Source: Euprymna scolopes (lineage: Eukaryota). From it: a stretch of DNA of 64,000 bases. How positions within the stretch are numbered: the first letter of the stretch is position 1; each line of letters opens with the position of its first letter. Positions 1 to 64,000 of the stretch are shown in pieces. Position numbers and translations under genes: made by a program. The notes beneath the pieces were generated by a model. It did not search any database. It was not told the DNA's origin and saw only the letters and a program-made list of their open reading frames with translations. Where the stretch lies: the NCBI GenBank assembly GCA_053919585.1, contig CM132797.1; one strand, 5' to 3'.

Positions 1-296
1 GTGCCTAAACCTAAATGTAGATTCCATGAACAGAGCTTCTTTCTTAGAACTGTACGCCTGTGGAATTGTCTTCCGTTTTCCTGCTTTCCGGCTGACTACA
101 ATATGGTTGTCTTTAAGTCTAACGTAAATAAGTTCTTGATGAGCCGTTCCACATAAGTTATCAAATTTACCAAATTTTCATTACTAATGATTACTATATT
201 GTCCAATTTCTTATGTACACTCTTTAACCCTTATCCTTGAGTGGCCTCTTGGCCTTGATAATGTGGTGATGCCTATGTAAAAAAAAAAAAAAAAAA
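1..296 (+). mobile_element. 3' end of CR1/L2-group LINE (family A)
   Basis: Translates to PKPKCRFHEQSFFLRTVRLWNCLPFSCFPADYNMVVFKSNVNKFL* (typical ORF2 C-terminus), then 3' UTR and poly(A) at 279-296; the same tail recurs elsewhere in the window. Confidence 0.85.
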
Positions 297-1123
297 GGTA
301 GGATGTGAAAAGTCAGTGCACTAAAGCCAGCGCACTTGTGGAAGAACAATCTGACCGGTAAAAAACAATGTCTGTGCAGTCGCGTTGATATTTCCCGGTA
401 GGAGCGCCTCAGATGATTACCAATAAATTAACACTTTCTAAAAGGGGGGAAGAAAGACATGAGAACCTGAACCTCGTAGAATTGCGCAGAACAAGAGATA
501 TACTTCAGTTAACAGAGAACAAGTAATCTCAACAATGGTCTAAATTATGCTGTCTTTTACACCGAGAGAACGCCCGTCTTCGAGCCTTTCATCTGAGATG
601 AGAATAGTCGTTTGAATTATCCAAATAATACGCTTTCTGAAGATAGAATGGCCGTGTCTTAAGAATATCTGTTCTCGTTGTTTATTAATTCATGATTGCT
701 TGATCGTATATATTTGCTTTTATCAGTTCCCTCTTTGTAAACGTGCGAATTCCAAAAGGTAAGGTTGGCTGATTTTAGCATCGATAAGGAACGCTTAACA
801 ATAAAGTTTGAATTCGTTTGTGGCTTTCCTCTCTTTAGGTTTTTTATTACCTCCCTTGTTATTACTTCCCTTTATTTTTTGTATATTTTTGCATTTCGTT
901 TTTTTTTTTTTTTCCATTTCTCGCGGTGTCTTTTGTTATAAGCAAAGCACTTATTTCCTATTCTGATTTATTTTATTGTTCTTCAATTTAATCGATCAGT
1001 TTTTTCCCTTTATTCCGCGTTTTTATATTTAGTCTTGAGCTACCCTTCAATTTTCCTTTTATTGAATTGTCTTAATAAGTAGGCTCGTTTTCTTCACTAG
1101 TTTTGGTCTTTTTAACTACCACG

Positions 1124-1197
<74 letters not shown>

Positions 1198-1240
1198 TAT
1201 ATGTATATATATATATAGTAAGTTATAAAATATATATATA

Positions 1241-1303
1241 GCAATTAAGCTACACAGAATATTCCACGTTTCATTCTCGTGTGAATTCGTCAGGCTTAAT
1301 TGC
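1241..1303 (-). ncRNA. Type I hammerhead ribozyme, intact core
   Basis: Minus strand: GCAAUUAAGC-CUGACGA-AUUC(acacga)GAAU-GAAA-CGUGGAAUAUUCUGUG-UA/GCUUAAUUGC; perfect 10-bp stem I, GUA cleavage triplet. Confidence 0.85.
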
Positions 1304-1410
1304 CATATATATTTTTACAACTCACTACCTAGCTCTACCTATTTATGGAGCTCTGTTGAAGTAAATACTGAAAATTTACGCATAAAATTATATTTTCGTA
1401 TATTAATTTT
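1241..1410 (-). repeat. Hammerhead-bearing dispersed repeat (second copy at 49264-49425)
   Basis: Clear similarity over about 165 bp; both copies abut (TA)n. Confidence 0.85.
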
Positions 1411-1447
1411 TGTGCTTAAATAAAGTCGTCGTATATATATATATATA

Positions 1448-1489
<42 letters not shown>

Positions 1490-1867
1490 TAAATAGATAG
1501 ATAGATAGATGGCTGACATGTAGCAACGTGGGGATGGCATTTCTTTTTCCCCAAACACCAGGTTTATCATGTACAATATCAACCTTTTGTTGGTAACATA
1601 AAATGGAAACAACATGTGACGAGTTGGTGAGGACAGGAAATTTTTATGAACACATAAAATCATAAAATTGCCATTCCATTAACGAAACGGCTGTAATGAA
1701 GAAATCCAGAATGAAAGAAACAAAAGTTACAAAAAAGAAAAATGTAAGTTTTTGAATTTCAACAAAGTTTTGCACTATATATATATATATATAATATTTA
1801 AAATATAATTATCCACTCTATATAAATAAAAATAATAAAAATAATTTTAAAAAAAATAATATATATG

Positions 1868-2004
1868 TCGTTCCCCATTAAAAGGGGGTACCAGAGTGGA
1901 CAATGGGAAAATTATTCCCAACAAGCATTTAGGTAAAAATACACTTTCGTATAAATACTTGAATTCATTCAAGAAAGTATCGCTAACAAAAACAAATAAA
2001 AACA

Positions 2005-2005
<1 letters not shown>
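1868..2005 (+). repeat. Short dispersed repeat between microsatellites (second copy at 47030-47158)
   Basis: Shared GGGGGTACC...GGGAAAATT.TTCCCAAC..GCATTTAGGTAAAAAT.CACTTTCGTA...GAATTCATTCAA. Confidence 0.8.
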
Positions 2006-2079
<74 letters not shown>

Positions 2080-2219
2080 ATGAAAACAAAAGGATGTAGT
2101 GTTACCCTCATTAGTTATGCATAACATGTCCAAAACTAAATGAAATCATAGTTTCAAGTAATAGCAATAATAATGTCAACCATACTAACTACAAGAGCAG
2201 TAACATAGACAGATCTTCC

Positions 2220-3174
2220 ACTAGAAAAAGGGTGAGGAGAAAGAATAATATTTAGTTAATCCCCAGTTCAGCTCAAATGTAAAAACTAATATTCCCAAGG
2301 AATTCTTCAATATTGTTGAAAATTCTTTTAGGTACCCGCATAGGTATACCAGTTTGTTTAACAAAATTTCCATCAGGATATCATACGCTACAAAGCTTAA
2401 TTTAGCCCAGACACTCATAACCTCTAATAACAAGAAAATTAAAGATGCCGAAGCAATTCCTTTTCCCTTGGTCAAGAAAACCAAATGTAATTGTCAAAAA
2501 CAAAAAAGAAGAATTCCCCCTCAATAATAACTGTATCCATGAAATGTGATTTATTCATGTACTGTAACTGAGATACCATCTAAATCCCTCCAAAGAAACA
2601 CCACTAAATTTTCCAACAGCCAATTTTTGGTCAAACAATGAACCTGCACATCCCCCTCCTCTAATAAGCTTGATTATTAGCATTACTAATAATATAAATA
2701 AAATCCCTAATAGTAACTTTTGAAAACCAGCCCAATGATAACATCACCACCCACACACCCACTTCCTATCCTAACCTTAATAACAGTCTAATATTAAATG
2801 CAAACAACAGTATCCACAATGAACCCAGAATATACACATACATCGTATCCACTTCTACTTTAATAAAGCAGAGAATCTCTAACTACACATCATCTTTTAG
2901 CAATAAAAACACAAATAGTAACCAGGGAACTTCTCTGGCTACTTTAATTAAAAAACTTAAATCGAAGAATATTCGCTTCTCAATTAATTGGAGTATTATA
3001 TGTAAATCGCAATCTTACACCCCTGGATCTAAATATTGTAACCTCTGCCTTTCTGAGGCAGTTAGGATAATAACGTCTCCTCAATCCAAAAATGTAATCA
3101 ATACAAAGAGTGAGCAAATTTTCCAATAAAAACATAGGGCAAAATGCAAGTATTGCAATTTTGAAATTACATAG
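2220..3174 (+). pseudogene. Penelope-like element, Naiad-type: RT thumb/linker and C-terminal GIY-YIG endonuclease remnant
   Basis: Manual translation, missed by the ORF track: NPQFSSNVKTNIPKEFFNIVENSFRYPHRYTSLFNKISIRISY; CNC..PLNNNC..VIYSCTV; YIVSTSTLIKQRISNYTSSF...INWSII...YTPGSKYCNLCLSEA...INTKSEQIFQ*KHR. Confidence 0.8.
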
Positions 3175-4402
3175 TGCCTCTGTTAAAATTGAAAATTCAA
3201 TTACATTAGCATTTTTTTTTACTACTGTACATTCTTATTATTGTAGTTTTTAAATACATTCTGTCAGATTTTATCATTTTGTCTTACCTAGTTTATTTTT
3301 TTTATCTTGGGAATTATAGAAATAACCAATACAAATATCGGCTGTTATTATATTATTTTATTTTTTTTACATATTAAGATAAATAGTACTCCTAAATTAT
3401 ACATANNNNNNNNNNNNNNNNNNNNNNNNNNNNNNNNNNNNNNNNNNNNNNNNNNNNNNNNNNNNNNNNNNNNNNNNNNNNNNNNNNNNNNNNNNNNNNN
3501 NNNNNNNNNNNNNNNNNNNNNNNNNNNNNNNNNNNNNNNNNNNNNNNNNNNNNNNNNNNNNNNNNNNNNNNNNNNNNNNNNNNNNNNNNNNNNNNNNNNN
3601 NNNNNNNNNNNNNNNNNNNNNNNNNNNNNNNNNNNNNNNNNNNNNNNNNNNNNNNNNNNNNNNNNNNNNNNNNNNNNNNNNNNNNNNNNNNNNNNNNNNN
3701 NNNNNNNNNNNNNNNNNNNNNNNNNNNNNNNNNNNNNNNNNNNNNNNNNNNNNNNNNNNNNNNNNNNNNNNNNNNNNNNNNNNNNNNNNNNNNNNNNNNN
3801 NNNNNNAGCAGTTTTACCATTTGTTATAATATATATACGTGTATATAATTATTTTTANNNNNNNNNNNNNNNNNNNNNNNNNNNNNNNNNNNNNNNNNNN
3901 NNNNNNNNNNNNNNNNNNNNNNNNNNNNNNNNNNNNNNNNNNNNNNNNNNNNNNNNNNNNNNNNNNNNNNNNNNNNNNNNNNNNNNNNNNNNNNNNNNNN
4001 NTGGTTTGTGCGTTGTGTATATATGTATATATGTTTATATATGTATATATATATGTAGATATATGTATATATGTGTGTATGGATGTGTGTATATATGTAT
4101 GTGTGTTTGCATGTTTATGGGTGTACTTAAGTATGTATAAATGTGGGTAAGTACGTGTATGTATGTTATGTGTATATGTATAAGTATGTATATGTGTACG
4201 AGTGTGTATATCTGTATGTATATATGTGTATATATGTATATATGTGTATGTATGTGTATATTTAATTTTATCAATATCGCTGTATGATTGACATAATCAT
4301 TTGCGTCACTATCCTTATTGCTGCTATTATAAACATTATTATTTTCGCTATCTTTATTAGTCTTTTATACTTATTACTAAATTTTGTTACTATAATTACT
4401 AA

Positions 4403-4438
<36 letters not shown>

Positions 4439-5072
4439 TTGTTACCTTTATCAACATCATGACGTTTTGAAAGCCTTAAAAACTATGATTCTGCAACACT
4501 TAAAAATTATAATCATCAATCCTACACTTTTGCTTTTAAAAATGACATTGGATTTCTTTATAGAAAGATCTGTTTCATTCTGTCTAGACAATTTCCGGTC
4601 ACAGTAATTACGAGCTTTCGCGGTTTTCCCCCACCCGCTTGAAATCACTTTTTCTTTTTAAGCCGAGGATGAAGGTTCTCATTTTGGATTTCTCTCTTCT
4701 TACTATTAGATCCCATTTGACTAGGGACAGACTTCTTTTTGGACTACTGCACTGCCCGAAAAAAAAACAACTTTCCAATCGGATTTTTTAAAACTCTCCA
4801 ATCGGATTATATGCATTGTTACGCTGGAATTATCTTGGAATACATTCTATCCAAAGAACTATTTTGCATTTTGAATCAACTCTAGAGGAGTTTCATTCAA
4901 ACTGAAATTTTATGCGCGGTTTGTTTTTATATTAGTTTTTACATATCCAATATTTTTTCATTCGTTCATTTTTTTTTGGGCAATTTATAACTACAATAAA
5001 TTGCGGTTTCACTTAATGCCTTAACAAGGAAATTCTAGTATTGCTACAAATATAATTTGCTGATTTCTTTAT

Positions 5073-5131
5073 GTCCTCTGATGAGAAAAATAATAAGCAT
5101 AACATTCTTTGAAACTCCGCGGAATAAGGAC
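5073..5131 (+). ncRNA. Type I hammerhead ribozyme, near-intact
   Basis: GUCCU-CUGAUGA-GAAAAAU...AUUCUUU-GAAA-CUCCGCGGAA-UA/AGGAC; 5-bp stem I, palindromic stem III, AUA triplet with a C.A mismatch. Confidence 0.7.
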
Positions 5132-5213
5132 TTTGTAAATTGTTTTTTGGAGTATTCAGTCGAACAATAAATTTTGATTGTAAAGTTCAACTTACAGTTT
5201 TAATTTTCTTTCT

Positions 5214-5270
<57 letters not shown>

Positions 5271-5325
5271 GGAGAGAGAGAGACAAGGAATCGGAGAGAG
5301 AGAAAGAGACAGAGAAAGATAATCC

Positions 5326-5375
<50 letters not shown>

Positions 5376-5639
5376 TGTAAAACCAGAGTGCGGCATTACT
5401 TGTGTAACAGCATATAAAATTAATTAATAGTGTCAATTGAAATTTGGGAATCCTTCTAAACATTCTGCAGATAAATCAACCTCATTTCTTATATGTAACT
5501 CTGAGGGCTGATTTTGCAGTATCTACGCGAAATTAAAGGTTTTGATAGAAGAACAAGTTTATTTACAGTGTTCATTTAATTAACATCGATATGCTATTAC
5601 ACGTATAATATACCATTCTTACTATTTCTCATATAATTT

Positions 5640-6085
5640 GAATCACAAGAGACGCTTATGGACCTTATTCTTTAAAAGATCAAGGTCAAAAAATATTAGG
5701 GGATAAAGAGTTAGCAGGGACAGAAAGAGTTCCACAAGATTGTAGTTCTTGAAAATAAGCTACTGGAATAGGAAGCGTTATTGCAATGAGCTATAAAAAC
5801 AGCGAATTTTTTTATTTTTTTACTTGGGAGTCACTACTTATCAAGGCTCTAAGACCACTCGAGGATAAGTGTTAATGAATGTTAGGTAGTAGTGCAGTAA
5901 TCGTTAATGGTGCTATTTGGATAGAATCTGATTATTTATGGGGATGGCTTAACATCAATTTGTTTACATTGGATTTGAAGGCTAGAATATTGTATTCAAC
6001 TCGGAATCACGCCAGCAGAACAGTGTTTCACAGGTTGGAAGTTCTTGAAAAGAAAATTTGTTCATGGAATGTGCGTTTAGATTTA
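5640..6085 (-). mobile_element. Two adjacent LINE 3'-end remnants (CR1/L2 group)
   Basis: Minus strand gives SSSLFSRTTILWNSF (about 5725-5780); 5815-6085 resembles the reverse complement of 1-296 including the A-rich tail. Confidence 0.65.
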
Positions 6086-6144
6086 GGCACATATAGAGAG
6101 TGGGGAAAAATCGTATATAGTGGATGTAACGATAGAAAATAACG

Positions 6145-6196
<52 letters not shown>

Positions 6197-6200
6197 TCAT

Positions 6201-6244
6201 CCGCATACAGTACTGTTTCGTTGTATCACAACTCATCAGTGCGG
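6201..6244 (-). ncRNA. Minimal type I hammerhead ribozyme, canonical
   Basis: CCGCA-CUGAUGA-GUUG(ugaua)CAAC-GAAA-CAGUACUG-UA/UGCGG; all core nucleotides present, palindromic stem III. Confidence 0.92.
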
Positions 6245-6267
6245 CTAGACAAACACCTTTCTCCAAC

Positions 6268-6326
6268 CGTGGATTGAACCTACAGCCGTCGCATTGACAG
6301 TCGGCAGCTCTCACCATCGGCTACGA
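6268..6326 (-). promoter_or_regulatory. tRNA-derived (Asp-like) internal Pol III promoter
   Basis: A box TAGCCGATGGT, anticodon-like CT-GTC-AA, B box GGTTCAATCC; no complete cloverleaf. Confidence 0.7.
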
Positions 6327-6524
6327 ATCAGTGCCTTAAATATTTCTCCTAGAGTGTGTATTAAATCCACACCCTCCCGTCGCAAAATGCTCGAACCATC
6401 AGCTTGTTTACAAACAAATTAATAGTGGGCTTCGCTTAATCGCTTTAAATATGCGTCGGGTGAAAATATATTTACAAAGTGCTCAACCCAAAGAGGGGAG
6501 GGGGCTTTAATTGTCATCCACACC

Positions 6525-6609
6525 GTCGCGACACTGGACATGCTAATGTTTCGGACACATGGTTGGTAAAAAACACTAGTCCTCGTGTCAGGCGACTTAA
6601 AAAGTGTTT
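6525..6609 (-). ncRNA. Variant type I hammerhead with expanded core and pseudoknot
   Basis: GUCGC-CUGACACGA-GGAC(loop containing AGUGUUU)GUCC-GAAA-CAUUAG...CCAGUG-UC/GCGAC; upstream AAACACU (6603-6609) complements loop II. Confidence 0.75.
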
Positions 6610-7659
6610 GTCTCCCACAGAATAAAACCAGTTCTAAACCCTTGATTTGAGATCTGTAATTTTTTTTTTTTGAGTATTCAGTCGAACAATAAATTTAATT
6701 GTAAATTTTAACTTAGTTTTAATTTTCTTTNNNNNNNNNNNNNNNNNNNNNNNNNNNNNNNNNNNNNNNNNNNNNNNNNNNNNNNNNNNNNNNNNNNNNN
6801 NNNNNNNNNNNNNNNNNNNNNNNNNNNNNNNNNNNNNNNNNNNNNNNNNNNNNNNNNNNNNNNNNNNNNNNNCTCTCTCTATCTGTATCGCTCCATCTCT
6901 CTCTCTCTCTATATGCACACAAGCATACACGCACACACACACACGCACAACACGCACAACACATACACATATATATATATATATACACGCATGTATATAC
7001 GTAATCTGTCTAGTAAGTGATACGTACACAGTTTAAGCGAGTTTGCCGTACCAGTACGAAATTAGTGACCATTTGAAAAGAACAATAGATGTATTATTTG
7101 GTAAAAACCTTTTACAATAAACAGACAATGCCAAATGTACTATTTAGCGTTAAATGACCCAACGATGGTTGATATGCCGTAAAAGTCAAGAACATGGTGA
7201 ACGGGTGAAACTTGCGTCCATTTAATCCAATTCCCTCGATAATCATCTGTTTGCGAATAAGCGGCATCTGTCAAATATTGGTCTTGGCCTTTTTTCCGCT
7301 ATAAGGAAAACCATTGCGATTTCCTTGCTTTTGGAACTTTCCCGTTCGGTGATTTCTTTTTCATTTCATATAACAATATTTGCGAGTTTATCTTTTCTGG
7401 AACCGATTTCATGGAAGCAATTATATTGACAATTGCAACGAAGACGAAATTACAACATATAAAAACCTTTTTATGCCTGAAAATATCTCTGAACTGAAAA
7501 CCCACAGAAAAAAAGCAGGTATACCTCATGTTTAAAAGTCTTTTCTTTCACCATTACTCCTCTTTTTCAGTATCATTGTTATACGTGAATCGTTTCATAG
7601 CCTTAGAAACATACGAATCAAACACACATATATAAATAGATAAATACATGACTAAAAAA

Positions 7660-7931
7660 AGCTCCCCTCTTTGGGTTGAGCACTGTCGTAAATGTATTTT
7701 ACCCGTTTCTTATTTAACGATTAAGTGAAGCTCGATGTCTGTTTGTTTGTAAACAAAGTAGTAGCTCGAGAACTAGTAAGGATGGCTTATTTAATAAGCA
7801 TTTAGTGAATCAGTTGTGAGCACTGATCTATAGCCCTGTGGTTAGAACTGCCGATTGTCAACGCGTGGTTGTAGGTTCGATCCGCGACTTGCCGTTGTGA
7901 TACAACGAAACAGTACAGTATGTGGATGACT
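7660..7931 (+). mobile_element. Second copy of the tRNA-head/hammerhead element; 5' half of the ribozyme deleted
   Basis: Inverted homolog of 6195-6500; tRNA-like 7831-7886, then GTTGTGATACAAC-GAAACAGTACAGTA without CTGATGA. Confidence 0.8.
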
Positions 7932-7979
7932 ATATAAAGGAACACACACCGACTCACATATATACACACACATATATAT

Positions 7980-8043
<64 letters not shown>

Positions 8044-8049
8044 ATGTTG

Positions 8050-8582
8050 ATACTTCTCAAAGGGAAACTTTTGTTTGTGTGTGTGTGTTTGTATGTCGGC
8101 CAAAAACCTTAGACACACGCGACAAACATTGACAAAATCAATATCGTTTGAAAGGTCAGTCTCTCGCGTGACAAATATCCAAAGATTGGCTAAAATACAT
8201 TAATTCAGTGCTGATCAACTGAGTCTTTCTTTTTTGCAAGTAGGGGTCAGTTTTTGAGTCGACGTTTTACAAAGAGGTCATACGCTTTGCAATGATTAAC
8301 CTTATCTTGAACGGCCGTGACGTCGTAAGTCGTCGCGGTGGGCGCGGCGATTAAATTGTTGTTTTTTTTTGTTTTTTTTTACTTCTTTTCCTCTTAATGC
8401 TACAAGTTCGAGCTTGGCTACTGCGGCTATTTGGGGATGGGGGCGCTTGCACGGGTACTGGATGCTATTCTCATTTTTATTTTAGGGGGTTGGTTAAATT
8501 TTTTTGTTTCTCTCCTCTCTGTTCTACAATACCCTTACCATAACACATCTCCGCACCCGCGCAACACCAAGTACCCCGCTAG
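8050..8582 (+). mobile_element. Non-autonomous Helitron-like element
   Basis: GT microsatellite near the 5' end, GC-rich 3' segment ending CTAG|T; homolog on the minus strand at about 53890-54190. Confidence 0.6.
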
Positions 8583-8586
8583 TATA

Positions 8587-9086
8587 TCTATAAAAGTAAG
8601 AATGTATGTATGTGTATAAACTGATATACTACACTATTTTTTAAAACTACAAACTTAAAATTTGGTATACAGGGTATTAAGACACGTGGAAATCTTTAAA
8701 TCCGTTTTCATTCGAATAAAATGGCTCCTAAGGGGTCGAAATTGATAAATTGGAAGTGGGAGACATCGAATTTTTATTTGTTTGCTAACTGTTTTACGAA
8801 TGCGCATGCGTGAATAATTCATATTACAGATTACTTATGTTAAGAAAAAGTAGTTTGAGAACATTTTTATAAGATCATGTCACTTTGGTCTAATATTTAT
8901 CGTATTTGATTCACTGTGTTTGGGTTTTGGTTTGGATCTCAGCTTGAGTCCATGATTATTTTTACTTGCAAGAAGTGAACTGTTTAGTAAAAACAATATT
9001 CGCGTGCATATGTCTCAGTTTCTGTACGAATTTTAATATAATATTTATGCGTATTTTGCGACCAGACAACGCTGGGCGGCCTGTAG
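8587..9086 (+). mobile_element. Non-autonomous Helitron-like element (tandem to the previous one)
   Basis: A|TC start, (ATGT)n, 3' hairpin CCAGACAACGCTGG then GTAG|T. Confidence 0.55.
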
Positions 9087-9464
9087 TTTAACATAAAGTA
9101 AATGAAATATAAATTAAATTAAAAATAAATTTCATACTTCAACCTTGAATAATATTTCTAAAAAGAACAAGTAATTAATTAAGGGGCAGCTTATTAGTTC
9201 GTTAACATTGAATTTGAAGGCGACCAAGTTATAATAAGCAAGGAATTGATCCTGCGGTAATATGTCCAACAGGTGATTTCCTTACAAAACTGTTTTGCCC
9301 ATGGAAATATCGTCTGACGCTAAGCATATGGAAGGAGAAAGAAAATATTTTCGTTGTTGTAGTAGAACGAGTTCTTGCTTAGAATGTCCTATATAGAACC
9401 AGAAACTGGAGCTCAATCGATCAACTTCTATTGAAGTAAAGAAAATGGAAGACCTCACCTCCAT

Positions 9465-9690
9465 TAAAAACTTAGCCTTCCCACCAAAAGATGCACAGAA
9501 GTATTCTCTTATAGTCAAGGAAAGAATATTGGTTAATGGTCCTAAAACGCTAAACTGATCCAGAAATTGACTCATTTCGTTAGATTTATCGGCAAAACCG
9601 ATTCCCACTCTAAATTAAAAATATATAATAATTTTTTTCTTTGCTTTTCTTATCGCAAAGTTTATTCAAGGTGTTCAAGCGTAATCACCT
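9465..9690 (+). repeat. Dispersed repeat (second copy at 11985-12208)
   Basis: Roughly 80% identical direct copies by eye. Confidence 0.8.
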
Positions 9691-9710
9691 CCAGTAAATG
9701 TGCGCATCGA

Positions 9711-10334
9711 ATAGTTCCGACTACAAATAAAATAAAATAGTTCCGACTACAAATAAAATGAAATAGTTCCGACTACAAATAAAATGAAATAGTTCCGACT
9801 ACAAATAAAATAAAATAGTTCCGACTACAAATAAAATAGTTCCGACTACAAATAAAATAAAATAGTTCCGACTACAAATAAAATGAAATAGTTCCGACTA
9901 CAAATAAAATGAAATAGTTCCGACTACAAATAAAATAAAATAGTTCCGACTACAAATAAAATAAAATAGTTCCGACTACAAATAAAATAAAATAGTTCCG
10001 ACTACAAATAAAATAAAATAGTTCCGACTACAAATAAAATAAAATAGTTCCGACTACAAATAAAATAAAATAGTTCCGACTACAAATAAAATAAAATAGT
10101 TCCGACTACAAATAAAATGAAATAGTTCCGACTACAAATAAAATAAAATAGTTCCGACTACAAATAAAATGAAATAGTTCCGACTACAAATAAAATGAAA
10201 TAGTTCCGACTACAAATAAAATGAAATAGTTTCGACTACAAATAAAATGAAATAGTTCCGACTACAAATAAAATGAAATCGTTCCGACTACAAATAAAAT
10301 GAAATAGTTTCGACTACAAACAAAATGAAATAGT
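9711..10334 (+). repeat. 25-bp tandem satellite, about 25 copies
   Basis: Unit AATAGTTCCGACTACAAATAAAAT(A/G)A, no spacers. Confidence 0.97.
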
Positions 10335-10959
10335 ACTGAACAAAAGCAGATTCCTTTTAAATTATGTTAGAGATATAATGATAAATTTTGGAATACTGAA
10401 GATTATTTGTTCATTTTTATTTCTAGTTTCTACTCTAGAGACGGAATGAGGGGAACAAGCAAGATATAGTCCCTTTTAAATTTATGATTATCTTCCCTTC
10501 AGTTAATATGAAAGCTCCCACTCTTTTTCCACATTAAAGAATGAATTGTCTGCTTTACCATGTCTAATTATACAACCAAATGGATAGCAAAATCCGGAAG
10601 TCTTAAAGTGGAGACAATATTGACTACAGCTGAATGATTTGATGTCATTTCATGACGTCATACAATGAAATAATTTAATCACACCAGTTTTACACCGAAA
10701 CGTATAAAGGTTTTGTCTTGGAATACCTTCAATAAGAATCAAAAATCGATGATAAAAAAAAATCCGATTGAAGACAGAACAGTCAGATTTTGACCAAAGC
10801 TAACACTCTTATCACAAGTGCGCGTGAGCAGTTTTCTCACCGGCTCCATCATATAAAATCAACAGAAGGTTTGCTGATAAAACAAGAGCGTTTTTAAATG
10901 AATTTTTTTTTTGTTTAGAACCAAAATACATGGCTTCTGTATTTTAAACTATAATTTAA

Positions 10960-11226
10960 ATACTATATAAAATAACTTTATAAAATTAACAGTAGATTCT
11001 TTATAGTGCAATGTAAACTACAAGGTATTGTGGAATTATGACTGTGGGAGCATATGAAGCTTCCTTCCGGTGCACCGCGGTGGGTTCCCGACTAGAGCAG
11101 CCAATCAATCGAATTGATTGAAAAACCAGCAGTTTCACTGATCTCGATGACAATAAAGGTATTGGGAGTGTGAAACATTCGTTGATCCATCATTCAATCG
11201 CAAGAAACGTTGGGTCTTCCAGCTAA
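10960..11226 (+). mobile_element. 3' part of a Helitron-like family (homologs at 38990-39250 + and 36209-36480 -)
   Basis: Shared AGTGCAATGTAAACTACAA.GTATTGTGGA...GAAGCTT...GGTGCA.CGCGGTGGG block and 3' hairpin. Confidence 0.6.
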
Positions 11227-12556
11227 TATATATATATATATATATATATAAAACCACACGTGATATATTTCAACCAATCGGAGTATGTTGTTATTTTCAG
11301 CCACGACATGAAATCTAATCTAAATTCCAAATGTTTCTTTCTTTTCGCTGGAAATTCTTGTCGTCTCTCGGACATTTCCTTCTTTCTGTTCATGTGATAT
11401 CTCCTGATCTACCACAAGCATCACCAATACTAAAAACCCTACTTTCGCCGTTATTTTTTTTTTTAGATCTGTCAAAGAATATAAACTTGACGTTCTGTCT
11501 GTCTGTCTCTCTACCACGCTCATGTTTTAAATAGCATTTCCAGCATGAAATGTGTTAAACGCATAGATGGATCGGACGTATCTTATTAGTAATGCGACCG
11601 AGTATGGCTAAAAGAGGGGATGTCCGTCTCTCAGTCTACATTTTTCGTTCCTTTGTCCTATTTACTTTTGAGATAGTACTTTCTGTATATTTTTGGATTA
11701 ATACTAGGAACCAATTTACCCTTTTTCTCATCAAATACAGGATTCCACTCTTTTCGAACAATTCTGCGTGAACACCCTCAAATACTTGCCGAAATGCAAA
11801 AACAAAAAACAAACAAACTAAGCCATATTATAGAATTTAGAATTGGAAATCTGTTTAGTATATGAATTTAACGTAAAATGATCCCCCATTTCAGAATCGA
11901 GATAACTTTTAGGTCAGTTAATTAAATTTTTCGCCCCCACCCCCCGTCCAACTGGCAAGTTCATAAATCTACGCGTAATCGCTTAAAAACTTAGCCCTTC
12001 CTTCAAAAGATGCACATAAGCAATATCTTATAGTCAAGGATAGAATATTGGTCAATGGTCCTAAAACACTAAAATAATCCAAAAATTGACTCATATATTA
12101 CGTTAGATTTATCGGCGAAACCGAACCCCCACTCAAAATTTAAATATGTTTTTTTCTTTGTTTTTGTTTTTCACAGTGTTTGTTCAAGGTGTTCACACGT
12201 AATCACCAAGAAAGTAAAATTTCATTTTGAGGGGGGGGGGTGAGGAGGTAATTTTACGGATTTTATTGAGGGCGTTAATCTAATATATCACCAAATTTTC
12301 AATCGTCTGTCAAGTTTATGCTCCAAACAGTATCTTTGGCGAAACAGAATATTAAAGGTGGGCACATTATACGCACTATCAGCCACGTCGCCATTTTGTG
12401 TCTACGTGTAAGTGTGTGTACTTTTTACGGAGGGCCTTAGTTGCTTTAATTGAACCAAGAAAGCGTTTCTTTATTTTTCTTTTTGTGTTTTTTTTTCTAT
12501 GTTTTTTGTTAATTTTATTTATCAGAGACCTCAGTATATATATATTTTTGAGTTGA

Positions 12557-12595
<39 letters not shown>

Positions 12596-13683
12596 TAACC
12601 ATTACAATTATTTAAACATTTCAGCTTTATAAAATATTTCAATTTTTATAGACTTAAATTTATTTTGTTTAGTTTTAGTAACATGCAATATAAGGGAGTA
12701 GAACATTTAACAAAAAAGTACTTTAAATGTGTAAATTAAAACAAAAAAATTACTTTAAATATGTAAATTAAATTTACAATGAATAAGTATCGAAAATTTC
12801 ATGAAAATCTAATCATTAGTTGAATTTTTGCTAGATTTTTTAAACATGGGTATGTTTACGACTTCAAAATGGTCACTCCATAGGAACATTGTTTTAAGGC
12901 GTCGATAATGTAAATACGATCAAGTCTCATATTTTCATTATTTTCGTATGCTGTAATTTTTTTTAATATAAGAAGTGTTTTTGAAGCTTGTGTTAAATTG
13001 TATAATAACATGATGGTATTAAATTAAATTATAATTACATCGTGGTACATATATGGGGTTTTAAATCTGTGGCGCGCGTTGGAGGTACTTATAGAATATT
13101 CAGTGTTAAACGCGTTGATTGAATGAGCGCAAGTTTTAATAATGCATACATTCTTTCGTCGTGCTCATCGTTCCTTATGGCCCACCCCTCCCTTCGCTGC
13201 GTTTGATTATTTTTGTTTGCCTGCGTTCTGTTTACATTTCTTTCCAGAAGAAAGCGATTGTGTCGTTCGATTACCTATGTTGGCAGAATGCTATCATGGC
13301 AGACAATCAGGAAAGAAAGAAAGAAAGAAAGAAAAAGAAAGGGAAAAATCAAATATAGAAAACTCAATCTCGACCTTTACTCTGGTTTATTAGAGTTTGT
13401 ATCTTATGAACCTGTTCGATTGCTTGTGCCTTGTTGGATGAGGAGGCGGAGGCGGTCGAGATGGAGGAGGCTGAGCAGTTGCTGAAAAAAGATGGAGCTC
13501 GCAGGAAATGAGATCCACCAAAATCTGGTAGGCAGCATGGGAACCAGAATAATCGCCAAATACTTTTTTTTTTTACTTCTTTAATTATATAACATTTCAC
13601 ATTCAATTCAACCGGTATCCCCGATTTTCAATGTAATCAAACCGCGACATTCTCTTGCAATTTCGCTAATTTATTTCTTTACT

Positions 13684-14220
13684 TGCAGCCCGCCTGGCGT
13701 TGCCCGGTTGTAAAATACACTTAAATATTATATTCTAATTCACGTTGATTTTGTATTTACTATTATAGAGCCAATTGTCTGTCGATCATTATACTGTACC
13801 TGATACATAGTAGTGATTTAAAAAGTTTTAAAAATATGGCTTGGGTTCAATCAGCTAGAATCGAAATCGAAATATATAGCTCTCGAACCTTATCCGTTAG
13901 CGTATGAAGCAAATGCATAGGTATACAACAACAGCCAAATAATAACGTTGTTTAACCTATAATTTTTAATTACCGCGTACACAGAAGAAAACCGGGCATA
14001 GTGAATTTACGCCAAGTCATGGTTAATATACATGTTTTGTTTTCAATTTAACCCCTTATGAAACGATCTTACCGGCTAAAAATGTAATCGAAAGTGTGCT
14101 ACAGGTCAAAATATATTTATATATACACATATCAAATTTCATCAGTGTAGACCAAATATTCAGAGAAGAGTTTGGTAGAGGCATTTTACACTCACATTTA
14201 CAAGGTCACTTATTTATATA
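13684..14220 (-). mobile_element. Helitron-like element (related to 54369-54848)
   Basis: CCTGGCGTTGCCCGG hairpin at the left end; shared AGCTAGAATCGAA internal block. Confidence 0.5.
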
Positions 14221-14649
14221 TATATGTGTGTATAAATATTCTGTGTGCTAGAACATTTATTTCTTAAATTCTATGCAATTAAGCAAGACTTAAAAATTAT
14301 GCGTGAATAGAATTAAGCGTAATAGTGAAATAAATCAATAATATATTAAGAAAACATAAATGATTAATTAACGTTCATTTTTAAAAGGAATATACTAATT
14401 AGTTAACCTTCATGTAGTCGCTCAGATATCCATGACTGAGTATATTAAAAAGTTCGTTTTAATAATTTTTAAATCGAAAAAGTAGGGTTTCAATATCAAT
14501 GTTATAGCGAGAAAAAATTCAACTTTGAATGCATGTAAATAATATGGTTACGGCTAGACTTACACACAGATTCATTATCTCCGTTTTTACACAATATTTC
14601 ATAGTAAAAAACAAAAATAGATGCTATAACTAAAAATATGTAAAATTTA

Positions 14650-15260
14650 AAAAAATATGTTAACTTCTTTCTAATTATAGAAGAAGCGGGAAGCAAGAAA
14701 CTTTCCCTCTAAAAATATGTTAACTTCTTTCAAATTATAGAAGAAGCGGGAAGCAAGAAACTTGCTCTCTAAAAATCTGCTAACTCCTTTCAAATTATAG
14801 AAGAAGCGGGAAGCAAAAACCTTTTCCTCTAAAAATATGTTAACTTCTTTCAAATTATAGAAGAAGCGGGAAGCAAGAAACTTGCTCTCTAAAAACCTGC
14901 TAACTCCTTTCAAATTATAGAAGAAGCGGAAAGCAAGAACATTTTCCTCTAAAAATATGTTAACTTCTTTCAAATTATTGAAGAAGCCGGAAGCAAGAAA
15001 CTTGTCCTCTAAAAATCTGCTAACTTCTTTCAAATTATAGAAGAAGCGAGAAGCAAGAAACTTGCTCTCTAAAAATCTGCTAACTTCTTTCAAATTATAG
15101 AAGAAGCGGGAAGAAAGAAACTTGCCCTCTAAAAATATGTTAACTTCTTTCAAATTATAGAAGCCGGAAGCAAGAACCTTGCCCTCTAAAAATATGTTTA
15201 CTTCTTTCAAATTATAGAAGAAGCGGGAAGCAAGAAACTTGCCCTCTAAAAATATGTTAA
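14650..15260 (+). repeat. 60-bp minisatellite, about 10 copies
   Basis: Unit CAAATTATAGAAGAAGCGGGAAGCAAGAAACTTGCCCTCTAAAAATATGTTAACTTCTTT; explains the repetitive 274-aa ORF. Confidence 0.95.
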
Positions 15261-16294
15261 TTTCCCAACGAAACTTTTTGCAAAGCGAAAAATTAGAGAA
15301 AATTAACTCAAGCTTCATTATATTTTNNNNNNNNNNNNNNNNNNNNNNNNNNNNNNNNNNNNNNNNNNNNNNNNNNNNNNNNNNNNNNNNNNNNNNNNNN
15401 NNNNNNNNNNNNNNNNNNNNNNNNNNNNNNNNNNNNNNNNNNNNNNNNNNNNNNTGGACCAAAGTACTGTAGGTTTGCAACCACAGAGTCCACATATAAA
15501 TGTAATATGTCTAAACTACTAGTCACTATCTTATGTAACTTTAGAACACTATTTTAGACACATTATAATAACATCCTACACTTTAGCCTAGAGTAAGTAG
15601 TTCTGGTTTTTTCCACCTTTAATATTATGTCCTCCTTCCGCCCCCAGTCAAAATCGCGATGAACTAAACACATACTAAAGATATTGTGCTTGATCCTTTC
15701 GTAACTGGATCATAAACTCATAGCAATAACACGGTCTTTCCATTTCCCGTTAAAAAACAATAAATTCTCCCTTCGAGAATTCCACTCTTCCTCATTGACT
15801 AAGAGCTGTCAATTCGATTATACCGGAATCTAATTCTTAATACATAAACAAACGCACCAGAACTTTTAAAATATGGCGACACTCTCTACAAGAGTAATAA
15901 AAAAAGAAGAAAAAATTAAATACTGATTACTTACACTTTTCTATGCACATATTAAACACATATCATTGCCCCCCACCCAACAAAAAGAAAATCAAAACAA
16001 ATATATACGAGTATCATTATTTATTTTTCGATTTTGGAGCGGCTTATCGAACCTTACACGATGCTATTTTTTCTTTTACTTTATTTTATAACGGGGCGAT
16101 TTTTTTTAATTTTTAAAAAAATTATGTTATACTTTTTTTTACATTTACTTTTAATGTGGACGATTTAAATTAGTTACATATTTTCTTACGATTTCAGCCA
16201 TGCTACTTATTTTGTCCGTATGAGTTTTCGACTATAAGAAAAAGAAAAAGAGAGTAAGCGAGTGTGAGAGAAAAGAAGAGAGTTGGGAAAATAT

Positions 16295-16329
<35 letters not shown>

Positions 16330-17871
16330 ATAGAGAGAGAGAGAGAAAGAAAGAAAGAGAGCGAGAGATTGACGGAAATAAAAACTGGTGGAGATATTAT
16401 TCGCCGTGTAATGTTCTTTTTATGCCGAAGAAAAAACAACAAACATTTCACGGCTCAACATAATCTACAAGAGTTTTTATATTTTTATATATTTATTCCT
16501 TCTCTCTCTCTCTTTCTCTCTCTATGTATATATTATTCCCAACTCTGTATCTCTCTCTTTCTCTCTCACTCCCACCCTTTATCCCTCTCTCTAACTTGCT
16601 CGCTTTTTACATTTTTTATGCTGAAGAATTAAAAAAACATTTCACGGGGAACAATATCTACACCAGTTTTTATTTCCTCTTTTTCTCCCCCCCTCCTTCT
16701 CTCTCTGTTTTTATTTTTCCAAACTTTATCTCCCTCTTTTCTCTCACTCGCGTGCTCGCTCGCTTTTTATATTTATTTTTCTGCCGTAATAAAAACAAAT
16801 TTTACGACGTCAACATTAGCTACAACAGTTTTTATTCCCTCTCTCGCTCTCACTTTTAGCATTTCTGTTCCTGCCGAAATAAAAAGAAAACAAGCATTTT
16901 ACAGCGCAAACATTATCTACAGCAGTTTTTATCCCCTCTCTATTTTCTCTCTCTGTATCTATCTTCACCTTCTGTATATATTCTTCCGAACTCTCTTTCT
17001 CTCCCTCTGTCACTCTCCCTTCATTCTCTCGCTCGCTTTTCTCTCACTCGGATTATTATTTCTCTTGTGTGTTTCGTTGTCTGTGTTTTCGTTTTACCAT
17101 GCGATTTACTACGATAAATTTCTATCAGAAAAGCAAAAAAAAAAAAAATCCATTACCTACTTTTCATTCCGCCTTTACTTACGTATTTACAGATTGTTGT
17201 GAAACAACAACTATAGGAGATTAGGATAACAATTGGCAAATAAATTTTCTTTTACACATATTTTTTATTAATTGAAAACAGTTTGCCACACTAATTCCTT
17301 CTTAATAAAATCAATTGTGCCTTATTTTGGTGGGGGTTTCCATTTACACATACTGAGTCACAGCAACGCGTGGCCAGGTACGGTTATATATGTATACACA
17401 CACATACACACGCATATATATATATACGTATATAAAGTTTTATTATTTAAGTATATGATTTGAAAACGTTAATCTTCAAATATAGAATGTTTTATTGTTT
17501 GAAAACAAAGAATACAATTGAATAAATATATTTCCTTAACCCATGAGTTTTCGATGCTTATTCATTCCCTCAGAGGAAAAATATTAGCAACTGTTTTTAT
17601 TGTTTTGCACCTTACTTGCTAAAAGCAATAAACATAGAAAATTAAAGTTTTAAAGCTATCAAAAAATTTTAGGTACATAGAATAAAGGAAATGGACATTG
17701 AGGCAGAAAAAAGGATTTTGCACTTCATTTGCTTATCTTGTATATTGAGCTATTTTATTTAGCTGGTATTGTCTTATATAAAATACTAGCTGGCTGCTGG
17801 ACATTACTCGGTCGTAAAATACATTTAAATATGATATTTTCATTAATGCAGATATCGTATTTATTATTATG

Positions 17872-18313
17872 CTAGCCTGGGTGCCCGGTGTTGCCCGGGC
17901 GAGTAGAGGTGTGCCTTGAGCAAAAAACAAAAGAAAAATGGTAGTAGGCAGGCAGGATTGAACCCGTACCGCGAAGCAGGAAAAGAACATGAAAAACGTG
18001 ACGTCGTTGCTGTTGCGTCCATCGAAAAACCGAAAGTGGCAAAGGTTTAATTAAGCCAGTTAATCTAAAAGAGGGGATGATTTTCTAAAATATAGGCGAA
18101 AAAAGTAATCCCTCACTGTAGAAAAGCGGCCAGTTAAGAGTGAATGAATCATTGTTTTTAACCAATTGTTCGATATTTGTCGTCAGAAGGGTCGACCTTC
18201 AAAACGATACCTATCTCGTAAAAATCCGTCGCCTCTAAGGAAAGTTTTAGGCAGATATAAAAACATACATACATAGATACATTTTAACAGACAGGTGAGA
18301 TTTATATTAAAGA
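17872..18313 (-). mobile_element. Non-autonomous Helitron-like element
   Basis: CTAG plus hairpin GCCCGGTGTTGCCCGGGC at the left end; (CATA)n and GA (TC on minus) at the right end. Confidence 0.6.
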
Positions 18314-18403
18314 TTACATCTAATAATATTTTGTAAGGCCAAAAATCACTGGATTAGCATAACAGCAGATATATTTTACTTCATTATTCTAAAGTGTAAA
18401 TAA

Positions 18404-18431
<28 letters not shown>

Positions 18432-18434
<3 letters not shown>

Positions 18435-18811
18435 TATTTACAATAATAATTATTAAATACCAACAGACACTAGTGTTTCATCCTTTTGGGAATCATCAGT
18501 GCAGGCTGTCACGATTGATGCTAGTCGATAGATTCAAACAACAGCAGTCATGCCTAGCCTCATTAACAAGGACCTTAACCATTCGGCTACCGTCAACCGA
18601 GAGAGATACAATTGAAATTTTACATTTATTCTTATTAAATGCTTTCAACGTCAGTCAGAGTGATCTAATCATTATATGACGATCTGCGCGTATTAGCTAA
18701 GTTGACCGACTTTATTACAACTGGAAGTCCTCAACGATAAGAAACAAGTTTCTTAAAGGGGATGACATTATTATTTACTATAATAATTATTAAATACCTA
18801 CAGACACTAGT

Positions 18812-18815
<4 letters not shown>
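18432..18815 (-). mobile_element. Retrozyme-like unit: 337-bp period, tRNA-like head and minimal hammerhead
   Basis: Terminal direct repeat (18432-18478 vs 18769-18815); A box TAGCCGAATGGTTAAGG on minus at about 18575-18591; flanked by (TA)n on both sides. Confidence 0.75.
18460..18505 (-). ncRNA. Minimal type I hammerhead ribozyme
   Basis: CCUGCA-CUGAUGA-UUCC(caaaa)GGAU-GAAA-CACUAGUG-UC/UGUUGG. Confidence 0.82.
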
Positions 18816-18868
<53 letters not shown>

Positions 18869-19229
18869 CAAACAAGGCATATATAAAGAAATAAAAACAT
18901 GCGGTAGCAATTTTCAGAACAATAAATAAACTGCCGCCCTNNNNNNNNNNNNNNNNNNNNNNNNNNNNNNNNNNNNNNNNNNNNNNNNNNNNNNNNNNNN
19001 NNNNNNNNNNNNNNNNNNNNNNNNNNNNNNNNNNNNNNNNNNNNNNNNNNNNNNNNNNNNNNNNNNNNNNNNNNNNNNNGTAAGGGGGTTAAGATATCCA
19101 CGTATGCTTCTTGAATAGTAAATTCAATGAGTTATTTTGGAGCATAAAAGGTTGTTGTTTCTTTTATATTTCAAGCGATCCTCCGCTCATGATCACTAAA
19201 AAGTAGCGAAATGAAAATGTGCGTATTGA

Positions 19230-20125
19230 GTCAGTTGCTGGAATCTGTTTTAAATTGATAAGTAGTCAACCATCTCAACAAAAATAACCTCGTCAGTGAA
19301 ATGCAATATGGTTTCCGTTATGTTAAATATACAGCAGATGTGCTAACGGTTATATCTCATAGGATTAGCGAATCTCTCGACGAAGGCTTTCTTTTTAGGA
19401 CAATAGCCCTTAACATATAAAAGACCTTTGATAGGTATGTTTCATAAAGGTCTACTCCACAGATCCTCCAACTACAGTATAGTTGGAAGTGTATTTTTAA
19501 TTATTAAACCATTTCTCTCTGATAGGTTCATAAGAGTAGTGGTTGATGGGGAGAAATCAGAAGCCAGTTGGAACACATACATTAAGACCATTGCCAAGGT
19601 TGGTGCGAACAAGGTGGGCTCTCTCTCTCTACTGTGCTAGAAAGCTACTTACGCCTCTATCTCTATAAGGCCACCATTCACCCATGTATGGAGTACTGTT
19701 GTCACATTTGGACTGGTGCATCTGCTACTTACCAACCTAAGCTTCAGTCTCTCTGCCATAGACGAAATGTTGTGCCCCTCTGTCTGTTCTACAAGTATTT
19801 TAATGTTGAATGCTCTGACGAACTACAAGCACTTGTACCCCCTCGACGTAAATAATAACCGACAAGCAGCAAAATCCCACCCCTACACAGTAAAGATGCC
19901 TAGGTCTAAGAAAGCCTTCTACTCTAATAGTTCCTTCCCCATAACTGCTGGATTTTGAAACTCCTTTCCGGAATTCTGCTTTCCCAACTGTACTGACATG
20001 CAGAAGTTCAAGTGTAATGTGAATAGACATCTTGCTGCTCATCTCTCTTCATTATATTCCTGCAACTTATATCCCCAAGAGTAGCCCCTACTTCAAAATT
20101 CCACTGTCTTGTTAAGGATGAAAAT
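19230..20125 (+). pseudogene. CR1/L2-group LINE RT remnant (family B), internally deleted
   Basis: QYGFR, LYKATIHPCMEYCCHIW, HRRNV..LFYKYF..ECSDELQALVP motifs; family B 3' UTR. Confidence 0.85.
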
Positions 20126-20149
20126 TGAATTTTAAAAAATTTAATATAA

Positions 20150-21328
20150 AAATTAATGTCGGAATCACTCAGGGGTTCAACCTGGGCTCAGATCTCTTCC
20201 TGATCTACATAAATTATCTCCCAAATAAAATCCTTCGATCATTTGTAGACATTTATATTGAGGACACTACCATCTATGGTAATACTTCAAAAGTTATAAA
20301 CAACCAAGTTCTCTGATTCTTTCTCCTCTGATATGCAATGGGGGAAAAGGTTGCTAGTTTATTACAATGCATCTAAAACCAAGCTTTCGTCGTTCCATCA
20401 TTAACGGTCTGATCCCCGTCCGGCATCAATTGAAACGAATGGCTTTCGTCTTTGGGGAGGCTCCATGTTTTGACAAGCTTCTGGGTCTGACCTTTACTCC
20501 TGATCTGAGATGGAACACTTACATCAAATCCGTTGCCAAGGCTGCTGGAAAAATGCTGGGATCGCTCGACCGCTTCAGCAGATAATCTCACTGCTGATGC
20601 AATTCTCTTCCTGTATAAGAGTCAAGTATGTCCAGGAACAAAGTACTTTTGCAACATCTGAGCAAGAAATGCTAAAACCAGCTTATCCTACCTTGCCAAA
20701 GTTCAAAACAGAATTCGTAGCCTGGTGGGGATGCCCTTTTCTCTTTTCTATAACCTCTTTCTCACAGAAGAGACGTTGCGAGCCTGTCTCTGCTTTATAG
20801 TTATTTTCATGCTCGTCTGAGCTCAAATCTGTGGTTTTCCCTGGCCTGACTTTCACGAAAATCACTCGTCTAGCTGAAACCATTTCTCTTCCCTGCAACC
20901 TCTCTCCCACAGAAGAGACGTTGCGAGCCTGTCTTTGTTTTATCGTTACTTCCATGGCAAGTGCTCGTCTGAGCTCTAATCTCTGGTCCCATCTCCTCGC
21001 CAATCTTTCACGATAAACACCCGTCTAGCTGAAACCACTGTCAAACATTTTCCCCACTCTTTATCTGTGTCAAAACCAAAACGTAGATTCCATGAACAAA
21101 GCTTTTTTCTTAGAAGTGCACGCCTGTGGAACTCTGTTCCGTGTGCCTGTTTCCCACCTGACTACAACTTGGATGTATTCAAGTCCAACATTAACAAATT
21201 CCTGATGAACCGCCCCCTTAAGTAAGATACTTTATCAAATCTCAAGACTAACGTACTATACACGCAATAACCCGTATCCCCGAGTTGCTTCCGGGCCTTG
21301 ATAAGTAGTGACCACCTTGTAAAAAAAA
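20150..21328 (+). pseudogene. CR1/L2-group LINE remnant (family A) with a local duplication of about 140 bp
   Basis: GITQGFNLGSDLFLIYIN..YIEDTT, LLGLTFTPDLRWNTYI; 20756-20890 duplicated at about 20900-21040; poly(A) end. Confidence 0.85.
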
Positions 21329-21339
21329 CATTAACAATA

Positions 21340-21633
21340 ATTTGTCTCACTCTTTATCTGTTCCTAAGCCTAAATGTTGATTCCGTGAGCAATGCTTCTG
21401 TCTTAGAACTGCACGCCCGAGGAACTCTCTTCGGTTTTCCGGATTTCCAACTGACTACAATATGACCGTCTTCAAGTCCAACGTAAACAAGTTCTTGATG
21501 AGCCGATCCCTTTAAGTAATACATTTTACCAAATTTACACTTCTAACGATTACTATGACGCACACTCATTAACCCTTATCCTCGAGTCGTCTCCGGGCCT
21601 TCAAAGTGGTGACTCGTTTATATAAAAAAAAAA
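21340..21633 (+). mobile_element. LINE family A 3' end
   Basis: Homologous to 1-296, with poly(A). Confidence 0.85.
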
Positions 21634-21739
21634 CACTGGGTATTCATATTTTATGCTGCGCTCATTCTTTACAGCAATGTTCAAAGGAGTTCACGTGATT
21701 TATTTTTACCTTTTGAGAGAGAGAGAGCGAGAGAGAGCG

Positions 21740-21775
<36 letters not shown>

Positions 21776-22457
21776 GTGTGTACAAGCTCTAAAAATGTAC
21801 AATTTTCTATTTACCTAAACTGACTTGTTTTACGACGTTAAAAGCCTTTCATTATTTTGTTTTCCTTTTGGTTTATTACTCAGGTAATATATTGTAATGA
21901 ATGCATATAAAACATATTTAACCTTACAACAATTTAATCATTTATTTTCATACAAATTATGTATTTAAATATAAAAAAAATTTCAACTTGATGTATAATG
22001 CCAATTTATCATATAACACTGATCATATTCTCTCGCTATTTTATATGATTTTTTTATTAAAAATATTTCTTTTTTACTTTTACAGGTATGTGCAACGCCA
22101 TTTGGTAAAGTATAATTTTTTATGTTGGTTACCTGCGGTGTGTATGAGTTCGGCATGACAGGTTGAAATTTTGTCGAGGCTACTACATAGTTTTATTAAT
22201 AAACCTTTTAACGTATTAACACATATATACCCGCCTCCACACTAAATACTACAGTAGACAATATATATATTTTAGAACAATTTACACTGTAACGTCCAAA
22301 TGAAATTGTATTATAATTATAAACGTAAAAGTTGAGTTTATAGTAATGTGGAGATTAAATTTGCGTTACAAAGTTTATATTTCTGAATTTTTCAGATAAA
22401 GGATTATAATTTGCAGTATTTTGATTATTAAGACTACTGTTTTTTTTTCTTGAGTGC

Positions 22458-22508
<51 letters not shown>

Positions 22509-22537
22509 CACTATTATTACAACGTTTATTATTCTTA

Positions 22538-22750
22538 CAGGGTGACCCAACAAAAAAACAAAAGCTAAATGGAGGCCATCTAGAACATATGCTGTAGAAC
22601 GGTGAAAAAAAGGCGGAGAAACCTAGTGTTTTCATGTGATGTTTTGAATATAATAAACTAGTTATGACCAAAGTTTCATTTCATTCGCAAAAAAACACGT
22701 AGAAACAGGGCCTAATTATAGTTGGGACCCCGTTTTGTTTGGCTCACCCT

Positions 22751-22751
<1 letters not shown>
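22538..22751 (+). mobile_element. Tc1/mariner-type MITE, 214 bp
   Basis: TIRs CAGGGTGA.CCAA..AAAA, TA on both sides; copies at about 27458-27638 (-) and 37379-37590 (+). Confidence 0.85.
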
Positions 22752-22810
<59 letters not shown>

Positions 22811-22811
<1 letters not shown>

Positions 22812-23300
22812 AACGTTTTGCCTTATATAGCTTCCGACCTTCTTCAGGTGAATTTTGTCAAAATCGGGAATCTTGTTGATTTTGTGAATTTCTGAACGGC
22901 CAATTTGCTTAATTCATAGAGAAAGTAGCATGTTCTCATTCCGTTAGCCATGCCAGGTAGAAGTATTAAGTAATTCGCAATTGTATTCTAAATATCGTCC
23001 GCACTGAGGATTGAACCTGAAACTGCTAGAAGAGTTTACGTATATCTGAATTTGACCTTTATGCGTTAAGCCTCGGTCTGAATGATACAAGTAATACAAT
23101 TTTGAATTACTTAGATTTATATCCAGTCATAGATAATGGAAGGAGAACGCGCCATTCTCTGTGTGAATTAAATTACGAAATTCGTTCTAAATTCCGTACA
23201 GATTGACGAATACGACAAAATGATTCCTGATTTCGATGATACACATGAATAAGATCGGAAGTTACATCGGCCGAAATGTTGTAAGAATAACACGCAAGAT
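22811..23300. repeat. Old head-to-head inverted pair of PLE-type hammerhead-like units
   Basis: Diverged arms of about 190-210 bp ending in CTGAAGAAGGTCGG...(G/A)AAACGTTG-like motifs; B-box-like GGATTGAACC in the spacer. Confidence 0.65.
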
Positions 23301-24424
23301 GAGAATAGTAATCTTCATAATCTAAATAATACGAATTATAAATAATACATATTATTTTTCCTCCAAATGAGATATAATATAAAATTTGTTCACGCAAAAC
23401 GCTGGTATATGGAACCTATCCTCGGGGTAGCTGGGTGGCTTCTCTTTTGTTTTTACTAGTCAGATTCAGAGAATATTGAGAATTAATCGGGGTCAGATCT
23501 CTTTCCTAGGAGAGTATCTCTGGGTAAATCCCCTCTTATCTTTAAAGATACGGTAAAATGCTAATGTATGTAGTCCGAACAATCCAAATAATGAAAATTA
23601 TATAAACGTATTATTTCTAAGGAAATGATACCATAAAAAGTTAGTTATGAAGGTAGACGACGAAAGTAAGGTCGGAGGTTACATCGGCAGAAACGTTGTG
23701 AGAATAACATTCAAGATGAAAACAGTAGTCTAAAATATACAAACACTGCAAAACTCTGCTTAGAAGATTCTGTTGTCTAAGACGGCATCCATTAACCCAT
23801 GCATGCACGCACTCTAATTCGTCCAAATCTTACAGGCTTCAGAAATATTTTTTATCGAAAAAACAGATAAAAACGAACGGAATGTTTTAATAAAAAGAAA
23901 CATGAAATAAATATAAAATTGGCGGTTTTTGCCAAATGAGATTTTAAGAGAAAGAAATTAAGTTGTTGTTTGAAGGCGAGACGTGTCGTGTTTTTCATTT
24001 GCAAATCAATGAACAAAAGCTGAATAAAATCTACCGGCAATTTTCTCTCCTAAACAATGTTTATTTTCTATTTCTGCTTTCTTCTCAGGTCCCGACAACA
24101 CAGAGAGAACGGAATAGAATAACAATTCCGACAAGCAATTATTATAAACAAGGCTACGGATGTAAATTTATTCTGGTTTTAAACACATTGGACGAAGACA
24201 AATTCGAACAGTAAAGTTGTGAGCGATTTTTTGACGAATATTGCGCTTATTTTATAAGAAAGAGAGAAAAAAAAATTGTTATGGAAAGAAACATGAGTAC
24301 TGGTTTTGCTGCATAAGAGTAAAGGCAGGAAGTTAATAAATATCATGATTATATATATATATACATACACACAGACACCCACACAGACACCCCCCCACAT
24401 ATATATGTATATATATGCACACAC

Positions 24425-24464
<40 letters not shown>

Positions 24465-24704
24465 TATATATATATACATAATTTAAAGGGAGGGTTAAAA
24501 CAGTAGTGATAGTAAAATTACTAATTTAATTAAAATACAAGAAAAGAACAGTGCTCGTTGTAATTCAGATATATAATAAGCTCGATAGGAAAATATCCTA
24601 GAGCTACTTTAATATTTAGTAATGTGATTGATAATTTAAAATTCAAATTAGAATTAAAAATTAAAAATCTGTTTCATAAGAAGGAACAACAACAAAGTCA
24701 ATAA

Positions 24705-24809
24705 TTTGTACGATCGTTTCGGAAACGATGTTTTTATTGTGATAGACATTAAGCCACGCACAATAATTTTGACACAGTTTTTTTAAAACAAAGTCTCCTC
24801 ATCATCAAA
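24705..24809 (-). ncRNA. Decayed hammerhead with a long stem II insert
   Basis: UUUG-AUGAUGA-GGAGAC(66 nt)GUUUCC-GAAA-CGAUCG-UA/CAAA; C3 changed to A. Confidence 0.6.
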
Positions 24810-24965
24810 AGTATTGGGTGGGTTTGTTTTATATGTAAAAGACACCATAAATAAATCTAGCAATTTTTAAGTAAGGCAGATGTATCTTTTAATTGTTCGC
24901 CTTTTGAAAACCGTAATTATCGTACAAAGCATTCATTTTGATGTTGATTGTAGCTTATAAATGTA

Positions 24966-25019
<54 letters not shown>

Positions 25020-25208
25020 TGCCGCCCAAAAGAAAGCCAGCACCTGTTATTTTTCCAAAACCGCGCATTTATGCGAAATTGAATGTAACCGTTTTAACAA
25101 CTTATACCGCATCTGATTCGCCTCTTATTCCTCTATATTGTAACATGTTCGTATTTGACTTTTATTTGAAGTATCCTAGTGTTCACATCAATTTAAAAAT
25201 TAACTTAT

Positions 25209-25246
<38 letters not shown>

Positions 25247-25494
25247 GTATATATATACATATATATATATATGTGTGTGTGTGTTTTTTTTGGAGGGGTA
25301 CAAAATGTACATATGGCTAAATACAAGTAAATCAACATGATAATTAAAAAAATAAAAACTGCAAATAAGGGTTAGCTAACCAGGTTTCGTTCCTCACTCA
25401 ACAGAGATAAATCTAGGAAATACGATTAAAAAATAGTAATGAAAATGGCGATGGAGAATAAAAATAAACGGAAAATAAGCGGGGGCGGAGGGAA

Positions 25495-26960
25495 TTACAT
25501 AGAAACCAAATTAAGTCCCAAAAGATTTTCTTTTTGCTTGCAAAGAGAAGGTCTCAAAGACTTTGTAAAAATAGTTTCTAGAATTTTTAGATGAAAGATC
25601 GTAAACATGCCAGCACTTAAATTCGTGGTACACACATGGTTATTTATGAGATGCTCGCAAATTGAAGAACAATACGTATTACTCAGAACATCCGAAGGTG
25701 AACAATTTGAATACCGAAACTTTGATGGTAGGTGTTGCTTCAAACGAAAATCCAATCTTTGAGATGTTTGCCCAACATAGTGCGCGCTGCAACTACATTT
25801 GAATAAATAGTAGAATTATTATAGTGAGGGCAGAAAAATCTTTGCAAATGGACCACAACATAAATCTGGTTGAAAAAAAAAAACACGCGTAGAGCCGATG
25901 GAAAATAACACCGTTGTACAGACAAAGAAATTAGCTTAGCAAATCGATCTCTGATGTTATCTAGCCAAGGTAGACGAAGGTAAACAGGACATCTATTAGC
26001 TACAATTTCTTTAGATTTGTACAAATTGGAAACTTTCTTATTAATAGTAGTTTCAACAATATCTAAGGGGTAGCCATTGTTACAAAGGGTCTTCGTAATG
26101 AATTTAAGCTCATCATCAAGATTAACTTTAGAACAAATCATCAACGCCCTATATGCTAAAGTTTTAATTAAATTATATTTTCGTTTTATAGGACAAAAAT
26201 AGTCCCAACGCGTATAGAGACCGGTAAATGTTGATTTACGAAAAGCACAAGTAAAAAAAAACATGATGATGTCTTGGACACAAGAACATCTAAAAACGGA
26301 AGAGTAGAATTTGTTTCTTTATCTATCGTAAACTTAAGGGCTGGATGAACGTTATAGAGGGATACTAAAAAAGGCATCCGCTTTCGTCTCATTGTTAAAT
26401 AAACAAAAAGAGTCATCAATGTAACGAAAGTAAATGTTTGGTTTATGCAAACCAGATAATAGACTGTTCATGAAAACCCACAAAGATATTAGCCAACGCT
26501 GGTCCCAATGGGGAATCCATGGCCACACCATCTGTCTGTTTGTACATAATATCACTGAAACTGAATTCAACCGACATAATGGCAAATTTCATCAATTCTA
26601 CTGGAATTGAGGGAGTTGGAAGTTGACTCCGATATAAGGCGTCATCACAAATATTAATAGTCTCTAACAATGGAATGCAAGTAAAAAGACTAGAAATATC
26701 AAAAGAACACATAAATTTGTCACAATGAATAAAGTTTTGCATAACGTTAGCAAGGTAAAAGAGTCTTTAATGCAAAATAAATTATAAAGTTCCAAAACGG
26801 GTTCTAAAATACTTGTCAACCATTTAGCTAACTTATGTTTAGAGGACCCCATCATTGATAATATGGGTCCCCCACTTTTATCGGCCTTAGGCAAACTATA
26901 CAAACGGGGCGAATAGAACCGGTGGGTCGAATTAAATTAGAAATGGAATTTCAGTGACTA
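25495..26960 (-). pseudogene. Penelope-like retroelement (Penelope/Poseidon type): RT and GIY-YIG, frameshifted
   Basis: SFDISSLFT, QTDGVAMDSPLGPALANIF, YFRYIDDSF, LPFLDVLV, FRKSTFTGLY, NNGYP, RLKQH...ICEHL...ILE...PSLCKQ across several ORFs. Confidence 0.92.
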
Positions 26961-26977
26961 ATCGCACTTAATCCGTA

Positions 26978-27352
26978 TCAACTGTGCACCGAACGGTTAT
27001 GATAATACTTAATCCGCTGCAATTTATCACCCACACTTCTGTTGCCACTTTGAAATTGACAACACCATCTCCTAACTGTGCTGAAATAAAATGCATCGGC
27101 TTCGTAAACGTTTAAAAAACGGCGGTTAAAGTTGACTGGTTCGATTTTTTGCGCATGGAGGATTTCAAGGACGCGGTCGATGGCATGGGTTGTTATCTTA
27201 GAGTCGAACACTGTCAATATCTGCAACGGAGGTATGAAAATTCCAGATTATAAATGCATAAGTTCAATTATTATAAAAATGCAACTTGCAATCCTCTTTG
27301 ATCCATTCGGACACAATAAAAATTAGGAGGCATTTTTTGGAACGTCCTTCGT
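26978..27352 (-). mobile_element. 5' fragment of a mariner element
   Basis: HTH-like RRFLNVYEADAFYFSTVRRWCCQFQSG; TIR-like ACGAAGGACGTTCCAAAAAATGCCTCC. Confidence 0.65.
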
Positions 27353-27375
27353 TTTTATGCCTTCCTATATGGATC

Positions 27376-27457
<82 letters not shown>

Positions 27458-27634
27458 TCTAATTAGGCCCCGTTTCTTCGTGGTTTGTCCGAATGAAATG
27501 AAACTTTGGTCATAACTAGTTTATTATATTCAAAACATCACATCAAAACACTAGGGTCTTTGACCTTTTTTCTTCGTTCTGCAGCATATGTTCTAGATGG
27601 CCTTCATTTAACTTTTGTTTTTTTTGTTGGTCAC

Positions 27635-27638
<4 letters not shown>
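27458..27638 (-). mobile_element. MITE copy (family of 22538-22751), truncated by (TA)n
   Basis: Reverse-complement homology. Confidence 0.8.
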
Positions 27639-27699
<61 letters not shown>

Positions 27700-28817
27700 A
27701 CTCTTTTTGTATCGCTATACGTATTTATGTGTATTGAACTCTATTATTATTTCTGTATGTATTAATTTTTGTCTCCAGTTTTCATTTCTCTAAAATTCTG
27801 GTTTGGTTTGTGTCTGTAAAAACTGCCACTTCGTTCCGTTTTTATGACGCGTTATCCGAAAACAAATTATTTCCACAGAGATTCAATTACACATGAACTC
27901 AACGATTTTCATTTGGTGAAAAGTAAGTTTTATTGACCGTTTTATTCGCCGCTTTCGGTAATTCATAGAAATTATGAACTACTTTTTTTTTTCTACAATA
28001 AAATCATATTTTTATTGTCTGCTTCATTCAATAACATATTTTTCTCATTCGTATATATTTTTAAGTTGTTTTTAATGCTTTCGTTTCCGTTGTTTTGAAA
28101 ACTACGATGTCGTTGGCGTTTTCTATGATAATAAACCACTTGTTAAAATTGATATTTATTTAAATAATAATGTTTTGCTTGCATTTTTATTATATTTTAA
28201 TCTCTACTACTATATAAAAGCCACTTTTGTGTGTGAGTTGTTTCCTCATATCTCCCGAAACGGCTGAAGCTATTTTTTGTANNNNNNNNNNNNNNNNNNN
28301 NNNNNNNNNNNNNNNNNNNNNNNNNNNNNNNNNNNNNNNNNNNNNNNNNNNNNNNNNNNNNNNNNNNNNNNNNNNNNNNNNNNNNNNNNNNNNNNNNNNN
28401 NNNNNNNNNTGTAGACAAATTCATCCGATAAGCATCGCAAATCAGACAAATTCAATCCTATAAATAGTCTTTCTTTCTAATAGATAAAAAGAAGTTTTAC
28501 GTTACACCGTCAAGGGAGATAATACAATTACCACAAATAATTTCTTTGTACAGAAGGAAACAAAAATAAACAAAAAAAAAACCCAGAATTATTGACATCT
28601 GAAAATATAACTCATTGGTAGAGCATTCGAGTACAGATCGAATGATTTCATGTTCAACGCTGGTGTATCACACAATTTTATTTTAATCTTTTCTTATTAA
28701 TAATTCAATTTAACACAAAAGAAAAGGTACGATTTAAAATCGCCGCAAACACGAACGAAATTTGATGAACGACATCATCATTATTCGCATTATTTGGATT
28801 CATCTTGAGTATGATTT

Positions 28818-28865
28818 TCACAACGTTTCGGTCGATGTAACCTCCGGCGTTCTTACGGTGTACCT
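28818..28865 (-). repeat. Decayed PLE-type hammerhead-like motif (same family as 22811, 23245, 23660, 33225, 33615)
   Basis: CCGUAAGAACGCCGGAGGUUACAUCGACCGAAACGUUGUG. Confidence 0.55.
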
Positions 28866-29689
28866 CGTTGAACTTGGGAATTTGGACGGAATTTGGACGG
28901 AATTTCGAGCATATATATTTCGAGTATATATATATATACACTAGCAAATATACCCGCCTGAAGTGACTGAAATCCAACGATGAACTTTAAAGCAAATAGA
29001 TTATATAGACGTTGACACTAATATTGTTACACATAAAATTGAAACAATTACAAAGAATCACAGTGGTTAACATTTTTTTTATTCGTTGAGGGAATTGGGG
29101 TGAAGGAGAGTGACCTGATTCAAATTCATGATGGCGGGCTTCAGGATAGTCACGAATCCCAACTTGGTGTGCATCATCCCTAGGTGGGGAAGTTTATGAA
29201 GAGCCGCACTAAATATGACTTAAATATTTGACCTTAACCTTTAAAAATTGTGTGCACCATTCCTAAGTCGGCAAACATCATCCTGCTTAGTTGGGTCATG
29301 ATCGGTTCAGTGATGAGTCCCGTCATAGGCATGGAATGTGTACCTACTTTAGAAATGGCTTTCCGTGTGGAAGAGAATTTCCAGAGAAAATTGAAAATTG
29401 CCGTATATCTGCTTCCAAGTAGCACTTACTCACATAACCGCGTTCATATGTGCCCTCTATGGCACAACCACAGCATATTTACTGTTATTTAGAGTATCCC
29501 TGAGAAAATAGATTACATCCTGCTCATCCCTCGACTAACGTTCACGTCTGTGGATACCAGTGTTCACAATAGTTAATGTTTAATAAACTAATAAGAGATG
29601 AGGTGAGTTATATGATGATTTTTCCATTGCTTATGACCTAACGCAGAATGTTCACGAGTACACCCGTGTGAACAGCAGTGACGGGCAGT

Positions 29690-30630
29690 ATGCGAGTTTT
29701 CCTCACAACTTGCCCATAACGGTGCTCATCCTCCGTTCTGTTTCCACTAAGATCTTTCGATCACTCGGTTGTTTCAGTTAAGATAAAAACAAAACGTAAT
29801 AATCCTTCTACAATTAGAACACCATGGCTACAAAGTTGGTTAATTTTAATGCATTTAAAACCAATCTCTCTTTTCATCATAATCGTTCTGAGACCCATCT
29901 GACCCGAACTGTAAATTAATGGCGTTCGTCTTGGGGAAGTACTATGTTTAGACAAGCTTCTGATCTAAAATTGAATACATTCATAATCCGTTACCAGGAT
30001 TGCAGGAAAAATTATTGGATCATTCCACTATTCCAGTCGATATTTCACTGCCAATACAATCCTCTATCTATATAAGAGCCAAGTAATCCTAGATTGGAGT
30101 ACTGTTGCCACATCTGGGCAGGAGCTGCTCGGAGTATCTTATCTTGGCTCCACAGAGTTTAAAACCGGCTTCGAAACCTAGGAGGTGATGACATTTTCTT
30201 TTCCCGGCAGTCTCTTCCCCTGCGAGCCTGTTTCTGCTCTATCTATCAATGGCAAATACACGGCTGAGCTTCAATCTATTGTCCTCTTGCCAAACCTTTA
30301 CAAATAATACTCGTCTGTCGACAACTACTATCAATAATTTGTCTATGTATATGCCCAAGTCTAAACGCAATACCATGATTTTTATTCACACAGCTGTCCG
30401 TCTACGGAACTCTGTTATGCTGGACTGCTTTCCAACTGACTATAAAATGGTTGTCTTCAGGTTCATTGTACACATTTTCCTGTTGAGCTGTTCTCTTAAA
30501 TAATCAAGTTATATTAAATTTTTACCCCTAACTATTACTACGCTGTGTTCCTTATAACCACCATACACTCATTAATCCTTATCCTCGAGTGGTCTTCGGA
30601 CCTTGATAACTGGTAAATCTCTTGTCAAAT
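29690..30630 (+). pseudogene. CR1/L2-group LINE remnant (family A)
   Basis: LYLYKSQV..RLEYCCHIWAGA motif and family A 3' UTR. Confidence 0.8.
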
Positions 30631-31327
30631 AAAGATGAGCATAGTAGTCTGATAAATCAAAATAATAAAAAATAATGCGTGTTTATCTCAACAATTTGGA
30701 ATCATACGTGCAATTAAGCGAATATAATGAACCTTTATGAATAGTTATCAAAGTTCGGCATTATATAACCTCAACATTGGTTGATATGAAATTAAATTGT
30801 TAAACCAAGCCAAACGCTTTCATTTATCTTTTTTAATCCGTAAATAAAAAACTCATATATAAATCGCATTACAAACTTAACCTTTGTAGATTAAGGTTCA
30901 CAATATCAGAAACTGATTCATAAACCTTTGCTACTTCGAATAAATCAGTGATTTTATCGTAAAATAATCGTATAAAACTGGCATCCCCATTATATATCTA
31001 TGAAAAATATCTCGATTTAGTCGGGAAAAATGATTGCTCTGTGAGCCAGACTCTTTTCTAAAAAGCATCTTATCAGCCGACGTAGAACTATTAAAAATGC
31101 TATTAACCTCTTTTATTAACCTTTGTATAGGTCAGCCAGGCGCGTGTTATCAACAATGCCATCTCATAACGTATTCATAGAAAATCTAACCATTATTCAC
31201 GAATGGGACGCACGTGGCTCTCAGATAGAGTTTTCAAATCTGACGAGACAGAAATTTCGCCAAATGAAACATCCGTATGTGTTTTCTTGTGATAATGTGT
31301 ACCATTGTTTATGCAGTTATATCGAAA

Positions 31328-31384
<57 letters not shown>

Positions 31385-31596
31385 TCACTAGGAGTTCTCA
31401 CACAGTCATCATCAGAGGTGACTCACTGATAATAACCAGTTGTGTTCCCTGTATGTTGGGTGACAATAAATCTTACCACAATTACCGGTACACTCCACCG
31501 ATAACCTTTGCAAATAATTTTACAGCAACAGTCGCTTACAATGTATTTATCTCTAGCCAAGATCATTAGTCATTAGAAAAATTTGTTTGGCAATAA

Positions 31597-31677
<81 letters not shown>

Positions 31678-31834
31678 AGGTAAAGTATTCTTTGCCTTTT
31701 TCTAGTGGAGGTCTGGTTAGTGCTGTCAATTCTTGGGATTCCTATCGTTTTTGATGTCCCACAGCTATTTTTTGTGAAATATTAGACAGATGTGATGCCT
31801 TAGATTTTTGGAGGGGGTACACCTATAATAACCC

Positions 31835-31907
<73 letters not shown>

Positions 31908-32479
31908 CCCTTGAATGCGGAGACTAAAACACAGAGGAGACCAATGGCTGCTGCCAGCGAGAAATAAATGGCAAGCGGCTGTTGTGATTTGCAAATTTTA
32001 CCAAATGAAGTGAAGAGAACTGGAAACCTGGGAAGGCTTGTTCTCACCCAGCTTCCAGGAACCACCACAGGTGATTGTGAAGTAGATATCTCTGATAACC
32101 TGTGTNNNNNNNNNNNNNNNNNNNNNNNNNNNNNNNNNNNNNNNNNNNNNNNNNNNNNNNNNNNNNNNNNNNNNNNNNNNNNNNNNNNNNNNNNNNNNNN
32201 NNNNNNNNNNNNNNNNNNNNNNNNNNNNNNNNNNNNNNNNNNNNNNNNNNNNNNNNNNNNNNNNNNNNNNNNNNNNNNNNNNNNNNNNNNNNNNNNNNNN
32301 NNNNNNNNNNNNNNNNNNNNNNNNNNNNNNNNNNNNNNNNNNNNNNNNNNNNNNNNNNNNNNNNNNNNNNNNNNNNNNNNNNNNNNNNNNNNNNNNNNNN
32401 NNNNNNNNNNNNNNNNNNNNNNNNNNNNNNNNNNNNNNNNNNNNNNNNNNNNNNNNNNNNNNNNNNNNNNNNNNNNNNN

Positions 32480-32640
32480 ATGACCTGAAGCTGTTTGCAA
32501 AAAGCAAACGGGAACTTGTAAAGCTTTTAAACAATACCATAATATATAGGGAAGACACTCGAGTTAAATTTAGATGGAAAAGTATGTACTACTGAAGATG
32601 AAAAGGGGAAATCTAGAGAAATCAGAGGGCAATGAAAGAG
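32480..32640 (+). pseudogene. R4/Dong-type non-LTR RT fragment
   Basis: DLKLFAKSKRELVKLLNNTIIYREDTRVKF..KYVLLKMKRG resembles the YMDDIKLFAK region; long (TAA)n tracts nearby. Confidence 0.6.
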
Positions 32641-32847
32641 AAAACTGGAAAGGAGTACTTGAGAATCCTAGTTTGGAATAGCATGCTAAATAAAGCAAAT
32701 GAATACAAACGTTGTTTATAAGCGATGTGCAGATCATCCTAATGTCAGTAGACAAGCCGATTAAAGGAATATATTGTCAGGTTCTAATAATATGTAATGA
32801 CTATTATCGGGATTCAAATTGTAGAATGATACGAACACAGTCTGGCT

Positions 32848-32885
32848 GCACTGATGAGTCTTCGAATAACGAGACATGTATCTGT
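32848..32885 (+). ncRNA. Decayed minimal hammerhead
   Basis: GCA-CUGAUGA-GUC..AAC-GAGA-CAUGUA-UC/UGU; GAAA mutated. Confidence 0.5.
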
Positions 32886-33184
32886 GAGTATCTATTTCAA
32901 AAATGTTATAATTATAATGTTAATATTTTATATCAACAGACGCGCTTGTTTTGCCCTTTAAAGAATCATCACTTTCGTTATACTCCTGATCTGCCGACTG
33001 CACGGTTCGAATCTCAAACTCCGTTTTGATAAGCCGACATTTATATCAATGCGTTCAACTGATCAGCTACGCGAATCGGAAATGTAAATACTGCATTTGC
33101 CAGGAGTATCTGATTGTTTCGATGATTTAACTAATGATAGGGCACCTTTGCATTATTGTTCCCAGAGTGTCCTCTCGTCTTATT

Positions 33185-33700
33185 TGAATTATTCGGATTA
33201 TTAATCTCCTTTTGCCTGCTATTCGCGTTTCGGTTGATCTAACCTTCGACTTTCTTCAGGTGTATTTTGAACTCGGGATTCTTTACGTCGAACTCAGGAA
33301 TCTTTCTGTCGAACCCTAGAATCTATATGGAATTGTGAACTATATTTAATCCACGATGTTGATAAAGTATTTGGTTACTCAGTTGTCAGTTACACTCTTC
33401 TGGAATTAAAAGTTCAGTCTCTAGCTCGGGCAACACTCCAAAAATACAATTGCAAATTACTTAGGACCTCTATCTAATCTTGGCTGGCGCAACGAAAGCA
33501 TGCTGTCCCGATAAATTAAATGAAGGATTCTGTTCAAAAATCCGTGCAGATTCCCGAGTTGAACAAAACGATTCTCAAATTCGACAAAAAGATTACCATG
33601 TTTGACAAGATGCATTTGATTAAGGCCAGTTTTTACATTGGCCGAAACTTTGTATAAATAATGAGCATAAGGGTCAGAGTAGTCCAAATGATACAAATTA
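33185..33700. repeat. Second old head-to-head pair of PLE-type hammerhead-like units
   Basis: Minus: CCUGAAGAAAGUCGAAGGUUAGAUCAACCGAAACGCG (33224-33260); plus: UUGAUUAAGGCCA...UGGCCGAAAC (33616-33648). Confidence 0.6.
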
Positions 33701-35009
33701 TCAATCCTTATATAAAAAAAAACTCCGAAACAGAGTGCCTTTTAATTTATAACATCGATAATTTTGAATTTTAATTTATAACATTTTATAAGTATTTTCA
33801 TGTTTCGAAAACTCATCAATATGGTGGGATTCATTCTTTGGTCAACAGCTCGTGTTATTTAATATCAGAATAGAATACAATTATCGTTGTGAGGACTCTC
33901 TCATCCACAAGATATGGATTCTTCCGAACTGTATAAATTAACAGAGAGGTACGACTCTCGAAGTGGTCAGTGTACGTCCGTAGTCCGCCATCTTGGCGGT
34001 ACTTACCTTTACGACCATTACTCTTTGTATATGCTGTTTTATGTTTTAATATATTTTACCTTGTGTTTTCATTAATGACCTATCCGGGGTCATAACAATT
34101 ATAAACAATTCCATGTGAATGATTTATTGAAGATGTCATTCTATTTAAATTTGTGCTGAACGAAATATAAAGTTTTAATACCAATTCTTGATCCTACTCT
34201 TTAGTGAATCTTCCAGAGCCAAACATTTTTGCTGTGTGAAAAGCTTGGAAAATATTGTTTAACCCTCGAATGTAATCAATATGTTGATAAAAATGCCCAA
34301 TAAATAACGCTTTCAATTCAAGTAACAATGTGATTTTTCTGGGGTGCGTAAAACTGAAATCAAAATGCATATGCTGTATATTAGGAGCAGGCAACCTTTT
34401 GCGAACTGCGTGCCGAGTTTTTTTTTTTTTTTTAAATTCAGATTGCCAACAACACATATAATCTTATACAGGTAAAGGTGAATATACGTATTTTACAATT
34501 TATAAATGTTTTCTAAACAATTCTACACAATTCCATGTAAATCATTCACTTATCATTCTAATTTACTTTGTGCTGAACGGGGTGTAAGGTTTCAATACCA
34601 ATTCTGGTTTATTAGTTTTTCTCTAATCGATTCAATAGCGTTTGAACTGTGCTCGTACATTGCATAGGTGGCCTCGGAATCAATTGCGTTACTTGCGCCT
34701 CATCTTTTAAATTATAAGAAGTAATTAAAATCGAGAGAAAACACGTGCATACAATCAATAGTTTAGAACTAATTAGTATCCGCATCATAATGAAGATAAA
34801 TTATTCTCTAAAGACGTTTTTGACGGCTTTTTCTTGTGGACGCTTTAAAACAATGGAAACCAGATTAAAAAAAATAATGGATTATCCTTTGTTCTTCGTT
34901 TGGGTCATAAGAAAACAGTGTTTCAGTTCTACAATCGTGAGACAATATAGCACTATAACAGAATATGCTTTGGCATTTAAAAAAATACACTTCCTTTAAT
35001 CGCGAAAGA

Positions 35010-35268
35010 CATTGGATACCCCTATAAGGGGTGGTTGCGCGTGTAATTGGGATTGTATAATCTTCGACCACACCTCTCCTGAATCGGCATTGCTTGAATC
35101 TAGTGGCAAGGAGAAATCCAGGACCACTGGTAACAATGCCGGGATAAGCAGAGAACACATACCACATATAGAATTCCAAATGGTTACCCATTTTAGTACC
35201 GACCAGGATCAACGTTTCTCAACATCGGTGATCTAACGGGAACGGTGTGTCAAAGTGATTATGGCGTA
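35010..35268 (-). mobile_element. 5S rRNA-derived SINE (SINE3-like) or 5S pseudogene with a structured tail
   Basis: 35156-35268 minus: TACGCCATAATCAC...GATCACCGATGTTGAGAAACG...GTACTAAAATGGGTAACCATTTGGAAT aligns by eye with 5S rRNA. Confidence 0.75.
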
Positions 35269-37317
35269 TTTTGAATGTATAAATAAATAGAAAAGAGTCT
35301 GATCAACAAAGCCTGACTGTAGTGTAGTCTGATATAAGAAGGATGGTGTAACAGATGTGTAGATATAGTCGAACGACTAGGTAGAGATATTAAACAATTA
35401 TCTTCTTTCAGATCAGGTAAGATTAAGAACCATTCCCATTTAGAGACCAAGATGGTCTTTTTCGGTCATAAGTTAATTTGAAAACATTAAACTTTCTATT
35501 ATTTAGCAGTGTCATACTGGTTAGTGTTTTTATCTTTAAACTGCCGATTAATTTACGTAAATTTTACTGATCAGTATTATCTTTCATCTCAAGTAAGTAT
35601 TTAAAATTGTTAGTTTTTCTTCCTTTTTTTTTCAGTAGCGATATTTTATGTGGATGTAAGCATGCGGAAACACTCAGCACGTTGTTTAATATTCTGATTA
35701 ACTGAACTTATAATTAACTGAACAAGTTACGATCTCCTCCTTTGTATCTATGTATTTTTTGGCCTATATAATGTACTGACTCGGTCATTCTTTATTATTT
35801 TAGAATCTTAGCATTTAGAAAAGAAGTATGTCAACCTTGTAAGCTAATTTAAATAGTGTGTTCAAAAACACGTCATGTCATAATCACGTGTGCATATCAG
35901 TTCACGGTAGATAACGGAAGTTAAGCATCGTAAAGCCTAGTTGGTACAAACATAGGTGACAGTTTCGGAAATACAAAGTGCCGTATATGGTCTTCCATTT
36001 TATCGGCATTGTTTCTAATCTTCATTACCGTCTTCTTGCCATTCGAATCAAGCACTTCCGACCCAGGAGAGAAATAGTTAGTGATTGCGCAATTCTTGCT
36101 TCTCAATTCAGTGCGATCATTAGATGGTCTTCGTCGTTCCCATGAACAAATGGAGCACGTGTGCGAATCAAACAACAAAATAGAAGTCTTTTTACTTTTA
36201 TATATCCACTAGCAGATAGATCCGACATTGCCGATATTGAATAAGATAAACACATTTTTCGCGCCATACTTTTATTTTTCATCGAAATCTGTGATATTGC
36301 CCATCTTTTCAATCAAACCGATTGATTGTCTAGCTAAGCGATCCACCGAAGTACACCGTGAAGAAGCTTCACATGCCTCCTGGAATTTTAATCCATAATA
36401 CATCGTAGTCTACATTGCACTGTAGAGAATCCACCGTTGATTTTTGTAACATTAATTTAATACTATAGCTTTAATGAAAGTTTAAAATGAAAAAGTCAAG
36501 TATCATTGTTCAATTGTGCCCAAAGCAAAAACATTCATCTTTAACTCGCTTATCCTTTCAAAGTACCTACTATTGGTTTTATAAAAAGATTATTTTATAA
36601 AATGGCTTGAATTAAAGTTCGAAATTCAAAAGTTAGATATCATGGCCCAATTGTGTTCTAAATCGAAGCATTCATTTCGAACGCGCTACTGTCCTAATAA
36701 AAAATAAAAACTAATGTTAATTTTGTATACCGGCTCTTTTTGTTTGTGTGATGATAAAACTGCTCAAATGCACTTGTGGTGTAAGGCGTTATAAGGGTGT
36801 CATCTGTGATAAAAATCGGACTGTTATTTATTTAATTGGATTTGTTGAATTATCAATCTTTGATACTTTTCGAAGGCATTCAAATACAAGCTCTATCTAA
36901 AAACGAAGGAACTTTCTAAGGACCCGATAGTAGAGAGGTGGAATTTTGCTGTTTGTCTTGTTTGTATATTAACAGAGGAATAAGTGCTACGAGTTCATCA
37001 TTCCATTAAAATCAAAATACTTGTAAAACGTGTGCGATCTTGCAACATTGTGGCCATGGGACAGAATTTGGAGCTTGATTGATAGTTCAGTACCCATTAT
37101 CATTTCTGGCCCCATATTCCATCCCGATTTTCTGGTTTATTTTTCAATAACCCCTTTTTTTCTAACATAGAAACTGTTTTCTTTGTTTTTGGTTCTTAAA
37201 ACAATACGCAAAACAGTGAGCAGTACATACGAAGATAAATTGGTATTATTCTACTACCTAGCACACTTAACATTTTATTGTCAGCGATGCTTGTTGTTTT
37301 TCCATACTTTCGTCCGT

Positions 37318-37378
<61 letters not shown>

Positions 37379-37383
<5 letters not shown>

Positions 37384-37590
37384 GATCCCCCCCAAAAAAA
37401 ATAAAAGCTAAATGGAGGCCATCTAGAACATATGCTGTAGAACGGAGAAAAAAGAGCCAAAGACCCTAGTGTTTTGATGTGATGTTTTGAATATAATAAA
37501 CTAGTTATGACCAAAGTTTCATTTCATTCGGACAAAACACTAAGGAACGGGGCCTAATTAGAGATGGGGCCAGTTTTTTTTTTGGGGGGG
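37379..37590 (+). mobile_element. MITE copy (family of 22538-22751)
   Basis: Direct homology. Confidence 0.8.
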
Positions 37591-37592
37591 TA

Positions 37593-37648
<56 letters not shown>

Positions 37649-38588
37649 GTTTGTAAACAAAAAACATCAACTTAATAATTATAATATTATATAGGTTTTA
37701 TTCATAGCGTGAATGTGGTATATTGATGGATGAAACTATTTTTGAGAGCAGATCAAAACTGACCACCCTTAACTATAAATTAAAAAATAAACATACTCAC
37801 CTAAATTTGAACATGTGATGAAACTCATTTACTAAATTTTAAAGATTCATGAAAAAATTTATTGTACTTCTTTAAAGACCAGCACTAATACAAAAATATC
37901 ACGCTCTCAATATATTAGGGAACGAAGACAGCGATTATTCTACCTTTCTATAAGAAATAATGTTCATGGAATGTAAGGTAATAGGAAACAGAGGAAGCGA
38001 GTCATATAGTGCTACATAAAGTACATACGATGTCAACTTTCGGCTCTCCATTGTTTAACGACTTACAGAAATCGACTTTTGAAATGAATTGATGAAGTTA
38101 ATATTATATTAATTTCCTGTAAAAAATATTGTACTATTAGGGTACCCGATGTTAACCTTGGCTAAAAGATAACATTAAAACTATCATATCTTTATCCGTC
38201 TCTCTATCCGTCTCTGTTTCTCCCTACCTCGTTCCGCCACTACTCCCTTCCACTTCTTTCTTTGCCGTCCATTCTCACTCTTTTGGCGCATACAGTCAAC
38301 ACTTTTGTATGGATTTCTTTAGTAGATAAGGTGTCATAAGGGAACCAAATCCTTGATAAAAAAATCAGAGTTATTTTCTCTTAGTTAATACATAAACTAT
38401 CTGAAAAAAACAACAACAAAAAAAGAATATCACCTGATGAAATATGCGCCGGGTTAGAGTGAAATAACAAATATCTTTTGTATAGTTTTGGACAACATCG
38501 ATCAAGAAAATATGAACTTTGTAGGTATTTGTTTTGTCGTTTTATACGCTAACATTCATACACACAAATGTCCTTTCTATAAAATATA

Positions 38589-39250
38589 TCTACTATTATA
38601 TAAAAAGGATTTTGTTTGTGTGTGTGGGGGTCTGTTTATGTGTTCGTTCCCTATAAACTCTAAAACGGCTGGGCCGATTGTTTTGAAATTTTAGACAAAT
38701 ATACTTTACATACTCTGAAGTGTTCGTAAATAGGTTTTGTATCGGAATGTCTTTGATAAATATCGCTAACTTATAATCGAAAGAATTTGATGGAACAAGG
38801 GACAGGCGATTTTGACTAAGGTTAACGCCTTATACAGCCTAACATCACGTATTGTATTTGTGAAGTTTTATTACTCATGCAGAAAGACTCGGCATATAAA
38901 ATGAACAGTACGTTCTCTGCTATGACAATGGCGCGTTCGAAATAAGTTTCTGTTTAGAGCAAAATGGAACAATGCCATGTATATTTCAAACTTTAATTAA
39001 AGCAATTATATATAAAAATAATTTTATAAAATTGACAGTAGGTTCTCTACAGTGCAATGTAAACTACAATGTATTGTGGACTGTCACTTCAGGAAGCTTT
39101 TTCCTGGTGCAACGCGGTGGGTCTCCAATCAATCATTCGATTTGATTTTGAAGTAAACGATTTTACCGATTTCGATAACAATAACATATGGGAGGATGAA
39201 ATATTCGTTGATCCTCTTAAATCCCCGGCAACGTCGGGTCTCCCTGCTAG
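38589..39250 (+). mobile_element. Complete non-autonomous Helitron
   Basis: A|TC 5' end, GT repeat, 3' hairpin CCCGGCAACGTCGGG then CTAG|T. Confidence 0.75.
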
Positions 39251-39799
39251 TACTCTCTAAAAATAATTTTCCCCTTACTCAAATCGCAGGGGGAACTTGC
39301 GATAAATAATTGGTAAGGCCAAGGTAAAATAAATATTTAAATCCTAACAATTTCCATCGGATAATGTCTGCGAAGGTTGATTCGACTTTACAAATAAAAC
39401 GTGAAGGATATTTATATTTTATTTTGATTTTTCTGTCTGGCTGAAACTAGTATGAGATTAAAGATGGCCACTGTCTATCCTTCACCGGCTCCTCTCTACT
39501 ACCACCAGCAATGTTTCACAAATATGTCTATGATTACAAGAAAAAATAGACAATCCGTCACCAATAGAATTCTGGTTTTATTGATCTTTTGTGAAGCGGT
39601 CTTGGAAAAATTCCTTTTGTTTCATGAATAATGGAATTTTTTTTTATTATATCTTCATCATTCCAATCGTTGCCAATCATCCATAACTAAATTCTGATCG
39701 TTTTGAAATGTTTTTAATTCATGATTTAATTTAGGTCAGACACCCACTGAAAATATGGAATATCAATTCCTTTCAAAAAGACTTTTTTTAAAGAAATGT

Positions 39800-40555
39800 T
39801 AAGAAATCAGGTCATAAAGAATTTCATGATACCAGTGTCTGAAATAGTTCAAGTTGTCAGGCCCCAACACAGTTCAAGAACCAGATTTTAGAAGTAGTCG
39901 AATAGCAAATGTCTCAAAAGATAAGATTCCATAAACATATTTGAGAGGGCAGGTTGTAATAAACTTCTAAAATAATAGTCAACAAGGGCAGATAAAAAAA
40001 AATAGTTCTATATAAAAATAAAATTAAAATATTTAATAAACTCAGATTCTAAGATTTCAAGTGGTCTAATACTATAAACTCTCAAGAGGGCAGATCATGA
40101 AAATGCCCCTGGAGGTCATGTTATAAAATATATTCAATAGTGTTGGAAATTAATGGGATTAATGAACTATCTCATGACGTCACCTCCTCTAGTGATCTCA
40201 CTTCTTGTAACGAGTACCGGTGCCCGGCAGTTAGAGATTGGTACGCGGCCAAGGAGGTCGAGTGCCAACTCCCAACAGTGGAAGAATGGTATTGCTCAAC
40301 CCGCCTTGCCTGTAATATATGTGAATACATGTTTGTTTCTAAAAGTCCTGAGTTCCTTTTTTATTACCATTTAACACCATAACGAATAGGTCACATAAAA
40401 ATATTCCAGAGGTCACATAAAAATATTCAAGAGGCAAAGCTTTAAAAATAGATATAGAGACTAGGTCATAAAAAAGTTCAAGGGGAGAGTTATAAAAATA
40501 GTTCAAGTTATTAAACCTTAAACGTAGGTCAACAGGCCATCTCATAAGATAGGTC
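39800..40555 (+). repeat. Degenerate tandem array of about 25-bp units, interrupted by a TG...CA insert (40141-40376)
   Basis: Recurring GGTCATAAAAATAGTTCAAGAGGGCA-like units. Confidence 0.5.
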
Positions 40556-40579
40556 TAAAACTTACGTCCTTTAAATCTT

Positions 40580-41010
40580 ATATGCATATTTCCTGGCACT
40601 CTTGGCCAGAGTTCAAAAGAGAGTCTCCAACCTGATAGGTCCTGAACTGTCATCTAAGCTTCAACCTCTGTCCCATCGATGAAATGTTGCATCTCTCTGC
40701 CTGTTCTACAAGTATTTTAATGGTGAAAGCTCCGACGAACTTCAAGCACTTATATCGCCTCGGCGTAAATACCCCGGACCAACCTGACAAGCTGCAGATC
40801 CCATCCCTACACTGTAGAGATCCCTAGATCTAAGAAAGCCGGGATTCTGCTTTCCCAGCTGTACTGACATGCAGAAGTTCAAGTGTAATGTGAACGGACA
40901 TCTTGCTGCTCAACTCCGTACATAGTATCCCTGCAACTACTGTCCCTGATAGTAGCTCCCTACATCAAAGTGGTATTGTGCCTTGTTTGGAGTGAAAACG
41001 GAATACAAAA
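40580..41010 (+). pseudogene. LINE family B 3' portion
   Basis: LARVQKRVSNLIGPELSSKLQPLSHR..ASLCLFYKYF; 3' UTR as at 52000-52090. Confidence 0.85.
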
Positions 41011-42105
41011 ATGTCCTTGAGGCAAGCTCCTAAGACACCCAAAAACTTATTCGCAATTAAATGACATGAACTAGAGTGTACATTATTAATATTATAAATT
41101 TAAAGGTGTTTAACTTTGGACTGGATTGTCTTAAAATGTTCAAAATGTTATGCAATTAGAGGGATAATATATTGATAAGCTATGGTTTTAATCATAGTAA
41201 AAGCTACACAACATCGGAACGTTATTAAAGGAAAAAATATGAACCTCTCCAATATCGCATATATCTAATCTTAAATGTAGATTATGTTTAAGTGACAAAC
41301 TATAAATTTTGAATTAAAATATGCTAAAAATTGACTTAATCTTAAAAGCGAAATAATAACAAATACTAAATGAAAAATAGCAAATAAAATAAATACATAC
41401 TAACTAAAAATCCATTCAAATATGGCGACAGATAACGGAATAAAATGTGACAAACAAAATATTTTAGTTTCTACGCATCAGAGAAAGGTTATCTTATATG
41501 CGTCAAACTTAGTTAGTTATAAAATGAACTGTTCAAATATTAATCCAAGTTTTATAATTTCTGAAGGAATAAAATATTCACATTTTAATGCAGTTTACTA
41601 GCTATAAATATATTACTATGTAGTAATTTAAATATATTACTATGTAGTAATATAAATATACACATATATAGTTTTACTATTATATAGTCATGCAACTTGT
41701 ATACTATTCTGCACTCCAAATTCCAAGAAAAAACTTACTTAACCATAATTTTTTAATATAAACAAAATAATAGAAGTAAAGTAACTCTTTGCATTGGTGA
41801 TCTCGCTTGTCTCAATGTTTATTTCCTTTTGCACTCTTCCGTTTTGAATCAAATTTTATTTTGAATGTGTCGAATTAATAGTTGCTTCTCTGAACACGTG
41901 CGTGCTTAGCGTGATTTTTACATAAATAATATTTCATTTTACAACATTTTATGTTAATACATGAAATTATAATAATTATATTTATTTGTTTATTGCCACA
42001 GCGATCAAATGAGTTGAGACAATAGATAATGAGAAATATTAAATATTACAGGGGAAAGAATGTTAATATAAATTGTTACAAACGGAAAGCGGGCCAGTTG
42101 GCAAG

Positions 42106-42137
<32 letters not shown>

Positions 42138-42597
42138 AGTTCTTCGCAGCAAACATCCATACCAACCCCATACGCCTTCACTGATGCCAAAGCACTAGTC
42201 ATACCTTTAAATCCAAAGCTGTCTGTCGGTGTGAAATAAAAACAATATATTATTTTATAGATCAGCTGTGCTGTGTTTTATCTGTGCTTATATATCTTGA
42301 TCAGTGACAAAAGTGGATTTAGCAATTATATAGACTGAAAAGCGCGTTTTGAACGACCGGCCGCAACGAAAATACAAAACTTAACATATAAAAAACGTGT
42401 TGCTTCTATGCTCAGTTCTACGTTGAGTGAAACGTGCGTCGTGTAATTTTGTCCAAATTCTAAGCAGTAAAAATTATAGTATAGCGTCTCCCTTTTACAA
42501 TACGTATCAATGTATAATGACAACAACACGTTATTCTTGTAGGTTTTTATACCGTTTTTCGTTTTCTCTCTTTATCATTTGCTCTAAGAGTGTGTTT

Positions 42598-42850
42598 CTT
42601 TTACATTGTAGTCACCACTTATCAAGGCCCGGAGGCCATTCAGGGATAAGGGTTATTACGTGTACAGTCATCAATGGGATAATATGGTAGTAATTGTTAG
42701 TAATGGGGATTTGATAAATTGGATTACTTAAGGGGACCGTTTATCAGGAATTTGTTTATGTTGGACTTGAAGACATCCACGTTGTAGTCAGGTGGGAAAC
42801 AGGCAAACGGAAGAGAGTTCCACAGGTGTGCACTTCTAAGAAAGAAGCTT
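42598..42850 (-). mobile_element. LINE family A 3' end
   Basis: Reverse complement of the 1-296 type tail. Confidence 0.85.
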
Positions 42851-43924
42851 GTTACATGTTATTAATCTTTACACTGCCTCAGTCAGGAGGAAAAAAGCCC
42901 ATGGAAAACATGTCTGCTTCGCCTCGCAGTCAGAACTAAAGAGGTATTACTTTTTCTTATGACTCAATCGCATTATTTTCTGTCATTTTTGGAAATCGAC
43001 TTTCTCTCCGTTGCGCTACTACTCTTTCTTCAATCACAGCTCTGCAAATTGTAAACTTTGTTTGACATAATGTACGTATTAACACATTAAATATTGTAAA
43101 AATGATTTCGAAGACGTGTTTGACATAAGGAGAAAACTATGTATACAACTATAAGACCCATCGCGTACATCTTAATGAATAAATGTAAAAGTGGACTCAA
43201 TTTTTTGCACTAACTATAAAGTCGAAACAAAGTGTAGCATCTGTTCTTCAGATGCTGCGCTTCAATTTCATGTTATCTTTAAGTGGAGGAGAGATCCTTT
43301 ACGACTGAGACAATTTTTACTTTTGTTAGCTTTCTCTGTCCTATGGGAGGCATTGTAAATAGGAAGTATAAATCGAAACGTCATATTTCAAGATAATCCA
43401 CATTTAATTCTATTCTCTATTTTATATACTGTTAATGTATATGCGATATCAGTCGCAGGCTTTACTAATTTGCGTACTGGTTTGAAAAAAAAAACGACAT
43501 TTTATTAATCAACTATTTTTTAAAGTATTATTTGGATTTTAATATAGCAAAAATTTCTCTTTTGCAATATTTTTTTCTGAACATATATTTAGCAATTGTG
43601 TTCAAATGTTTTTTTTCTTTTTACGGAAGTTTATCTGAATTTTAACATGTTGCAATCTATTTCAAATTTACAAGTTGTTTCATTTTTTTTTTGTCTTTTC
43701 TCTACGGTCACATTTACAAGATAAATAATATTGTATCGAAATTAACGAAATTTGTACTTTTTATCTCATGTGAATAAATAAGAAAAAATGAATTTACGTT
43801 TAAAGTATTCGAACCAATGGAATTTGCGAGATGATAGCGAGCCAGCAAATAGAGCGGCTTATTACATAAATATAATCGACATCTACAACTAGCCCCTCCC
43901 CCTTGGTCAAAACAGAGTTTTCAA

Positions 43925-44335
43925 TCTAATAGGTCCCTTTTTGTCAACTAAGCTCAAACTCTTGTCCCATCTCCGCAAAGTTGCATCTCTGTGTCTGTTT
44001 TACAAATATTTAATGTGCTCTGATAAACTTGTTGTACTTGTGTCCCTTCGACGTATATATCCCCGACAAACGTGCTTAGCAACAAAATCTCACCCCATCA
44101 CTGTTGAGATCCCTAAATGACAGAAATCTTTATATTCTAATACTTTCTTGCTTCGAACAGCTAGACTTTCGAATTCCCTTCCTGCTGTTTTCTTTCCTGG
44201 TTGTACTCATATGCAGAAGTTTGAATGTAATGCAAACCAACAGATTGTTAATCTTTCCTAGGCGTGGCCGTAAATAGTAATCTCTTACGTCCAAGTAGTG
44301 GTATGCCTTGTTAGGGATGAACGTGAGTAAAAAAG
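43925..44335 (+). mobile_element. LINE family B-like 3' portion, older
   Basis: Similar to 19740-20120 and 40640-41010. Confidence 0.7.
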
Positions 44336-45078
44336 AATGAATGAGTAGAGATGTTAGATGTTGAGAAATGTAGTGAACACAGGACAAAAGAGAGCGCAAT
44401 CTGTTGTTTGCTTCGTTCTTTTATTGCGAACGTATATAAAGATTATCTTCAAATAAAAACCTTATTTAAATATATAACTGTGTGTAATTTACGAAAACAA
44501 TGGCCGATCTTACTGTGCATTGCGTTTTAATCAACCAGCTTAAGTGGCAAGGATAGGCAAGAAAAAGAAGCCTCAGAGATAAGCAAAGGAATTATTTGAA
44601 CATATTGAATCGACAATCTAAGTATCTTTCTCCCATCGTTATTCCTTTTATACTAAAGAAAATAGCAATAAAAAAGACAGAAAACCTGATATAAAGATAG
44701 TAAAAAATGAGATACAGAGTCATAATTAAGAAGCACTATAGGATGATGTACATTTTTCAAATTGTTTTCGGGAAAAAAGAAGCAATATTTCTACCCACCT
44801 TCGTCTCCATTGTAATTCTTTCAGGGCACAGAAAAATAATTAAAGATGTTGCTTGAGATTGCTTTGCAATTTAAATCCAATTGAGTGTTTTATTATTTTA
44901 TTATTTTATTATTTTATGACGGATAAAATTCAATACTGAATATCAGATTTTAGATTAACGTTATCGCTTTCTCGGAAAGAAAATTTTCAAGAAATTTTGT
45001 CTCAGGGTAAAAAAGCAAATTAAATACAAATTAAAAAACTTTTTAAAAAATAACAAAAAACACGTAAACCAGCTATCG

Positions 45079-45151
<73 letters not shown>

Positions 45152-45205
45152 AGTGGTGAAAATACTAGACTAGAGTGCTCAATGTGTAGCCAGAGCAGTA
45201 TATAA

Positions 45206-45421
45206 GAAATTTATTACTGTGAGTCCAGAATGAGTTTACATATTGTTTCAGCTAGAGGAAAATCCTCAAAAAGAAGAAAAGATATCCGACTAGCATCGTC
45301 AGAATTCATAGATGGCCCATCTATGAATTCTGACGATGCTAGTCGGATATTTGCTCTTCTTTTTGAGGATTTTCCTCTAGCTGAAACAATATGTGAACTC
45401 ATTCTGGACTCACAGTAATAA

Positions 45422-45426
<5 letters not shown>
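45206..45426. ncRNA. 221-bp near-perfect palindrome made of two head-to-head hammerheads
   Basis: 110-bp arms, 1-nt centre (45316), 4 mismatches; each arm reads AUGAAUU-CUGACGA-UGCUAG...CUAGCU-GAAA-CAAUAUG-U(A/G)/AACUCAU. Confidence 0.8.
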
Positions 45427-45474
<48 letters not shown>

Positions 45475-46925
45475 TCCTATATATTTAGGGTTTTTTATAT
45501 TGATATTCATGCGCACTGTTATAAGCTCCACTCACATATAAAAAATTTGTTAAAGGTGATAACGTACGTACAAATACAAAAATATGTGAAAGATTAAAAC
45601 CTAGTCTAAGCATTAATGCGTGTGAAAAAGTATAACGTATGTAGAAAGATTAACGGTAACCCCTCACTCGAGAGAAGGTGGTTAAGGACTCTTATTTCTC
45701 TAGAATTCTCGACTCGTGTCATCTAGTCTCCTCTGAGGTTGTTACCTGAAATCTGGTATGCTGAAAGCGAATATCGAAGCGGCAGGCAGGAAGAAATACA
45801 AACAATTGTAGTCTATCTACAGAAGCTTAATTTTCACAAAATTATGTACAAAAATGTTTTTACAATTCTCATTCAATTCGTAGTAAGTTTTTCCAAAGTC
45901 TCAAATCTCTTCACAGACACGACAGACGGTTGGATGAGGTAGGTGGAGGGGGCCCCTCTCCAGGGAATGGCAGGTTTATACGACCTGTTCTCCTCGAATT
46001 CAACAAGCAATCCGTTTAATTTTAGAGCGCATCGACCCGATGTGGGAGTGGTGTAAGTCTAACCAGCCAATCAAATCACGCTAAACCCCAACTATCTGAG
46101 ACCCCATTCAAGACTAAAAATCCCATAACCTCGAAGTCATCAACCATCACTCAGCCAGTACGATATGTTCAGCTAACATCCTCGCATTTCCTGTTATTGA
46201 GTTTTCCCCAAATAACAAAATATCTCAGGTCTTCCAACCCCCAAAAAAACAACAAATATATCCATTTTGACAGTGAATTAAAATATATCTATATTTATCT
46301 TCTCTATCTTAAATCCTTGGTTTATCTGGCGTCACCCGGGAATACAAAGCTACCTCAGCGTAGTTCTAACGCTCCTCAATGGGGGATTACGTTACAGCCT
46401 GTAAAAAGTGATTCCGTGTGAAAGGTGATAATGTACGTTCAAACATGAATGTATGTAAAGGTTCTCCTTTTCGAGAAGTGAAATTTCTTGTTATACGAGA
46501 AGTTAAAAATATTTCTTTTGGGGATATTCTCTGCTCTATCCAGGATATTAAGCATTTGGATTATAGCTCCATCTAAGAGCTTTGGGCAATTCTTGTACTT
46601 ACGGAGACCTCAAGAGCACTACTAAAACCAATTTTCTAATCCAACCCCTAGAAAAGAAATTATAAACATTATTAGTGAAAAAAATAGAAAGCCTGCAGAG
46701 CGCTATTTAAATCGCTAAATATAATTAAATATACCTCCAGTGTATAACTAAACTAGGTGCCCCTTTTTTTCCTTGTAATTAAAAACATAAATAAATTCAC
46801 ACAAAATATTTTTCGACTTCATTTCAACATGAAATGTTTGCTAGAAATGATATCGTGACGTTAGAATTTCAGACAATGACATTGTGACAAGCGATCTTAC
46901 AGAATTTTAGAATTGTATATATATA

Positions 46926-46959
46926 TGATGAGTCCTAGACGACGAAACACGTGTCAGTG
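46926..46959 (+). ncRNA. 5'-truncated minimal hammerhead within (TA)n
   Basis: UGAUGA-GUC(cuagac)GAC-GAAA-CACGUG-UC/AGUG; C3 and the 5' strand of stem I replaced by TA repeat. Confidence 0.7.
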
Positions 46960-46976
46960 GATAATTATATTTGAAA

Positions 46977-47031
<55 letters not shown>

Positions 47032-47158
47032 GCTCCCCATGTGGGGGTACCAAATTGGTTAAAGGGAAAATTGTTCCCAACTCGCATTTAGGTAAAAATG
47101 CACTTTCGTAAATAATTGAATTCATTCAAAACGTATCGCAAAAACAAACACAAATTAC

Positions 47159-47231
<73 letters not shown>

Positions 47232-47237
<6 letters not shown>

Positions 47238-48924
47238 GGTAAAACAATTCTTCGGATTAAACAAAAATGTTTATTTTCTAACAAGTTTGTACAAATGATA
47301 TAAAACAAAATGATGAAAACTTTCACATTACTAAAATACATAGAAATGAGAGAAATTTAATTTTTAAGAAAATAAACAGTTATTTAACATTTTTTAAAGC
47401 AAAATAAGTATTTGGACAGATGCAAAAAGAATGTTTAATATTTTATTTGGTCTCTTTTAACACTAATTACTACTATCAAATGATTGCCGTAATTTTTCAC
47501 AAGGCCCTGGCAAATGCCCTAATCTGTATTTTCAAAATTAGCCACAACTTTTCAATGGGATTCAAGTCTAGTGATTGGCTGGGCCATTGCAAAACATAAA
47601 TTCCCTTATCCCCGAACCATTTCTGAGTTGCCTTCGCTGTATGTCTCGGATGATTGTCTCGTTTTAACCGCCAATCACCAGACAATCACATTTTCTCCAC
47701 AGACCTTTGCATGTTATTCTCCAAAATATCCCGGTATTTTGTTCATTTACTTCTCTACCTTCGATTATTTCTAGTGTTCTAATTGCAAGAAAAGCAGCTT
47801 CAAATCATAATGTTTCCTCCTCCATGATTCACGGTAGATTTTTTGGTTGTTTTGTTTTACGGCATTTTTCAGGTTATTTAATGCCGAATCTGGTGATCTT
47901 GAAGAGCGATTTTTTAATATAGTATATTTGTTTTTTAAGTCGTATTCTATTTAACCCATAGTTGGGACCCTAACAGGTGCTACCACTCCGGGTCAGAGTG
48001 GACCTGGGAGCAATGGCAATTAAAGGGTGGCTCCACACTCCCTAAGGCCTGCAAGCTGGGGCCTCACCATCGGATATAGTTTAAGGTCATATCCAGGACC
48101 GATTCACGGTAGGGATAGTGTTCTTCATATCATATGCAGAACCGCCGAAACGCTAGACACGTCTTGCGTCTTTATTGCCAAATAGCTCTATTTTAGTCTC
48201 AGCCGACCATATCACATTATAAAAAAATATCCTAACTGATATATTTTTTGGCATACTGTAGTCTTGAGTTAAAGTGAACTTGCTTCAGTAATAGAACATT
48301 GCCAGGTCTTCGAGGCTTGAGACTTTCTCTGTGCACTCCGTTGCAGACGCTGGTGCTCGTGCTGCTGAGGCCTTTTTGTAGCTCCTCACAGATCGTAAAA
48401 GGATTATTTCGAACAGTTCGCAAGATTTTTCGCCGAAAATTTTCTGATATTTTCCGAGGAGCTCCCGACCTTGGCGTGGTTTTTGTAGCACCTGACTCTT
48501 TCCACTTTTTTACAATATACCCTACAGTATTAATAGGAACATTCAAAGTTTCTGCTATACATCGGTAGCTTTTATTATCTTTACGTGCTGAAATAATACG
48601 GTCCTTTATAGACTTCGAGTTCCTTTCGCTTGACCATGTTATAATATTTTCTGAGAGAGATCTGGGCAGAAACTGATTAGAAGTTTACTAAATATCGAAC
48701 TAGTACCTTCTAGAATGAAAAGTTAATGTTTAATAATAAAAAATAAAGGTTGTAAAAATACTTGTTTCACGATCAATTTTAAGAAATGTTTAATAACTGT
48801 TTATTTTCTGTAAATAATTAGTTTCTTTCATTTCTATGTATTTTACTAATGTGAAAGTTTTATTTTATTATTATGTTTGATATCATTTGTACCAAATTGC
48901 TGAAAAATAAACATTGTTGTTTTG
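47232..48924 (-). mobile_element. Tc1-family DNA transposon (DD34E) with long TIRs, decayed
   Basis: TVGYIVKKWKESG..PRSGAPRKIS; TVNHGGGNIM; DNHPRH..(34)..WPSQSLDLNPIE; inverted repeats at about 47260-47420 and 48750-48924; right end lost in a gap. Confidence 0.9.
47838..48100. mobile_element. SINE-like insertion inside the Tc1 transposase
   Basis: Exact 12-bp TSD GATTCACGGTAG at 47826-47837 and 48101-48112. Confidence 0.85.
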
Positions 48925-49205
48925 NNNNNNNNNNNNNNNNNNNNNNNNNNNNNNNNNNNNNNNNNNNNNNNNNNNNNNNNNNNNNNNNNNNNNNNNNNNN
49001 NNNNNNNNNNNNNNNNNNNNNNNNNNNNNNNNNNNNNNNNNNNNNNNNNNNNNNNNNNNNNNNNNNNNNNNNNNNNNNNNNNNNNNNNNATTTTAGAATA
49101 TGTTTAGAATGAGTTTAGTAAATGTTTTATGTACATTATAAAATGTTAGTTGAAATAGTCGCAGAATTTTGTTATCGTTAAAAAACATCCGTTTTCTGTG
49201 ACTCA

Positions 49206-49265
<60 letters not shown>

Positions 49266-49269
49266 TAAT

Positions 49270-49322
49270 TAAGCTTCACAGAATATTCCTCGTTTCATTT
49301 TCGTGAGAATTCGTCAGGCTTA
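49270..49322 (-). ncRNA. Hammerhead copy with a mutated cleavage triplet
   Basis: UAAGC-CUGACGA-AUUC..AAAU-GAAA-...GUG-AA/GCUUA; GUA changed to GAA relative to 1241-1303. Confidence 0.7.
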
Positions 49323-49425
49323 CGTTATTTTCAATAATTTACTACCTAGCTCTACCAATGTATTGAGCACTGTTGAAGTAAATACTGAAAATTTACGCAT
49401 GAAATTATATCTTCATATATTAATT

Positions 49426-49836
49426 TAGGGGACGATTCCAATATTTTTCTCGATTCCGATACAATTACCGATTTCGTGCTTAATTCCTGATTTTGATTCT
49501 TTATAAATCTCTAAATACTTAGTTGTATTATTTATCTGATTACCGTAAAACACACACATGTTAAATGTGCAGCTATTTTCCTAAACGTAAAAATATACTT
49601 GTGGGGGAAGATCTATCGATGTTAACTTCACTGGTGGTTTTCAAATCAATAAATATTTATTATTTTATCATTATTACCAGCAATGAAAGATTTTGCTTTA
49701 AACAAAACAAAATAAAAACAGCGATTGAAAGAATCGTTTTGACATCGGGAAATCAGTACAATTTTTTTCGATTCCGATACCCTCAAATATTCCGATTTTT
49801 CTGATTCTCGATTCTGATTCCAATGCATCGTCCCTA
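49426..49836. mobile_element. MITE-like element, possibly hAT-derived
   Basis: TIR-like TAGGG(G)ACGAT...ATCGTCCCTA with subterminal (C)GATTC repeats; TSD not clear. Confidence 0.5.
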
Positions 49837-49838
49837 CA

Positions 49839-49886
<48 letters not shown>

Positions 49887-51123
49887 CTTGATTATTTCTA
49901 TGCTATCCGCCCTCTCTTTATTTTTATCATGCATTATATAAAATAATTAACATCTTCACGCATTTCTAAGGACGTTTTCTCATAATAAAGGCGAAATATT
50001 TTAATTTCCACCATGTCAGTTCCTTTGATTCTATTTCCGGACCAATCCTAATTTTCATCAATACATTAGTTTCCTCTTTTTTCTCTATCTCTTTCCATAT
50101 ATTTTTATCTTTTACATTCCTGTCACCTCTCCCAACCCTCTCTCTTCCTCATTCTCTCTTACTCTTTATTCTTTATATTTTTTTAAAATATATTTCTGAC
50201 GCATACAAACGTTCCAATTTTATATTCCGTTATAATTATTCACTTTATTTTAAATTTAATTGTCCTTCTTTTATATGCATCCATGTAGTAGTGAAAATAT
50301 AATTAGTAAAGTGTCGACAATTACGAAACAACTCATCATTCTTATTCAATAATTTATTCTACATTTCTAATGAAATTATTTAGTAGGTTTTCTCCTACAC
50401 GTGTTTTTTTTTCTTTTCACTAATCGTAGTTGAATAAGATTTAAAATTATATACGTATAATATTTTGTTGTATAGACGGCGGTTATATTTATGTTGCATA
50501 GCATTCTCATTGAAGTTATCACTAGGGTTATCATAGAGGGGCACCAAATTGACGTTTGGTGTATAACATAAAAGGGGAGGACCATAATTGTATTTGTTGT
50601 CATGGAATGATTATTATTAGAATGAAAGGAGATTATGCGTGTCATAAAAGAATTCCGTGTGCGTATGATCGTCTAGTTTCATATGCGGTTGTGTGTGTTC
50701 ATATCTAATTGTTCATATGCTTTCGTGTGTGTGTGTGTGTGTGTGTGTTACATGCATTTTCTTCGATATACCTTACTTCATGTGTCGTCGATGTTGATCC
50801 ATCTGGAATTCATCTTCTCTTGGAGGGAGACTGGTACCTGTTAGACGAAGATTTATCACTCCAAGACGATGTATTGGTTTTATAGTTTTTTATTTAGCTT
50901 CCAGATGTCGACACAGAATATGGAAGTGAATCTTGCTTGCTTTGAACACGTCAGCGTCCCCCACCCTCAGTGAAGGGGAGGGAACAGCTATTAAGCCGTC
51001 CGTCTTCTTCAAAGTCCAAATCCAGTCTCTCAGATCTAGCCAACCTGACCACGTCACTCATACGTAATCTGGTCAGCTGACCCTCGGTTCTGGTAAATGT
51101 GTCTACACTCCACGTTTACTCAC

Positions 51124-51156
<33 letters not shown>

Positions 51157-51995
51157 TCTCTCTCAATCCATTCTGTAACATTTAGAGACAATGGGTACAT
51201 ATACAATTTCATGAGGGGAGATAGAAGAGAGAGAGACATTCATACTTATTACAGTTCTGGAGTGTTTCTTATACATATATTTAGAGATGAGAATTATCAG
51301 TTCTTTTATCACATGTATTAGAGAGGAGGCGACAAGGAATACACAGTTCTTATAGCACCGGAGGAGAGGGGACACGTTACTTAAGATGGGGTTTATACAC
51401 AGTTTATTATAAATGAGAGTGGGAACAAAGTTCATTAAGATGAGAGGACACAAAGTTTATATTAATGATTATTTCACATTACCTTCAATTTGGTAGAATG
51501 ACGACACGAAGACGCAGCTACAAAATATGATGTGTTCTTTTATTACATTCCGCCGGTTGCAATTATGATGACATCCAGGAATTCAAAATGATTAAAACTC
51601 TCACGCTTCGCTTCCAAAGGGGGGGGGCGCTTTCTCTGACGATGTCATCTTTCTCTCTCTAACTCGACTCCCTCTTCTGTCTGTCCGACTCTGACTCTGT
51701 CAGTCTAAAACTAGCAAATTATATTGAGAATTCATTTCTCAGCCATGATGCCATACATCAAAATTCCTTTTTACAATAACATCTCTAAACAATCGAATTT
51801 CTTCTGAACCTATTTCTGAACCTATTTCCAAACCTTGCTTACCAAGTTCAAATCTAGCTCTATCCTATCTCATTTTTACTTATTTAATGGTTTTCTTACT
51901 TGTAACAATTTAACGTGGTGTGTTGTAGGAGTTCTTTTGATTTCTGCATCAACTTTCCACCGAAGAAACGTAGGAGTACTCATACACACCTAACT

Positions 51996-53625
51996 ATTTT
52001 TTATTACATTTTCATCACAAACAAGGCACATTGCCACTTTGATGTAGGGGGCTACTATTAGGGACACAGGCTACAGAGGTACTAGGTGAGGAGTTGGGCT
52101 GCAAGATGTCGGTTCACGTTACACTTAAACTTCTGCACGTCAGTTCAGTTGGGAAAGCAGGAACCTGGCAGCAGTTCCAAAGTCTAGCGCTTATGGGGAA
52201 GAAACTACCGGAGTAGAAGGCTCTCTAGTGCGAAGGGGTGAGATTGTACTGCTTGTCGGGTTTGTCAGGGGTATTTACGTAGAGGGGGTACAAGTGCTTG
52301 CAGTTCGTCGGAACATTCACCGTTAAAGTACTTGTAGAACAGACAGACGGATGCTACATTGCGTCGATGGGACAGAGGCTGAAGCTTGGATGACAGTTTA
52401 GGACCTATATGTTTGGCGACTCTCTTTTGAACCATGTCTAGGAGTGCGAGACTAGTATAAGATACACTGGCCCAAATATGACAATACTCCATACATGGGT
52501 GAATGGTGGCCTTGTAGAGGTACAGGATACTTTCAGGCGTTAGTAACTTTCTGGCACGGTAGAAAGATCCTACCTTTTTCACAGCGGTCTTGGCAATCCT
52601 CTCAATGTAATTGTTCCAACTCATGTTTCCTGTGAACGTTAGGCCAGGAGTTTAAAAGATGTGCTTTCCGATAAAGAGTCTTTGGCCATTGCTATTGGTG
52701 GTAGAGAAGGATTTTTGTGCTTAGTGAAGGAAACACGTTTAGTCTTGGCAGCATTGAATGTGACCATCCATTTTTGTCCCCATTCTACTACAGATTGGAG
52801 GTCATCCTCTAGTGTTTCTGACATTTCTTTAGATATGTGTTCATTTGTTTTCCTGTCGTGTCTGTTATAGAGCGTGGTGTCATCAGCATATATACCCATT
52901 TCACAGATAATTTTGTCAGGGAGGTTATTTATGAATATTAGGAATAATAGAGGTCCAAGGATAGACCCCTGAGGCACTCCCGCATTTATATTATATTGTT
53001 TAGATGTACGGCCATCGAGGACAACCTGGATTTTTGTCTTATCTAAGAAGGATTTAATTATGTTAAGTATTCTACCAGTGATACCGTATGATCTGATTTT
53101 CCTGAGAAGACCTTCATGCCATACCCTGTCAAAAGCCTTAGATATATCTAGAGCTACCGCTCTACCCTCCCCTGCTTTGTCAAGAGAATAGTATATACGC
53201 TCGACGATTACAGTTAGAATTCTGCTGTGGAACGGGCTTGCCTAAATCCATATTGTTGGTCTGTCAGAAGTTTAGCATCTGTAAGGTGATTGACTAGAGC
53301 TTGGTTAATTATGGACTCAAATATTTTGGCAAAACAGTGGGAGGAGGCTAATGGGGTGATAATTTACTGGGTCGGTTCTTTCGCCAGAATTCTTGAATAC
53401 TGGTACCACAGAAGCAGTTTTTAAGCAGGAAGGAAAGCAAGATTCATTAAAGCATTTGTTGTAAAGTTTGGAGAGGATTGGAGCTACTTCGGCGGAGCAC
53501 TTTTTAATAGCACAGCCGGTATGAGATCAGGTCCACATGCTTTTGCAGTGTCAAGATTTTTATGATAGTATGCACCTGAGCAGGGGTGAGTTTCAGATCG
53601 TGAAGTTTGGCGTCTGTCCGCAAAC
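51996..53625 (-). pseudogene. CR1/L2-group LINE ORF2 RT region through the 3' UTR (family B), 5'-truncated
   Basis: KACGPD, QQYGFR, ALDISKAFDRVWH, GVPQGSILGPLLFLIFIN, IYADDTTLY, LYKATIHPCMEYCHIW; several frameshifts. Confidence 0.93.
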
Positions 53626-54368
53626 TTTGAATCATACAGTAAATGTTGCGATCAATTAAGTCCGAATTGTACTTTGCTGAAAATATTGATGTTAAATACG
53701 GATTTGGAGAGGTGGTGTAGTAAGAAACCTCGGATGGAGAGAGGTGTTAAAAGGTTGTAGTAAAAGGGGGGAAATCAAAACAGCAGTAGGCAACCCGGGT
53801 GGAGGGAGGTTTTTAAAAAAAGGAGCACTAGGCAGGAAGGCTTAAACCCGTAACGCGAAGGAGTAAAAGAAGCTGTAAAAATCATGTAACGTCTTAGTTG
53901 ATGCATCCATAGCGAAACCAGAATTCGCGAGCATTGAAATTAAGGGTAGTCAATTGAAAGGAGGCGATTACTAGTGTAAATGTCGACGCAAAAGTGCGAC
54001 CTTTCTTTTTAGAAAACTGCCCAGTTGAGAGTGAAGGAATGAATGTTTTGGGCCAAATTTTCGGTATTTGTCGTCCGAGACGCCGAACTTCAAAACAATA
54101 CCGATATCGTAAGAATCTGTACCGTATAGCGAAGGTTTTTGGCTGACATACAAACACACACATACACACATTGTTCCATTTATATATTAGTTTATTTTAA
54201 AGCATGTCTACAATTGCAATTTTACAACTAGTTGTAAAAGTCACACTTTAGGAAATTTAGATCACTTTTTTGTTGTTATTACTCCCAGTTCTAACAAACC
54301 CCAGGTGATAATACTTGCCTTGGTCCCTTACATATACTGTATCGTGTTACGATTATCTGTTTATAAAC

Positions 54369-54848
54369 CTAGCGAGGATCCCGGCCTTATCCGATTTTAA
54401 AATACGCTTGATTGTATTTTAATTAATGCAGATTTCGTATTTGTGCATTTAATATTATAGCTAATTTATTGTATTGATTTCACAAGTTAATGTATTGTGT
54501 GCCATTAGCTAGAATCGAAGCCCAAACATTTAGGTCTCCAGCAGCGTTACCTACCGTTTGAGCCATTGATAGATAGATAGATAAAAATAGATTTTAAATT
54601 AAACGATTTCAAGCTATAAATGAATTTACGCATGCGGAAAAGTAATAGAAATATACCGACAAGTTGATATGAACATTTTGGATTTCAACTTACCGACATA
54701 TATCTGTACGCGTTAGGCATCCATCCAAACCAAGAGTTTACTGGTGTATGATTACTATTTCCCGTCAATATGACCAGTAGTGTAAGAGTTTATCAGGTAA
54801 ATATTTACACACAGACACACATACAATATACTGTTTTATTTACATAGA
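54369..54848 (-). mobile_element. Helitron-like element
   Basis: CTAG and degenerate hairpin at the left end, CA-repeat and TAGA at the right end. Confidence 0.5.
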
Positions 54849-56489
54849 TTAGTAATTTTATATTTTTAATCATAAGATTTTCGTCTCCAACCGATGGTAG
54901 ATTATATTTATAAATTGAACAACAAAGCAATAATCGATCTATTTCGGTGTTGGCACGAATTCTTCATTTTCCATTGATTGCCAAGTCATAAAATAACTTC
55001 TTGCTTTGCTGAACAATCCACTCAGGCCGGCTTATTTGGAGCTAATTAACCTTCTTTGAATTTGTGGCCTGAAAACATCAGTTCTGAGCCAGAAGTAGCC
55101 GATGATTGAATATAGATAAATATCGGTAACATTAAAAAGACGAAATCAGTTTTGTATCTAAGTTGACAACTTCATAATCAAATAATACTGTCTACGCCGA
55201 CTACAGAAAAGCATTAAAATCCACGTCTATATAAATTCGTACGTCTGTGACATTGTCTGGGAACCCACAGACGTTGGTTCTAGTTTTAGTCGCAAAGAAG
55301 ATAAAGACAAAGGATAGGAAATGATATAAGGATGATGTGTGTGTGTTTATAAATTTGAGACGCGCCTGATAAAATATCTTTTTTCATTTTTATGCCTCTT
55401 CTTATCGATATCTTTAGTTTAAATAAATAATATTTAAAATAATTTAACACTTTTAATGGAGTAAAATACCAGCAGGTAATAGTGCAACAAAATACCCTGT
55501 GTGCATTTTCAGTCAGAAAGGAGAGACCAAGATAAAAAATAGTAAATAACTGCGACCTGCTTTTTGGTTTGTACAACGACATTCATTTATTCGTTCTTTA
55601 CAGCCGTGAGTCACCAACATGATCTAGAACGTTCTCAACGTTGTCTCATTTCTTCCCGAGATTTTTGCTATTCCCTTTTTATAGTCCTTTCCCCCGACTA
55701 CTGACGTCACCTCTTATGCATTTACATACGCAAATCCGCACTATGTTACATATGTGCACATTTATATGCGGACATGTACAGGGTTTGTAATATTGTCGTC
55801 TGCATAATTTATGACTCGCACTTTTACAAAATGCGTATCATTATATATGGACTCTGATGACCGCGGTTTTTGTGATCCAACAACATTTTTTAAATCAACA
55901 AAGTTTTATTTACATTACAGTGAAAATATGACATGCGAGAGAGTTCGGGTCAGTATGAAGTGGTGTATGGCGGCGACGGTAAAATTGTGCAGCCTTTTTC
56001 TTTCTTCTGTCTTTGTTTCGACCTGATTTAAATTTACATCATCCCACATTCCTTGATCGAAATCTGATTGTTCGCTTATTTTGATTCAATTTGAAATACA
56101 TTTAGCCATTCAAATCCAGTTAAAATATTTTCTTTCATGTTTCATGATCTCTAATGTAGGGTTGACGTTATCGGTCACCAATCCCATTTACATCTGGTTT
56201 TGCACGGATCCATACTTGCGTGTGTGCAATACATTCGATATGTTCTTTTGGATAGAATGACTAAATACTGTTCAAATATTTTGACATTCTTCTTTTATAG
56301 TGTTATGCTTTGTATGCTTAGCAATTTCGATCCAGAGTTAAATATTTCCCTCATTGTTTTATGATCTCGACACTTCGATCGGAATGCAATCTGATTTATA
56401 TCCGGTTTTGCCCGGATCCGATATTTTCCGGCGTTTTCCGTCCCCTATGCCACAGATTTCCCCTAAACCCCCTAAATGCCCTAAAATCG

Positions 56490-57022
56490 AGTAATGCTGC
56501 CACATCTGGGTAGGGGCTTTTCACAGTACCCATCCTGCCTGATCAAGGTTCAAAACCGGTTTTAAAGTCAAGAAAGCGAGTTCTTTTTATCGTTATTACA
56601 ACCTTAATATCATAGAATAAGAGACGCTACGCGTCTATCTCTGCTCTATCGTCATTTTGTTGAAAATGGTTGCCCTTGCAAAAAATTCACAAAAAACACT
56701 CGTTTTTATAAAACCAGCTTCCCATACACTCTCTGTGTACTAAACGCGAAATTCCATGAACAAATTGTTTATTTTTTAACTATACGACTGTTAACCTTTG
56801 TACTGCTTAACTGCTTTCCAACTGATTACAACATGGTTATTTTCAGGTCCAATGTAAACAAATCTTTGCTTAATCGTCCTCTTAAATATTCGAATTCTAC
56901 CTAATTTCATCCACTACCGAATATTACGGTATTATTACACCGAATAGATGGCAGTAATTAAATTTTATTCTTACGTTGCATTCAGACCTTGATAAGCGGT
57001 AATTCTCTTGTAATAAAAAAAA
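56490..57022 (+). mobile_element. Old LINE family A 3' portion
   Basis: CCHIW-like motif and CFPTDYNMVIFRSNVNK; tail with poly(A). Confidence 0.7.
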
Positions 57023-57953
57023 GATTAAGCCAGTCTGATAAGTAAGAAAGCACACTTCAAGTTAGGTCATCATCATAGCATTTTTCTCTTGAGGTTTAGC
57101 GTACGGCAGTCTCCGCGACATACCTCGGATCCTCATCGGAGCATGCCCGCTTAGGGGGAGAGTCTGTGGGGATTGGTGCAATATTCTGCACATTGGCACT
57201 GCAGAGACAAAAATGTCTGTACATAGCCCCTACTTGTTCAGGTTATTCCGATTTTTTATCATTAAATCGAAAACATTTTTAATATATTTTTACTTTTTTT
57301 TTCTAAACGAGTTTTCTGCTTGTGTCGTAATAAAAATTCACAAATGCACTTGTGATGTGAGACTGTATCTTAAGTTTGGCCAGCATCGCCTGTTTCTTTC
57401 TTTCATCGGATTTCTTTCGATAATCGATACCTTTCGAAGACATTCCGATATAAAATCTATCTAAGAACACTACCAAGTACATAAAATACCTTTGTATGAA
57501 ATAGCCTAAAAGTCGCCCCTTGTAGTGGAAAATGTTGTTAAAAAATGCGGAATTTTTTTGTTGGATTATTTTCTCTTTTACATTTTCCGATCTCCGAAAC
57601 ATTCTCTTTATATTTTTATCAAAATTGGATAAGTTGGATCCATATGTTTTTGCATAACGAGCGCTTCTGACTAGAACATCTCTGTCATCCTCTAGCAGAC
57701 AATGTCATTTAGTCTTGAAGGTCGACTGAACGCATGGAATAAATAACTACAACACAAAGTAAAGTAGAACAGATATATTGAAAGCAAGAAATTACATACC
57801 ATTGTCACATAGAGTCCATTGGTATAGTAATAGGGAGACCGTCCCTGGAGAAGGTGTCAGCTGGGTGGTCGTCGACTCTCGGTCTCGTGTCTCGTTCAGT
57901 CTCTGATTGGGTCTCTTCCGTCTTTACGGTACCAACGATATTTATAAAAGTGC

Positions 57954-58441
57954 GAAAAGCATTTCATCCAAGACATGAAAATTGTTAAACAAAATATTTT
58001 TACTATAGGCTTCAAAAATAAATGTACAAGATTCAATTTGAAATTTATTTATCTTCAAAGTGCACTTTTATAAATTTTACAAAGTAAGGTATAAAAATGT
58101 AATTTAAATTAAATCCAAAAATTACTTTGGATTTATTTTATGTAATGTACATTCTGTTGCACTTTTTAAAAAAATCATTGAAAATTTTATATATTTATCA
58201 TTAATTGCTAGATGAAAGATAATGTTTTTAAATTGCAACAAAATGTACATTACATAAAATAAATCCAAGGTAACTTTTTGATTCAATTTAAATTAAATTG
58301 TTATACCTTACTTTGTAAAATTTATAAAAGTGCACTTTGAAGATAAATAAATTTCAAATTTAATCTTGTACCTTTACTTTTAAAGCCTATGGTAAAAACA
58401 TTTTGTTTAACAATTTTCATGCCTTGGATGAAATGCTTTTC
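57954..58441. mobile_element. Foldback/MITE with AT-rich inverted arms of about 210 bp
   Basis: GAAAAGCATTTCATCCAAG...CTTGGATGAAATGCTTTTC; arms roughly 85-90% complementary; no hammerhead core seen. Confidence 0.8.
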
Positions 58442-58484
58442 TAACTTGTATCTTATCTTTTTAAGATTATATTTTAAAACTCTC

Positions 58485-58732
58485 CTTCTCTCTATTTCAG
58501 TTTTTATTTCTCCTCACATCACAACTCATTTTTGCAACCCCCTCTTTGTATTATTACAGTTCTTAATATTCCCCCTGTTTCAGTTTGTATTTCTCCTCAT
58601 ACTACAACCCATTTTTGTAACCCCCCTCTTTGTATTATTACAGGTCTGAATATTCTCTCTGTTTCAGTTTGTATTTTTCCTCACACCACAACTCATTTTT
58701 TTCAACTCCCGCTTTGTAATACAGGTCTGAAT
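58485..58732 (+). repeat. Tandem repeat of about 82 bp, 3 copies
   Basis: TTTCAGTTTGTATTTCTCCTCA...CCCCCTCTTTGTATTATTACAG repeated. Confidence 0.85.
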
Positions 58733-58972
58733 AATGAGAAAATCTGAATTTTTTAACAAAAACTTTAAAATATCGTTTTTAGATTAAATTTTTAAAACTT
58801 TTTCAGAATAGAAAATCTTTAAAATTTAATAAGGAACATATTTCATATAGGTTTCGTTAAAAATATTGAGTAAATAACGAGAAAAATAGAGATAAAAATT
58901 TCAAAAGAACTGTATAACTGGTTACGGTCAATAGTAGTCCTCGCCAGCGAAAGTTTTTTGGTCTTGTTATTC

Positions 58973-59039
<67 letters not shown>

Positions 59040-59441
59040 TAAAACATTTTGTGTCCTGCTCTTTCGAGCGAGGACTAATAGTTGACACTCCCGCGTATGC
59101 TAAGCAGGCAGATCCTACCACAACATTTAGGTTCTTAAAATTACGTTTTTTTATTACGTTTGTCATGGTTACGTGTTAGGGTAGTTAATTAAATAGGTAG
59201 ACAATTTTTAACAGGAAGAGATAAATATTAATATTTAGATTGAGTTAAATTACATTTAAATTTTTTTATATACATATTATTTAGAATTTACGAACCTAAT
59301 AATTTTGAAATGATCCAACTGCATTCATAATTTATATTTTTATTTAAGCCTGTCTTGCCTGTATAAAGCTTCAAGTATTTTGAATCTCTTTCCATTAGTA
59401 TCGCTGTGTAAGGCCTTGGTATTTTCAACAATGGAATTCTT

Positions 59442-59501
<60 letters not shown>

Positions 59502-60426
59502 AAACATTCCATCATCCTAGGTTCTCTTCGAAATTTCAATTATTTTACTAATACCGAAAGATATTGGTTGTAATATGTCTGGCATAATGTAATAAAAAGA
59601 ATAAATAATAAATACCTTCATTAAACTTTCATAAAAATGAACGCGTCCAGGGAAGGTTATTTTTCTAGTTTATTATAATTAACAATTGATGAAAATGCAT
59701 TTTTTTTTCAAATACAATCGATGAATTTTCAATTGATCGAACCAAAATAGAATTTCCTATTTTCAGTTATAAAAAAATGCAATATAATAATTTATTGATG
59801 CCTAAAATTAATTTTCGCTCACAGATATGGAGGAATAAAAGAAAAAAAGAAAGGAATCAATCACCATCTCTTCATCGTTTTATTTCATTTTAGTTATAGT
59901 TACAGATGCACCCGTGCATCTTTATAAAAAGGCTCTGTCAGTCAGGCATATTTGTCGGCCCGTCATGCTTTAAAAATATAGGATTTACATCGTTCGACGT
60001 GCAGTTTGAATGAACGCATCTTCGAAAGGCAGTGTCCATCGGTCTGTTACATTACATTCGAATTAGTGAATTTTGTAGGTCTGTCCTGCTTGTGTTAAAA
60101 TAATATTTTCAACCGTCTGCCATGCTTAAGTTGAAATATCATATCACTCGGTAAGTCACACTTTAGTTTGAACTAATATATTCACCTGTCTGTTACTTGA
60201 AGTTTCAGATAAATTTCCATTCCTCTATCATTTAAGTTTAAAATACCATTGTGGATTCCCAGACAATGTTACAGAGATTTGTCACGCATAAGTTTGAAAT
60301 AGGTTCTTTTAGAGCGGGGGTTATATATTAAATGAACGCATCTGTTTAATATTCAATGTGTACTCGGGGCAATAACTAATTATTGGATAACATTACACGC
60401 GGCTTATTAAAGGCTTGGTTTTACTA

Positions 60427-61721
60427 CGAGGGGTGTGCAATAAGTAATGCCCCTGACCCACTTCCCATAGGAATAGAGCAACGAAACTTGGCATAGTTAT
60501 TAGTCTTTCTCTTCATAGGAATCACACAGAGTTATGTACTTCTCCCATCGTTTGATGCAGCTCTAGAGACCGTTTTTGTAGAACACCCCAGGTTGGTCCT
60601 TCAACCACGACGTGACTTCAGAAATCAAGGCTGCATCATCTGGGAAACAAACGCTTTCATTTCAAAAACAACTTAATGGCTGGGAAGAGGTGAAAGTCAG
60701 AGGGTGCAAGGTCAGGAGAGTAGGGAGGATGGGGAAGGATTTCATAATCACACGCCCGTGCTTCTGATCTGGCGACATGCGAGTTGTGGACCGGAGCGTT
60801 GTCTTGCAGGAGGAGGGCATCTTTACTGATCTTGCTCCACCTCTTGATTTTGATAGCTTCCCTTAATTTCCTTAAAAGTGAAGCATAATTGGCTCCTGTA
60901 ATTGTGGTACCCTTTGCCAGGAAATCTGTCATCACTACTCCGTCCTGGTCCCAGAAGACTGTGAGCATGGCCTTGCCAGCGGAGGGCTGAACTCTTGCCT
61001 TCGTTGGAGGTAGTGAGTGCAAGTCCTTCCACTGCATTGACTGGGCTTTGGTCTCTGGATCATAGTGATGGATCCAGGTTTCATCCTGTGTAATCAGTAT
61101 TTGTAAAAACTTTGACTCATCTTCTTGGCACATCTCCAAATTCATCCTCGAGCACTCGACGCGTTCTCGCTTCTGGAATGGTGTAAGCAACCTGGGAATC
61201 CATCTGGCAGCCACCTTTTGCATATGCAAATGGTCATGAATTATAGTTTTCACAGACCCCGTACTAATCTTGACATCTTGGTCTATTTGGCGAATAGTAA
61301 TGCGCTGATCTTCCAAAATGGCAGCCTCAACTTGACGAACAGATTCCTCATCAATGACAGAAGGGAGCGACCAGGTTTAGGTGCTGTTTCCACAGACTTC
61401 CGGCCATGTTTGAATTCACAATGCCAGCGTTTTACAAGGTCATATGATGGTGCATTATCACCATAAGTTTCTTTCATTTCATCAAAAGTCTCCTGTGGTG
61501 TGCGTCCTTTCAAATAGAAAAACCGGATCACTGCTCGACATTCAACAGGCTCCATTTCACACCTGACTCAGTTCAAGCACCTGTAAAACAGAAACCACAA
61601 TTACTTTAAAGTTGTAATTTGCCACATAACCCGTAGAGATTTAAATAATTGCACATTCAAATTTTCAGCTTGATCAGACAACTGAAGTGGGTCAGGGGCA
61701 TTACTTATTGCACGCCCCTCG
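60427..61721 (-). mobile_element. Full-length mariner (DD34D) transposon, 1295 bp, transposase disrupted
   Basis: 38-bp TIRs CGAGGGG(T/C)GTGCAATAAGTAATGCCCCTGACCCACTTC, TA TSD on both sides; WIPRLL, TQDETW, QDNAPVH..(34)..YSPDLAPSD; split over ORFs 61283-61555 and 60657-61316. Confidence 0.97.
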
Positions 61722-61756
61722 TATTGTGAATGTAAGATATATATACTGGCAGGACT

Positions 61757-61812
<56 letters not shown>

Positions 61813-63246
61813 CTAGCATGGGTACCCGGCGTTGACTGCGTTGGCATGAAGTTCTGCTTTGAACACACCTGCTATACAAATCATTTTCATCAGGGACAAC
61901 GTGGATACCCCCACAACAATTCCAAAAATAAAAGAACGGATAAAAACATCGCCCCCAAAAAGAAGTATGCGATACCATTTCCACCAGATATCTCGGCAGA
62001 AGGGATACAAAGAGAAGAAAATATTCTCCGGATATTGAGCACTGGAAAGACCCCACCAATCGCAAAAAAAAAATAGCCAAGTAGGCAGAACCCCTAAAAA
62101 AATTAAGATCTACCAAAAATGAATTCCCAAAACAATTAAATGAAATTTTTCATCATTGTAATTCCCTCACTCTATGTAACTTATATTTTGGGGTTCATTT
62201 TGTTTATGAATTTGTTAGTTGAAAGTACAGAGTGGTATCATAAAAATTAATTAAATTTATCGTTATTTTATGTTTTAAATGTAATTTCTGCCCCCTTAAA
62301 AAAACAAACAAACAAATTGTATTTGTCATGTTTTGCCCCCCCCCTTCGATTGCCAAACTTGAACAGATGATAGAGGTGACATGTCTCGTTGAACGCTTGG
62401 TGGCCAAAATGTGGGTGCTCATTTTACGTTAAATTAATATGGAAAACTGATCCACCACTCCAAAATGTTAATTTTTTTTTCTTTTCCAAATTTATTTCGT
62501 ATTATTTATAAAGGCTATTTAAACTTTTAGGCCAAAAAAAGTAGATCCTTATTTTTTTAGGTGGGTCACAGCGTAAAAAAAATTACCGATTTCTGTATAG
62601 CCGTTAACATAGAATAATAAAAACAAACACATGAAATCTTTTCTTCAGTTTTTCGTAAGTGTTTTTTTAATATTAAAAAAAAACAATAAAAGCCAAACAT
62701 TTTTCTATCTACTCAGAATTATTTTTTCAAGCTAGAAATTCATTGAGATTACCAAATTATTTTATTAATTGATAGTTTTTATTTTTTGTTTATGCTCCGA
62801 AGGTGCAAATAACTCTAAAAAAAATATTTCTAAAAAATCGATGTTTGAATAATAATTCCAAATAAATTTAATTAAATATGTTATCAATATAATTATTGTT
62901 TCAAATTTATTAAATAACGATTTTAAATAGAACACTTATAACGAATCTCTCGCTAGAAACATTAACTAAGATACCGCTATTTAACAAAATCAGTTTTTCT
63001 TAATGTAATATGCAAATGAGATGATCTCTTTATTGTATCTAGTTTGCAAGAATCATGCTATATATAGAAATAGATGAGAGAGTAAAGTAAGGCACCTTTT
63101 GTATATATTAATCAAATTGTGAACAAACAAACAAACAGACACGAATACGAAATCTGAGGTTATTATTTTCCAGAGATTAAGTAATCAATGAAGTTTAACG
63201 AGGTTAATACAAGAGTGCTACAATTCCGAAGTAGAGCAGTGTATAC

Positions 63247-63554
63247 TCTTTATGTGTTTTTACATAAGCAAAAATATGTTGCTATAATCATGAGCATATT
63301 TTGGTTAGCTAGCTACTAGTAACTAGAGACTTCTTCGGTCGATACAGCTTATACGAAAGCAAAGTTAACAATGAAAAGAAGACCTGATGTTTTCATTGCA
63401 ACCGTTGCTTTCGTATAGGGTGAATGCTTATTCGCTGGTGCTGAAGAATTTATACGCTCATTAGCCGGAGAGATCTCTAGTTACTAGTTGTTAGCTGGCC
63501 GAAACATGCTCATGACTGTGTAGCAACATATTACAGCTTATGTAAAAAATAAAG

Positions 63555-63555
<1 letters not shown>
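63247..63555. repeat. Imperfect palindrome of about 310 bp with a decayed hammerhead-like right arm
   Basis: TTTTTACATAAGC..AATATGTTGCTA..TCATGAGCAT..CTAGTAACTAGAGA and its complement; GGCC-GAAA-CAUG...UGUG-UA at 63497-63522. Confidence 0.7.
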
Positions 63556-63592
<37 letters not shown>

Positions 63593-63685
63593 GGCAGTAA
63601 AGTTTAGTTTCCTAGAAGTACATTCAATGAAACATATTGTGTCTACCAAAAAGTGCTCAATGAGTAAACAAAGCAGGTATATTAA

Positions 63686-63892
63686 ATTTATTTATACAAA
63701 CATTGATGCCTACATATGTGCATACATGATTCTGTAATCACACGTTATTGAGGAGATTACGTTTTCAGGCCAAGAATTAGTAACTAGCAGTTTTCGAGGG
63801 TAATTCTTGGCCTGAAGACTTAATCTCCCCAATAACGTGTGATTACAGAAACATGTATGCACATATGTAGCCATCAATGTTTGTATAAATAA

Positions 63893-63894
<2 letters not shown>
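63686..63894. ncRNA. 209-bp palindrome; right arm carries an intact-core type I hammerhead (63808-63873, +)
   Basis: UGGC-CUGAAGA-CUUAAUC...GAUUACA-GAAA-CAUGU(augcac)AUAUG-UA/GCCA; the left-arm copy has CUGAAAA and GAAU. Confidence 0.82.
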
Positions 63895-63933
<39 letters not shown>

Positions 63934-63954
63934 AAATAATTATTCATTTATACT

Positions 63955-63995
63955 TACAGACACTAGTGTTTCATGCTTACTACATTATCAGTGTA
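63955..63995 (-). ncRNA. Minimal hammerhead (family of 18460), G8 changed to A
   Basis: UACA-CUGAUAA-UGUAGUAAGCAU-GAAA-CACUAGUG-UC/UGUA. Confidence 0.65.
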
Positions 63996-64000
63996 TGGGT

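What the first reader, a model, noticed from the sequence alone, without database searches (positions are those of the whole stretch)
1241..63995. Window-wide set of hammerhead-ribozyme mini-elements at (TA)n/(TAA)n microsatellites
Seen: CUGANGA/GAAA cores with closing stems at 1241, 5073, 6201, 6525 (expanded core), 18460, 45230/45323 and 63808, plus decayed copies at 7895, 18800, 24705, 32848, 46926, 49270, about 63707 and 63955, plus a separate hammerhead-like family (22811-33650). Stem sequences differ between families while pairing and core are kept, which amounts to natural covariation. Established: type I hammerheads occur in Penelope pLTRs and in metazoan non-LTR retrozymes that produce small circular RNAs. 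Inference: these are several non-autonomous families mobilised by PLE reverse transcriptases, two remnants of which lie in this window. The density and architectural variety are unusual.
Basis: partly seen in the sequence, partly recalled or inferred. Interest (0 to 1): 0.9.

Follow-up and report, generated by a model that had tools for sequence, protein, structure and literature searches.

The report
Hammerhead-ribozyme mini-retroelements in TA repeats
This 64-kb stretch of a large mollusc (probably squid or cuttlefish) genome holds about a dozen copies, mostly damaged, of several short non-coding mobile elements that carry a self-cutting hammerhead RNA motif and insert into TA repeats; this kind of element is already known, though I found no published description for this animal group.

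Summary
A strict type I hammerhead descriptor finds 3 intact motifs (1239-1305 -, 5073-5131 +, 6201-6244 -) against 0.10 expected in shuffles. A relaxed one finds 7 against 0.89. A covariance model built from genomic copies recovers the named sites at 18460, 63955, 7895, 32848 and 46926. Most motifs lie on the minus strand. The "expanded core" at 6525 is a 2-nt insertion in a decayed copy. The sites at 24705 and 22811-33650 are not supported. Rfam reports no hit at its gathering thresholds.

The motifs belong to at least seven families of 200-830 nt. Each has hundreds to thousands of dispersed copies in this 5.9-Gb genome. The ribozyme sits near the 3' end, and an AU-rich tail abuts (TA)n or (TAA)n. 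Insertions are partial tandems or head-to-head inverted pairs. Stems covary between families.

Two Penelope-like remnants do lie in the window. None of the three Penelope lineages I sampled carries a hammerhead or shares sequence with the elements, so mobilisation by Penelope enzymes rests on insertion architecture alone. PolyA RNA-seq shows transcription but no cleavage ends and no circles.

This is a new member of a known kind (Schistosoma Sm-alpha, animal retrozymes). This scan has already found it on other DNA of the same genome.

The parts
1217..1424 (-). F2 element, 208 nt, no tRNA-like part. It has an intact hammerhead at 1239-1305 with CUGACGA, GAAAC and GUA at the cleavage site, and a stem I of 12 contiguous pairs by the descriptor (up to 17 pairs by eye in family copies). 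(TA)n lies on both sides.
   Evidence: at least 2577 candidate copies, 82-91% identity; fold z = -6.6
49208..49426 (-). Second F2 copy, decayed. In its hammerhead at 49264-49323, U16.1 is changed to A and stem I is partly lost. Its 3' end abuts (TA)n at 49209-49262.
   Evidence: (85% identity to 1179-1409)
4389..5216 (+). F4 element, about 830 nt and non-coding. The hammerhead is at 5073-5131 with stem I GUCCU/AGGAC and the palindromic stem III loop UCCGCGGA. This copy has an A.C mismatch in stem II that other copies lack. An 85-nt tail follows, then (TA)n at 5216-5267.
6195..6500 (-). F1 element, 305-nt unit. A region with A-box-like and B-box-like motifs lies directly 5' of an intact hammerhead at 6200-6245. 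The predicted cleavage site is between 6206 and 6205. The tail GGAUGACAA abuts (TA)n at 6146-6193.
   Evidence: at least 4591 candidates, 94-96% identity; 71.7 bits
6501..6654 (-). F1b partial copy lying upstream of F1. Its hammerhead at 6525-6596 has a 2-nt insertion in the CUGANGA box (CUGACACGA), so it is decayed. It shares the GGAUGACAA tail with F1.
   Evidence: (L007 copy has CUGACGA)
6655..6730 (+). F4-type 3' tail fragment. It runs up to the assembly gap at 6731 and cannot be interpreted further.
7662..7980 (+). Old F1-like copy, 68% identical to 6146-6500. The hammerhead remnant at 7891-7926 lacks the CUGAUGA box. (TA)n/(CA)n lies downstream.
   Evidence: 26 bits, E = 1.8e-5
18440..18815 (-). 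F3 element, about 335-nt unit. A region with A/B-box-like motifs precedes the hammerhead at 18460-18505, which is followed by an AU-rich tail and then (TA)n. A 5'-truncated upstream piece at 18769-18815 starts inside the ribozyme, directly after (TA)n.
   Evidence: at least 4937 candidates; 62.8 bits
32845..32887 (+). Decayed F1/F3-type hammerhead: GAGAC replaces GAAAC and stem III is deleted. No TA tract lies nearby.
   Evidence: (18.2 bits, E = 0.005)
45199..45433 (.). F5 head-to-head inverted pair, arms 95% alike, flanked by (TA)n on both sides. Hammerhead-like motifs at 45230-45309(-) and 45323-45402(+) have U.U at 10.1/11.1 and an A.C mismatch in stem I. The right arm has G at position 17.
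   Evidence: (at least 792 candidates, 96-98% identity, many with an inverted partner)
46926..46962 (+). F7 fragment, a hammerhead truncated at its 5' end. It begins at UGAUGAG directly after (TA)n and has the palindrome ACACGUGU as stem III. (TA)n resumes 27 nt downstream.
   Evidence: Rfam Hammerhead_1, 23.7 bits, below the gathering score of 34; 90% match in L074
63678..63902 (.). F6 head-to-head inverted pair. The right arm at 63807-63873(+) has CUGAAGA, GAAAC and GUA with stem I UGGC/GCCA. The left arm at 63691-63773(-) is decayed (CUGAAAA, GAAUC). (TA)n lies at 63897-63926.
   Evidence: intact relative in L004; at least 1282 candidates, 94-97% identity
63883..63997 (-). F3-like copy that runs off the window end. 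Its hammerhead at 63950-63997 is decayed (CUGAUAA).
   Evidence: (30.4 bits)
25498..26947 (-). Remnant of Penelope-like element lineage B (reverse transcriptase plus GIY-YIG endonuclease). It is 5'-truncated and frameshifted, and it ends near the microsatellite at 25209-25291.
   Evidence: at least 12603 candidates; E = 1.7e-108
2225..2581 (+). Short remnant resembling a third, divergent Penelope-like lineage (C).
   Evidence: E = 2.7e-20; lineage C is 26% identical to lineage A over 378 aa

Best explanation
The window holds insertions of at least seven families of short non-coding retroelements (F1-F7, 200-830 nt). Each carries a type I hammerhead ribozyme near its 3' end, followed by a short AU-rich tail. 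Stem III is short and its loop is palindromic, as in hammerheads associated with Penelope-like elements (PLEs).

Shown here:
- The motifs are real and far more frequent than chance.
- They belong to dispersed high-copy families.
- Their stems covary between families while the catalytic boxes stay fixed.
- The elements sit in (TA)n/(TAA)n.
- An insertion is typically a full unit preceded by a 5'-truncated copy of its own 3' part, or a head-to-head inverted pair.
- In two families (F1, F3), a region with A-box-like and B-box-like motifs lies directly 5' of the ribozyme.

Inferred mechanism. A transcript spanning more than one unit is cut by the ribozymes to unit length, probably acting as dimers through the palindromic stem III. 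This RNA, as a multimer or after ligation into a circle, is reverse-transcribed at a nick in a TA repeat by a PLE reverse transcriptase/GIY-YIG endonuclease. Copying runs for more than one lap, which would produce the 'partial copy plus full copy' form. Most copies in this window are dead.
For: - Descriptor counts against shuffles: 3 vs 0.10 and 7 vs 0.89, with 0/300 shuffles reaching the observed count in each case. The reversed-sequence control gives 0 strict and 2 relaxed hits.
- A covariance model built from genomic copies finds five window sites at E <= 0.005.
- Candidate copies per family, all lower bounds: F1 4591, F2 2577, F3 4937, F4 601-2018, F5 792, F6 1282. They lie on many chromosomes and have shared ends.
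- Covariation within F1+F3: 89.7% of cells paired, 4 pairs with changes on both sides, score 0.306 vs 0.174 shuffled (0/500) and at most 0.114 when partners are slid.
- Covariation across 46 instances of 8 or more families: 3-5 pair types per stem position, and 247/322 paired at positions the descriptor does not demand, vs 165 +/- 7 when partners are shuffled.
- At least 29 of 40 scored F1 loci and 16 of 40 F3 loci have a 5'-truncated copy directly upstream.
- F5 and F6 often have an inverted partner.
- TA-tract association: 11/16 sites, P = 2e-10.
- Resident PLEs of this genome also sit in (TA)n and form tandem and inverted arrays. The lineage A copies examined have an open frame of about 806 aa with RVT_1 and GIY-YIG above the Pfam cut-offs.
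- Published precedents: PLE pseudo-LTRs carry hammerheads and PLEs target (TA)n (PMC8557442). Animal retrozymes are described in PMC7229834, and a 2026 preprint links them to PLEs (10.64898/2026.07.22.740005). Sm-alpha is a tRNA-derived element with a hammerhead (PMC2770079).
- The ribozyme module is transcribed in three polyA RNA-seq runs.
Against: - No link to a particular PLE. PLE lineages A, B and C and the other GIY-YIG loci sampled carry no canonical hammerhead within reach, and they share no sequence with F1-F7.
- Rfam gives no hammerhead at its gathering score.
- RNA-seq shows no pile-up of molecule ends at the predicted cleavage site 6205/6206. Most reads cross the site, both strands are covered, and the go-back joints are explained by tandem DNA. 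These were polyA libraries, which would miss small RNAs.
- Several families have a non-standard 10.1/11.1 pair: U.U in F3 and F5, C.A in F6.
- Minimum-free-energy folds do not single out the hammerhead fold, except through F2's long stem I.
- The 'tRNA-like' heads are not recognised by ARAGORN or by Rfam's tRNA model.
- The F1 unit contains a T4 run, which would hinder Pol III from transcribing a whole unit (read from the copies shown).
Confidence: 0.68

Rival explanations
1. These are ordinary SINEs copied by a LINE reverse transcriptase. The hammerhead is a passenger motif with no role in mobilisation.
For: LINE-type reverse transcriptase remnants are in the window: 51990-53100(-) matches RVT_1 and has a YADD motif. 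Three further 3'-end copies are present. F1 and F3 have A/B-box-like heads as SINEs do. No PLE partner was identified.
Against: No family ends in poly(A) or in a tail shared with the window's LINE. Partial-tandem and inverted insertion forms and the strict (TA)n target are typical of PLEs rather than LINE-driven SINEs (PMC8557442). The ribozyme is the one part shared, with covariation, by families whose bodies are otherwise unrelated.
Confidence: 0.12
2. The motifs have the form of a hammerhead but no longer cut. They are relics, kept only because young copies have had no time to decay, and the elements spread without ribozyme activity.
For: There are no cleavage ends in RNA-seq. Several families have non-standard 10.1/11.1 pairs, and no loop-loop tertiary contacts are evident. 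Rfam scores fall below threshold. PLE clades without hammerheads proliferate well (PMC8557442).
Against: Compensatory changes between families keep all three helices, while 11 core positions stay invariant across at least 8 families of different ages. This is hard to explain without selection on source copies. Similar minimal PLE hammerheads are reported to cleave as dimers (Lunse et al. 2017, as cited in PMC7761336; I did not read that paper).
Confidence: 0.15
3. These are chance matches to a short degenerate motif in AT-rich, repeat-rich DNA.
For: The core is short. Two relaxed hits appear even in the reversed sequence.
Against: 0/300 shuffles reach the observed counts. The same motifs recur with conserved register in thousands of genomic copies.
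Confidence: 0.02

Closest known systems
Schistosoma Sm-alpha / Sj-alpha SINE-like retroposons with a hammerhead ribozyme (Ferbeyre et al. 1998 and Laha et al. 2000, as cited in PMC2770079)
   Same: Short, non-coding, high-copy element that joins a tRNA-related region to a type I hammerhead. Tens of thousands of ribozyme copies per genome.
   Different: Sm-alpha is recognisably tRNA-Gln derived: tRNAscan calls its copies (PMC2770079). The heads here are not called tRNA by ARAGORN or Rfam. Here there are many families, some without any such head (F2, F4), a strict (TA)n/(TAA)n target and partial-tandem or inverted insertion forms. The host is a mollusc, not a flatworm.
Metazoan non-LTR retrozymes (Cervera and de la Pena 2020, PMC7229834; Li, Clavereau and Pollet 2026 preprint, 10.64898/2026.07.22.740005)
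   Same: Non-coding units of 170-400 nt with type I hammerheads, arranged in tandem. Proposed processing to unit length, circularisation and mobilisation by PLE enzymes.
   Different: Circular RNA is not shown here. Most insertions are one unit plus a partial unit rather than long arrays. The upstream piece often starts inside the ribozyme, leaving only one complete hammerhead. Cephalopods are not mentioned in PMC7229834.
Minimal hammerheads of Penelope-like element pseudo-LTRs (Cervera and de la Pena 2014; Lunse, Weinberg and Breaker 2017; both as summarised in PMC7761336)
   Same: Type I topology, very short helix III with a palindromic loop that suggests dimeric action, tandem or inverted context, microsatellite targets.
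   Different: The PLE lineages sampled in this genome (A, B, C) carry no such motif and share no sequence with the families. Here the ribozyme sits on non-autonomous elements only, as far as I sampled.
Ceph-SINEs of squids and cuttlefish (Akasaki et al. 2010, as discussed in PMC5786205)
   Same: tRNA-headed short retroposons of decapodiform cephalopods.
   Different: Ceph-SINEs are defined by a Ceph-domain that is partly derived from RTE LINEs. PMC5786205 does not mention Penelope; I did not search it for 'hammerhead'. I did not compare sequences, because none were available to the tools.

Membership tests
Hammerhead ribozyme, type I | Conserved core boxes CUGANGA ... GAAA ... U-H (H not G) in the right order | tested here: met
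   Intact at 1239-1305(-), 5073-5131(+), 6201-6244(-), 18460-18505(-) and 63807-63873(+). Mutated in the decayed copies.
Hammerhead ribozyme, type I | Three helices around the core, with helix I open (5' and 3' ends in helix I) | tested here: met
   Helix I has 4-17 bp, helix II 3-7 bp, and helix III 1-3 bp with a palindromic loop.
Hammerhead ribozyme, type I | Covariation that keeps the helices | tested here: met
   score 0.306 vs 0.174 shuffled, 0/500; 247/322 paired vs 165 +/- 7. The sequences are related to each other, so these are not probabilities.
Hammerhead ribozyme, type I | Rfam covariance model (RF00163 and clan CL00010) at gathering score | tested here: not met
   0 hits; best scores are 23.7 bits (gathering score 34) at 46919-46962, 21.9 (48.5) at 6210-6255 and 18.4 (52) at 18447-18512.
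Hammerhead ribozyme, type I | Site-specific self-cleavage | tested here: inconclusive
   no pile-up of molecule ends at 6205/6206 in three polyA RNA-seq runs. These libraries are unsuited to small RNAs, and the reads come from many copies on both strands.
Metazoan non-LTR retrozyme | Non-coding unit of a few hundred nt bounded by hammerheads in direct repeat | tested here: inconclusive
   at least 29 of 40 F1 loci have an upstream partial copy, and about 20 of those include a whole ribozyme. In the window itself, no element has two intact hammerheads.
Metazoan non-LTR retrozyme | Expression as small circular RNA | tested here: inconclusive
   go-back joints (6496 to 6196) appear mainly in contigs of a run that may be DNA, plus 3 reads in one RNA run. 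Tandem DNA explains them.
PLE-dependent non-autonomous element | Sequence shared with the pseudo-LTR or 3' end of a resident PLE | tested here: not met
   no match of F1-F7 to 23 PLE loci of lineages A, B and C, apart from neighbouring independent insertions in L074; no canonical hammerhead in those loci. Only a small sample of at least 15,397 GIY-YIG candidates was examined.
PLE-dependent non-autonomous element | PLE-type insertion forms (partial tandem, inverted 5'-truncated copy) and a microsatellite target | tested here: met
   The same forms and the same (TA)n target are seen for PLE lineages A and B.
tRNA-derived SINE | Head recognisable as tRNA-derived | tested here: not met
   ARAGORN finds 0 in the window and 0 in 20 loci at default settings, and only inconsistent calls at an 80% threshold. 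Rfam's tRNA model has no hit at E <= 10. Only A-box-like (TAGCCGAATGG) and B-box-like (GGTTCGAATCT, GGTTCAATCC) motifs are seen by eye in F1 and F3.
tRNA-derived SINE | 3' tail shared with a partner LINE, or poly(A) | tested here: not met
   tails are family-specific and AU-rich, and they end in (TA)n/(TAA)n. They show no similarity to the window's LINE remnant.

The most novel reading that the evidence does not exclude
The hammerhead-plus-tail block may be an exchangeable 3' cassette. The same block (CCGCA-CUGAUGA...GUA-UGUGGAUGAC) is joined to at least three unrelated bodies (loose ends). None of the PLE lineages sampled has it.

Every insertion also extends about 12 nt or more past the cleavage site, so the reverse-transcription template cannot be the cleaved linear monomer. 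The form 'one lap plus a partial lap, ending in an AU-rich tail inside a TA repeat' would then be the footprint of rolling-circle reverse transcription of a ribozyme-made RNA circle, primed by TA-repeat DNA. On this reading the ribozyme cassette, rather than any homology to the enzyme's own RNA, is what makes an RNA a substrate.
Probability: 0.2. Interest if true: 0.65.

Novelty: new member of a known kind. Interest (0 to 1): 0.4.

Why it matters
If the elements are active, this genome offers young, very abundant and architecturally diverse hammerhead retroelements. F1, F4, F5 and F6 copies are 94-98% alike. The genome also has an apparently intact, very young Penelope-like element.

That pairing is a good natural system for two open questions. 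One is what hammerheads do for Penelope-type retrotransposition. The other is how the partial-tandem and inverted insertion forms and the TA-repeat preference arise.

There is also a practical point. Rfam thresholds miss all of these motifs, so standard annotation probably undercounts them heavily. The giant squid genome paper, for example, reports 235 hammerheads (PMC6962438).

Tried and rejected
- Rfam at gathering score gave nothing. In E-value mode it gave mostly microRNA-family hits on (TA)n/(CA)n, which are low-complexity artefacts.
- ARAGORN did not support the 'tRNA head'.
- Minimum-free-energy folding gave weak z-scores and does not discriminate.
- I looked for the partner element through the GIY-YIG family, through the window's own reverse transcriptase remnant, and through BLAST of all families against 23 PLE loci. 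None had a shared sequence or a canonical hammerhead. A hammerhead-like stretch in the 3' region of PLE lineage A (CUUGAAGAA-GCCCG...CGGGC-GAAAC) fails the core and stem I tests, so I dropped it.
- The reverse transcriptase at 51990-53100 is LINE-type and the ORF at 60657-61316 is a mariner-type transposase. Neither is a PLE.
- Read laying on 6196-6654 showed transcription but no support for cleavage or circles.
- The genome-wide candidate count from the covariance model (4.25 million) is flagged by the tool as rough, so I did not use it.
Their full extent is unknown.

Full report
**Setting.** The window is G000:C15:118854001-118918000 of a 5.9-Gb assembly in 925 contigs, with at least 46 chromosome-sized pieces. 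It has about 32% G+C and holds 41 TA/TAA tracts. RNA runs labelled as mollusc samples hold parts of the elements. The genome size and chromosome number suggest a squid or cuttlefish; that is my inference, not a tool result. Assembly gaps were left alone. No hammerhead motif spans a gap. The only feature that runs up to one is a tail fragment at 6655-6730.

**Checking the observation.** Rfam finds nothing at gathering score. In E-value mode it gives three weak hammerhead hits, at 46919-46962, 6210-6255 and 18447-18512, among many microRNA-model hits on TA/CA repeats that are low-complexity artefacts.

Reading the named sites shows that most motifs are on the minus strand. I wrote a type I descriptor requiring stem I of at least 4 bp, CUGANGA, stem II of at least 3 bp, GAAA, and A15.1-U16.1 with a non-G at position 17.
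- The strict form finds three intact motifs: 1239-1305(-), 5073-5131(+) and 6201-6244(-).
- Three hundred dinucleotide-preserving shuffles give 0.10 +/- 0.31, and none reaches 3.
- A relaxed form gives 7 against 0.89, again 0/300.
- The reversed, uncomplemented window gives 0 strict and 2 relaxed hits.

A covariance model built from 18 genomic copies of two families finds these window sites:

| Site | Bits | Note |
|---|---|---|
| 6200-6245(-) | 71.7 | |
| 18460-18505(-) | 62.8 | |
| 63953-63997(-) | 30.4 | G8 changed to A |
| 7891-7926(+) | 26.0 | CUGAUGA box deleted |
| 32845-32887(+) | 18.2 | E = 0.005 |
| 46926-46955(+) | 13.1 | 5'-truncated |

The 'expanded core' at 6525 is a 2-nt insertion: a genomic relative in L007 has the canonical CUGACGA. 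The sites at 24705 and 22811-33650 do not form a hammerhead.

**What the motifs belong to.** Searches of the window's own genome show that each motif is part of a dispersed repeat family. All candidate counts below are lower bounds.
- F1: 305 nt, at least 4591 candidates, 94-96% identity.
- F2: 208 nt, at least 2577 candidates, 82-91%.
- F3: about 335 nt, at least 4937 candidates.
- F4: about 830 nt, non-coding, 601-2018 candidates, variable 5' ends and a common 3' end.
- F5: at least 792 candidates, 96-98%.
- F6: at least 1282 candidates, 94-97%.
- F1b, F7 and F8 also exist, seen in loci.

In every family the ribozyme lies near the 3' end. A short AU-rich tail follows and runs into (TA)n or (TAA)n. 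Eleven of 16 window sites have such a tract within 100 nt downstream, against a 6.3% background (P = 2e-10).

**Insertion architecture.** At least 29 of 40 scored F1 loci and 16 of 40 F3 loci carry a 5'-truncated copy of the unit's 3' part directly upstream of the full unit. The truncation points vary. Nine of the 31 F1 pieces begin at unit positions 264-269, inside the ribozyme's CUGAUGAG box and directly after (TA)n. The window's F7 fragment at 46926 begins the same way, which suggests junction formation by microhomology with the TA repeat. Such upstream pieces lack a complete ribozyme. F5 and F6 occur in the window as head-to-head inverted pairs (45199-45433 and 63678-63902), and they often do so elsewhere too.

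**Covariation.** Within F1+F3, 89.7% of cells pair and four pairs change on both sides. The covariation score is 0.306, against 0.174 +/- 0.019 for shuffled partners (0/500) and at most 0.114 when partners are slid.

Across 46 distinct instances from at least eight families, each stem position uses 3-5 standard pair types, while the core boxes are invariant. At positions the descriptor does not demand, 247 of 322 cells pair, against 165 +/- 7 for shuffled partners.

The following features are read directly from the sequences:
- Helix III has 1-3 bp and a palindromic loop (CAGUACUG, CACUAGUG, UCCGCGGA, GGAAUAUUCU, ACACGUGU), as in PLE-associated minimal hammerheads that are reported to act as dimers (PMC7761336).
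- F3 and F5 have U.U at 10.1/11.1, and F6 has C.A.
- Thermodynamic folding does not single out the fold, except for F2's long stem I.

**The 'tRNA head'.** F1 and F3 have A-box-like (TAGCCGAATGG) and B-box-like (GGTTCAATCC, GGTTCGAATCT) motifs directly 5' of the ribozyme. ARAGORN and Rfam's tRNA model do not recognise a tRNA there. F2 and F4 have no such region. tRNA ancestry and Pol III transcription therefore remain hypotheses. A T4 run inside the F1 unit argues against Pol III making a whole unit.

**Penelope-like elements (PLEs).** The genome has at least 15,397 GIY-YIG candidates.
[quoted passage not shown] More than 100 GIY-YIG matches have the identical score. It forms tandem and inverted arrays and has (TA)n on both sides.
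- Lineage B: older, at least 12,603 candidates.
- Lineage C: divergent, 26% identical to A over 378 aa.

The window holds a frameshifted, 5'-truncated lineage B copy at 25498-26947(-) and a short lineage-C-like piece at 2225-2581(+). The reverse transcriptase at 51990-53100 is LINE-type, and the ORF at 60657-61316 is a mariner-type transposase.

None of the 23 PLE loci examined has a canonical hammerhead or shares sequence with F1-F7, apart from independent neighbouring insertions. PLE mobilisation is thus supported only by the shared target and insertion forms. These features are described for PLEs in PMC8557442, and the retrozyme-PLE link is proposed in 10.64898/2026.07.22.740005.

**RNA.** I laid three polyA RNA-seq runs on 6196-6654. 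The ribozyme block at 6196-6259 is covered about 200-430-fold, and the F1 body 10-20-fold. The loose ends show that the same block is joined to other bodies, which fits loci L008, L010 and L041. Both strands are covered, at roughly 1:2. No pile-up of ends appears at the predicted cleavage site, and most reads cross it. Go-back joints (6496 to 6196) are mostly in contigs of a run that may be DNA. This shows transcription only. It neither supports nor excludes cleavage or circles, because polyA libraries exclude small RNAs.

**Mechanism.** The elements are non-autonomous retroelements with a conserved hammerhead.
- Every insertion continues past the cleavage site through the 3' strand of stem I and the tail. 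The template therefore cannot be the cleaved linear monomer; a multimer or a religated circle fits.
- One full unit plus a partial second unit is what reverse transcription running for more than one lap would give.
- I consider mobilisation by a PLE enzyme at a nicked TA repeat the most likely route (about two in three). LINE-driven SINEs (0.12) or relic, non-cutting motifs (0.15) are possible, and chance is excluded.

**Comparison and novelty.** The design matches Schistosoma Sm-alpha (PMC2770079) and animal retrozymes (PMC7229834). I found no paper describing it in cephalopods. The giant squid genome paper lists only 235 Rfam hammerheads (PMC6962438). The same scan has already reported such elements on other pieces of this genome; those notes agree with my reading, which I had formed before consulting them. 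This is a new member of a known kind, of moderate interest.

Noticed in passing
L059:1918-4335 (-), L060, L061 (other chromosomes of the same genome): A very young Penelope-like element has an uninterrupted open frame of about 806 aa (RVT_1 plus C-terminal GIY-YIG). More than 100 copies have identical GIY-YIG scores. It is arranged in tandem and inverted arrays inside (TA)n, and no canonical hammerhead was found in its ends.
   Followed up: partly
window 51990-53100 (-); also 19566-20140, 40593-41010, 43907-44334: A LINE-type reverse transcriptase remnant (RVT_1, YADD motif) and three further copies of the same element's 3' end. This is an unrelated retrotransposon family.
   Followed up: partly
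window 60657-61316 (-): Remnant of a mariner/Tc1-type transposase (Pfam Transposase_1, E = 3.8e-21).
   Followed up: no
window 1-327, 5720-6109, 21032-21650, 30088-30662, 42589-42871, 56480-57048: An unclassified repeat of about 300 nt is present in at least seven copies in both orientations (62-78% identity), partly in tandem at 21032-21650.
   Followed up: no
window 9710-10396 and 14651-15264: Two tandem arrays with periods of about 26 bp and about 60 bp (90-96% identity between repeats). Long ORFs across them are artefacts of the repeats.
   Followed up: no
window 57944-58451 and 63242-63560: Two large near-palindromes (87% and 67% arm identity) of unknown nature. They may be further inverted retroelement insertions.
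   Followed up: no
window 35151-35272 (-): Weak 5S rRNA-like match (30 bits, gathering score 38). It is possibly a 5S-derived repeat, as reported in large numbers for the giant squid genome.
   Followed up: no
window 6196-6259: The F1-type ribozyme block is covered far more deeply than the F1 body, in RNA runs and in a run that may be DNA. Reads join it to at least three different upstream sequences, so the same ribozyme-plus-tail block serves several families.
   Followed up: partly
L072:2440-2600 (-), L006:1290-1400, window near 25300-25500: The 3' untranslated region of Penelope-like lineage B carries a conserved stretch, GGCUCUGUUGAGCGAGGAUCGAAACCGGGUUAGCUGGCC. It resembles both a B box and a hammerhead with A6 changed to U. 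It fails the hammerhead test and remains unexplained.
   Followed up: partly
window 25209-25291, 7962-8053 and other TA/CA tracts: Rfam microRNA models (mir-3149, mir-1277 and others) score up to 58 bits on plain (CA)n(TA)n(TG)n microsatellites. These are low-complexity artefacts, not microRNA genes.
   Followed up: yes

What the first reader, a model, noticed from the sequence alone, without database searches (positions are those of the whole stretch)
6478..63676. Shared AGTGCTCAA...GAGC(AG) stem-loop across unrelated ribozyme elements
Found at 6478 (+), 7684 (-), 45174 (+), 49371 (-), 63214 (+, AGTGCTACAA) and 63652 (+, ends AAGCAG), with looser versions at 1353 (-) and 24550 (+). GCTC pairs with GAGC about 12 nt later and the loops vary. 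It lies about 7-10 nt before each of the three long palindromes at 45206, 63247 and 63686, and close to hammerheads elsewhere, although those elements share no other obvious sequence. Inference: a common cis signal (RT or endonuclease recognition, priming or promoter element). I know of no description of it.
Basis: partly seen in the sequence, partly recalled or inferred. Interest (0 to 1): 0.8.

Follow-up and report, generated by a model that had tools for sequence, protein, structure and literature searches.

The report
Conserved hairpin marking retrotransposon copy-start sites
The repeated AGTGCTCAA...GAGC motif is the mirror image of a small conserved RNA hairpin that follows the self-cutting ribozyme in one group of Penelope-like jumping genes and their small hitch-hikers. 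Genomic copies end about four letters before it, so it most likely tells the element's enzyme where to start copying RNA into DNA.

Summary
AGTGCTCAA occurs 6 times in the window against 0.3 expected. AGTGCTCAA-N8-12-AGAGC occurs about 92,000 times in this 5.9-Gb cephalopod genome against about 400 for a control.

The RNA hairpin is GCUC-(variable inner stem-loop)-UU-GAGCACU, and base pairs covary.

The hairpin lies 20-50 nt downstream of the hammerhead cleavage site in Penelope-like elements (PLEs) of the Hydra clade, and in SINE-like and retrozyme-like elements that depend on them. Full-length elements carry two copies between the ribozyme and the ORF start. Four PLEs from other organisms have the same layout.

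Truncated insertions end in (TA)n about 4 nt before hairpin 1 (no "tail") or about 4 nt before hairpin 2 (with "tail"). This explains the one-tailed palindromes.

It matches the internal initiation of reverse transcription and the "tail" shown biochemically in 2024 for a lizard PLE. The hairpin is therefore most likely the signal that positions the reverse transcriptase; this is inferred, not shown.

I found no description of the motif. I rate it a new variant of a known kind. The scan had already noted the palindromes and hammerhead elements of this genome, but not this motif.

The parts
45174..45196 (-). Hairpin box 1 of family C (sense on the - strand: GCUC UG GCUACA CA UU GAGCACU)
   Evidence: About 2,900 exact copies of this family's box in the genome.
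45151..45173 (-). Rest of the 'tail' of family C, ending at the distal 3' end against (TA)n (45082-45150)
   Evidence: tail length 24-31 nt, mode 27, in 30 genomic copies.
45199..45433 (.). Palindrome made of two head-to-head 5'-truncated copies. The arm without a tail ends at (TA)n at the position that abuts box 1. Hammerhead cores at 45245-45302(-) and 45330-45387(+).
   Evidence: I6: 117-nt arms, 96% complementary.
63652..63674 (-). Hairpin box 1 of family D. This copy has a G-to-A change that gives a G.U pair in the sense RNA.
   Evidence: About 3,900 exact copies of the family box.
63589..63651 (-). Tail of family D up to the distal end next to (TA)n
   Evidence: 59-61 nt in most of 28 copies.
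63678..63902 (.). Palindrome of two inverted truncated family D copies. Hammerhead core at 63812-63852(+).
   Evidence: I11.
63214..63237 (-). Older box variant with a one-base insertion (GCUCUAC...GUAGCACU)
63240..63552 (.). Older, degraded palindrome following that box (approximate limits). Hammerhead core at 63441-63505(+). Ends in (TA)n.
49349..49371 (+). Hairpin box 1 of a subfamily of family B, the most abundant family and the 3' end of an endonuclease-coding PLE
49372..49447 (+). Tail of that copy (approximate end)
   Evidence: tail of 75-77 nt in family B.
49292..49317 (-). Hammerhead core of the inverted partner copy
1332..1354 (+). Degenerate copy of the same family B subfamily box. 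Partner hammerhead core at 1268-1293(-).
7661..7684 (+). Box 1 of family A, with inner stem CCC/GGG. Belongs to a tRNA-headed, hammerhead-tailed SINE/retrozyme-like unit.
7764..7824 (+). Second, longer box-like hairpin of the same unit (GCUC ... GUGAGCACU). Its 3' half overlaps the start of the tRNA-like head.
   Evidence: read by eye.
6478..6505 (-). Box 1 of the second, inverted family A copy. The 5' half is degraded. Hammerhead core of the unit at 6215-6239(-).
24550..24604 (-). Variant family: GCUC UAGGA UAUUU UCCUA UC GAGC, followed 30 nt later by CGAGCACU. The same family occurs in locus L038.
18726..18761 (-). Box variant (...GAGGACU, with an 8-bp inner hairpin) inside a 337-nt retrozyme-like unit. 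The unit's hammerhead core is at 18475-18499(-). The insertion's 3' end at (TA)n lies just 5' of where the next box would begin.

Best explanation
The motif is the antisense image of a small structured RNA element. The element is a hairpin: a conserved closing stem GCUC/GAGC, a variable inner stem-loop, a conserved two-U bulge on the 3' side, and a conserved single-stranded ACU after it.

It belongs to Penelope-like retrotransposons of the Hydra clade and to the non-coding elements that use their machinery. In a full-length element two such hairpins lie between the hammerhead ribozyme and the start codon.

Proposed mechanism (inferred). The element's telomerase-related reverse transcriptase binds a hairpin. 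It then starts cDNA synthesis on the template about 4 nt upstream of the hairpin's base, primed by a nicked (TA)n target. A start at hairpin 1 gives a copy without a tail. A start at hairpin 2 gives a copy whose 3' 'tail' is hairpin 1 plus the spacer. If both DNA strands of one target are primed, one from each hairpin, the result is the head-to-head palindrome with a tail on one side only.

Shown: the anatomy, the strand, the conservation, the covariation, and the coincidence with both classes of insertion ends.

Inferred: that the hairpin is what the enzyme recognises.
For: 1. Abundance and families. 92,041 hits against 404 control. There are several families with different loops.

2. Strand and host element. 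Long family B copies run on the complementary strand into an ORF with a GIY-YIG-type C-terminus. The order there is stop, CCAAT/TATA, hammerhead, about 37 nt, box, 75 nt, (TA)n.

3. Full-length young element (L094, intact 708-aa ORF). The hammerhead CUGAUGA core lies at -226 from ATG, with the predicted cut about 43 nt further on. Box 1 is at -136..-118 and box 2 at -51..-31.

4. Same layout in four PLEs from other organisms (L097, L088, L099, L100). These are absent from this genome, or only about 70% alike over the RT core.

5. Structure. In 16 of 20 family-level boxes, at least 2 inner pairs stack on the closing stem when a 2-nt bulge is allowed. The sum is 56 against 11.3 +/- 3.7 in shuffles (0 of 5000). 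Other registers give 1-19, and the antisense strand gives 38. On 16 aligned boxes 94.6% of cells pair, against 87.2% in shuffles (0 of 500), and 4 of 7 pairs show double changes. These include G-C to A-U at the outermost pair in L099. Inner hairpins of 13 bp (L097) and 7 bp (L088) replace the short loop.

6. Ends.
- In palindromic copies the tail-less arm ends 1-4 nt from box 1 in most cases.
- In 244 read-through family B copies (0 in the control), the usual distal end is followed within 7 nt by a second box.
- For the young family, (TA)n abuts positions 3-6 nt 5' of box 1 and 4 nt 5' of box 2, in RNA-library contigs and reads.
- K-mer depth rises about 1000-fold between a point just 5' of box 2 and the start of the hammerhead.

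7. Precedent. A lizard PLE initiates reverse transcription internally at two adjacent sites in a stem-loop about 85-90 nt downstream of its hammerhead cut, and the 'tail' is the stretch between those sites (PMC11167929).

8. Non-coding families keep the box (family D about 560 nt; family A; the 337-nt unit at 18.4-18.8 kb). This argues for a role in mobilisation rather than in translation.
Against: - No binding or initiation assay exists for these elements.
- The hairpin is thermodynamically weak (-5 to -6 kcal/mol for the short forms). The 183-nt leader as a whole does not fold better than shuffles (z = -1.6).
- Three of the four closing pairs never vary, so they say nothing about structure. 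Families are related by descent, so covariation events are fewer than rows.
- Exact junctions are blurred by up to about 8 nt wherever the element sequence next to the box is itself TA-rich (families C and D).
- One full-length copy (L094) ends at a (TA)n stretch far from any box, so not every 3' end fits.
- L095, L096 and L087 showed no clear box.
- RNA-library contigs may contain DNA.
Confidence: 0.6

Rival explanations
1. The box is recognised as double-stranded DNA by the element's GIY-YIG endonuclease. This directs nicking next to existing copies and so produces tandem and inverted arrays. The RNA hairpin would be incidental.
For: For Drosophila virilis Penelope the 'tail' was reported to be required for endonuclease recognition of a plasmid target (as summarised in PMC11167929). 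Copies are often clustered, tandem or inverted.
Against: Most insertions lie in plain (TA)n with no box on the target side. Inner stems covary while their sequence is free. G.U pairs occur on the sense strand only (56 against 38 pairs; GU:2). That is what an RNA fold predicts, not a duplex DNA site.
Confidence: 0.12
2. The hairpin is an RNA 3'-end-forming or processing signal. Template RNAs would really end a few nucleotides before it, and ordinary end-primed reverse transcription follows.
For: This would also place the insertion ends just 5' of the boxes.
Against: The box and sequence beyond it are present in RNA-library contigs that run through into the ORF (records 1 and 9). The only biochemistry available for a PLE shows internal initiation on longer RNA. 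No poly(A) or other end signature was seen at these positions.
Confidence: 0.1
3. The hairpins serve translation of the ribozyme-cleaved, uncapped mRNA, since box 2 ends 20-31 nt before the start codon.
For: The distance to ATG is constant in five elements. RNA 5' ends map to the hammerhead cut, so the mRNA may be uncapped. From my own knowledge, ribozyme-processed R2 RNAs use their 5' structure for translation.
Against: Non-coding families keep box 1 and are far more numerous than coding copies. This reading does not explain why insertion ends coincide with the boxes.
Confidence: 0.08
4. It is a promoter element: a Pol III box A / tRNA D-arm relic, or a Pol II initiator next to a TATA-like stretch.
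For: GCUC...GAGC is also the D-stem of many tRNAs. TATA-like sequence adjoins the box in families C and D. Family A carries a tRNA-like head.
Against: ARAGORN finds no tRNA-like gene. No box B lies at the right distance in families B, C, D or G. The box lies downstream of the CCAAT/TATA region and of the ribozyme, inside the transcript. The adjoining TA-rich stretch merges with the (TA)n target. What is conserved is a covarying hairpin, not the box A consensus.
Confidence: 0.04
5. It has no function: a slowly decaying block inherited from one ancestral element.
For: All carriers belong to one PLE lineage or depend on it. Most of the 92,000 copies are dead.
Against: Flanking UTR sequence is unalignable between families and between organisms whose proteins are only 35-45% identical. 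Yet the 9-nt 3' half is nearly invariant, the pairs covary, and the position relative to ribozyme, ATG and insertion ends is kept.
Confidence: 0.05

Closest known systems
PLE 'tail' and internal initiation of reverse transcription (Poseidon element PAc of Anolis; Frangieh et al. 2024, PMC11167929)
   Same: There are two alternative start sites downstream of the hammerhead. An optional extension lies between them and is present at one end of insertions. Initiation occurs at a stem-loop, with no homology to the AT-rich target. Both DNA strands are used.
   Different: The clade differs (Hydra, not Penelope/Poseidon). The sequence differs: GCUC...UU-GAGCACU rather than an 'AC-rich' stem-loop. The sites lie in the 5' leader before the ATG rather than 111-118 nt inside the ORF. 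The tail is 50-100 nt rather than 30-40. Two separate copies of one motif each sit about 4 nt from an end. There is no biochemistry here.
Hydra clade of Penelope-like elements (Craig et al. 2021, PMC8557442)
   Same: Single ORF of about 700 aa. C-terminal endonuclease without CCHH. CxCX5C linker, DKT and RWK motifs. Canonical hammerhead. Insertion into (TA)n. Aquatic invertebrate hosts including molluscs.
   Different: That paper, as far as I read it, describes no conserved UTR hairpin. The young squid family has tandem units of about 4.4 kb, longer than the '<3 kb' given as typical.
3'-tail stem-loops shared by stringent-type LINEs and their SINEs (e.g. eel UnaL2/UnaSINE1; my own knowledge)
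   Same: A short conserved hairpin is shared by an autonomous element and its non-autonomous riders, and is required in cis for recognition by the reverse transcriptase.
   Different: Those sit at the very 3' end, next to a short repeat tail. Here the hairpin lies on the 3' side of an internal start site and is itself excluded from the shorter class of copies.
Non-LTR retrozymes of animals (Cervera and de la Pena 2020, PMC7229834; Li et al. 2026 preprint 10.64898/2026.07.22.740005)
   Same: Small non-coding units with a type I hammerhead, thought to be mobilised by PLEs and related to PLE pLTRs. The units at 6.2-7.9 kb and 18.4-18.8 kb of the window look like this.
   Different: Those papers centre on the ribozyme and on circular RNAs. 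Neither paper came up in my full-text search for the motif string; I read only the preprint's abstract and outline, not their full texts. Here most copies are single truncated or palindromic insertions rather than long tandems.
Telomerase RNA protein-binding hairpins beside the template (my own knowledge; PLE RTs are the sister group of TERT according to PMC8557442)
   Same: A hairpin next to the copied region would anchor the enzyme and fix where copying starts.
   Different: This is analogy only. No reiterative copying is shown, and the hairpin lies 3' of the start rather than forming a 5' template boundary.

Membership tests
Penelope-like element, Hydra clade | Reverse transcriptase domain | tested here: met
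   YRDD motif at about residue 346 in all nine aligned ORFs. An AlphaFold model (pLDDT 73) matches DRT9, retron, G2L4, LINE-1 ORF2p, R2 and telomerase RTs at Foldseek probability 1.00, E 3e-6 to 1e-3. Pfam finds nothing at its cut-off.
Penelope-like element, Hydra clade | C-terminal GIY-YIG endonuclease lacking the CCHH motif | tested here: met
   VVYQ...YIG...R...H...E...N pattern. The domain model (pLDDT 87.6) has T4 EndoII (five of the six best hits are GIY-YIG nucleases), I-TevI and Hpy188I as best hits, probability 0.84-0.98 but weak E of 0.04-0.3. No CCHH was seen by eye.
Penelope-like element, Hydra clade | Linker CxCX5C; DKT instead of DKG; RWK motif; CxxC and CxH flanking the conserved E and N | tested here: met
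   CNCx5C at about 565, DKT at about 114, RWK (KWK in the squid) at 37, CxxC at about 666 and CxH at about 696 in P0152 and most of the seven full-length relatives (DKT not found in P0170/P0024, RWK not in P0058; the two short fragments do not cover the N-terminal motifs). Criteria are from PMC8557442 section 11. No phylogeny against reference Hydra families was possible.
Penelope-like element, Hydra clade | Canonical hammerhead ribozyme in the untranslated region | tested here: met
   CUGANGA, helix II, GAAA, helix III and a GUH cut site with pairing helix I were read in families B, C, D, G, L097, L099 and L100. Five reads in one single-cell RNA library (X23) place template-switch-marked RNA 5' ends at the predicted cut of the young family. 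Rfam gave no hit at gathering score in the window and one weak Hammerhead_1 hit.
Penelope-like element, Hydra clade | Insertion into (TA)n; 5' truncation; partial tandems; inverted 5'-truncated partner; one-sided tail | tested here: met
   (tandem spacing about 4.4 kb, head-to-head pairs).
PLE internal reverse-transcription start signal ('tail' boundaries) | Two alternative 3' ends of insertions downstream of the hammerhead, with the tail between them | tested here: met
   Proximal end about 4 nt before box 1 and distal end about 4 nt before box 2, in families B and G. Proximal end within 1-11 nt in families C, D and E.
PLE internal reverse-transcription start signal ('tail' boundaries) | The reverse transcriptase binds the element and initiates there | not testable with these tools
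   This needs protein-RNA binding and in vitro initiation assays.
tRNA-derived Pol III promoter (box A / D-arm) | tRNA-like cloverleaf or box A plus box B at 30-60 nt | tested here: not met
   ARAGORN found 0 genes. No box B follows the motif in families B, C, D or G. Only family A has a separate tRNA-like head, about 135 nt away.
Conserved central domain of a SINE superfamily (e.g. Ceph-SINEs) | Sequence identity to the published Ceph domain; central position in a tRNA-headed SINE | not tested
   No Ceph-SINE sequence was available in the tools (one search gave papers only). The motif is terminal and leader-located, and it also occurs in coding PLEs, which argues against this filing.

The most novel reading that the evidence does not exclude
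The hairpin is a telomerase-RNA-like anchor. The PLE reverse transcriptase, sister of TERT and predicted to be a dimer, binds the two hairpins of one RNA. It aligns the nicked (TA)n 3' ends of both DNA strands on the short, mostly UA-rich stretch just 5' of each hairpin, and starts two cDNAs. That would explain three things at once: the tail, the one-tailed head-to-head palindromes, and the strict (TA)n association. It would also define a minimal cis module (hairpin plus about 4 nt) sufficient to make any RNA a PLE template.
Probability: 0.2. Interest if true: 0.8.

Novelty: new variant of a known kind. Interest (0 to 1): 0.6.

Why it matters
Penelope-like elements are a third major class of eukaryotic retrotransposons. 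Their copying mechanism is the least understood. A single 2024 study showed internal initiation and explained the 'tail', but it left open what in the RNA the enzyme recognises.

This work supplies a concrete candidate. It is short and conserved across organisms, it covaries, and its two copies coincide with the two classes of insertion ends. It also spans autonomous elements and their SINE-like and retrozyme-like dependants.

That makes the question directly testable by mutating about 25 nt. It explains the many one-tailed hammerhead palindromes in (TA)n of cephalopod genomes. It gives annotators a marker for PLE boundaries, which are notoriously hard to call.

Tried and rejected
- **Rfam.** At gathering score there was nothing in the window. 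At E <= 1 there were only microsatellite artefacts and one weak Hammerhead_1 hit.
- **ARAGORN.** No tRNA. The resemblance to a tRNA D-arm or box A was therefore dropped.
- **First idea: MITE, Helitron or Tc1 terminal repeat, or a Ceph-SINE core.** Dropped once copies proved to have one fixed end, variable truncation and a ribozyme on the other strand.
- **TATA-box/promoter reading of the sequence next to the box.** Dropped because the TA-rich stretch is the junction with the (TA)n target.
- **Word-indexed protein search with the endonuclease ORF.** No hit. The exhaustive HMMER search then found 4,369 relatives.
- **Pfam on the ORFs.** Nothing at cut-off. PDB sequence search: nothing.
- **Contigs without a clear box in the sequence held.** L087, L095 and L096. 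L098 is too short. L093 has a box after a hammerhead-like motif with a core change, but I did not check it against this genome.
- **L091/P0152.** Taken at first for another species, it is this species' own young family, 99-100% identical.
- **Junction pattern with an anchor specific to one copy.** It gave 0 hits and is uninformative.
- **Further genome loci.** I did not try to get round this.
- **Supplement of PMC11167929.** It holds no sequence to compare.
- **Context fold of the leader.** Both hairpins are predicted, but the overall z-score is only -1.6. RNAalifold kept only the 4-bp closing stem.

Full report
**1. The observation**

AGTGCTCAA occurs six times exactly in the 64-kb window. 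Dinucleotide-preserving shuffles give a mean of 0.32, and none of 100 reaches six. The sixth, 62035-62043(-), has no GAGC partner and lies beside a mariner transposase ORF, so I treat it as chance.

The window is AT-rich, at about 32% G+C. Earlier notes of this scan identify the genome as a 5.9-Gb cephalopod.

Genome-wide, AGTGCTCAA-N8-12-AGAGC has 92,041 hits against 404 for the reversed control. No motif site, tail or palindrome touches an assembly gap. The gap at 6731-6872 lies between two copies, and nothing was inferred across it.

**2. What the copies look like**

I examined thirty loci from the genome-wide search and sixty more from two family-specific searches.
- a (TA)n microsatellite;
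- a family-specific stretch of fixed length, about 27 nt in family C, 60 in D and 76 in B;
- the motif;
- a body of variable extent;
- very often an inverted copy of that body, which makes a palindrome with a variable centre;
- (TA)n again.

Sites 6478/7684 and 49371/1353 are copies of two such families, so the eight sites amount to about six families. The body carries the reverse complement of a type I hammerhead.

One fixed end, variable truncation at the other, an inverted truncated partner and (TA)n targets are the published hallmarks of Penelope-like element (PLE) insertions (PMC8557442).

**3. The host element**

Long family B copies continue on the sense strand into an ORF ending in a GIY-YIG-type domain. 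Downstream of the stop come two CCAAT boxes, a TATA box, the hammerhead, about 37 nt, the motif, 75 nt and (TA)n.

An exhaustive HMMER search with that domain found 4,369 relatives. One of them, P0152, is 99-100% identical to many intact copies in this genome. Open frames reach 750 aa, tandem spacing is about 4.4 kb, and head-to-head pairs occur.

These proteins carry the motifs that Craig et al. give as diagnostic of the Hydra clade: RWK/KWK, DKT, YRDD, CxCX5C, and CxxC and CxH around the conserved E and N. Pfam recognises nothing. However, a model built from nine aligned ORFs matches reverse transcriptases, including telomerase, R2 and LINE-1 ORF2p. The C-terminal domain model matches GIY-YIG nucleases best, weakly but consistently.

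**4. Position in a full-length element, and in other organisms**

In a full-length copy of the young family (L094), read in sense:
- the hammerhead CUGAUGA core lies 226 nt before the ATG, and the predicted cut about 43 nt after the core;
- box 1 is at -136 to -118;
- box 2 is at -51 to -31.

Four Hydra-type PLEs on metagenome contigs have the same order: hammerhead, box 1, box 2, ATG. Two are from Tara Oceans (L097, L088) and two from other ENA assemblies (L099, L100). In all four, box 2 ends 20-31 nt before the start codon.

These contigs are not from this genome. L097 and L088 match it only at about 70% over 100-240 nt of the RT core (about 190 nt for L097, 105-240 nt for L088). L099 and L100 do not match at E <= 1e-8. 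Their source organisms are unknown.

**5. Structure**

In sense the motif reads GCUC, inner stem-loop, UU, GAGCACU. The inner part differs between families but pairs in nearly all of them. Examples are UAC/GUA, UGC/GUA with a G.U pair, UG/CA, CCC/GGG, CUG/CAG, UCAC/GUGA, a 13-bp helix in L097 and a 7-bp helix in L088.

For 20 family-level boxes, the run of inner pairs stacked on the closing stem sums to 56 when a 2-nt 3' bulge is allowed. Shuffles give 11.3 +/- 3.7, and 0 of 5000 reach 56. Other bulge sizes give 1-19, and the antisense strand gives 38.

On an ungapped alignment of 16 boxes of 23 nt:
- 94.6% of cells pair, against 87.2 +/- 1.7 in shuffles (0 of 500);
- four of seven pairs show changes on both sides;
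- slid registers pair in 10-61% of cells;
- the outermost G-C becomes A-U in L099.

The G.U pairs fall on the sense strand, which favours an RNA fold. The hairpin is weak on its own, and the whole leader is not unusually stable. A protein partner is therefore likely.

**6. The link to insertion ends**

In palindromic copies, the arm that lacks the family-specific stretch and the box ends against (TA)n 1-4 nt from box 1. This held in 14 of 22 element-derived palindromic cases and within 18 nt in the rest. In family B the end is exact, four nucleotides before GCUC.

I then predicted that the other, distal end should sit just before a second box. A pattern search found 244 read-through family B copies and none in the control. 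In these copies the usual distal end is followed, after at most 7 nt, by a second box with inner stem CUG/CAG.

For the young family, reads and contigs of four RNA libraries laid on L094 show three things:
- (TA)n abuts positions 3-6 nt before box 1 and 4 nt before box 2.
- Summed k-mer depth rises about a thousand-fold between a point just 5' of box 2 and the start of the hammerhead.
- In five reads, a template-switch oligo is joined exactly to the first nucleotide after the predicted ribozyme cut. This indicates self-cleavage in vivo.

These libraries may contain some DNA, and contigs cannot show strand or level. The junctions, though, are informative either way.

**7. Interpretation**

Frangieh et al. 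(PMC11167929) showed that a purified lizard PLE protein starts reverse transcription internally. It uses two adjacent sites in a stem-loop downstream of the hammerhead, without homology to the AT-rich nicked target, and on both DNA strands. They also showed that the genomic 'tail' is the stretch between the two sites.

The squid data reproduce that geometry and add a specific, conserved, duplicated hairpin whose base lies about 4 nt 3' of each end. I therefore read the hairpin as the signal that positions the reverse transcriptase. Under this reading, the tail is box 1 plus the spacer up to box 2. The one-tailed palindromes result from priming on the two DNA strands from the two hairpins. That last step, and binding itself, are inferences.

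Non-coding families keep the box:
- family D, about 560 nt;
- the tRNA-headed unit at 6.2-7.9 kb;
- the 337-nt unit at 18.3-18.9 kb.

This fits a role in mobilisation in trans.

**8. Rivals**

- **Recognition of duplex DNA by the endonuclease.** This is possible, given an older report for Drosophila Penelope. It does not fit the covariation, the sense-strand G.U pairs, or the plain (TA)n targets.
- **An RNA 3'-end signal.** This would place the ends equally well, but contigs read through the boxes.
- **A translational role.** The fixed distance to the ATG suggests it, but it explains neither the ends nor the non-coding carriers.
- **A promoter or tRNA-like reading.** It fails on position and on ARAGORN.
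- **Pure inheritance without function.** It fails on cross-organism conservation amid unalignable flanks.

**9. Novelty**

Full-text searches found no paper that holds the motif together with Penelope or hammerhead. They found no other work on PLE initiation signals besides the 2024 study. The class, the clade, the ribozyme, the (TA)n preference, the tail and internal initiation are all known. The hairpin, its duplication and its 4-nt relation to both ends appear to be new.

I built no consensus of any element or ORF, and I singled out no copy for any use.

Noticed in passing
window 60657-61316 (-): ORF of 219 aa with a mariner-type transposase domain (Pfam Transposase_1, E 4e-21). The stray exact AGTGCTCAA at 62035-62043(-) lies just beyond it.
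   Followed up: partly
window 35151-35272 (-): Full-length match to 5S rRNA at 30 bits, below Rfam's gathering score of 38. It may be a 5S pseudogene or a 5S-derived repeat.
   Followed up: no
window 46919-46962 (+): This is the only Rfam Hammerhead_1 hit in the window (23.7 bits, E 0.27). It is not next to a box. The clearly readable hammerheads of the palindromes were all missed by Rfam, probably because of their long helices.
   Followed up: no
window 23004-23023 (+), 31240-31270 (+), 33227-33259 (-): Hammerhead-core candidates with no box nearby. They may be tail-less copies, other families or chance matches.
   Followed up: no
L094:3688, 3811-3817, 3845 (+ strand, i.e. antisense to the PLE): Template-switch-oligo reads mark RNA 5' ends pointing away from the ORF, upstream of the hammerhead (11-40 reads each in run X24). 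This suggests divergent transcription from the element's promoter region.
   Followed up: no
L094 (G000:C20:109435000-109439600): The intact young PLE copy sits between two arms of an inverted repeat of more than 700 nt. Its own 3' side ends at an internal (TA)n far from any box and carries a SINE insertion. This arrangement is not explained by the model.
   Followed up: partly
L088:1035-1126: Both boxes of this foreign PLE share the same departure from the usual GAGCACU (GAGCUCU). This looks like concerted change, as expected if one protein reads both.
   Followed up: no
L095:700-957: There is no standard box. But GUACUCAG, directly after the hammerhead-like cut, is complementary to CUGAGUAC 38 nt before the ATG. 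This is a possible long-range pairing enclosing the leader.
   Followed up: no
window 1-288, 21067-21633, 30345-30636, 56731-56927, 42708-42871: There are several copies of another short interspersed repeat ending in an A-rich tail. It is unrelated to the box and is also seen inserted in L019 and L094.
   Followed up: no
window 9574-10443 and 14531-15250: Two long tandem arrays, with periods of 26 nt and 60 nt. The second lies inside a 274-aa ORF (14671-15495, -) that runs into an assembly gap.
   Followed up: no
L031:8200-8330: The family B 3' UTR has two CCAAT boxes and a TATA box about 30-40 nt before the hammerhead. The pseudo-LTR promoter would then start transcripts just upstream of the ribozyme.
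   Followed up: partly

What the first reader, a model, noticed from the sequence alone, without database searches (positions are those of the whole stretch)
45150..45426. Near-perfect 221-bp palindrome that is a head-to-head hammerhead dimer
Each arm encodes a type I hammerhead pointing outward. Of only four arm mismatches, one hits the cleavage triplet: GUA in the minus-strand copy and non-cleavable GUG in the plus-strand copy. The cassette is (TA)n, leader with the AGTGCTCAA hairpin, palindrome, (TA)n. A read-through transcript would form a 110-bp dsRNA that sequesters the ribozyme (a possible siRNA source or switch), while initiation at the centre would expose it. It could arise by snap-back priming during reverse transcription.
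Basis: partly seen in the sequence, partly recalled or inferred. Interest (0 to 1): 0.85.

Follow-up and report, generated by a model that had tools for sequence, protein, structure and literature searches.

The report
Head-to-head hammerhead retroelement insertion
The palindrome is real, but it is one of thousands of insertions of a small non-coding, Penelope-type jumping element of a 5.9-Gb mollusc genome, which lands in TA repeats as two mirror-image copies that each carry a hammerhead-ribozyme motif. It is a new family of a known kind, and this copy is an inert relic.

Summary
Observation confirmed. Arms 45199-45315 and 45317-45433 are 117 nt with 5 mismatches. Each arm carries a complete type I hammerhead (HH) motif facing outward: GUA on the minus strand, GUG on the plus strand.

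This is not a unique cassette.
- The genome holds at least 4,795 such arms.
- Arms pair only with their 3' ends outward.
- Almost every pair has its own centre junction (26 different among 28).
- Truncated arms always lose their inner part.
- The two arms of a locus share subfamily variants.

So the palindrome is rebuilt at each insertion and is not inherited from a palindromic master.

(TA)n is the insertion target. The 49-bp "leader" is the one-sided "tail" known from Penelope-like elements (PLEs). PLEs are published as inserting into AT-rich DNA or (TA)n as inverted 5'-truncated copies, from two reverse-transcription start sites, with both target strands extended.

The HH motif is far beyond chance and has PLE traits. 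Its activity is untested. I found no footprint of cleavage, and an apparent one proved to be an artefact. GUG is a private post-insertion mutation.

The dsRNA, siRNA or switch function is unsupported. The scan had already found similar palindromes elsewhere in this genome. Verdict: new member of a known kind.

The parts
45080..45149 (.). (TA)35, left part of the target microsatellite
   Evidence: Sequence. All 30 copies printed from the first sample are flanked by (TA)n on the tail side and 29 on the other side (L021 lacks it). The DNA beyond differs from copy to copy.
45150..45198 (-). It is the 3'-terminal extension of the sense RNA, present on one side only, and contains a short stem-loop.
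   Evidence: In loci L001-L060 it is present at one end of the pairs and at both ends only in L034/L035. Genome-wide there are 839 tail-bearing and 2,461 tail-less arm ends. It matches the PLE tail that lies between two reverse-transcription start sites (PMC11167929, PMC8557442).
45199..45315 (-). Left arm: a copy of the short RNA, sense on the minus strand, truncated 3 nt short of the family's 5' end (+1)
45220..45315 (-). HH motif, minus-strand copy. CUGACGA is 45302-45296, GAAA is 45249-45246 and GUA is 45239-45237. The predicted cut lies between 45237 and 45236.
   Evidence: Descriptor hit. Three private substitutions in distal helix II.
45316..45316 (.). Centre junction (CATAGATGG C CCATCTATG), private to this copy
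   Evidence: 26 different junctions among 28 parsed copies.
45317..45433 (+). Right arm: a tail-less copy of the same RNA, ending in TATATA that merges with the target (TA)n
45317..45412 (+). HH motif, plus-strand copy. CUGACGA is 45330-45336, GAAA is 45383-45386 and GUG is 45393-45395. G at position 17 is a private mutation and is expected to block cleavage.
   Evidence: The majority of arms have GTA (92 GTA against 4 GTG).
45434..45473 (.). (TA)n, right part of the target microsatellite

Best explanation
The locus is one old, dead insertion of a non-autonomous retroelement that carries the 3' module of a Penelope-like element (PLE). Reading the sense RNA from its discrete 5' end (+1, AGUCCAUC), the module has these parts in order:
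- an HH motif whose helix I starts exactly at +1;
- an AUG formed by A9, a bulged U and G10.1;
- the predicted cut site at +79/+80;
- a first reverse-transcription start site at about +117;
- a 49-nt tail, then a second start site at about +166.

Shown:
- Insertion goes into (TA)n.
- In most insertions two copies are laid down with their 5' ends joined at the centre and their 3' ends outward.
- The join is made anew each time, with 0-3 nt of microhomology or short filler.
- The two arms come from the same source variant.

Inferred: the two 3' ends of a cut (TA)n target each prime a cDNA on the element's RNA, one from the distal start site (tail) and one from the proximal site (no tail). The two cDNA ends are then joined. 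This is what the in vitro behaviour of a PLE enzyme predicts.

The HH is inherited from the PLE module. It is probably a weak, perhaps protein-assisted ribozyme in the source RNA (about 40% that it cleaves measurably). The RNAs that gave the full arms had not been cleaved. In this copy neither arm has a promoter of its own as far as can be seen, and the plus-strand copy is disabled by G17. Any read-through transcript would simply fold into a hairpin of about 117 bp.
For: Family and flanks:
- At least 1,363 first-look candidates. The top 40 are full length at 88-95% identity.
- (TA)n lies on both sides of 29 of the 30 copies printed, and on one side only in L021.
- 4,795 arms match an exact 24-mer across the cut site.

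Architecture:
- A sample chosen by the tail gave pairs, single arms that run on into a longer non-coding element (homology for at least 900 bp), pairs with a shortened second arm, and one pair with two tails.
- 26 different junctions among 28.
- No arm of a pair runs past +1.
- Shortened arms lose the inner part and never the outer part.
- Arms of one locus agree at 88.5% of polymorphic columns, against 52% between loci. Identity is 96.0% against 91.3%.
- On contig C1 there are 17 close (-,+) pairs among 100 arms and no (+,-) pair.
- On C1-C2 there are 17 one-tail pairs, 1 no-tail pair and 0 two-tail pairs.

PLE context:
- 15,395 GIY-YIG candidates.
- The L080 ORF has RVT_1 plus GIY-YIG.
- That PLE family also ends in (TA)n, with or without a 29-nt tail, and has an HH-like motif about 60-120 nt (without or with the tail) from the end.

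Literature:
- PLE insertions are 5'-truncated and often carry an adjacent inverted copy, a 30-40-bp tail at one end and a (TA)n preference (PMC8557442).
- A PLE enzyme cuts and extends both strands and starts reverse transcription at two internal sites that delimit the tail. HH cleavage is not needed for insertion (PMC11167929).
[quoted passage not shown] Pairs of motifs on opposite strands have been seen (PMC4209133).

HH:
- The descriptor hit is far above background.
- The majority RNA folds into the three-way junction. The HH-constrained fold is only 1.8-2.3 kcal/mol above the minimum free energy.
- Subfamily changes at the base of helix II keep or improve pairing: G-C/G.U, and U.U to A-U.
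Against: - No autonomous element sharing this 3' module was found. 30 GIY-YIG loci, apparently dominated by one PLE family (the six whose 3' regions were read were near-identical), show no sequence similarity to it. Mobilisation by a PLE therefore rests on the insertion signature only.
- The excess of one-tail pairs is not explained by independent choice of start sites, and exact-match detection may bias it.
- HH: there is an extra U between C11.1 and G12 (or a U.U pair at 10.1/11.1). Helix III is only 2 bp with a non-palindromic loop. There is no Rfam hit, no compensatory double change, and no excess of 5' ends at the predicted cut site.
- RNA libraries hold family contigs, but these show neither ends nor strand.
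Confidence: 0.8

Rival explanations
1. One cDNA, snap-back. A single cDNA reaches the RNA 5' end, folds back on itself and copies itself. The palindrome comes from one priming event.
For: Junctions such as GGACT+CTATG and GGACT+ATG leave a small loop and use 0-2 nt of microhomology, as self-priming would. Reverse transcriptases are known to self-prime (established knowledge).
Against: A copy of a tail-bearing arm should also carry the tail, and a copy of a tail-less arm should lack it. Yet 17 of 18 pairs scored have exactly one tail. In several pairs the arm that is complete to +1 is the tail-less one while the shortened arm carries the tail (L038, L049, L017). A PLE enzyme extends both target strands in vitro (PMC11167929).
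Confidence: 0.12
2. Palindromic master or foldback MITE. The whole unit (leader plus palindrome) is the mobile unit, moved as DNA with a TA target duplication, or as one RNA.
For: TA flanks fit a Tc1/mariner-type duplication. The first sample of 30 copies looked uniform in a multiple alignment.
Against: Junctions differ in nearly every copy. Single arms run on into a longer element, and there are inverted pairs at other break points (L041). Shortened arms always keep the outer end. The ends are asymmetric, with the tail on one side. Subfamily variants are symmetric in both arms. No transposase link is known.
Confidence: 0.04
3. Functional hairpin locus. The palindrome is kept as a source of dsRNA or siRNA, as an RNA-editing substrate, or as a ribozyme switch.
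For: A read-through transcript would form a hairpin of about -190 kcal/mol. Family sequences occur in poly(A) and oligo-dT RNA libraries.
Against: Both arms of this copy decay independently: 5 private differences, including the cleavage triplet. Thousands of similar copies exist with random junctions. The differences seen in RNA contigs are family polymorphisms. No small-RNA or editing data could be laid on the locus.
Confidence: 0.04
4. Assembly or amplification fold-back artefact.
For: Palindromes are a known artefact class.
Against: There are dozens of independent loci with the same architecture but different junctions, and the arms differ within each locus. Contigs of independent runs cover arm, centre and tail pieces.
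Confidence: 0.01

Closest known systems
Complex insertions of Penelope-like elements (Penelope/Poseidon, Neptune, Naiad): inverted 5'-truncated copy plus one-sided 30-40-bp tail, with AT-rich or (TA)n targets (PMC8557442, PMC11167929)
   Same: (TA)n target, 3' ends outward, variable 5' junction, a tail at one end delimited by two start sites, an HH just upstream of the start sites, and an AUG at the start of helix II.
   Different: The element here is short (117-166 nt per arm), non-coding, and has a discrete 5' end. The two arms are therefore near-complete and give an almost perfect palindrome. The tail is 49 bp. Pairing is the majority form. The autonomous partner is not identified.
Hammerhead motifs of PLEs (min-HHR and variants; Cervera and de la Pena 2014, PMC4209133; PAc HHR, PMC11167929)
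   Same: Type I topology, intact CUGANGA / GAAA / UH core, an unpaired base after A9, a long helix II and a short helix III. Motif pairs on opposite strands were noted in Schistosoma.
   Different: There is an additional U before G12, so the first helix II pair is U.U in two subfamilies and A-U in a third. Helix II is 46 nt and three-part. Helix I is long (about 12 bp with an internal loop) and closes at the RNA 5' end. The helix III loop is not palindromic.
Animal non-LTR retrozymes and Schistosoma Sm-alpha (PMC7229834; bioRxiv 10.64898/2026.07.22.740005)
   Same: Non-autonomous, HH-bearing, abundant, and proposed to derive from PLE terminal sequence. tRNA-headed examples sit in this same window (18380-18900, 6100-6400).
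   Different: Those are head-to-tail arrays that give unit-length or circular RNA. This family is mainly head-to-head, has no tRNA-like head, and its HH sits at the 5' end of the unit.
L1 twin priming (5' inversions)
   Same: The second target strand primes on the same RNA, which gives an inverted segment.
   Different: Twin priming inverts non-overlapping parts of the RNA. Here both cDNAs cover the same stretch and make a true palindrome.

Membership tests
Hammerhead ribozyme, type I | Conserved core: C3 U4 G5 A6 N7 G8 A9, G12 A13 A14, A15.1-U16.1, H17 not G | tested here: met
   Met in the family majority and in the minus-strand copy. The plus-strand copy has G17.
Hammerhead ribozyme, type I | Three helices around the core, with helix I open | tested here: met
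   Helices I and II appear in the unconstrained minimum-free-energy fold of the majority RNA. The full HH fold is 1.8-2.3 kcal/mol above it. 97.7% of cells are paired over 49 arms. Helix III is only 2 bp.
Hammerhead ribozyme, type I | Helix II stacked directly on the core through a 10.1-11.1 Watson-Crick pair | tested here: inconclusive
   U/U flanks the stem in two subfamilies and A-U in a third. A bulged base after A9 is usual in PLE HHs (PMC4209133). I did not find the extra U before G12 described.
Hammerhead ribozyme, type I | Covariation supporting the helices | tested here: inconclusive
   There are no double compensatory changes, only one-sided compatible ones such as G-C/G.U. The result equals the shuffles because the family is young.
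Hammerhead ribozyme, type I | Match to curated covariance models | tested here: not met
   No Rfam HH hit at E<=10. The models also miss the PLE 3' end of L080, so this is a weak negative.
Hammerhead ribozyme, type I | Self-cleavage after H17 | not testable with these tools
   An indirect test found no excess of genomic 5' ends at +80 once G77A point mutants are removed. The RNA runs are kept as contigs only.
Element mobilised by a Penelope-like retrotransposon | Insertion into AT-rich or (TA)n DNA | tested here: met
Element mobilised by a Penelope-like retrotransposon | 5' truncation with an adjacent inverted copy, 3' ends outward | tested here: met
Element mobilised by a Penelope-like retrotransposon | Optional tail at one end, delimited by two start sites | tested here: met
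   A 49-bp tail; 839 tail-bearing against 2,461 tail-less ends; 17 of 18 pairs have one tail.
Element mobilised by a Penelope-like retrotransposon | Head-to-tail partial tandems (pseudo-LTR) | tested here: inconclusive
   Five same-strand arm ends spaced 256-304 bp, followed by an inverted tail-bearing arm, at C1:165075708-165077030. This was seen by coordinates only.
Element mobilised by a Penelope-like retrotransposon | 3' module shared with an autonomous RT + GIY-YIG element of the same genome | tested here: not met
   PLEs are abundant, but the 30 loci fetched share no sequence with this family. kb-scale head-to-head pairs that carry this module are leads I could not fetch.
MITE / foldback DNA transposon | Fixed terminal inverted repeats moved as one DNA unit | tested here: not met
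   The junctions vary, the ends are asymmetric, and single arms run on into a longer element.

The most novel reading that the evidence does not exclude
For this family the head-to-head pair with exactly one tail is the default, concerted product of integration. One RNA with a defined 5' end is copied from two start sites on both strands of a (TA)n break, perhaps by a dimeric enzyme. The genome would then hold thousands of natural records of a Penelope integration step so far seen only in vitro. The resulting perfect hairpins could also feed RNA silencing or editing of the family.
Probability: 0.2. Interest if true: 0.55.

Novelty: new member of a known kind. Interest (0 to 1): 0.35.

Why it matters
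- It explains a striking structure as the scar of a known but poorly understood integration mechanism.
- It offers a large natural data set (thousands of pairs with readable junctions, tails and 5' ends) against which the in vitro model of Penelope integration can be checked.
- It warns annotators that these hairpins draw spurious microRNA-family matches and can upset assemblies.
- It adds one more HH variant to the PLE set. I found no description of such elements at this level in this mollusc lineage; cephalopod papers only list Penelope repeats and Rfam HH counts (PMC6962438, PMC8967140).

Tried and rejected
1. Rfam at gathering and at E<=10 gave no HH. The hairpin gives only spurious microRNA-like hits.
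2. 'Fossil' test of cleavage. (TA)n-abutting 5' ends seemed to pile up at the predicted cut site (TATATA|AACTC). That string also arises from full arms with a G-to-A change at +77. 38 such loci were found, and 28 of the 33 exact hits are these. Only about 2-5 true junctions remain, which is like other positions. I therefore rejected it as evidence.
3. Untemplated (cap) G at the 5' end. In pairs the G comes from the partner arm. Seven of about 48 (TA)n-abutting ends have a G before +1 where the long element has T. This is suggestive only.
4. Intron idea. The long element has a 3'-splice-site-like tract just before +1, but I found no donor or upstream exon.
5. Search for the autonomous partner among 30 GIY-YIG loci: none found.
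6. RNA evidence. The runs are contigs only, with no ends, strand or editing signal.
7. Folding a single arm of this decayed copy without the true 5' end gives no HH fold and no significant stability.
8. No tRNA-like part.

A majority-rule reference of the 284-bp non-coding repeat was used only as a coordinate frame.

Full report
OBSERVATION. The palindrome is as described. Arms 45199-45315 and 45317-45433 are 117 nt and 96% complementary, with one base between them. (TA)35 precedes the 49-bp leader (45150-45198) and (TA)n follows the right arm. Each arm carries, facing outward, CUGACGA, a 5-bp stem that closes a long helix II, GAAA, a 2-bp helix III, U-H and helix I. The plus-strand copy reads GUG (G at 45395) and the minus-strand copy reads GUA (A at 45237). 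A relaxed descriptor that both arms satisfy also picks up a canonical type I HH at 6239-6206(-). It gave 0 to 0.007 hits per simulated 64-kb window. The motif is therefore not chance.

IT IS A REPEAT FAMILY. The window lies in a 5.9-Gb genome, and the run labels say mollusc. The 284-bp unit has at least 1,363 first-look candidates. The 40 best are full length at 88-95% identity. 29 of the 30 copies printed lie between (TA)n runs, with unrelated DNA beyond; L021 has (TA)n on the tail side only. An exact 24-mer across the predicted cut site occurs 4,795 times, with 0 for the reversed control. The family majority has GTA in both arms. GTG in the window's plus arm is private, shared only by L010.

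THE PALINDROME IS REBUILT AT EVERY INSERTION. A sample chosen only by the tail plus the outer arm shows several architectures:
- full pairs;
- one pair with the tail on both sides (L034/L035);
- pairs whose second arm is shortened (L037, L043, L051-L053, L058);
- single arms that run on, past the point where the palindromes turn, into a longer non-coding element (L041, L045, L048, L050, L054, L060). Homology there runs for at least 900 bp, and more appears beyond an internal microsatellite.

Of 28 centre junctions that could be parsed, 26 are different. Shortened arms always lack inner sequence and keep the outer end. No arm of a pair extends beyond one position, +1 (A of AGTCCATC), which lies 16 nt upstream of CUGACGA. 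The two arms of a locus agree at 88.5% of polymorphic columns, against 52% for arms of different loci. Identity is 96.0% against 91.3%. Rare disabling variants such as GGA for GUA (L028) sit in both arms, and so does the +77 G-to-A change (by coordinates: both members of the close (-,+) pairs at C4:114731581/114732080 and C18:13882889/13883003). On contig C1, 100 listed arms include 17 close (-,+) pairs and no (+,-) pair. A palindromic master, a foldback DNA transposon and an assembly artefact are each contradicted by these facts.

ORIENTATION AND THE 'LEADER'. Because truncation is always at the centre, both arms have their 3' ends outward. The leader is thus the 3' end of the sense strand, which is the window's minus strand for the left arm. 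It is often followed by (TAAA)n before the (TA)n. Genome-wide, 839 arm ends continue into this tail and 2,461 end directly in (TA)n. Among pairs on C1-C2 with both ends detected, 17 have one tail, 1 has none and 0 have two. The only two-tail pair seen was L034/L035 on C3. Independent choice would give more no-tail than one-tail pairs, so the asymmetry looks systematic. Exact-match detection could bias this count.

COMPARISON WITH PENELOPE-LIKE ELEMENTS (PLEs).
- Craig et al. 2021 (PMC8557442) describe PLE insertions as highly 5'-truncated and often in partial tandem. They often carry an inverted 5'-truncated copy at the 5' end and a 30-40-bp tail present at one end only, with (TA)n as a preferred target of some clades and HHs in the pseudo-LTR.
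- Frangieh et al. 2024 (PMC11167929) show in vitro that a PLE enzyme cuts and extends both target strands. Reverse transcription starts at two internal RNA sites that delimit the tail. [quoted passage not shown]
- Cervera and de la Pena 2014 (PMC4209133) describe PLE HHs with an unpaired base at the 5' end of a long helix II, low activity in vitro, and occasional motif pairs on opposite strands.

Every one of these traits is seen here, including A9-U-G10.1 reading AUG. The genome is rich in PLEs. There are 15,395 GIY-YIG candidates, many with ORFs of about 806 aa and many in head-to-head pairs. The L080 ORF has RVT_1 and GIY-YIG. That family also ends in (TA)n, with or without a 29-nt tail, behind an HH-like motif. 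It shares no sequence with the present family, so the partner of this family is still unknown. Eight (-,+) pairs 1.0-5.4 kb apart on C1 are leads that I could not fetch.

MOST LIKELY MECHANISM. Shown: the target, the orientation, rebuilding at each insertion, a common source for both arms, a discrete 5' end, and two alternative 3' ends. Inferred: both 3' ends of a cut (TA)n prime cDNA on the element's RNA, one from the distal start (tail) and one from the proximal start (no tail). Both cDNAs run to the RNA 5' end, and their ends are joined with 0-3 nt of microhomology or short templated filler. Simple self-priming of one cDNA fits some junctions. It does not fit the one-tail rule, nor the pairs in which the complete arm lacks the tail while the shortened one has it. 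What sets +1 is not known. A transcription start at the base of helix I is the simplest reading. A splice-acceptor-like tract precedes +1, but no donor was found.

THE HAMMERHEAD.
For:
- The core is intact in all three subfamilies.
- Helices I and II appear in the unconstrained fold of the majority RNA that starts at +1. The full HH fold costs only 1.8-2.3 kcal/mol more.
- Helix I closes exactly at the RNA 5' end.
- Subfamily changes at the base of helix II keep or improve pairing: G.U/G-C, and U.U to A-U, in both arms.
- The layout mirrors the active, protein-assisted HH of PAc.

Against:
- There is an extra U before G12.
- Helix III is 2 bp with a non-palindromic loop.
- There is no Rfam hit, although Rfam also misses the PLE end of L080.
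- There are no compensatory double changes.
- There is no footprint of cleavage.

The footprint test needs care. (TA)n-abutting 5' ends seemed to pile up at the cut site, but the same string is produced by a G-to-A change at +77 in full arms. That accounts for 28 of the 33 exact hits. The remainder is at background level. I put measurable self-cleavage of the source RNA at about 40%. In this locus the plus copy has G17 (expected to be inactive, from established HH biochemistry) and the minus copy has three private changes in helix II.

The two HHs are on opposite strands, so a single transcript holds one HH and its antisense. Such a transcript folds into a hairpin of about -190 kcal/mol, which would bury the motif. 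RNA libraries contain family contigs, including the long form. Those data are contigs and show neither ends, strand nor editing. The differences listed are family polymorphisms. Nothing indicates selection on this copy.

VERDICT. The structure is real and well explained: a new family of a known kind (a PLE-type non-autonomous, HH-bearing retroelement inserted as an inverted pair). Earlier reports of this scan reached the same reading for other palindromes of this genome. The interest lies mainly in the size and readability of the record it leaves of PLE integration.

Noticed in passing
window 18380-18900 (-): About 1.1 units of a tRNA-headed, Sm-alpha-like HH element between (TA)n runs. Its HH (18499-18466) also has U/U flanking a 3-bp helix II and a palindromic ACUAGU helix III loop.
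   Followed up: partly
window 6100-6400 (-): A tRNA-like segment followed by a canonical type I HH (6239-6206: helix II GUUGU/ACAAC, loop AGUACU, GUA), ending in (TA)n. Related copies occur in L033 and L049.
   Followed up: partly
window 46919-46962 (+): A 5'-truncated HH copy abutting (TA)n on both sides. It is the only Rfam Hammerhead_1 hit in the window (23.7 bits, below the threshold of 34).
   Followed up: no
window 1251-1293 (-); L050 about 1880-1990: Another HH-like motif with a 12-bp helix I. It belongs to a different hairpin-shaped family that also sits in (TA)n.
   Followed up: no
L074 about 1300-1520 and its mirror: An inverted pair of yet another short element (CUGACGAGAUG...GAGAAAC) between (TA)n runs, next to a PLE 3' end.
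   Followed up: no
L075, L080, L068, L067, L074, L088 (3' ends): An abundant autonomous PLE family (RVT_1 + GIY-YIG; ORFs up to about 808 aa). It ends in (TA)n with or without a 29-nt tail. Several copies lie head-to-head, for example C12:14496712-14504984.
   Followed up: partly
G000 C1:165075708-165077030: Five same-strand tail-less arm ends spaced 256-304 bp, followed by an inverted tail-bearing arm. This is a head-to-tail array of this family, seen by coordinates only.
   Followed up: no
40 loci listed: The tail plus outer 38 nt of the long-type subfamily is 100% identical in at least 40 copies. This suggests very recent activity.
   Followed up: no
window 45273-45361: The palindrome centre gives spurious matches to microRNA families (mir-1253, MIR172; E about 1e-5, far below gathering scores).
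   Followed up: yes
window 35151-35272 (-): A 5S rRNA-like match of 30 bits (threshold 38). It may be a 5S pseudogene or a 5S-derived repeat.
   Followed up: no

What the first reader, a model, noticed from the sequence alone, without database searches (positions are those of the whole stretch)
63590..63894. Third cassette: palindrome with one intact-core and one core-mutated hammerhead
Leader AGTGCTCAA...AAGCAG, 94-bp arms, 21-nt loop, then (TA)n. The plus-strand arm has a full core and GUA, although the first stem II pairs are mismatched. The antisense arm has substitutions in both CUGAAGA and GAAA. Three ribozyme-type elements are chained through TA tracts within 63210-64000, suggesting repeated targeting of the same microsatellite.
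Basis: partly seen in the sequence, partly recalled or inferred. Interest (0 to 1): 0.8.

Follow-up and report, generated by a model that had tools for sequence, protein, structure and literature searches.

The report
Dead Penelope-like retroelement end, inverted pair
This is a decayed, mirror-image double insertion of the last ~200 bases (hammerhead ribozyme motif included) of a Penelope-like jumping gene into a (TA)n microsatellite of a 5.9-Gb genome that scan notes call a mollusc: a known kind of insertion scar, not a working ribozyme cassette.

Summary
63590-63894 is an 88-nt unique stretch, then a palindrome (102-nt arms, 92% complementary, 21-nt centre), with (TA)n on both sides. The right arm has CUGAAGA, GAAA and GUA. 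The left arm has G8>A and A15.1>U.

The motif is not chance. It is homologous to a hammerhead found 7,628 times in this genome (0 in the reversed control), with helices I and II covarying between subfamilies.

The "leader" is not a leader. Read on the minus strand, leader plus left arm match (91.5%) the 3' terminal ~195 nt of a 4.6-kb element that carries this hammerhead at both ends. Its 716-aa ORF is RT-like, with a GIY-YIG-like C-terminus, and it ends in (TA)n. This fits a Penelope-like element, probably of the Hydra clade.

The cassette is therefore a 5'-truncated copy with its 3' tail, joined head-to-head to a tail-less inverted copy. That structure is published for these elements.

This copy is dead. 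Core positions mutate no more or less than other positions across 60 arms (3.6% vs 2.9%, p=0.31). The family's helix II closes with C.A, and this copy adds a second mismatch. RNA-seq shows no ends at 63869/63870.

The scan has reported similar inverted hammerhead elements elsewhere in this genome. It is a new member of a known kind.

The parts
63557..63589 (.). (TA)n microsatellite flank, part of the insertion target
   Evidence: Most of the 30 family copies have (TA)n on this side.
63590..63677 (-). It is the reverse complement of the 88-nt 3' terminal tail of the Penelope-like element and holds the module TGCTCT-N-ATTGAGCACT.
   Evidence: The reverse complement of window 63586-63812 aligns at 91.5% (173/189) to the 3' end of L119, up to its (TA)n. 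The tail is present on one side only in all 30 copies.
63678..63779 (-). Left arm. This is the 5'-truncated copy that bears the tail. Its hammerhead reads on the - strand and is broken.
   Evidence: Inverted-repeat arm. G8>A at 63763 and A15.1>U at 63729, both private to this copy. RNA reads from other copies show the consensus letters at these two places.
63780..63800 (.). Centre of the palindrome: 7 nt of filler (63780-63786), then 14 nt that belong only to the right-hand copy
   Evidence: Homology of the right copy to the element reaches 63787. The centre differs in length between copies.
63801..63894 (+). Right arm: the inverted, tail-less partial copy. It ends at ...AAATAAAT next to (TA)n.
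63812..63818 (+). Hammerhead core C3-A9 (CUGAAGA)
   Evidence: Invariant in alignment A1 by selection.
63819..63847 (+). Helix II, a two-tier hairpin. It closes with C10.1.A11.1 (family trait) and U10.2.C11.2 (private G>U at 63820).
   Evidence: RNA reads from other copies carry G at 63820.
63848..63869 (+). G12 A13 A14, helix III (6 bp, loop AUGCAC), U16.1 and H17 = A at 63869. Predicted cut at 63869/63870.
63896..63926 (.). (TA)n microsatellite flank on the other side

Best explanation
The cassette is a dead-on-arrival retrotransposon insertion. It should be read on the minus strand.

Structure (shown):
- Left arm plus 'leader' (63779 down to 63590) is a severely 5'-truncated copy of the last ~190 nt of a Penelope-like element (PLE). 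That stretch holds the element's hammerhead, 26 nt after the cleavage site, and an 88-nt 3' tail.
- The right arm (63787-63894) is a second copy of the same stretch. It is inverted, lacks the tail, and is joined head-to-head through 7 nt of filler.
- Both outer ends abut (TA)n.
- In this genome, both autonomous PLE families examined lie in (TA)n as the same kind of head-to-head pair: a 4.6-kb element with a 716-aa RT-like ORF, and an unrelated 806-aa RVT_1 + GIY-YIG element.
- The hammerhead is an inherited feature of the element's repeated ends (pseudo-LTRs).

Mechanism (inferred): the GIY-YIG nuclease nicks (TA)n. One DNA end primes reverse transcription on the TA-rich 3' end of the RNA. The opposite end primes on the internal TA-rich site UUAAUAUA, 88 nt upstream, on a second template. 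The two cDNAs are then joined 5' to 5'. In an active element the ribozyme would trim multimeric transcripts.

State of this copy: it does nothing. It decays neutrally, and any transcript spanning both arms would fold into a long hairpin rather than a hammerhead.
For: - Family: at least 40 full-length copies at 87-92% identity, 1,870 first-look candidates. There are 1,414 B-type arms within 3 mismatches, against 0 in the control.
- Boundaries, one-sided tail, variable centre and (TA)n flanks all come from the 30-copy alignment.
- Parent element L119: hammerhead at 477-532 and again at 5043-5098, each followed by the same tail; ORF at 712-2862; (TA)n from 5218.
- The reverse complement of window 63586-63812 is 91.5% identical to the 3' end of L119.
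- ORF: YRDDGL and FYIGST..R..GH motifs; 616 homologues of about 700-730 aa; a profile of them aligns over 332 columns to the RT region of a bona fide RVT_1 + GIY-YIG PLE of this genome, E 2e-5.
- The 806-aa PLE cluster on C12 is itself a giant head-to-head pair bounded by (TA)n.
- Orientation rule: every close opposite-strand pair of this hammerhead has its 5' ends facing inward, 17 of 17 on C1 and 4 of 4 B-type pairs, at spacings of 71 to 7,311 nt.
- The two arms of one copy share rare variants about ten times more often than chance predicts.
- Published PLE traits match: (TA)n bias, an adjacent inverted 5'-truncated copy, a tail at one end only, and a hammerhead in the pseudo-LTR (PMC8557442).
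- Hammerhead homology and covariation: 83.6% of cells paired against 25-48% when the partners are slid; 45 double-change cells against 23.3 +/- 4 in shuffles, 0 of 500 reaching it. RNAalifold finds helices II and III on its own.
- Neutral decay.
Against: - The parent ORF has no Pfam RVT_1 or GIY-YIG hit. The RT link rests on a profile comparison with 77% probability. The nuclease link rests on motifs and one weak BLASTP match (E 0.021).
- L119 carries the A-type helix II loop, not the B-type of this copy. No B-type autonomous copy was fetched.
- The 40 best copies all turn around within about 30 nt upstream of C3. That could instead mean a palindromic or short master copy, and the search favours look-alikes of the query.
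- The priming mechanism is inferred, not shown.
- No sequence similarity to the 806-aa PLE family.
Confidence: 0.85

Rival explanations
1. The leader-plus-palindrome unit is itself the master. It would be a SINE-like, non-autonomous element that is transcribed and retrotransposed as a whole, using the Penelope-like element's 3' end to borrow its enzymes.
For: The 40 best hits share the same overall layout and cover query positions 1-255. Their turnaround points cluster within about 30 nt. The short class (71-126 nt spacing) is over-represented among inverted pairs.
Against: The centre differs between copies in length and breakpoints. The same hammerhead forms head-to-head pairs at every spacing from 71 nt to 7.3 kb. 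Rare variants are shared by both arms of single copies. A 102-bp hairpin RNA (-148 kcal/mol here, -192 for the consensus) is a poor template. No tRNA-like head was found.
Confidence: 0.09
2. It is a working ribozyme cassette: the right-arm hammerhead self-cleaves at 63869/63870, and the element makes processed or circular RNA (retrozyme-like).
For: The 13 single-stranded core and junction nucleotides are canonical, and helices I and III can form. The motif family is conserved and covaries. Family RNA is present in poly(A) RNA-seq.
Against: Helix II has two mismatched closing pairs and is lost in the constrained fold of this copy. There is only one sense hammerhead per strand and no direct repeat, so no unit can be excised. 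No read starts or ends pile up at 63869/63870. Copies decay neutrally. The whole-element hairpin competes with the hammerhead fold.
Confidence: 0.03
3. It is a MITE, a non-autonomous DNA transposon of the Stowaway type that targets TA, and the hammerhead motifs are chance.
For: Long inverted repeats, small size, TA-rich flanks and high copy number.
Against: The family unit is asymmetric: an 88-nt stretch lies outside the inverted repeat on one side only. One half is collinear with the 3' end of an RT-encoding element. The motif is homologous to a canonical hammerhead and covaries. A descriptor gave 0 hits in shuffled sequence.
Confidence: 0.02

Closest known systems
Penelope-like elements, especially the Hydra clade (Craig, Yushenova, Rodriguez & Arkhipova 2021, PMC8557442)
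   Same: [quoted passage not shown] Insertion into (TA)n. A hammerhead near the 3' end in the pseudo-LTR. Partial tandems plus an adjacent inverted 5'-truncated copy. A short tail at one end only. Reported from molluscs.
   Different: Clade membership was not tested by phylogeny. The unit here is 4.6 kb, whereas Hydra elements are described as mostly under 3 kb. The tail is 88 nt rather than 30-40 bp. The finding itself holds only the last ~200 nt, as a mini-palindrome.
Type I hammerhead ribozymes of metazoan repeats (Schistosoma Sm-alpha, newt satellite 2) and the minimal hammerheads of PLEs
   Same: Type I topology (helix I open), CUGANGA...GAAA...UH core, an internal loop in helix I, and location in a retroelement repeat (PMC6155905).
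   Different: Helix II is closed by C.A here, and by G.U or A-U in the sister family, instead of G10.1-C11.1. Helix II is a long two-tier hairpin of 27-29 nt. Helix III has 6 bp, whereas PLE hammerheads are usually described as minimal and lacking helix III. Rfam Hammerhead_1 recognises neither this motif nor its canonical sister.
Metazoan non-LTR retrozymes (Cervera & de la Pena 2020, PMC7229834; Li, Clavereau & Pollet 2026 preprint)
   Same: Non-coding, hammerhead-bearing repeats related to PLE pseudo-LTRs. Such tandem families were reported elsewhere in this genome by the scan.
   Different: There is no tandem direct repeat here. It is an inverted pair with one sense hammerhead per strand, so no unit-length or circular RNA can be excised.
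Twin priming of L1 insertions (Ostertag & Kazazian 2001; recalled, not checked here)
   Same: Both nicked target strands prime reverse transcription, which gives an inverted 5' segment.
   Different: L1 twin priming inverts a different, more 5' part of one RNA. Here both arms copy the same 3' region, so two templates or a dimer are needed.

Membership tests
Hammerhead ribozyme, type I | Core C3-A9 = CUGANGA | tested here: met
   Right arm 63812-63818 reads CUGAAGA. The left arm reads CUGAAAA, so it is not met there.
Hammerhead ribozyme, type I | G12 A13 A14, the A15.1-U16.1 pair, and H17 that is not G | tested here: met
   Right arm: GAAA at 63848-63851, U at 63868, A at 63869. The left arm has A15.1>U.
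Hammerhead ribozyme, type I | Helix II closed by a 10.1-11.1 base pair (G-C in nearly all natural examples; part of the 15 conserved nucleotides) | tested here: not met
   C.A in the family consensus and in 12 of 28 aligned hammerheads. This copy also has U.C at 10.2-11.2.
Hammerhead ribozyme, type I | Three helices around the core, supported by covariation | tested here: met
   Helices I and II: 7 pairs with changes on both sides; 2.1-1.1 is UA in 13 and CG in 10; 10.4-11.4 is GC in 14 and AU in 10. RNAalifold finds helices II and III. Helix III is invariant because the search pattern fixed it, so it says nothing.
Hammerhead ribozyme, type I | Match to the Rfam hammerhead covariance models | tested here: inconclusive
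   No hit at gathering score, nor at E<=10 on this copy or on a consensus-identical copy. The canonical CUGAUGA sister is missed too, while a compact hammerhead at L086:36-79 scores 28.2 bits.
Hammerhead ribozyme, type I | Self-cleavage 3' of H17 | tested here: inconclusive
   Poly(A) RNA-seq shows no pile-up of read starts or ends at 63869/63870. That library type is poorly suited to see cleavage.
Penelope-like element insertion | An autonomous relative encodes RT plus a GIY-YIG nuclease | tested here: inconclusive
   The L119 ORF has YRDD and FYIG..R..H motifs. hhalign to a PLE RT gives E 2e-5 and 77% probability. The GIY-YIG match by BLASTP has E 0.021. There is no Pfam hit.
Penelope-like element insertion | Pseudo-LTRs or partial tandems, with an adjacent inverted 5'-truncated copy | tested here: met
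   Direct pairs about 4.56 kb apart, and 21 of 21 close inverted pairs with 5' ends facing inward. See also L119 and the C12 cluster.
Penelope-like element insertion | A short tail at only one end of the insertion | tested here: met
   The 88-nt tail is on one side only in 30 of 30 copies. The 806-aa family has an optional 31-nt tail.
Penelope-like element insertion | Insertion bias for (TA)n | tested here: met
Metazoan non-LTR retrozyme | Tandem direct units, each with a sense hammerhead, so that a unit-length or circular RNA can be released | tested here: not met
   The finding is an inverted pair and has no direct repeat.
MITE (DNA transposon derivative) | A symmetric unit bounded by terminal inverted repeats and a fixed target-site duplication | tested here: not met
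   The unit includes an 88-nt non-repeated stretch outside one arm. No target-site duplication can be discerned in the microsatellite.
mir-392 and other miRNA precursor families | Rfam gathering score | tested here: not met
   46.6 bits against a cut-off of 62. These are generic long-hairpin matches.

The most novel reading that the evidence does not exclude
The hammerhead of this Hydra-like Penelope lineage may be catalytically active even though its helix II is closed by a conserved C10.1.A11.1 mismatch (G.U or A-U in the sister family). That would make it a natural variant of the supposedly fixed 15-nucleotide core. The thousands of head-to-head pairs in (TA)n, with a tail on one arm only and turnarounds clustered just 5' of the ribozyme, may then record a two-template, twin-primed integration mechanism that has never been reconstituted for these elements.
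Probability: 0.3. Interest if true: 0.55.

Novelty: new member of a known kind. Interest (0 to 1): 0.3.

Why it matters
For this locus, little: it is a decayed fragment of a mobile element.

For the field, this genome is a very large natural sample of Penelope-like integration events. It holds 7,628 intact copies of one hammerhead, and 21 of 21 close inverted pairs are head-to-head at spacings from 71 nt to 7 kb. The mechanism behind the inverted and tandem structures and the microsatellite bias of these elements is still stated as unknown (PMC8557442).

The lineage also carries a conserved non-canonical closing pair in helix II. That is a cheap and direct target for a cleavage assay.

For annotation, 'leader plus hammerhead palindrome' cassettes in this genome should be read as inverted 3' ends of Penelope-like elements.

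Tried and rejected
- Rfam covariance models found no hammerhead hit in the window, this copy, 20 other copies (best 150 of 202 matches read) or a consensus-identical copy. The control shows the model also misses the canonical sister, so this is uninformative.
- The sub-threshold miRNA matches (mir-392, MIR6217 and others) are generic hairpin hits.
- A tRNA-like Pol III head was not found: no ARAGORN gene and no Rfam tRNA hit.
- Derivation from the abundant 806-aa RVT_1 + GIY-YIG PLE family was rejected. Only low-complexity similarity was found. Its 3' motif, CUUGAAGA..GAAAC, is a different and non-canonical hammerhead-like sequence.
- Pfam on the 716-aa ORF gave nothing. A profile search of solved structures gave nothing.
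- RNA-seq for a cleavage signature: reads of the family lie on the element in both orientations, with no start or end pile-up at the predicted site. This is no support, and no strong evidence against.
- Selection on core positions among copies: none was seen.
Small stretches were fetched with the fetch from genomes instead.

Full report
**Observation.** It has an 88-nt non-repeated stretch (63590-63677) that holds AGTGCTCAA...AAGCAG. A palindrome follows, with arms 63678-63779 and 63801-63902 that are 102 nt long, 92% complementary and 21 nt apart. (TA)n lies on both sides. On the + strand the right arm reads CUGAAGA (63812-63818), then 29 nt, then GAAA (63848-63851), then a 6-bp hairpin, then GUA with H17 at 63869. 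The first two pairs of helix II are mismatched. The mirror motif on the minus strand of the left arm has G8>A (63763) and A15.1>U (63729).

**A repeat family.** The stretch is one copy of an interspersed family. A search of the window's own 5.9-Gb genome scored 40 full-length copies at 87-92% identity out of 1,870 first-look candidates. There are 1,414 arms within three mismatches of its helix II sequence, and none in the reversed control. It also shows that the 88-nt stretch lies on one side only, that the centre of the palindrome varies in length, and that most copies have (TA)n on both sides. In the consensus the two arms are exact reverse complements, so the left-arm core changes are private to this copy.

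**Is the hammerhead real?**
- Rfam finds no hammerhead here, even at E<=10 on a copy identical to the consensus. That result is uninformative, because the model (45 positions) also misses the canonical sister described next, while it does score a compact hammerhead elsewhere (L086:36-79, 28.2 bits).
- RNA-seq reads that overhang this copy revealed a sister family (746 pattern matches). It shares the sequence from G12 outward and a homologous tail. It has a canonical CUGAUGA and a different helix II, GGUGG...CCACU.
- The pattern CTGANGA-N20-40-GAAACATGTATGCACATATGTA occurs 7,628 times in the genome and 0 times in the reversed control.
- Twenty-eight representatives of five subgroups were aligned (A1). 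On the hammerhead structure, 83.6% of cells pair, against 25-48% when the partners are slid. Seven pairs change on both sides. There are 45 double-change cells, against 23.3 +/- 4 in shuffles, with 0 of 500 shuffles reaching that number.
- Pair 2.1-1.1 switches between U-A (13) and C-G (10). Pairs 10.4-11.4 and 10.5-11.5 switch between G-C and A-U.
- RNAalifold finds helices II and III on its own and leaves the core unpaired.
- These changes reflect a few lineage splits, not many independent events. Helix III is invariant because the search pattern fixed it.
- Even so, the motif is a genuine, inherited hammerhead-type structure and not a chance match.

Its one departure from the rule is the closing pair of helix II. 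This is C.A in the finding's group (12 of 28) and G.U or A-U in the sister family. It is never G-C.

**What the element is.** In the list the commonest hammerhead variant recurs about 4.56 kb apart, in direct and in inverted pairs. One such unit was fetched as L119. It has the hammerhead and the same tail at both ends, a 716-aa ORF in between, and (TA)n after the second tail.

The reverse complement of window 63586-63812 (leader plus left arm) aligns to the last ~195 nt of this unit at 91.5% identity, right up to the microsatellite. So the 'leader' is the element's 3' tail read backwards.

The evidence on the ORF is as follows.
- It has no Pfam match.
- It carries YRDDGL, a Cys-rich linker and FYIGST..R..GH.
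- It has 616 homologues of about 700-730 aa, one of them with a weak RVT_1 match.
- A profile of 26 of them aligns over 332 columns to the RT region of a bona fide RVT_1 + GIY-YIG Penelope-like ORF of this genome, with E 2e-5 and 77% probability.

A divergent RT, a C-terminal nuclease missed by standard profiles, (TA)n targeting, a hammerhead and a mollusc host all fit the published Hydra clade of Penelope-like elements (PMC8557442). I did not test clade membership by phylogeny.

**Why a palindrome.**
- Published Penelope-like insertions often carry an inverted 5'-truncated copy next to the main copy, and a short tail at one end only.
- Both traits are seen here. Every close opposite-strand pair of this hammerhead has its 5' ends facing inward: 17 of 17 on the first 85 Mb of contig C1, plus 4 of 4 B-type pairs, at spacings from 71 nt to 7.3 kb.
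- An unrelated 806-aa Penelope-like family forms the same giant head-to-head pair, bounded by (TA)n. It has an optional 31-nt tail.
- In single copies the two arms share rare variants about ten times more often than chance predicts: 14 observed against about 1 expected.
- In the window copy the tail-bearing copy stops 11 nt upstream of its C3 and the other copy stops 25 nt upstream, with 7 nt of filler between them.

I infer that pairs form at each insertion. One nicked (TA)n strand primes on the TA-rich RNA 3' end. The other primes on the internal UUAAUAUA site 88 nt upstream, on a second template. This step is inference. It remains unexplained why turnarounds cluster 10-30 nt upstream of the ribozyme.

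**State of this copy.** Across 60 arms, core positions differ from the consensus at 3.6% and other non-CpG positions at 2.9% (p=0.31). Forty of 60 cores are intact, against 68% expected under neutrality. The consensus arm can adopt the three-way junction (-19.0 kcal/mol, against an unconstrained -26.8). The window's right arm, with its private G10.2>U, does not recover helix II even when the core is forced open. The whole element folds into a hairpin of -148 kcal/mol. Poly(A) RNA-seq reads of the family lie on it in both orientations, but no starts or ends pile up at 63869/63870.

**Comparison and novelty.** The element works like, and most probably is, a fragment of a Penelope-like element. 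It is not a retrozyme in the strict sense (no tandem units), not a MITE (asymmetric unit) and not a miRNA gene (below threshold). Earlier notes of this scan reached a similar reading for other inverted hammerhead elements of this genome. New here are four things: the parent element, the identity of the 'leader', the orientation rule, and the covariation test. The verdict is a new member of a known kind, of low interest for the locus itself. The C.A hammerhead variant and the natural record of integration events give it moderate value for the field.

Noticed in passing
window 63205-63555: The neighbouring 'second cassette' is a different high-copy family (4,533 first-look candidates). Most copies match only its first ~173 nt and, in reverse, positions 265-351. 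It carries the same AGAGTGCT...AGAGCAG module next to its arm and ends in (TA)n.
   Followed up: partly
window 45150-45426: A third family with the same layout: module, then a palindrome, then (TA)n. Its motif reads CUGACGA...GAAAC...GUG, so position 17 would be G.
   Followed up: partly
window 49262-49400 (- strand), near window 1354 (- strand) and the 3' part of L077: Compact CUGACGA...GAAAC hammerhead-like elements that end in (TA)n. The same AGTGCTCAAT-N-TAGAGC module lies upstream on the same strand. The Rfam Hammerhead_1 match (28.2 bits) at L086:36-79 (-) may belong to this kind; its sequence was not read.
   Followed up: partly
L071+L072 (G000:C12:14492000-14509500) and L062-L070: A very abundant Penelope-like family (15,396 first-look GIY-YIG candidates) with 806-aa RVT_1 + GIY-YIG ORFs. 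Its 3' motif CUUGAAGAAGCCCG..CGGGCGAAACGUUGAGUA has an extra U in place of canonical CUGANGA. A 31-nt tail is optional.
   Followed up: partly
L119 568-591 and 662-683: The module TGCTCT-N-ATTGAGCACT occurs in the 3' tail and again, diverged, at the start of the 5' UTR of the next tandem unit. It is shared by otherwise unrelated hammerhead families, which suggests a recognition or promoter element.
   Followed up: no
L061 (G000:C553:29970-33197): The best GIY-YIG match in the assembly is a bacterial UvrC-like ORF on a small contig with no repeats of the host. It may be a contaminant or symbiont contig.
   Followed up: no
L004 2151-2269 and 2929-3043; L010 669-780: 5S rRNA matches above the gathering score, close to copies of the family. 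These could be a 5S gene array or 5S-derived repeats.
   Followed up: no
window 63930-64000 (continues in L001), window 18472, L022 5' flank: Another repeat, beginning ...ACAGACACTAGTGTTTCAT, directly follows the (TA)n tract. No hammerhead core was seen in the part read.
   Followed up: no
window 63718/63808: RNA reads from two runs (8 and 16 reads) join 63718 to 63808, skipping 89 nt. This is most simply another genomic copy with a shorter palindrome centre.
   Followed up: no
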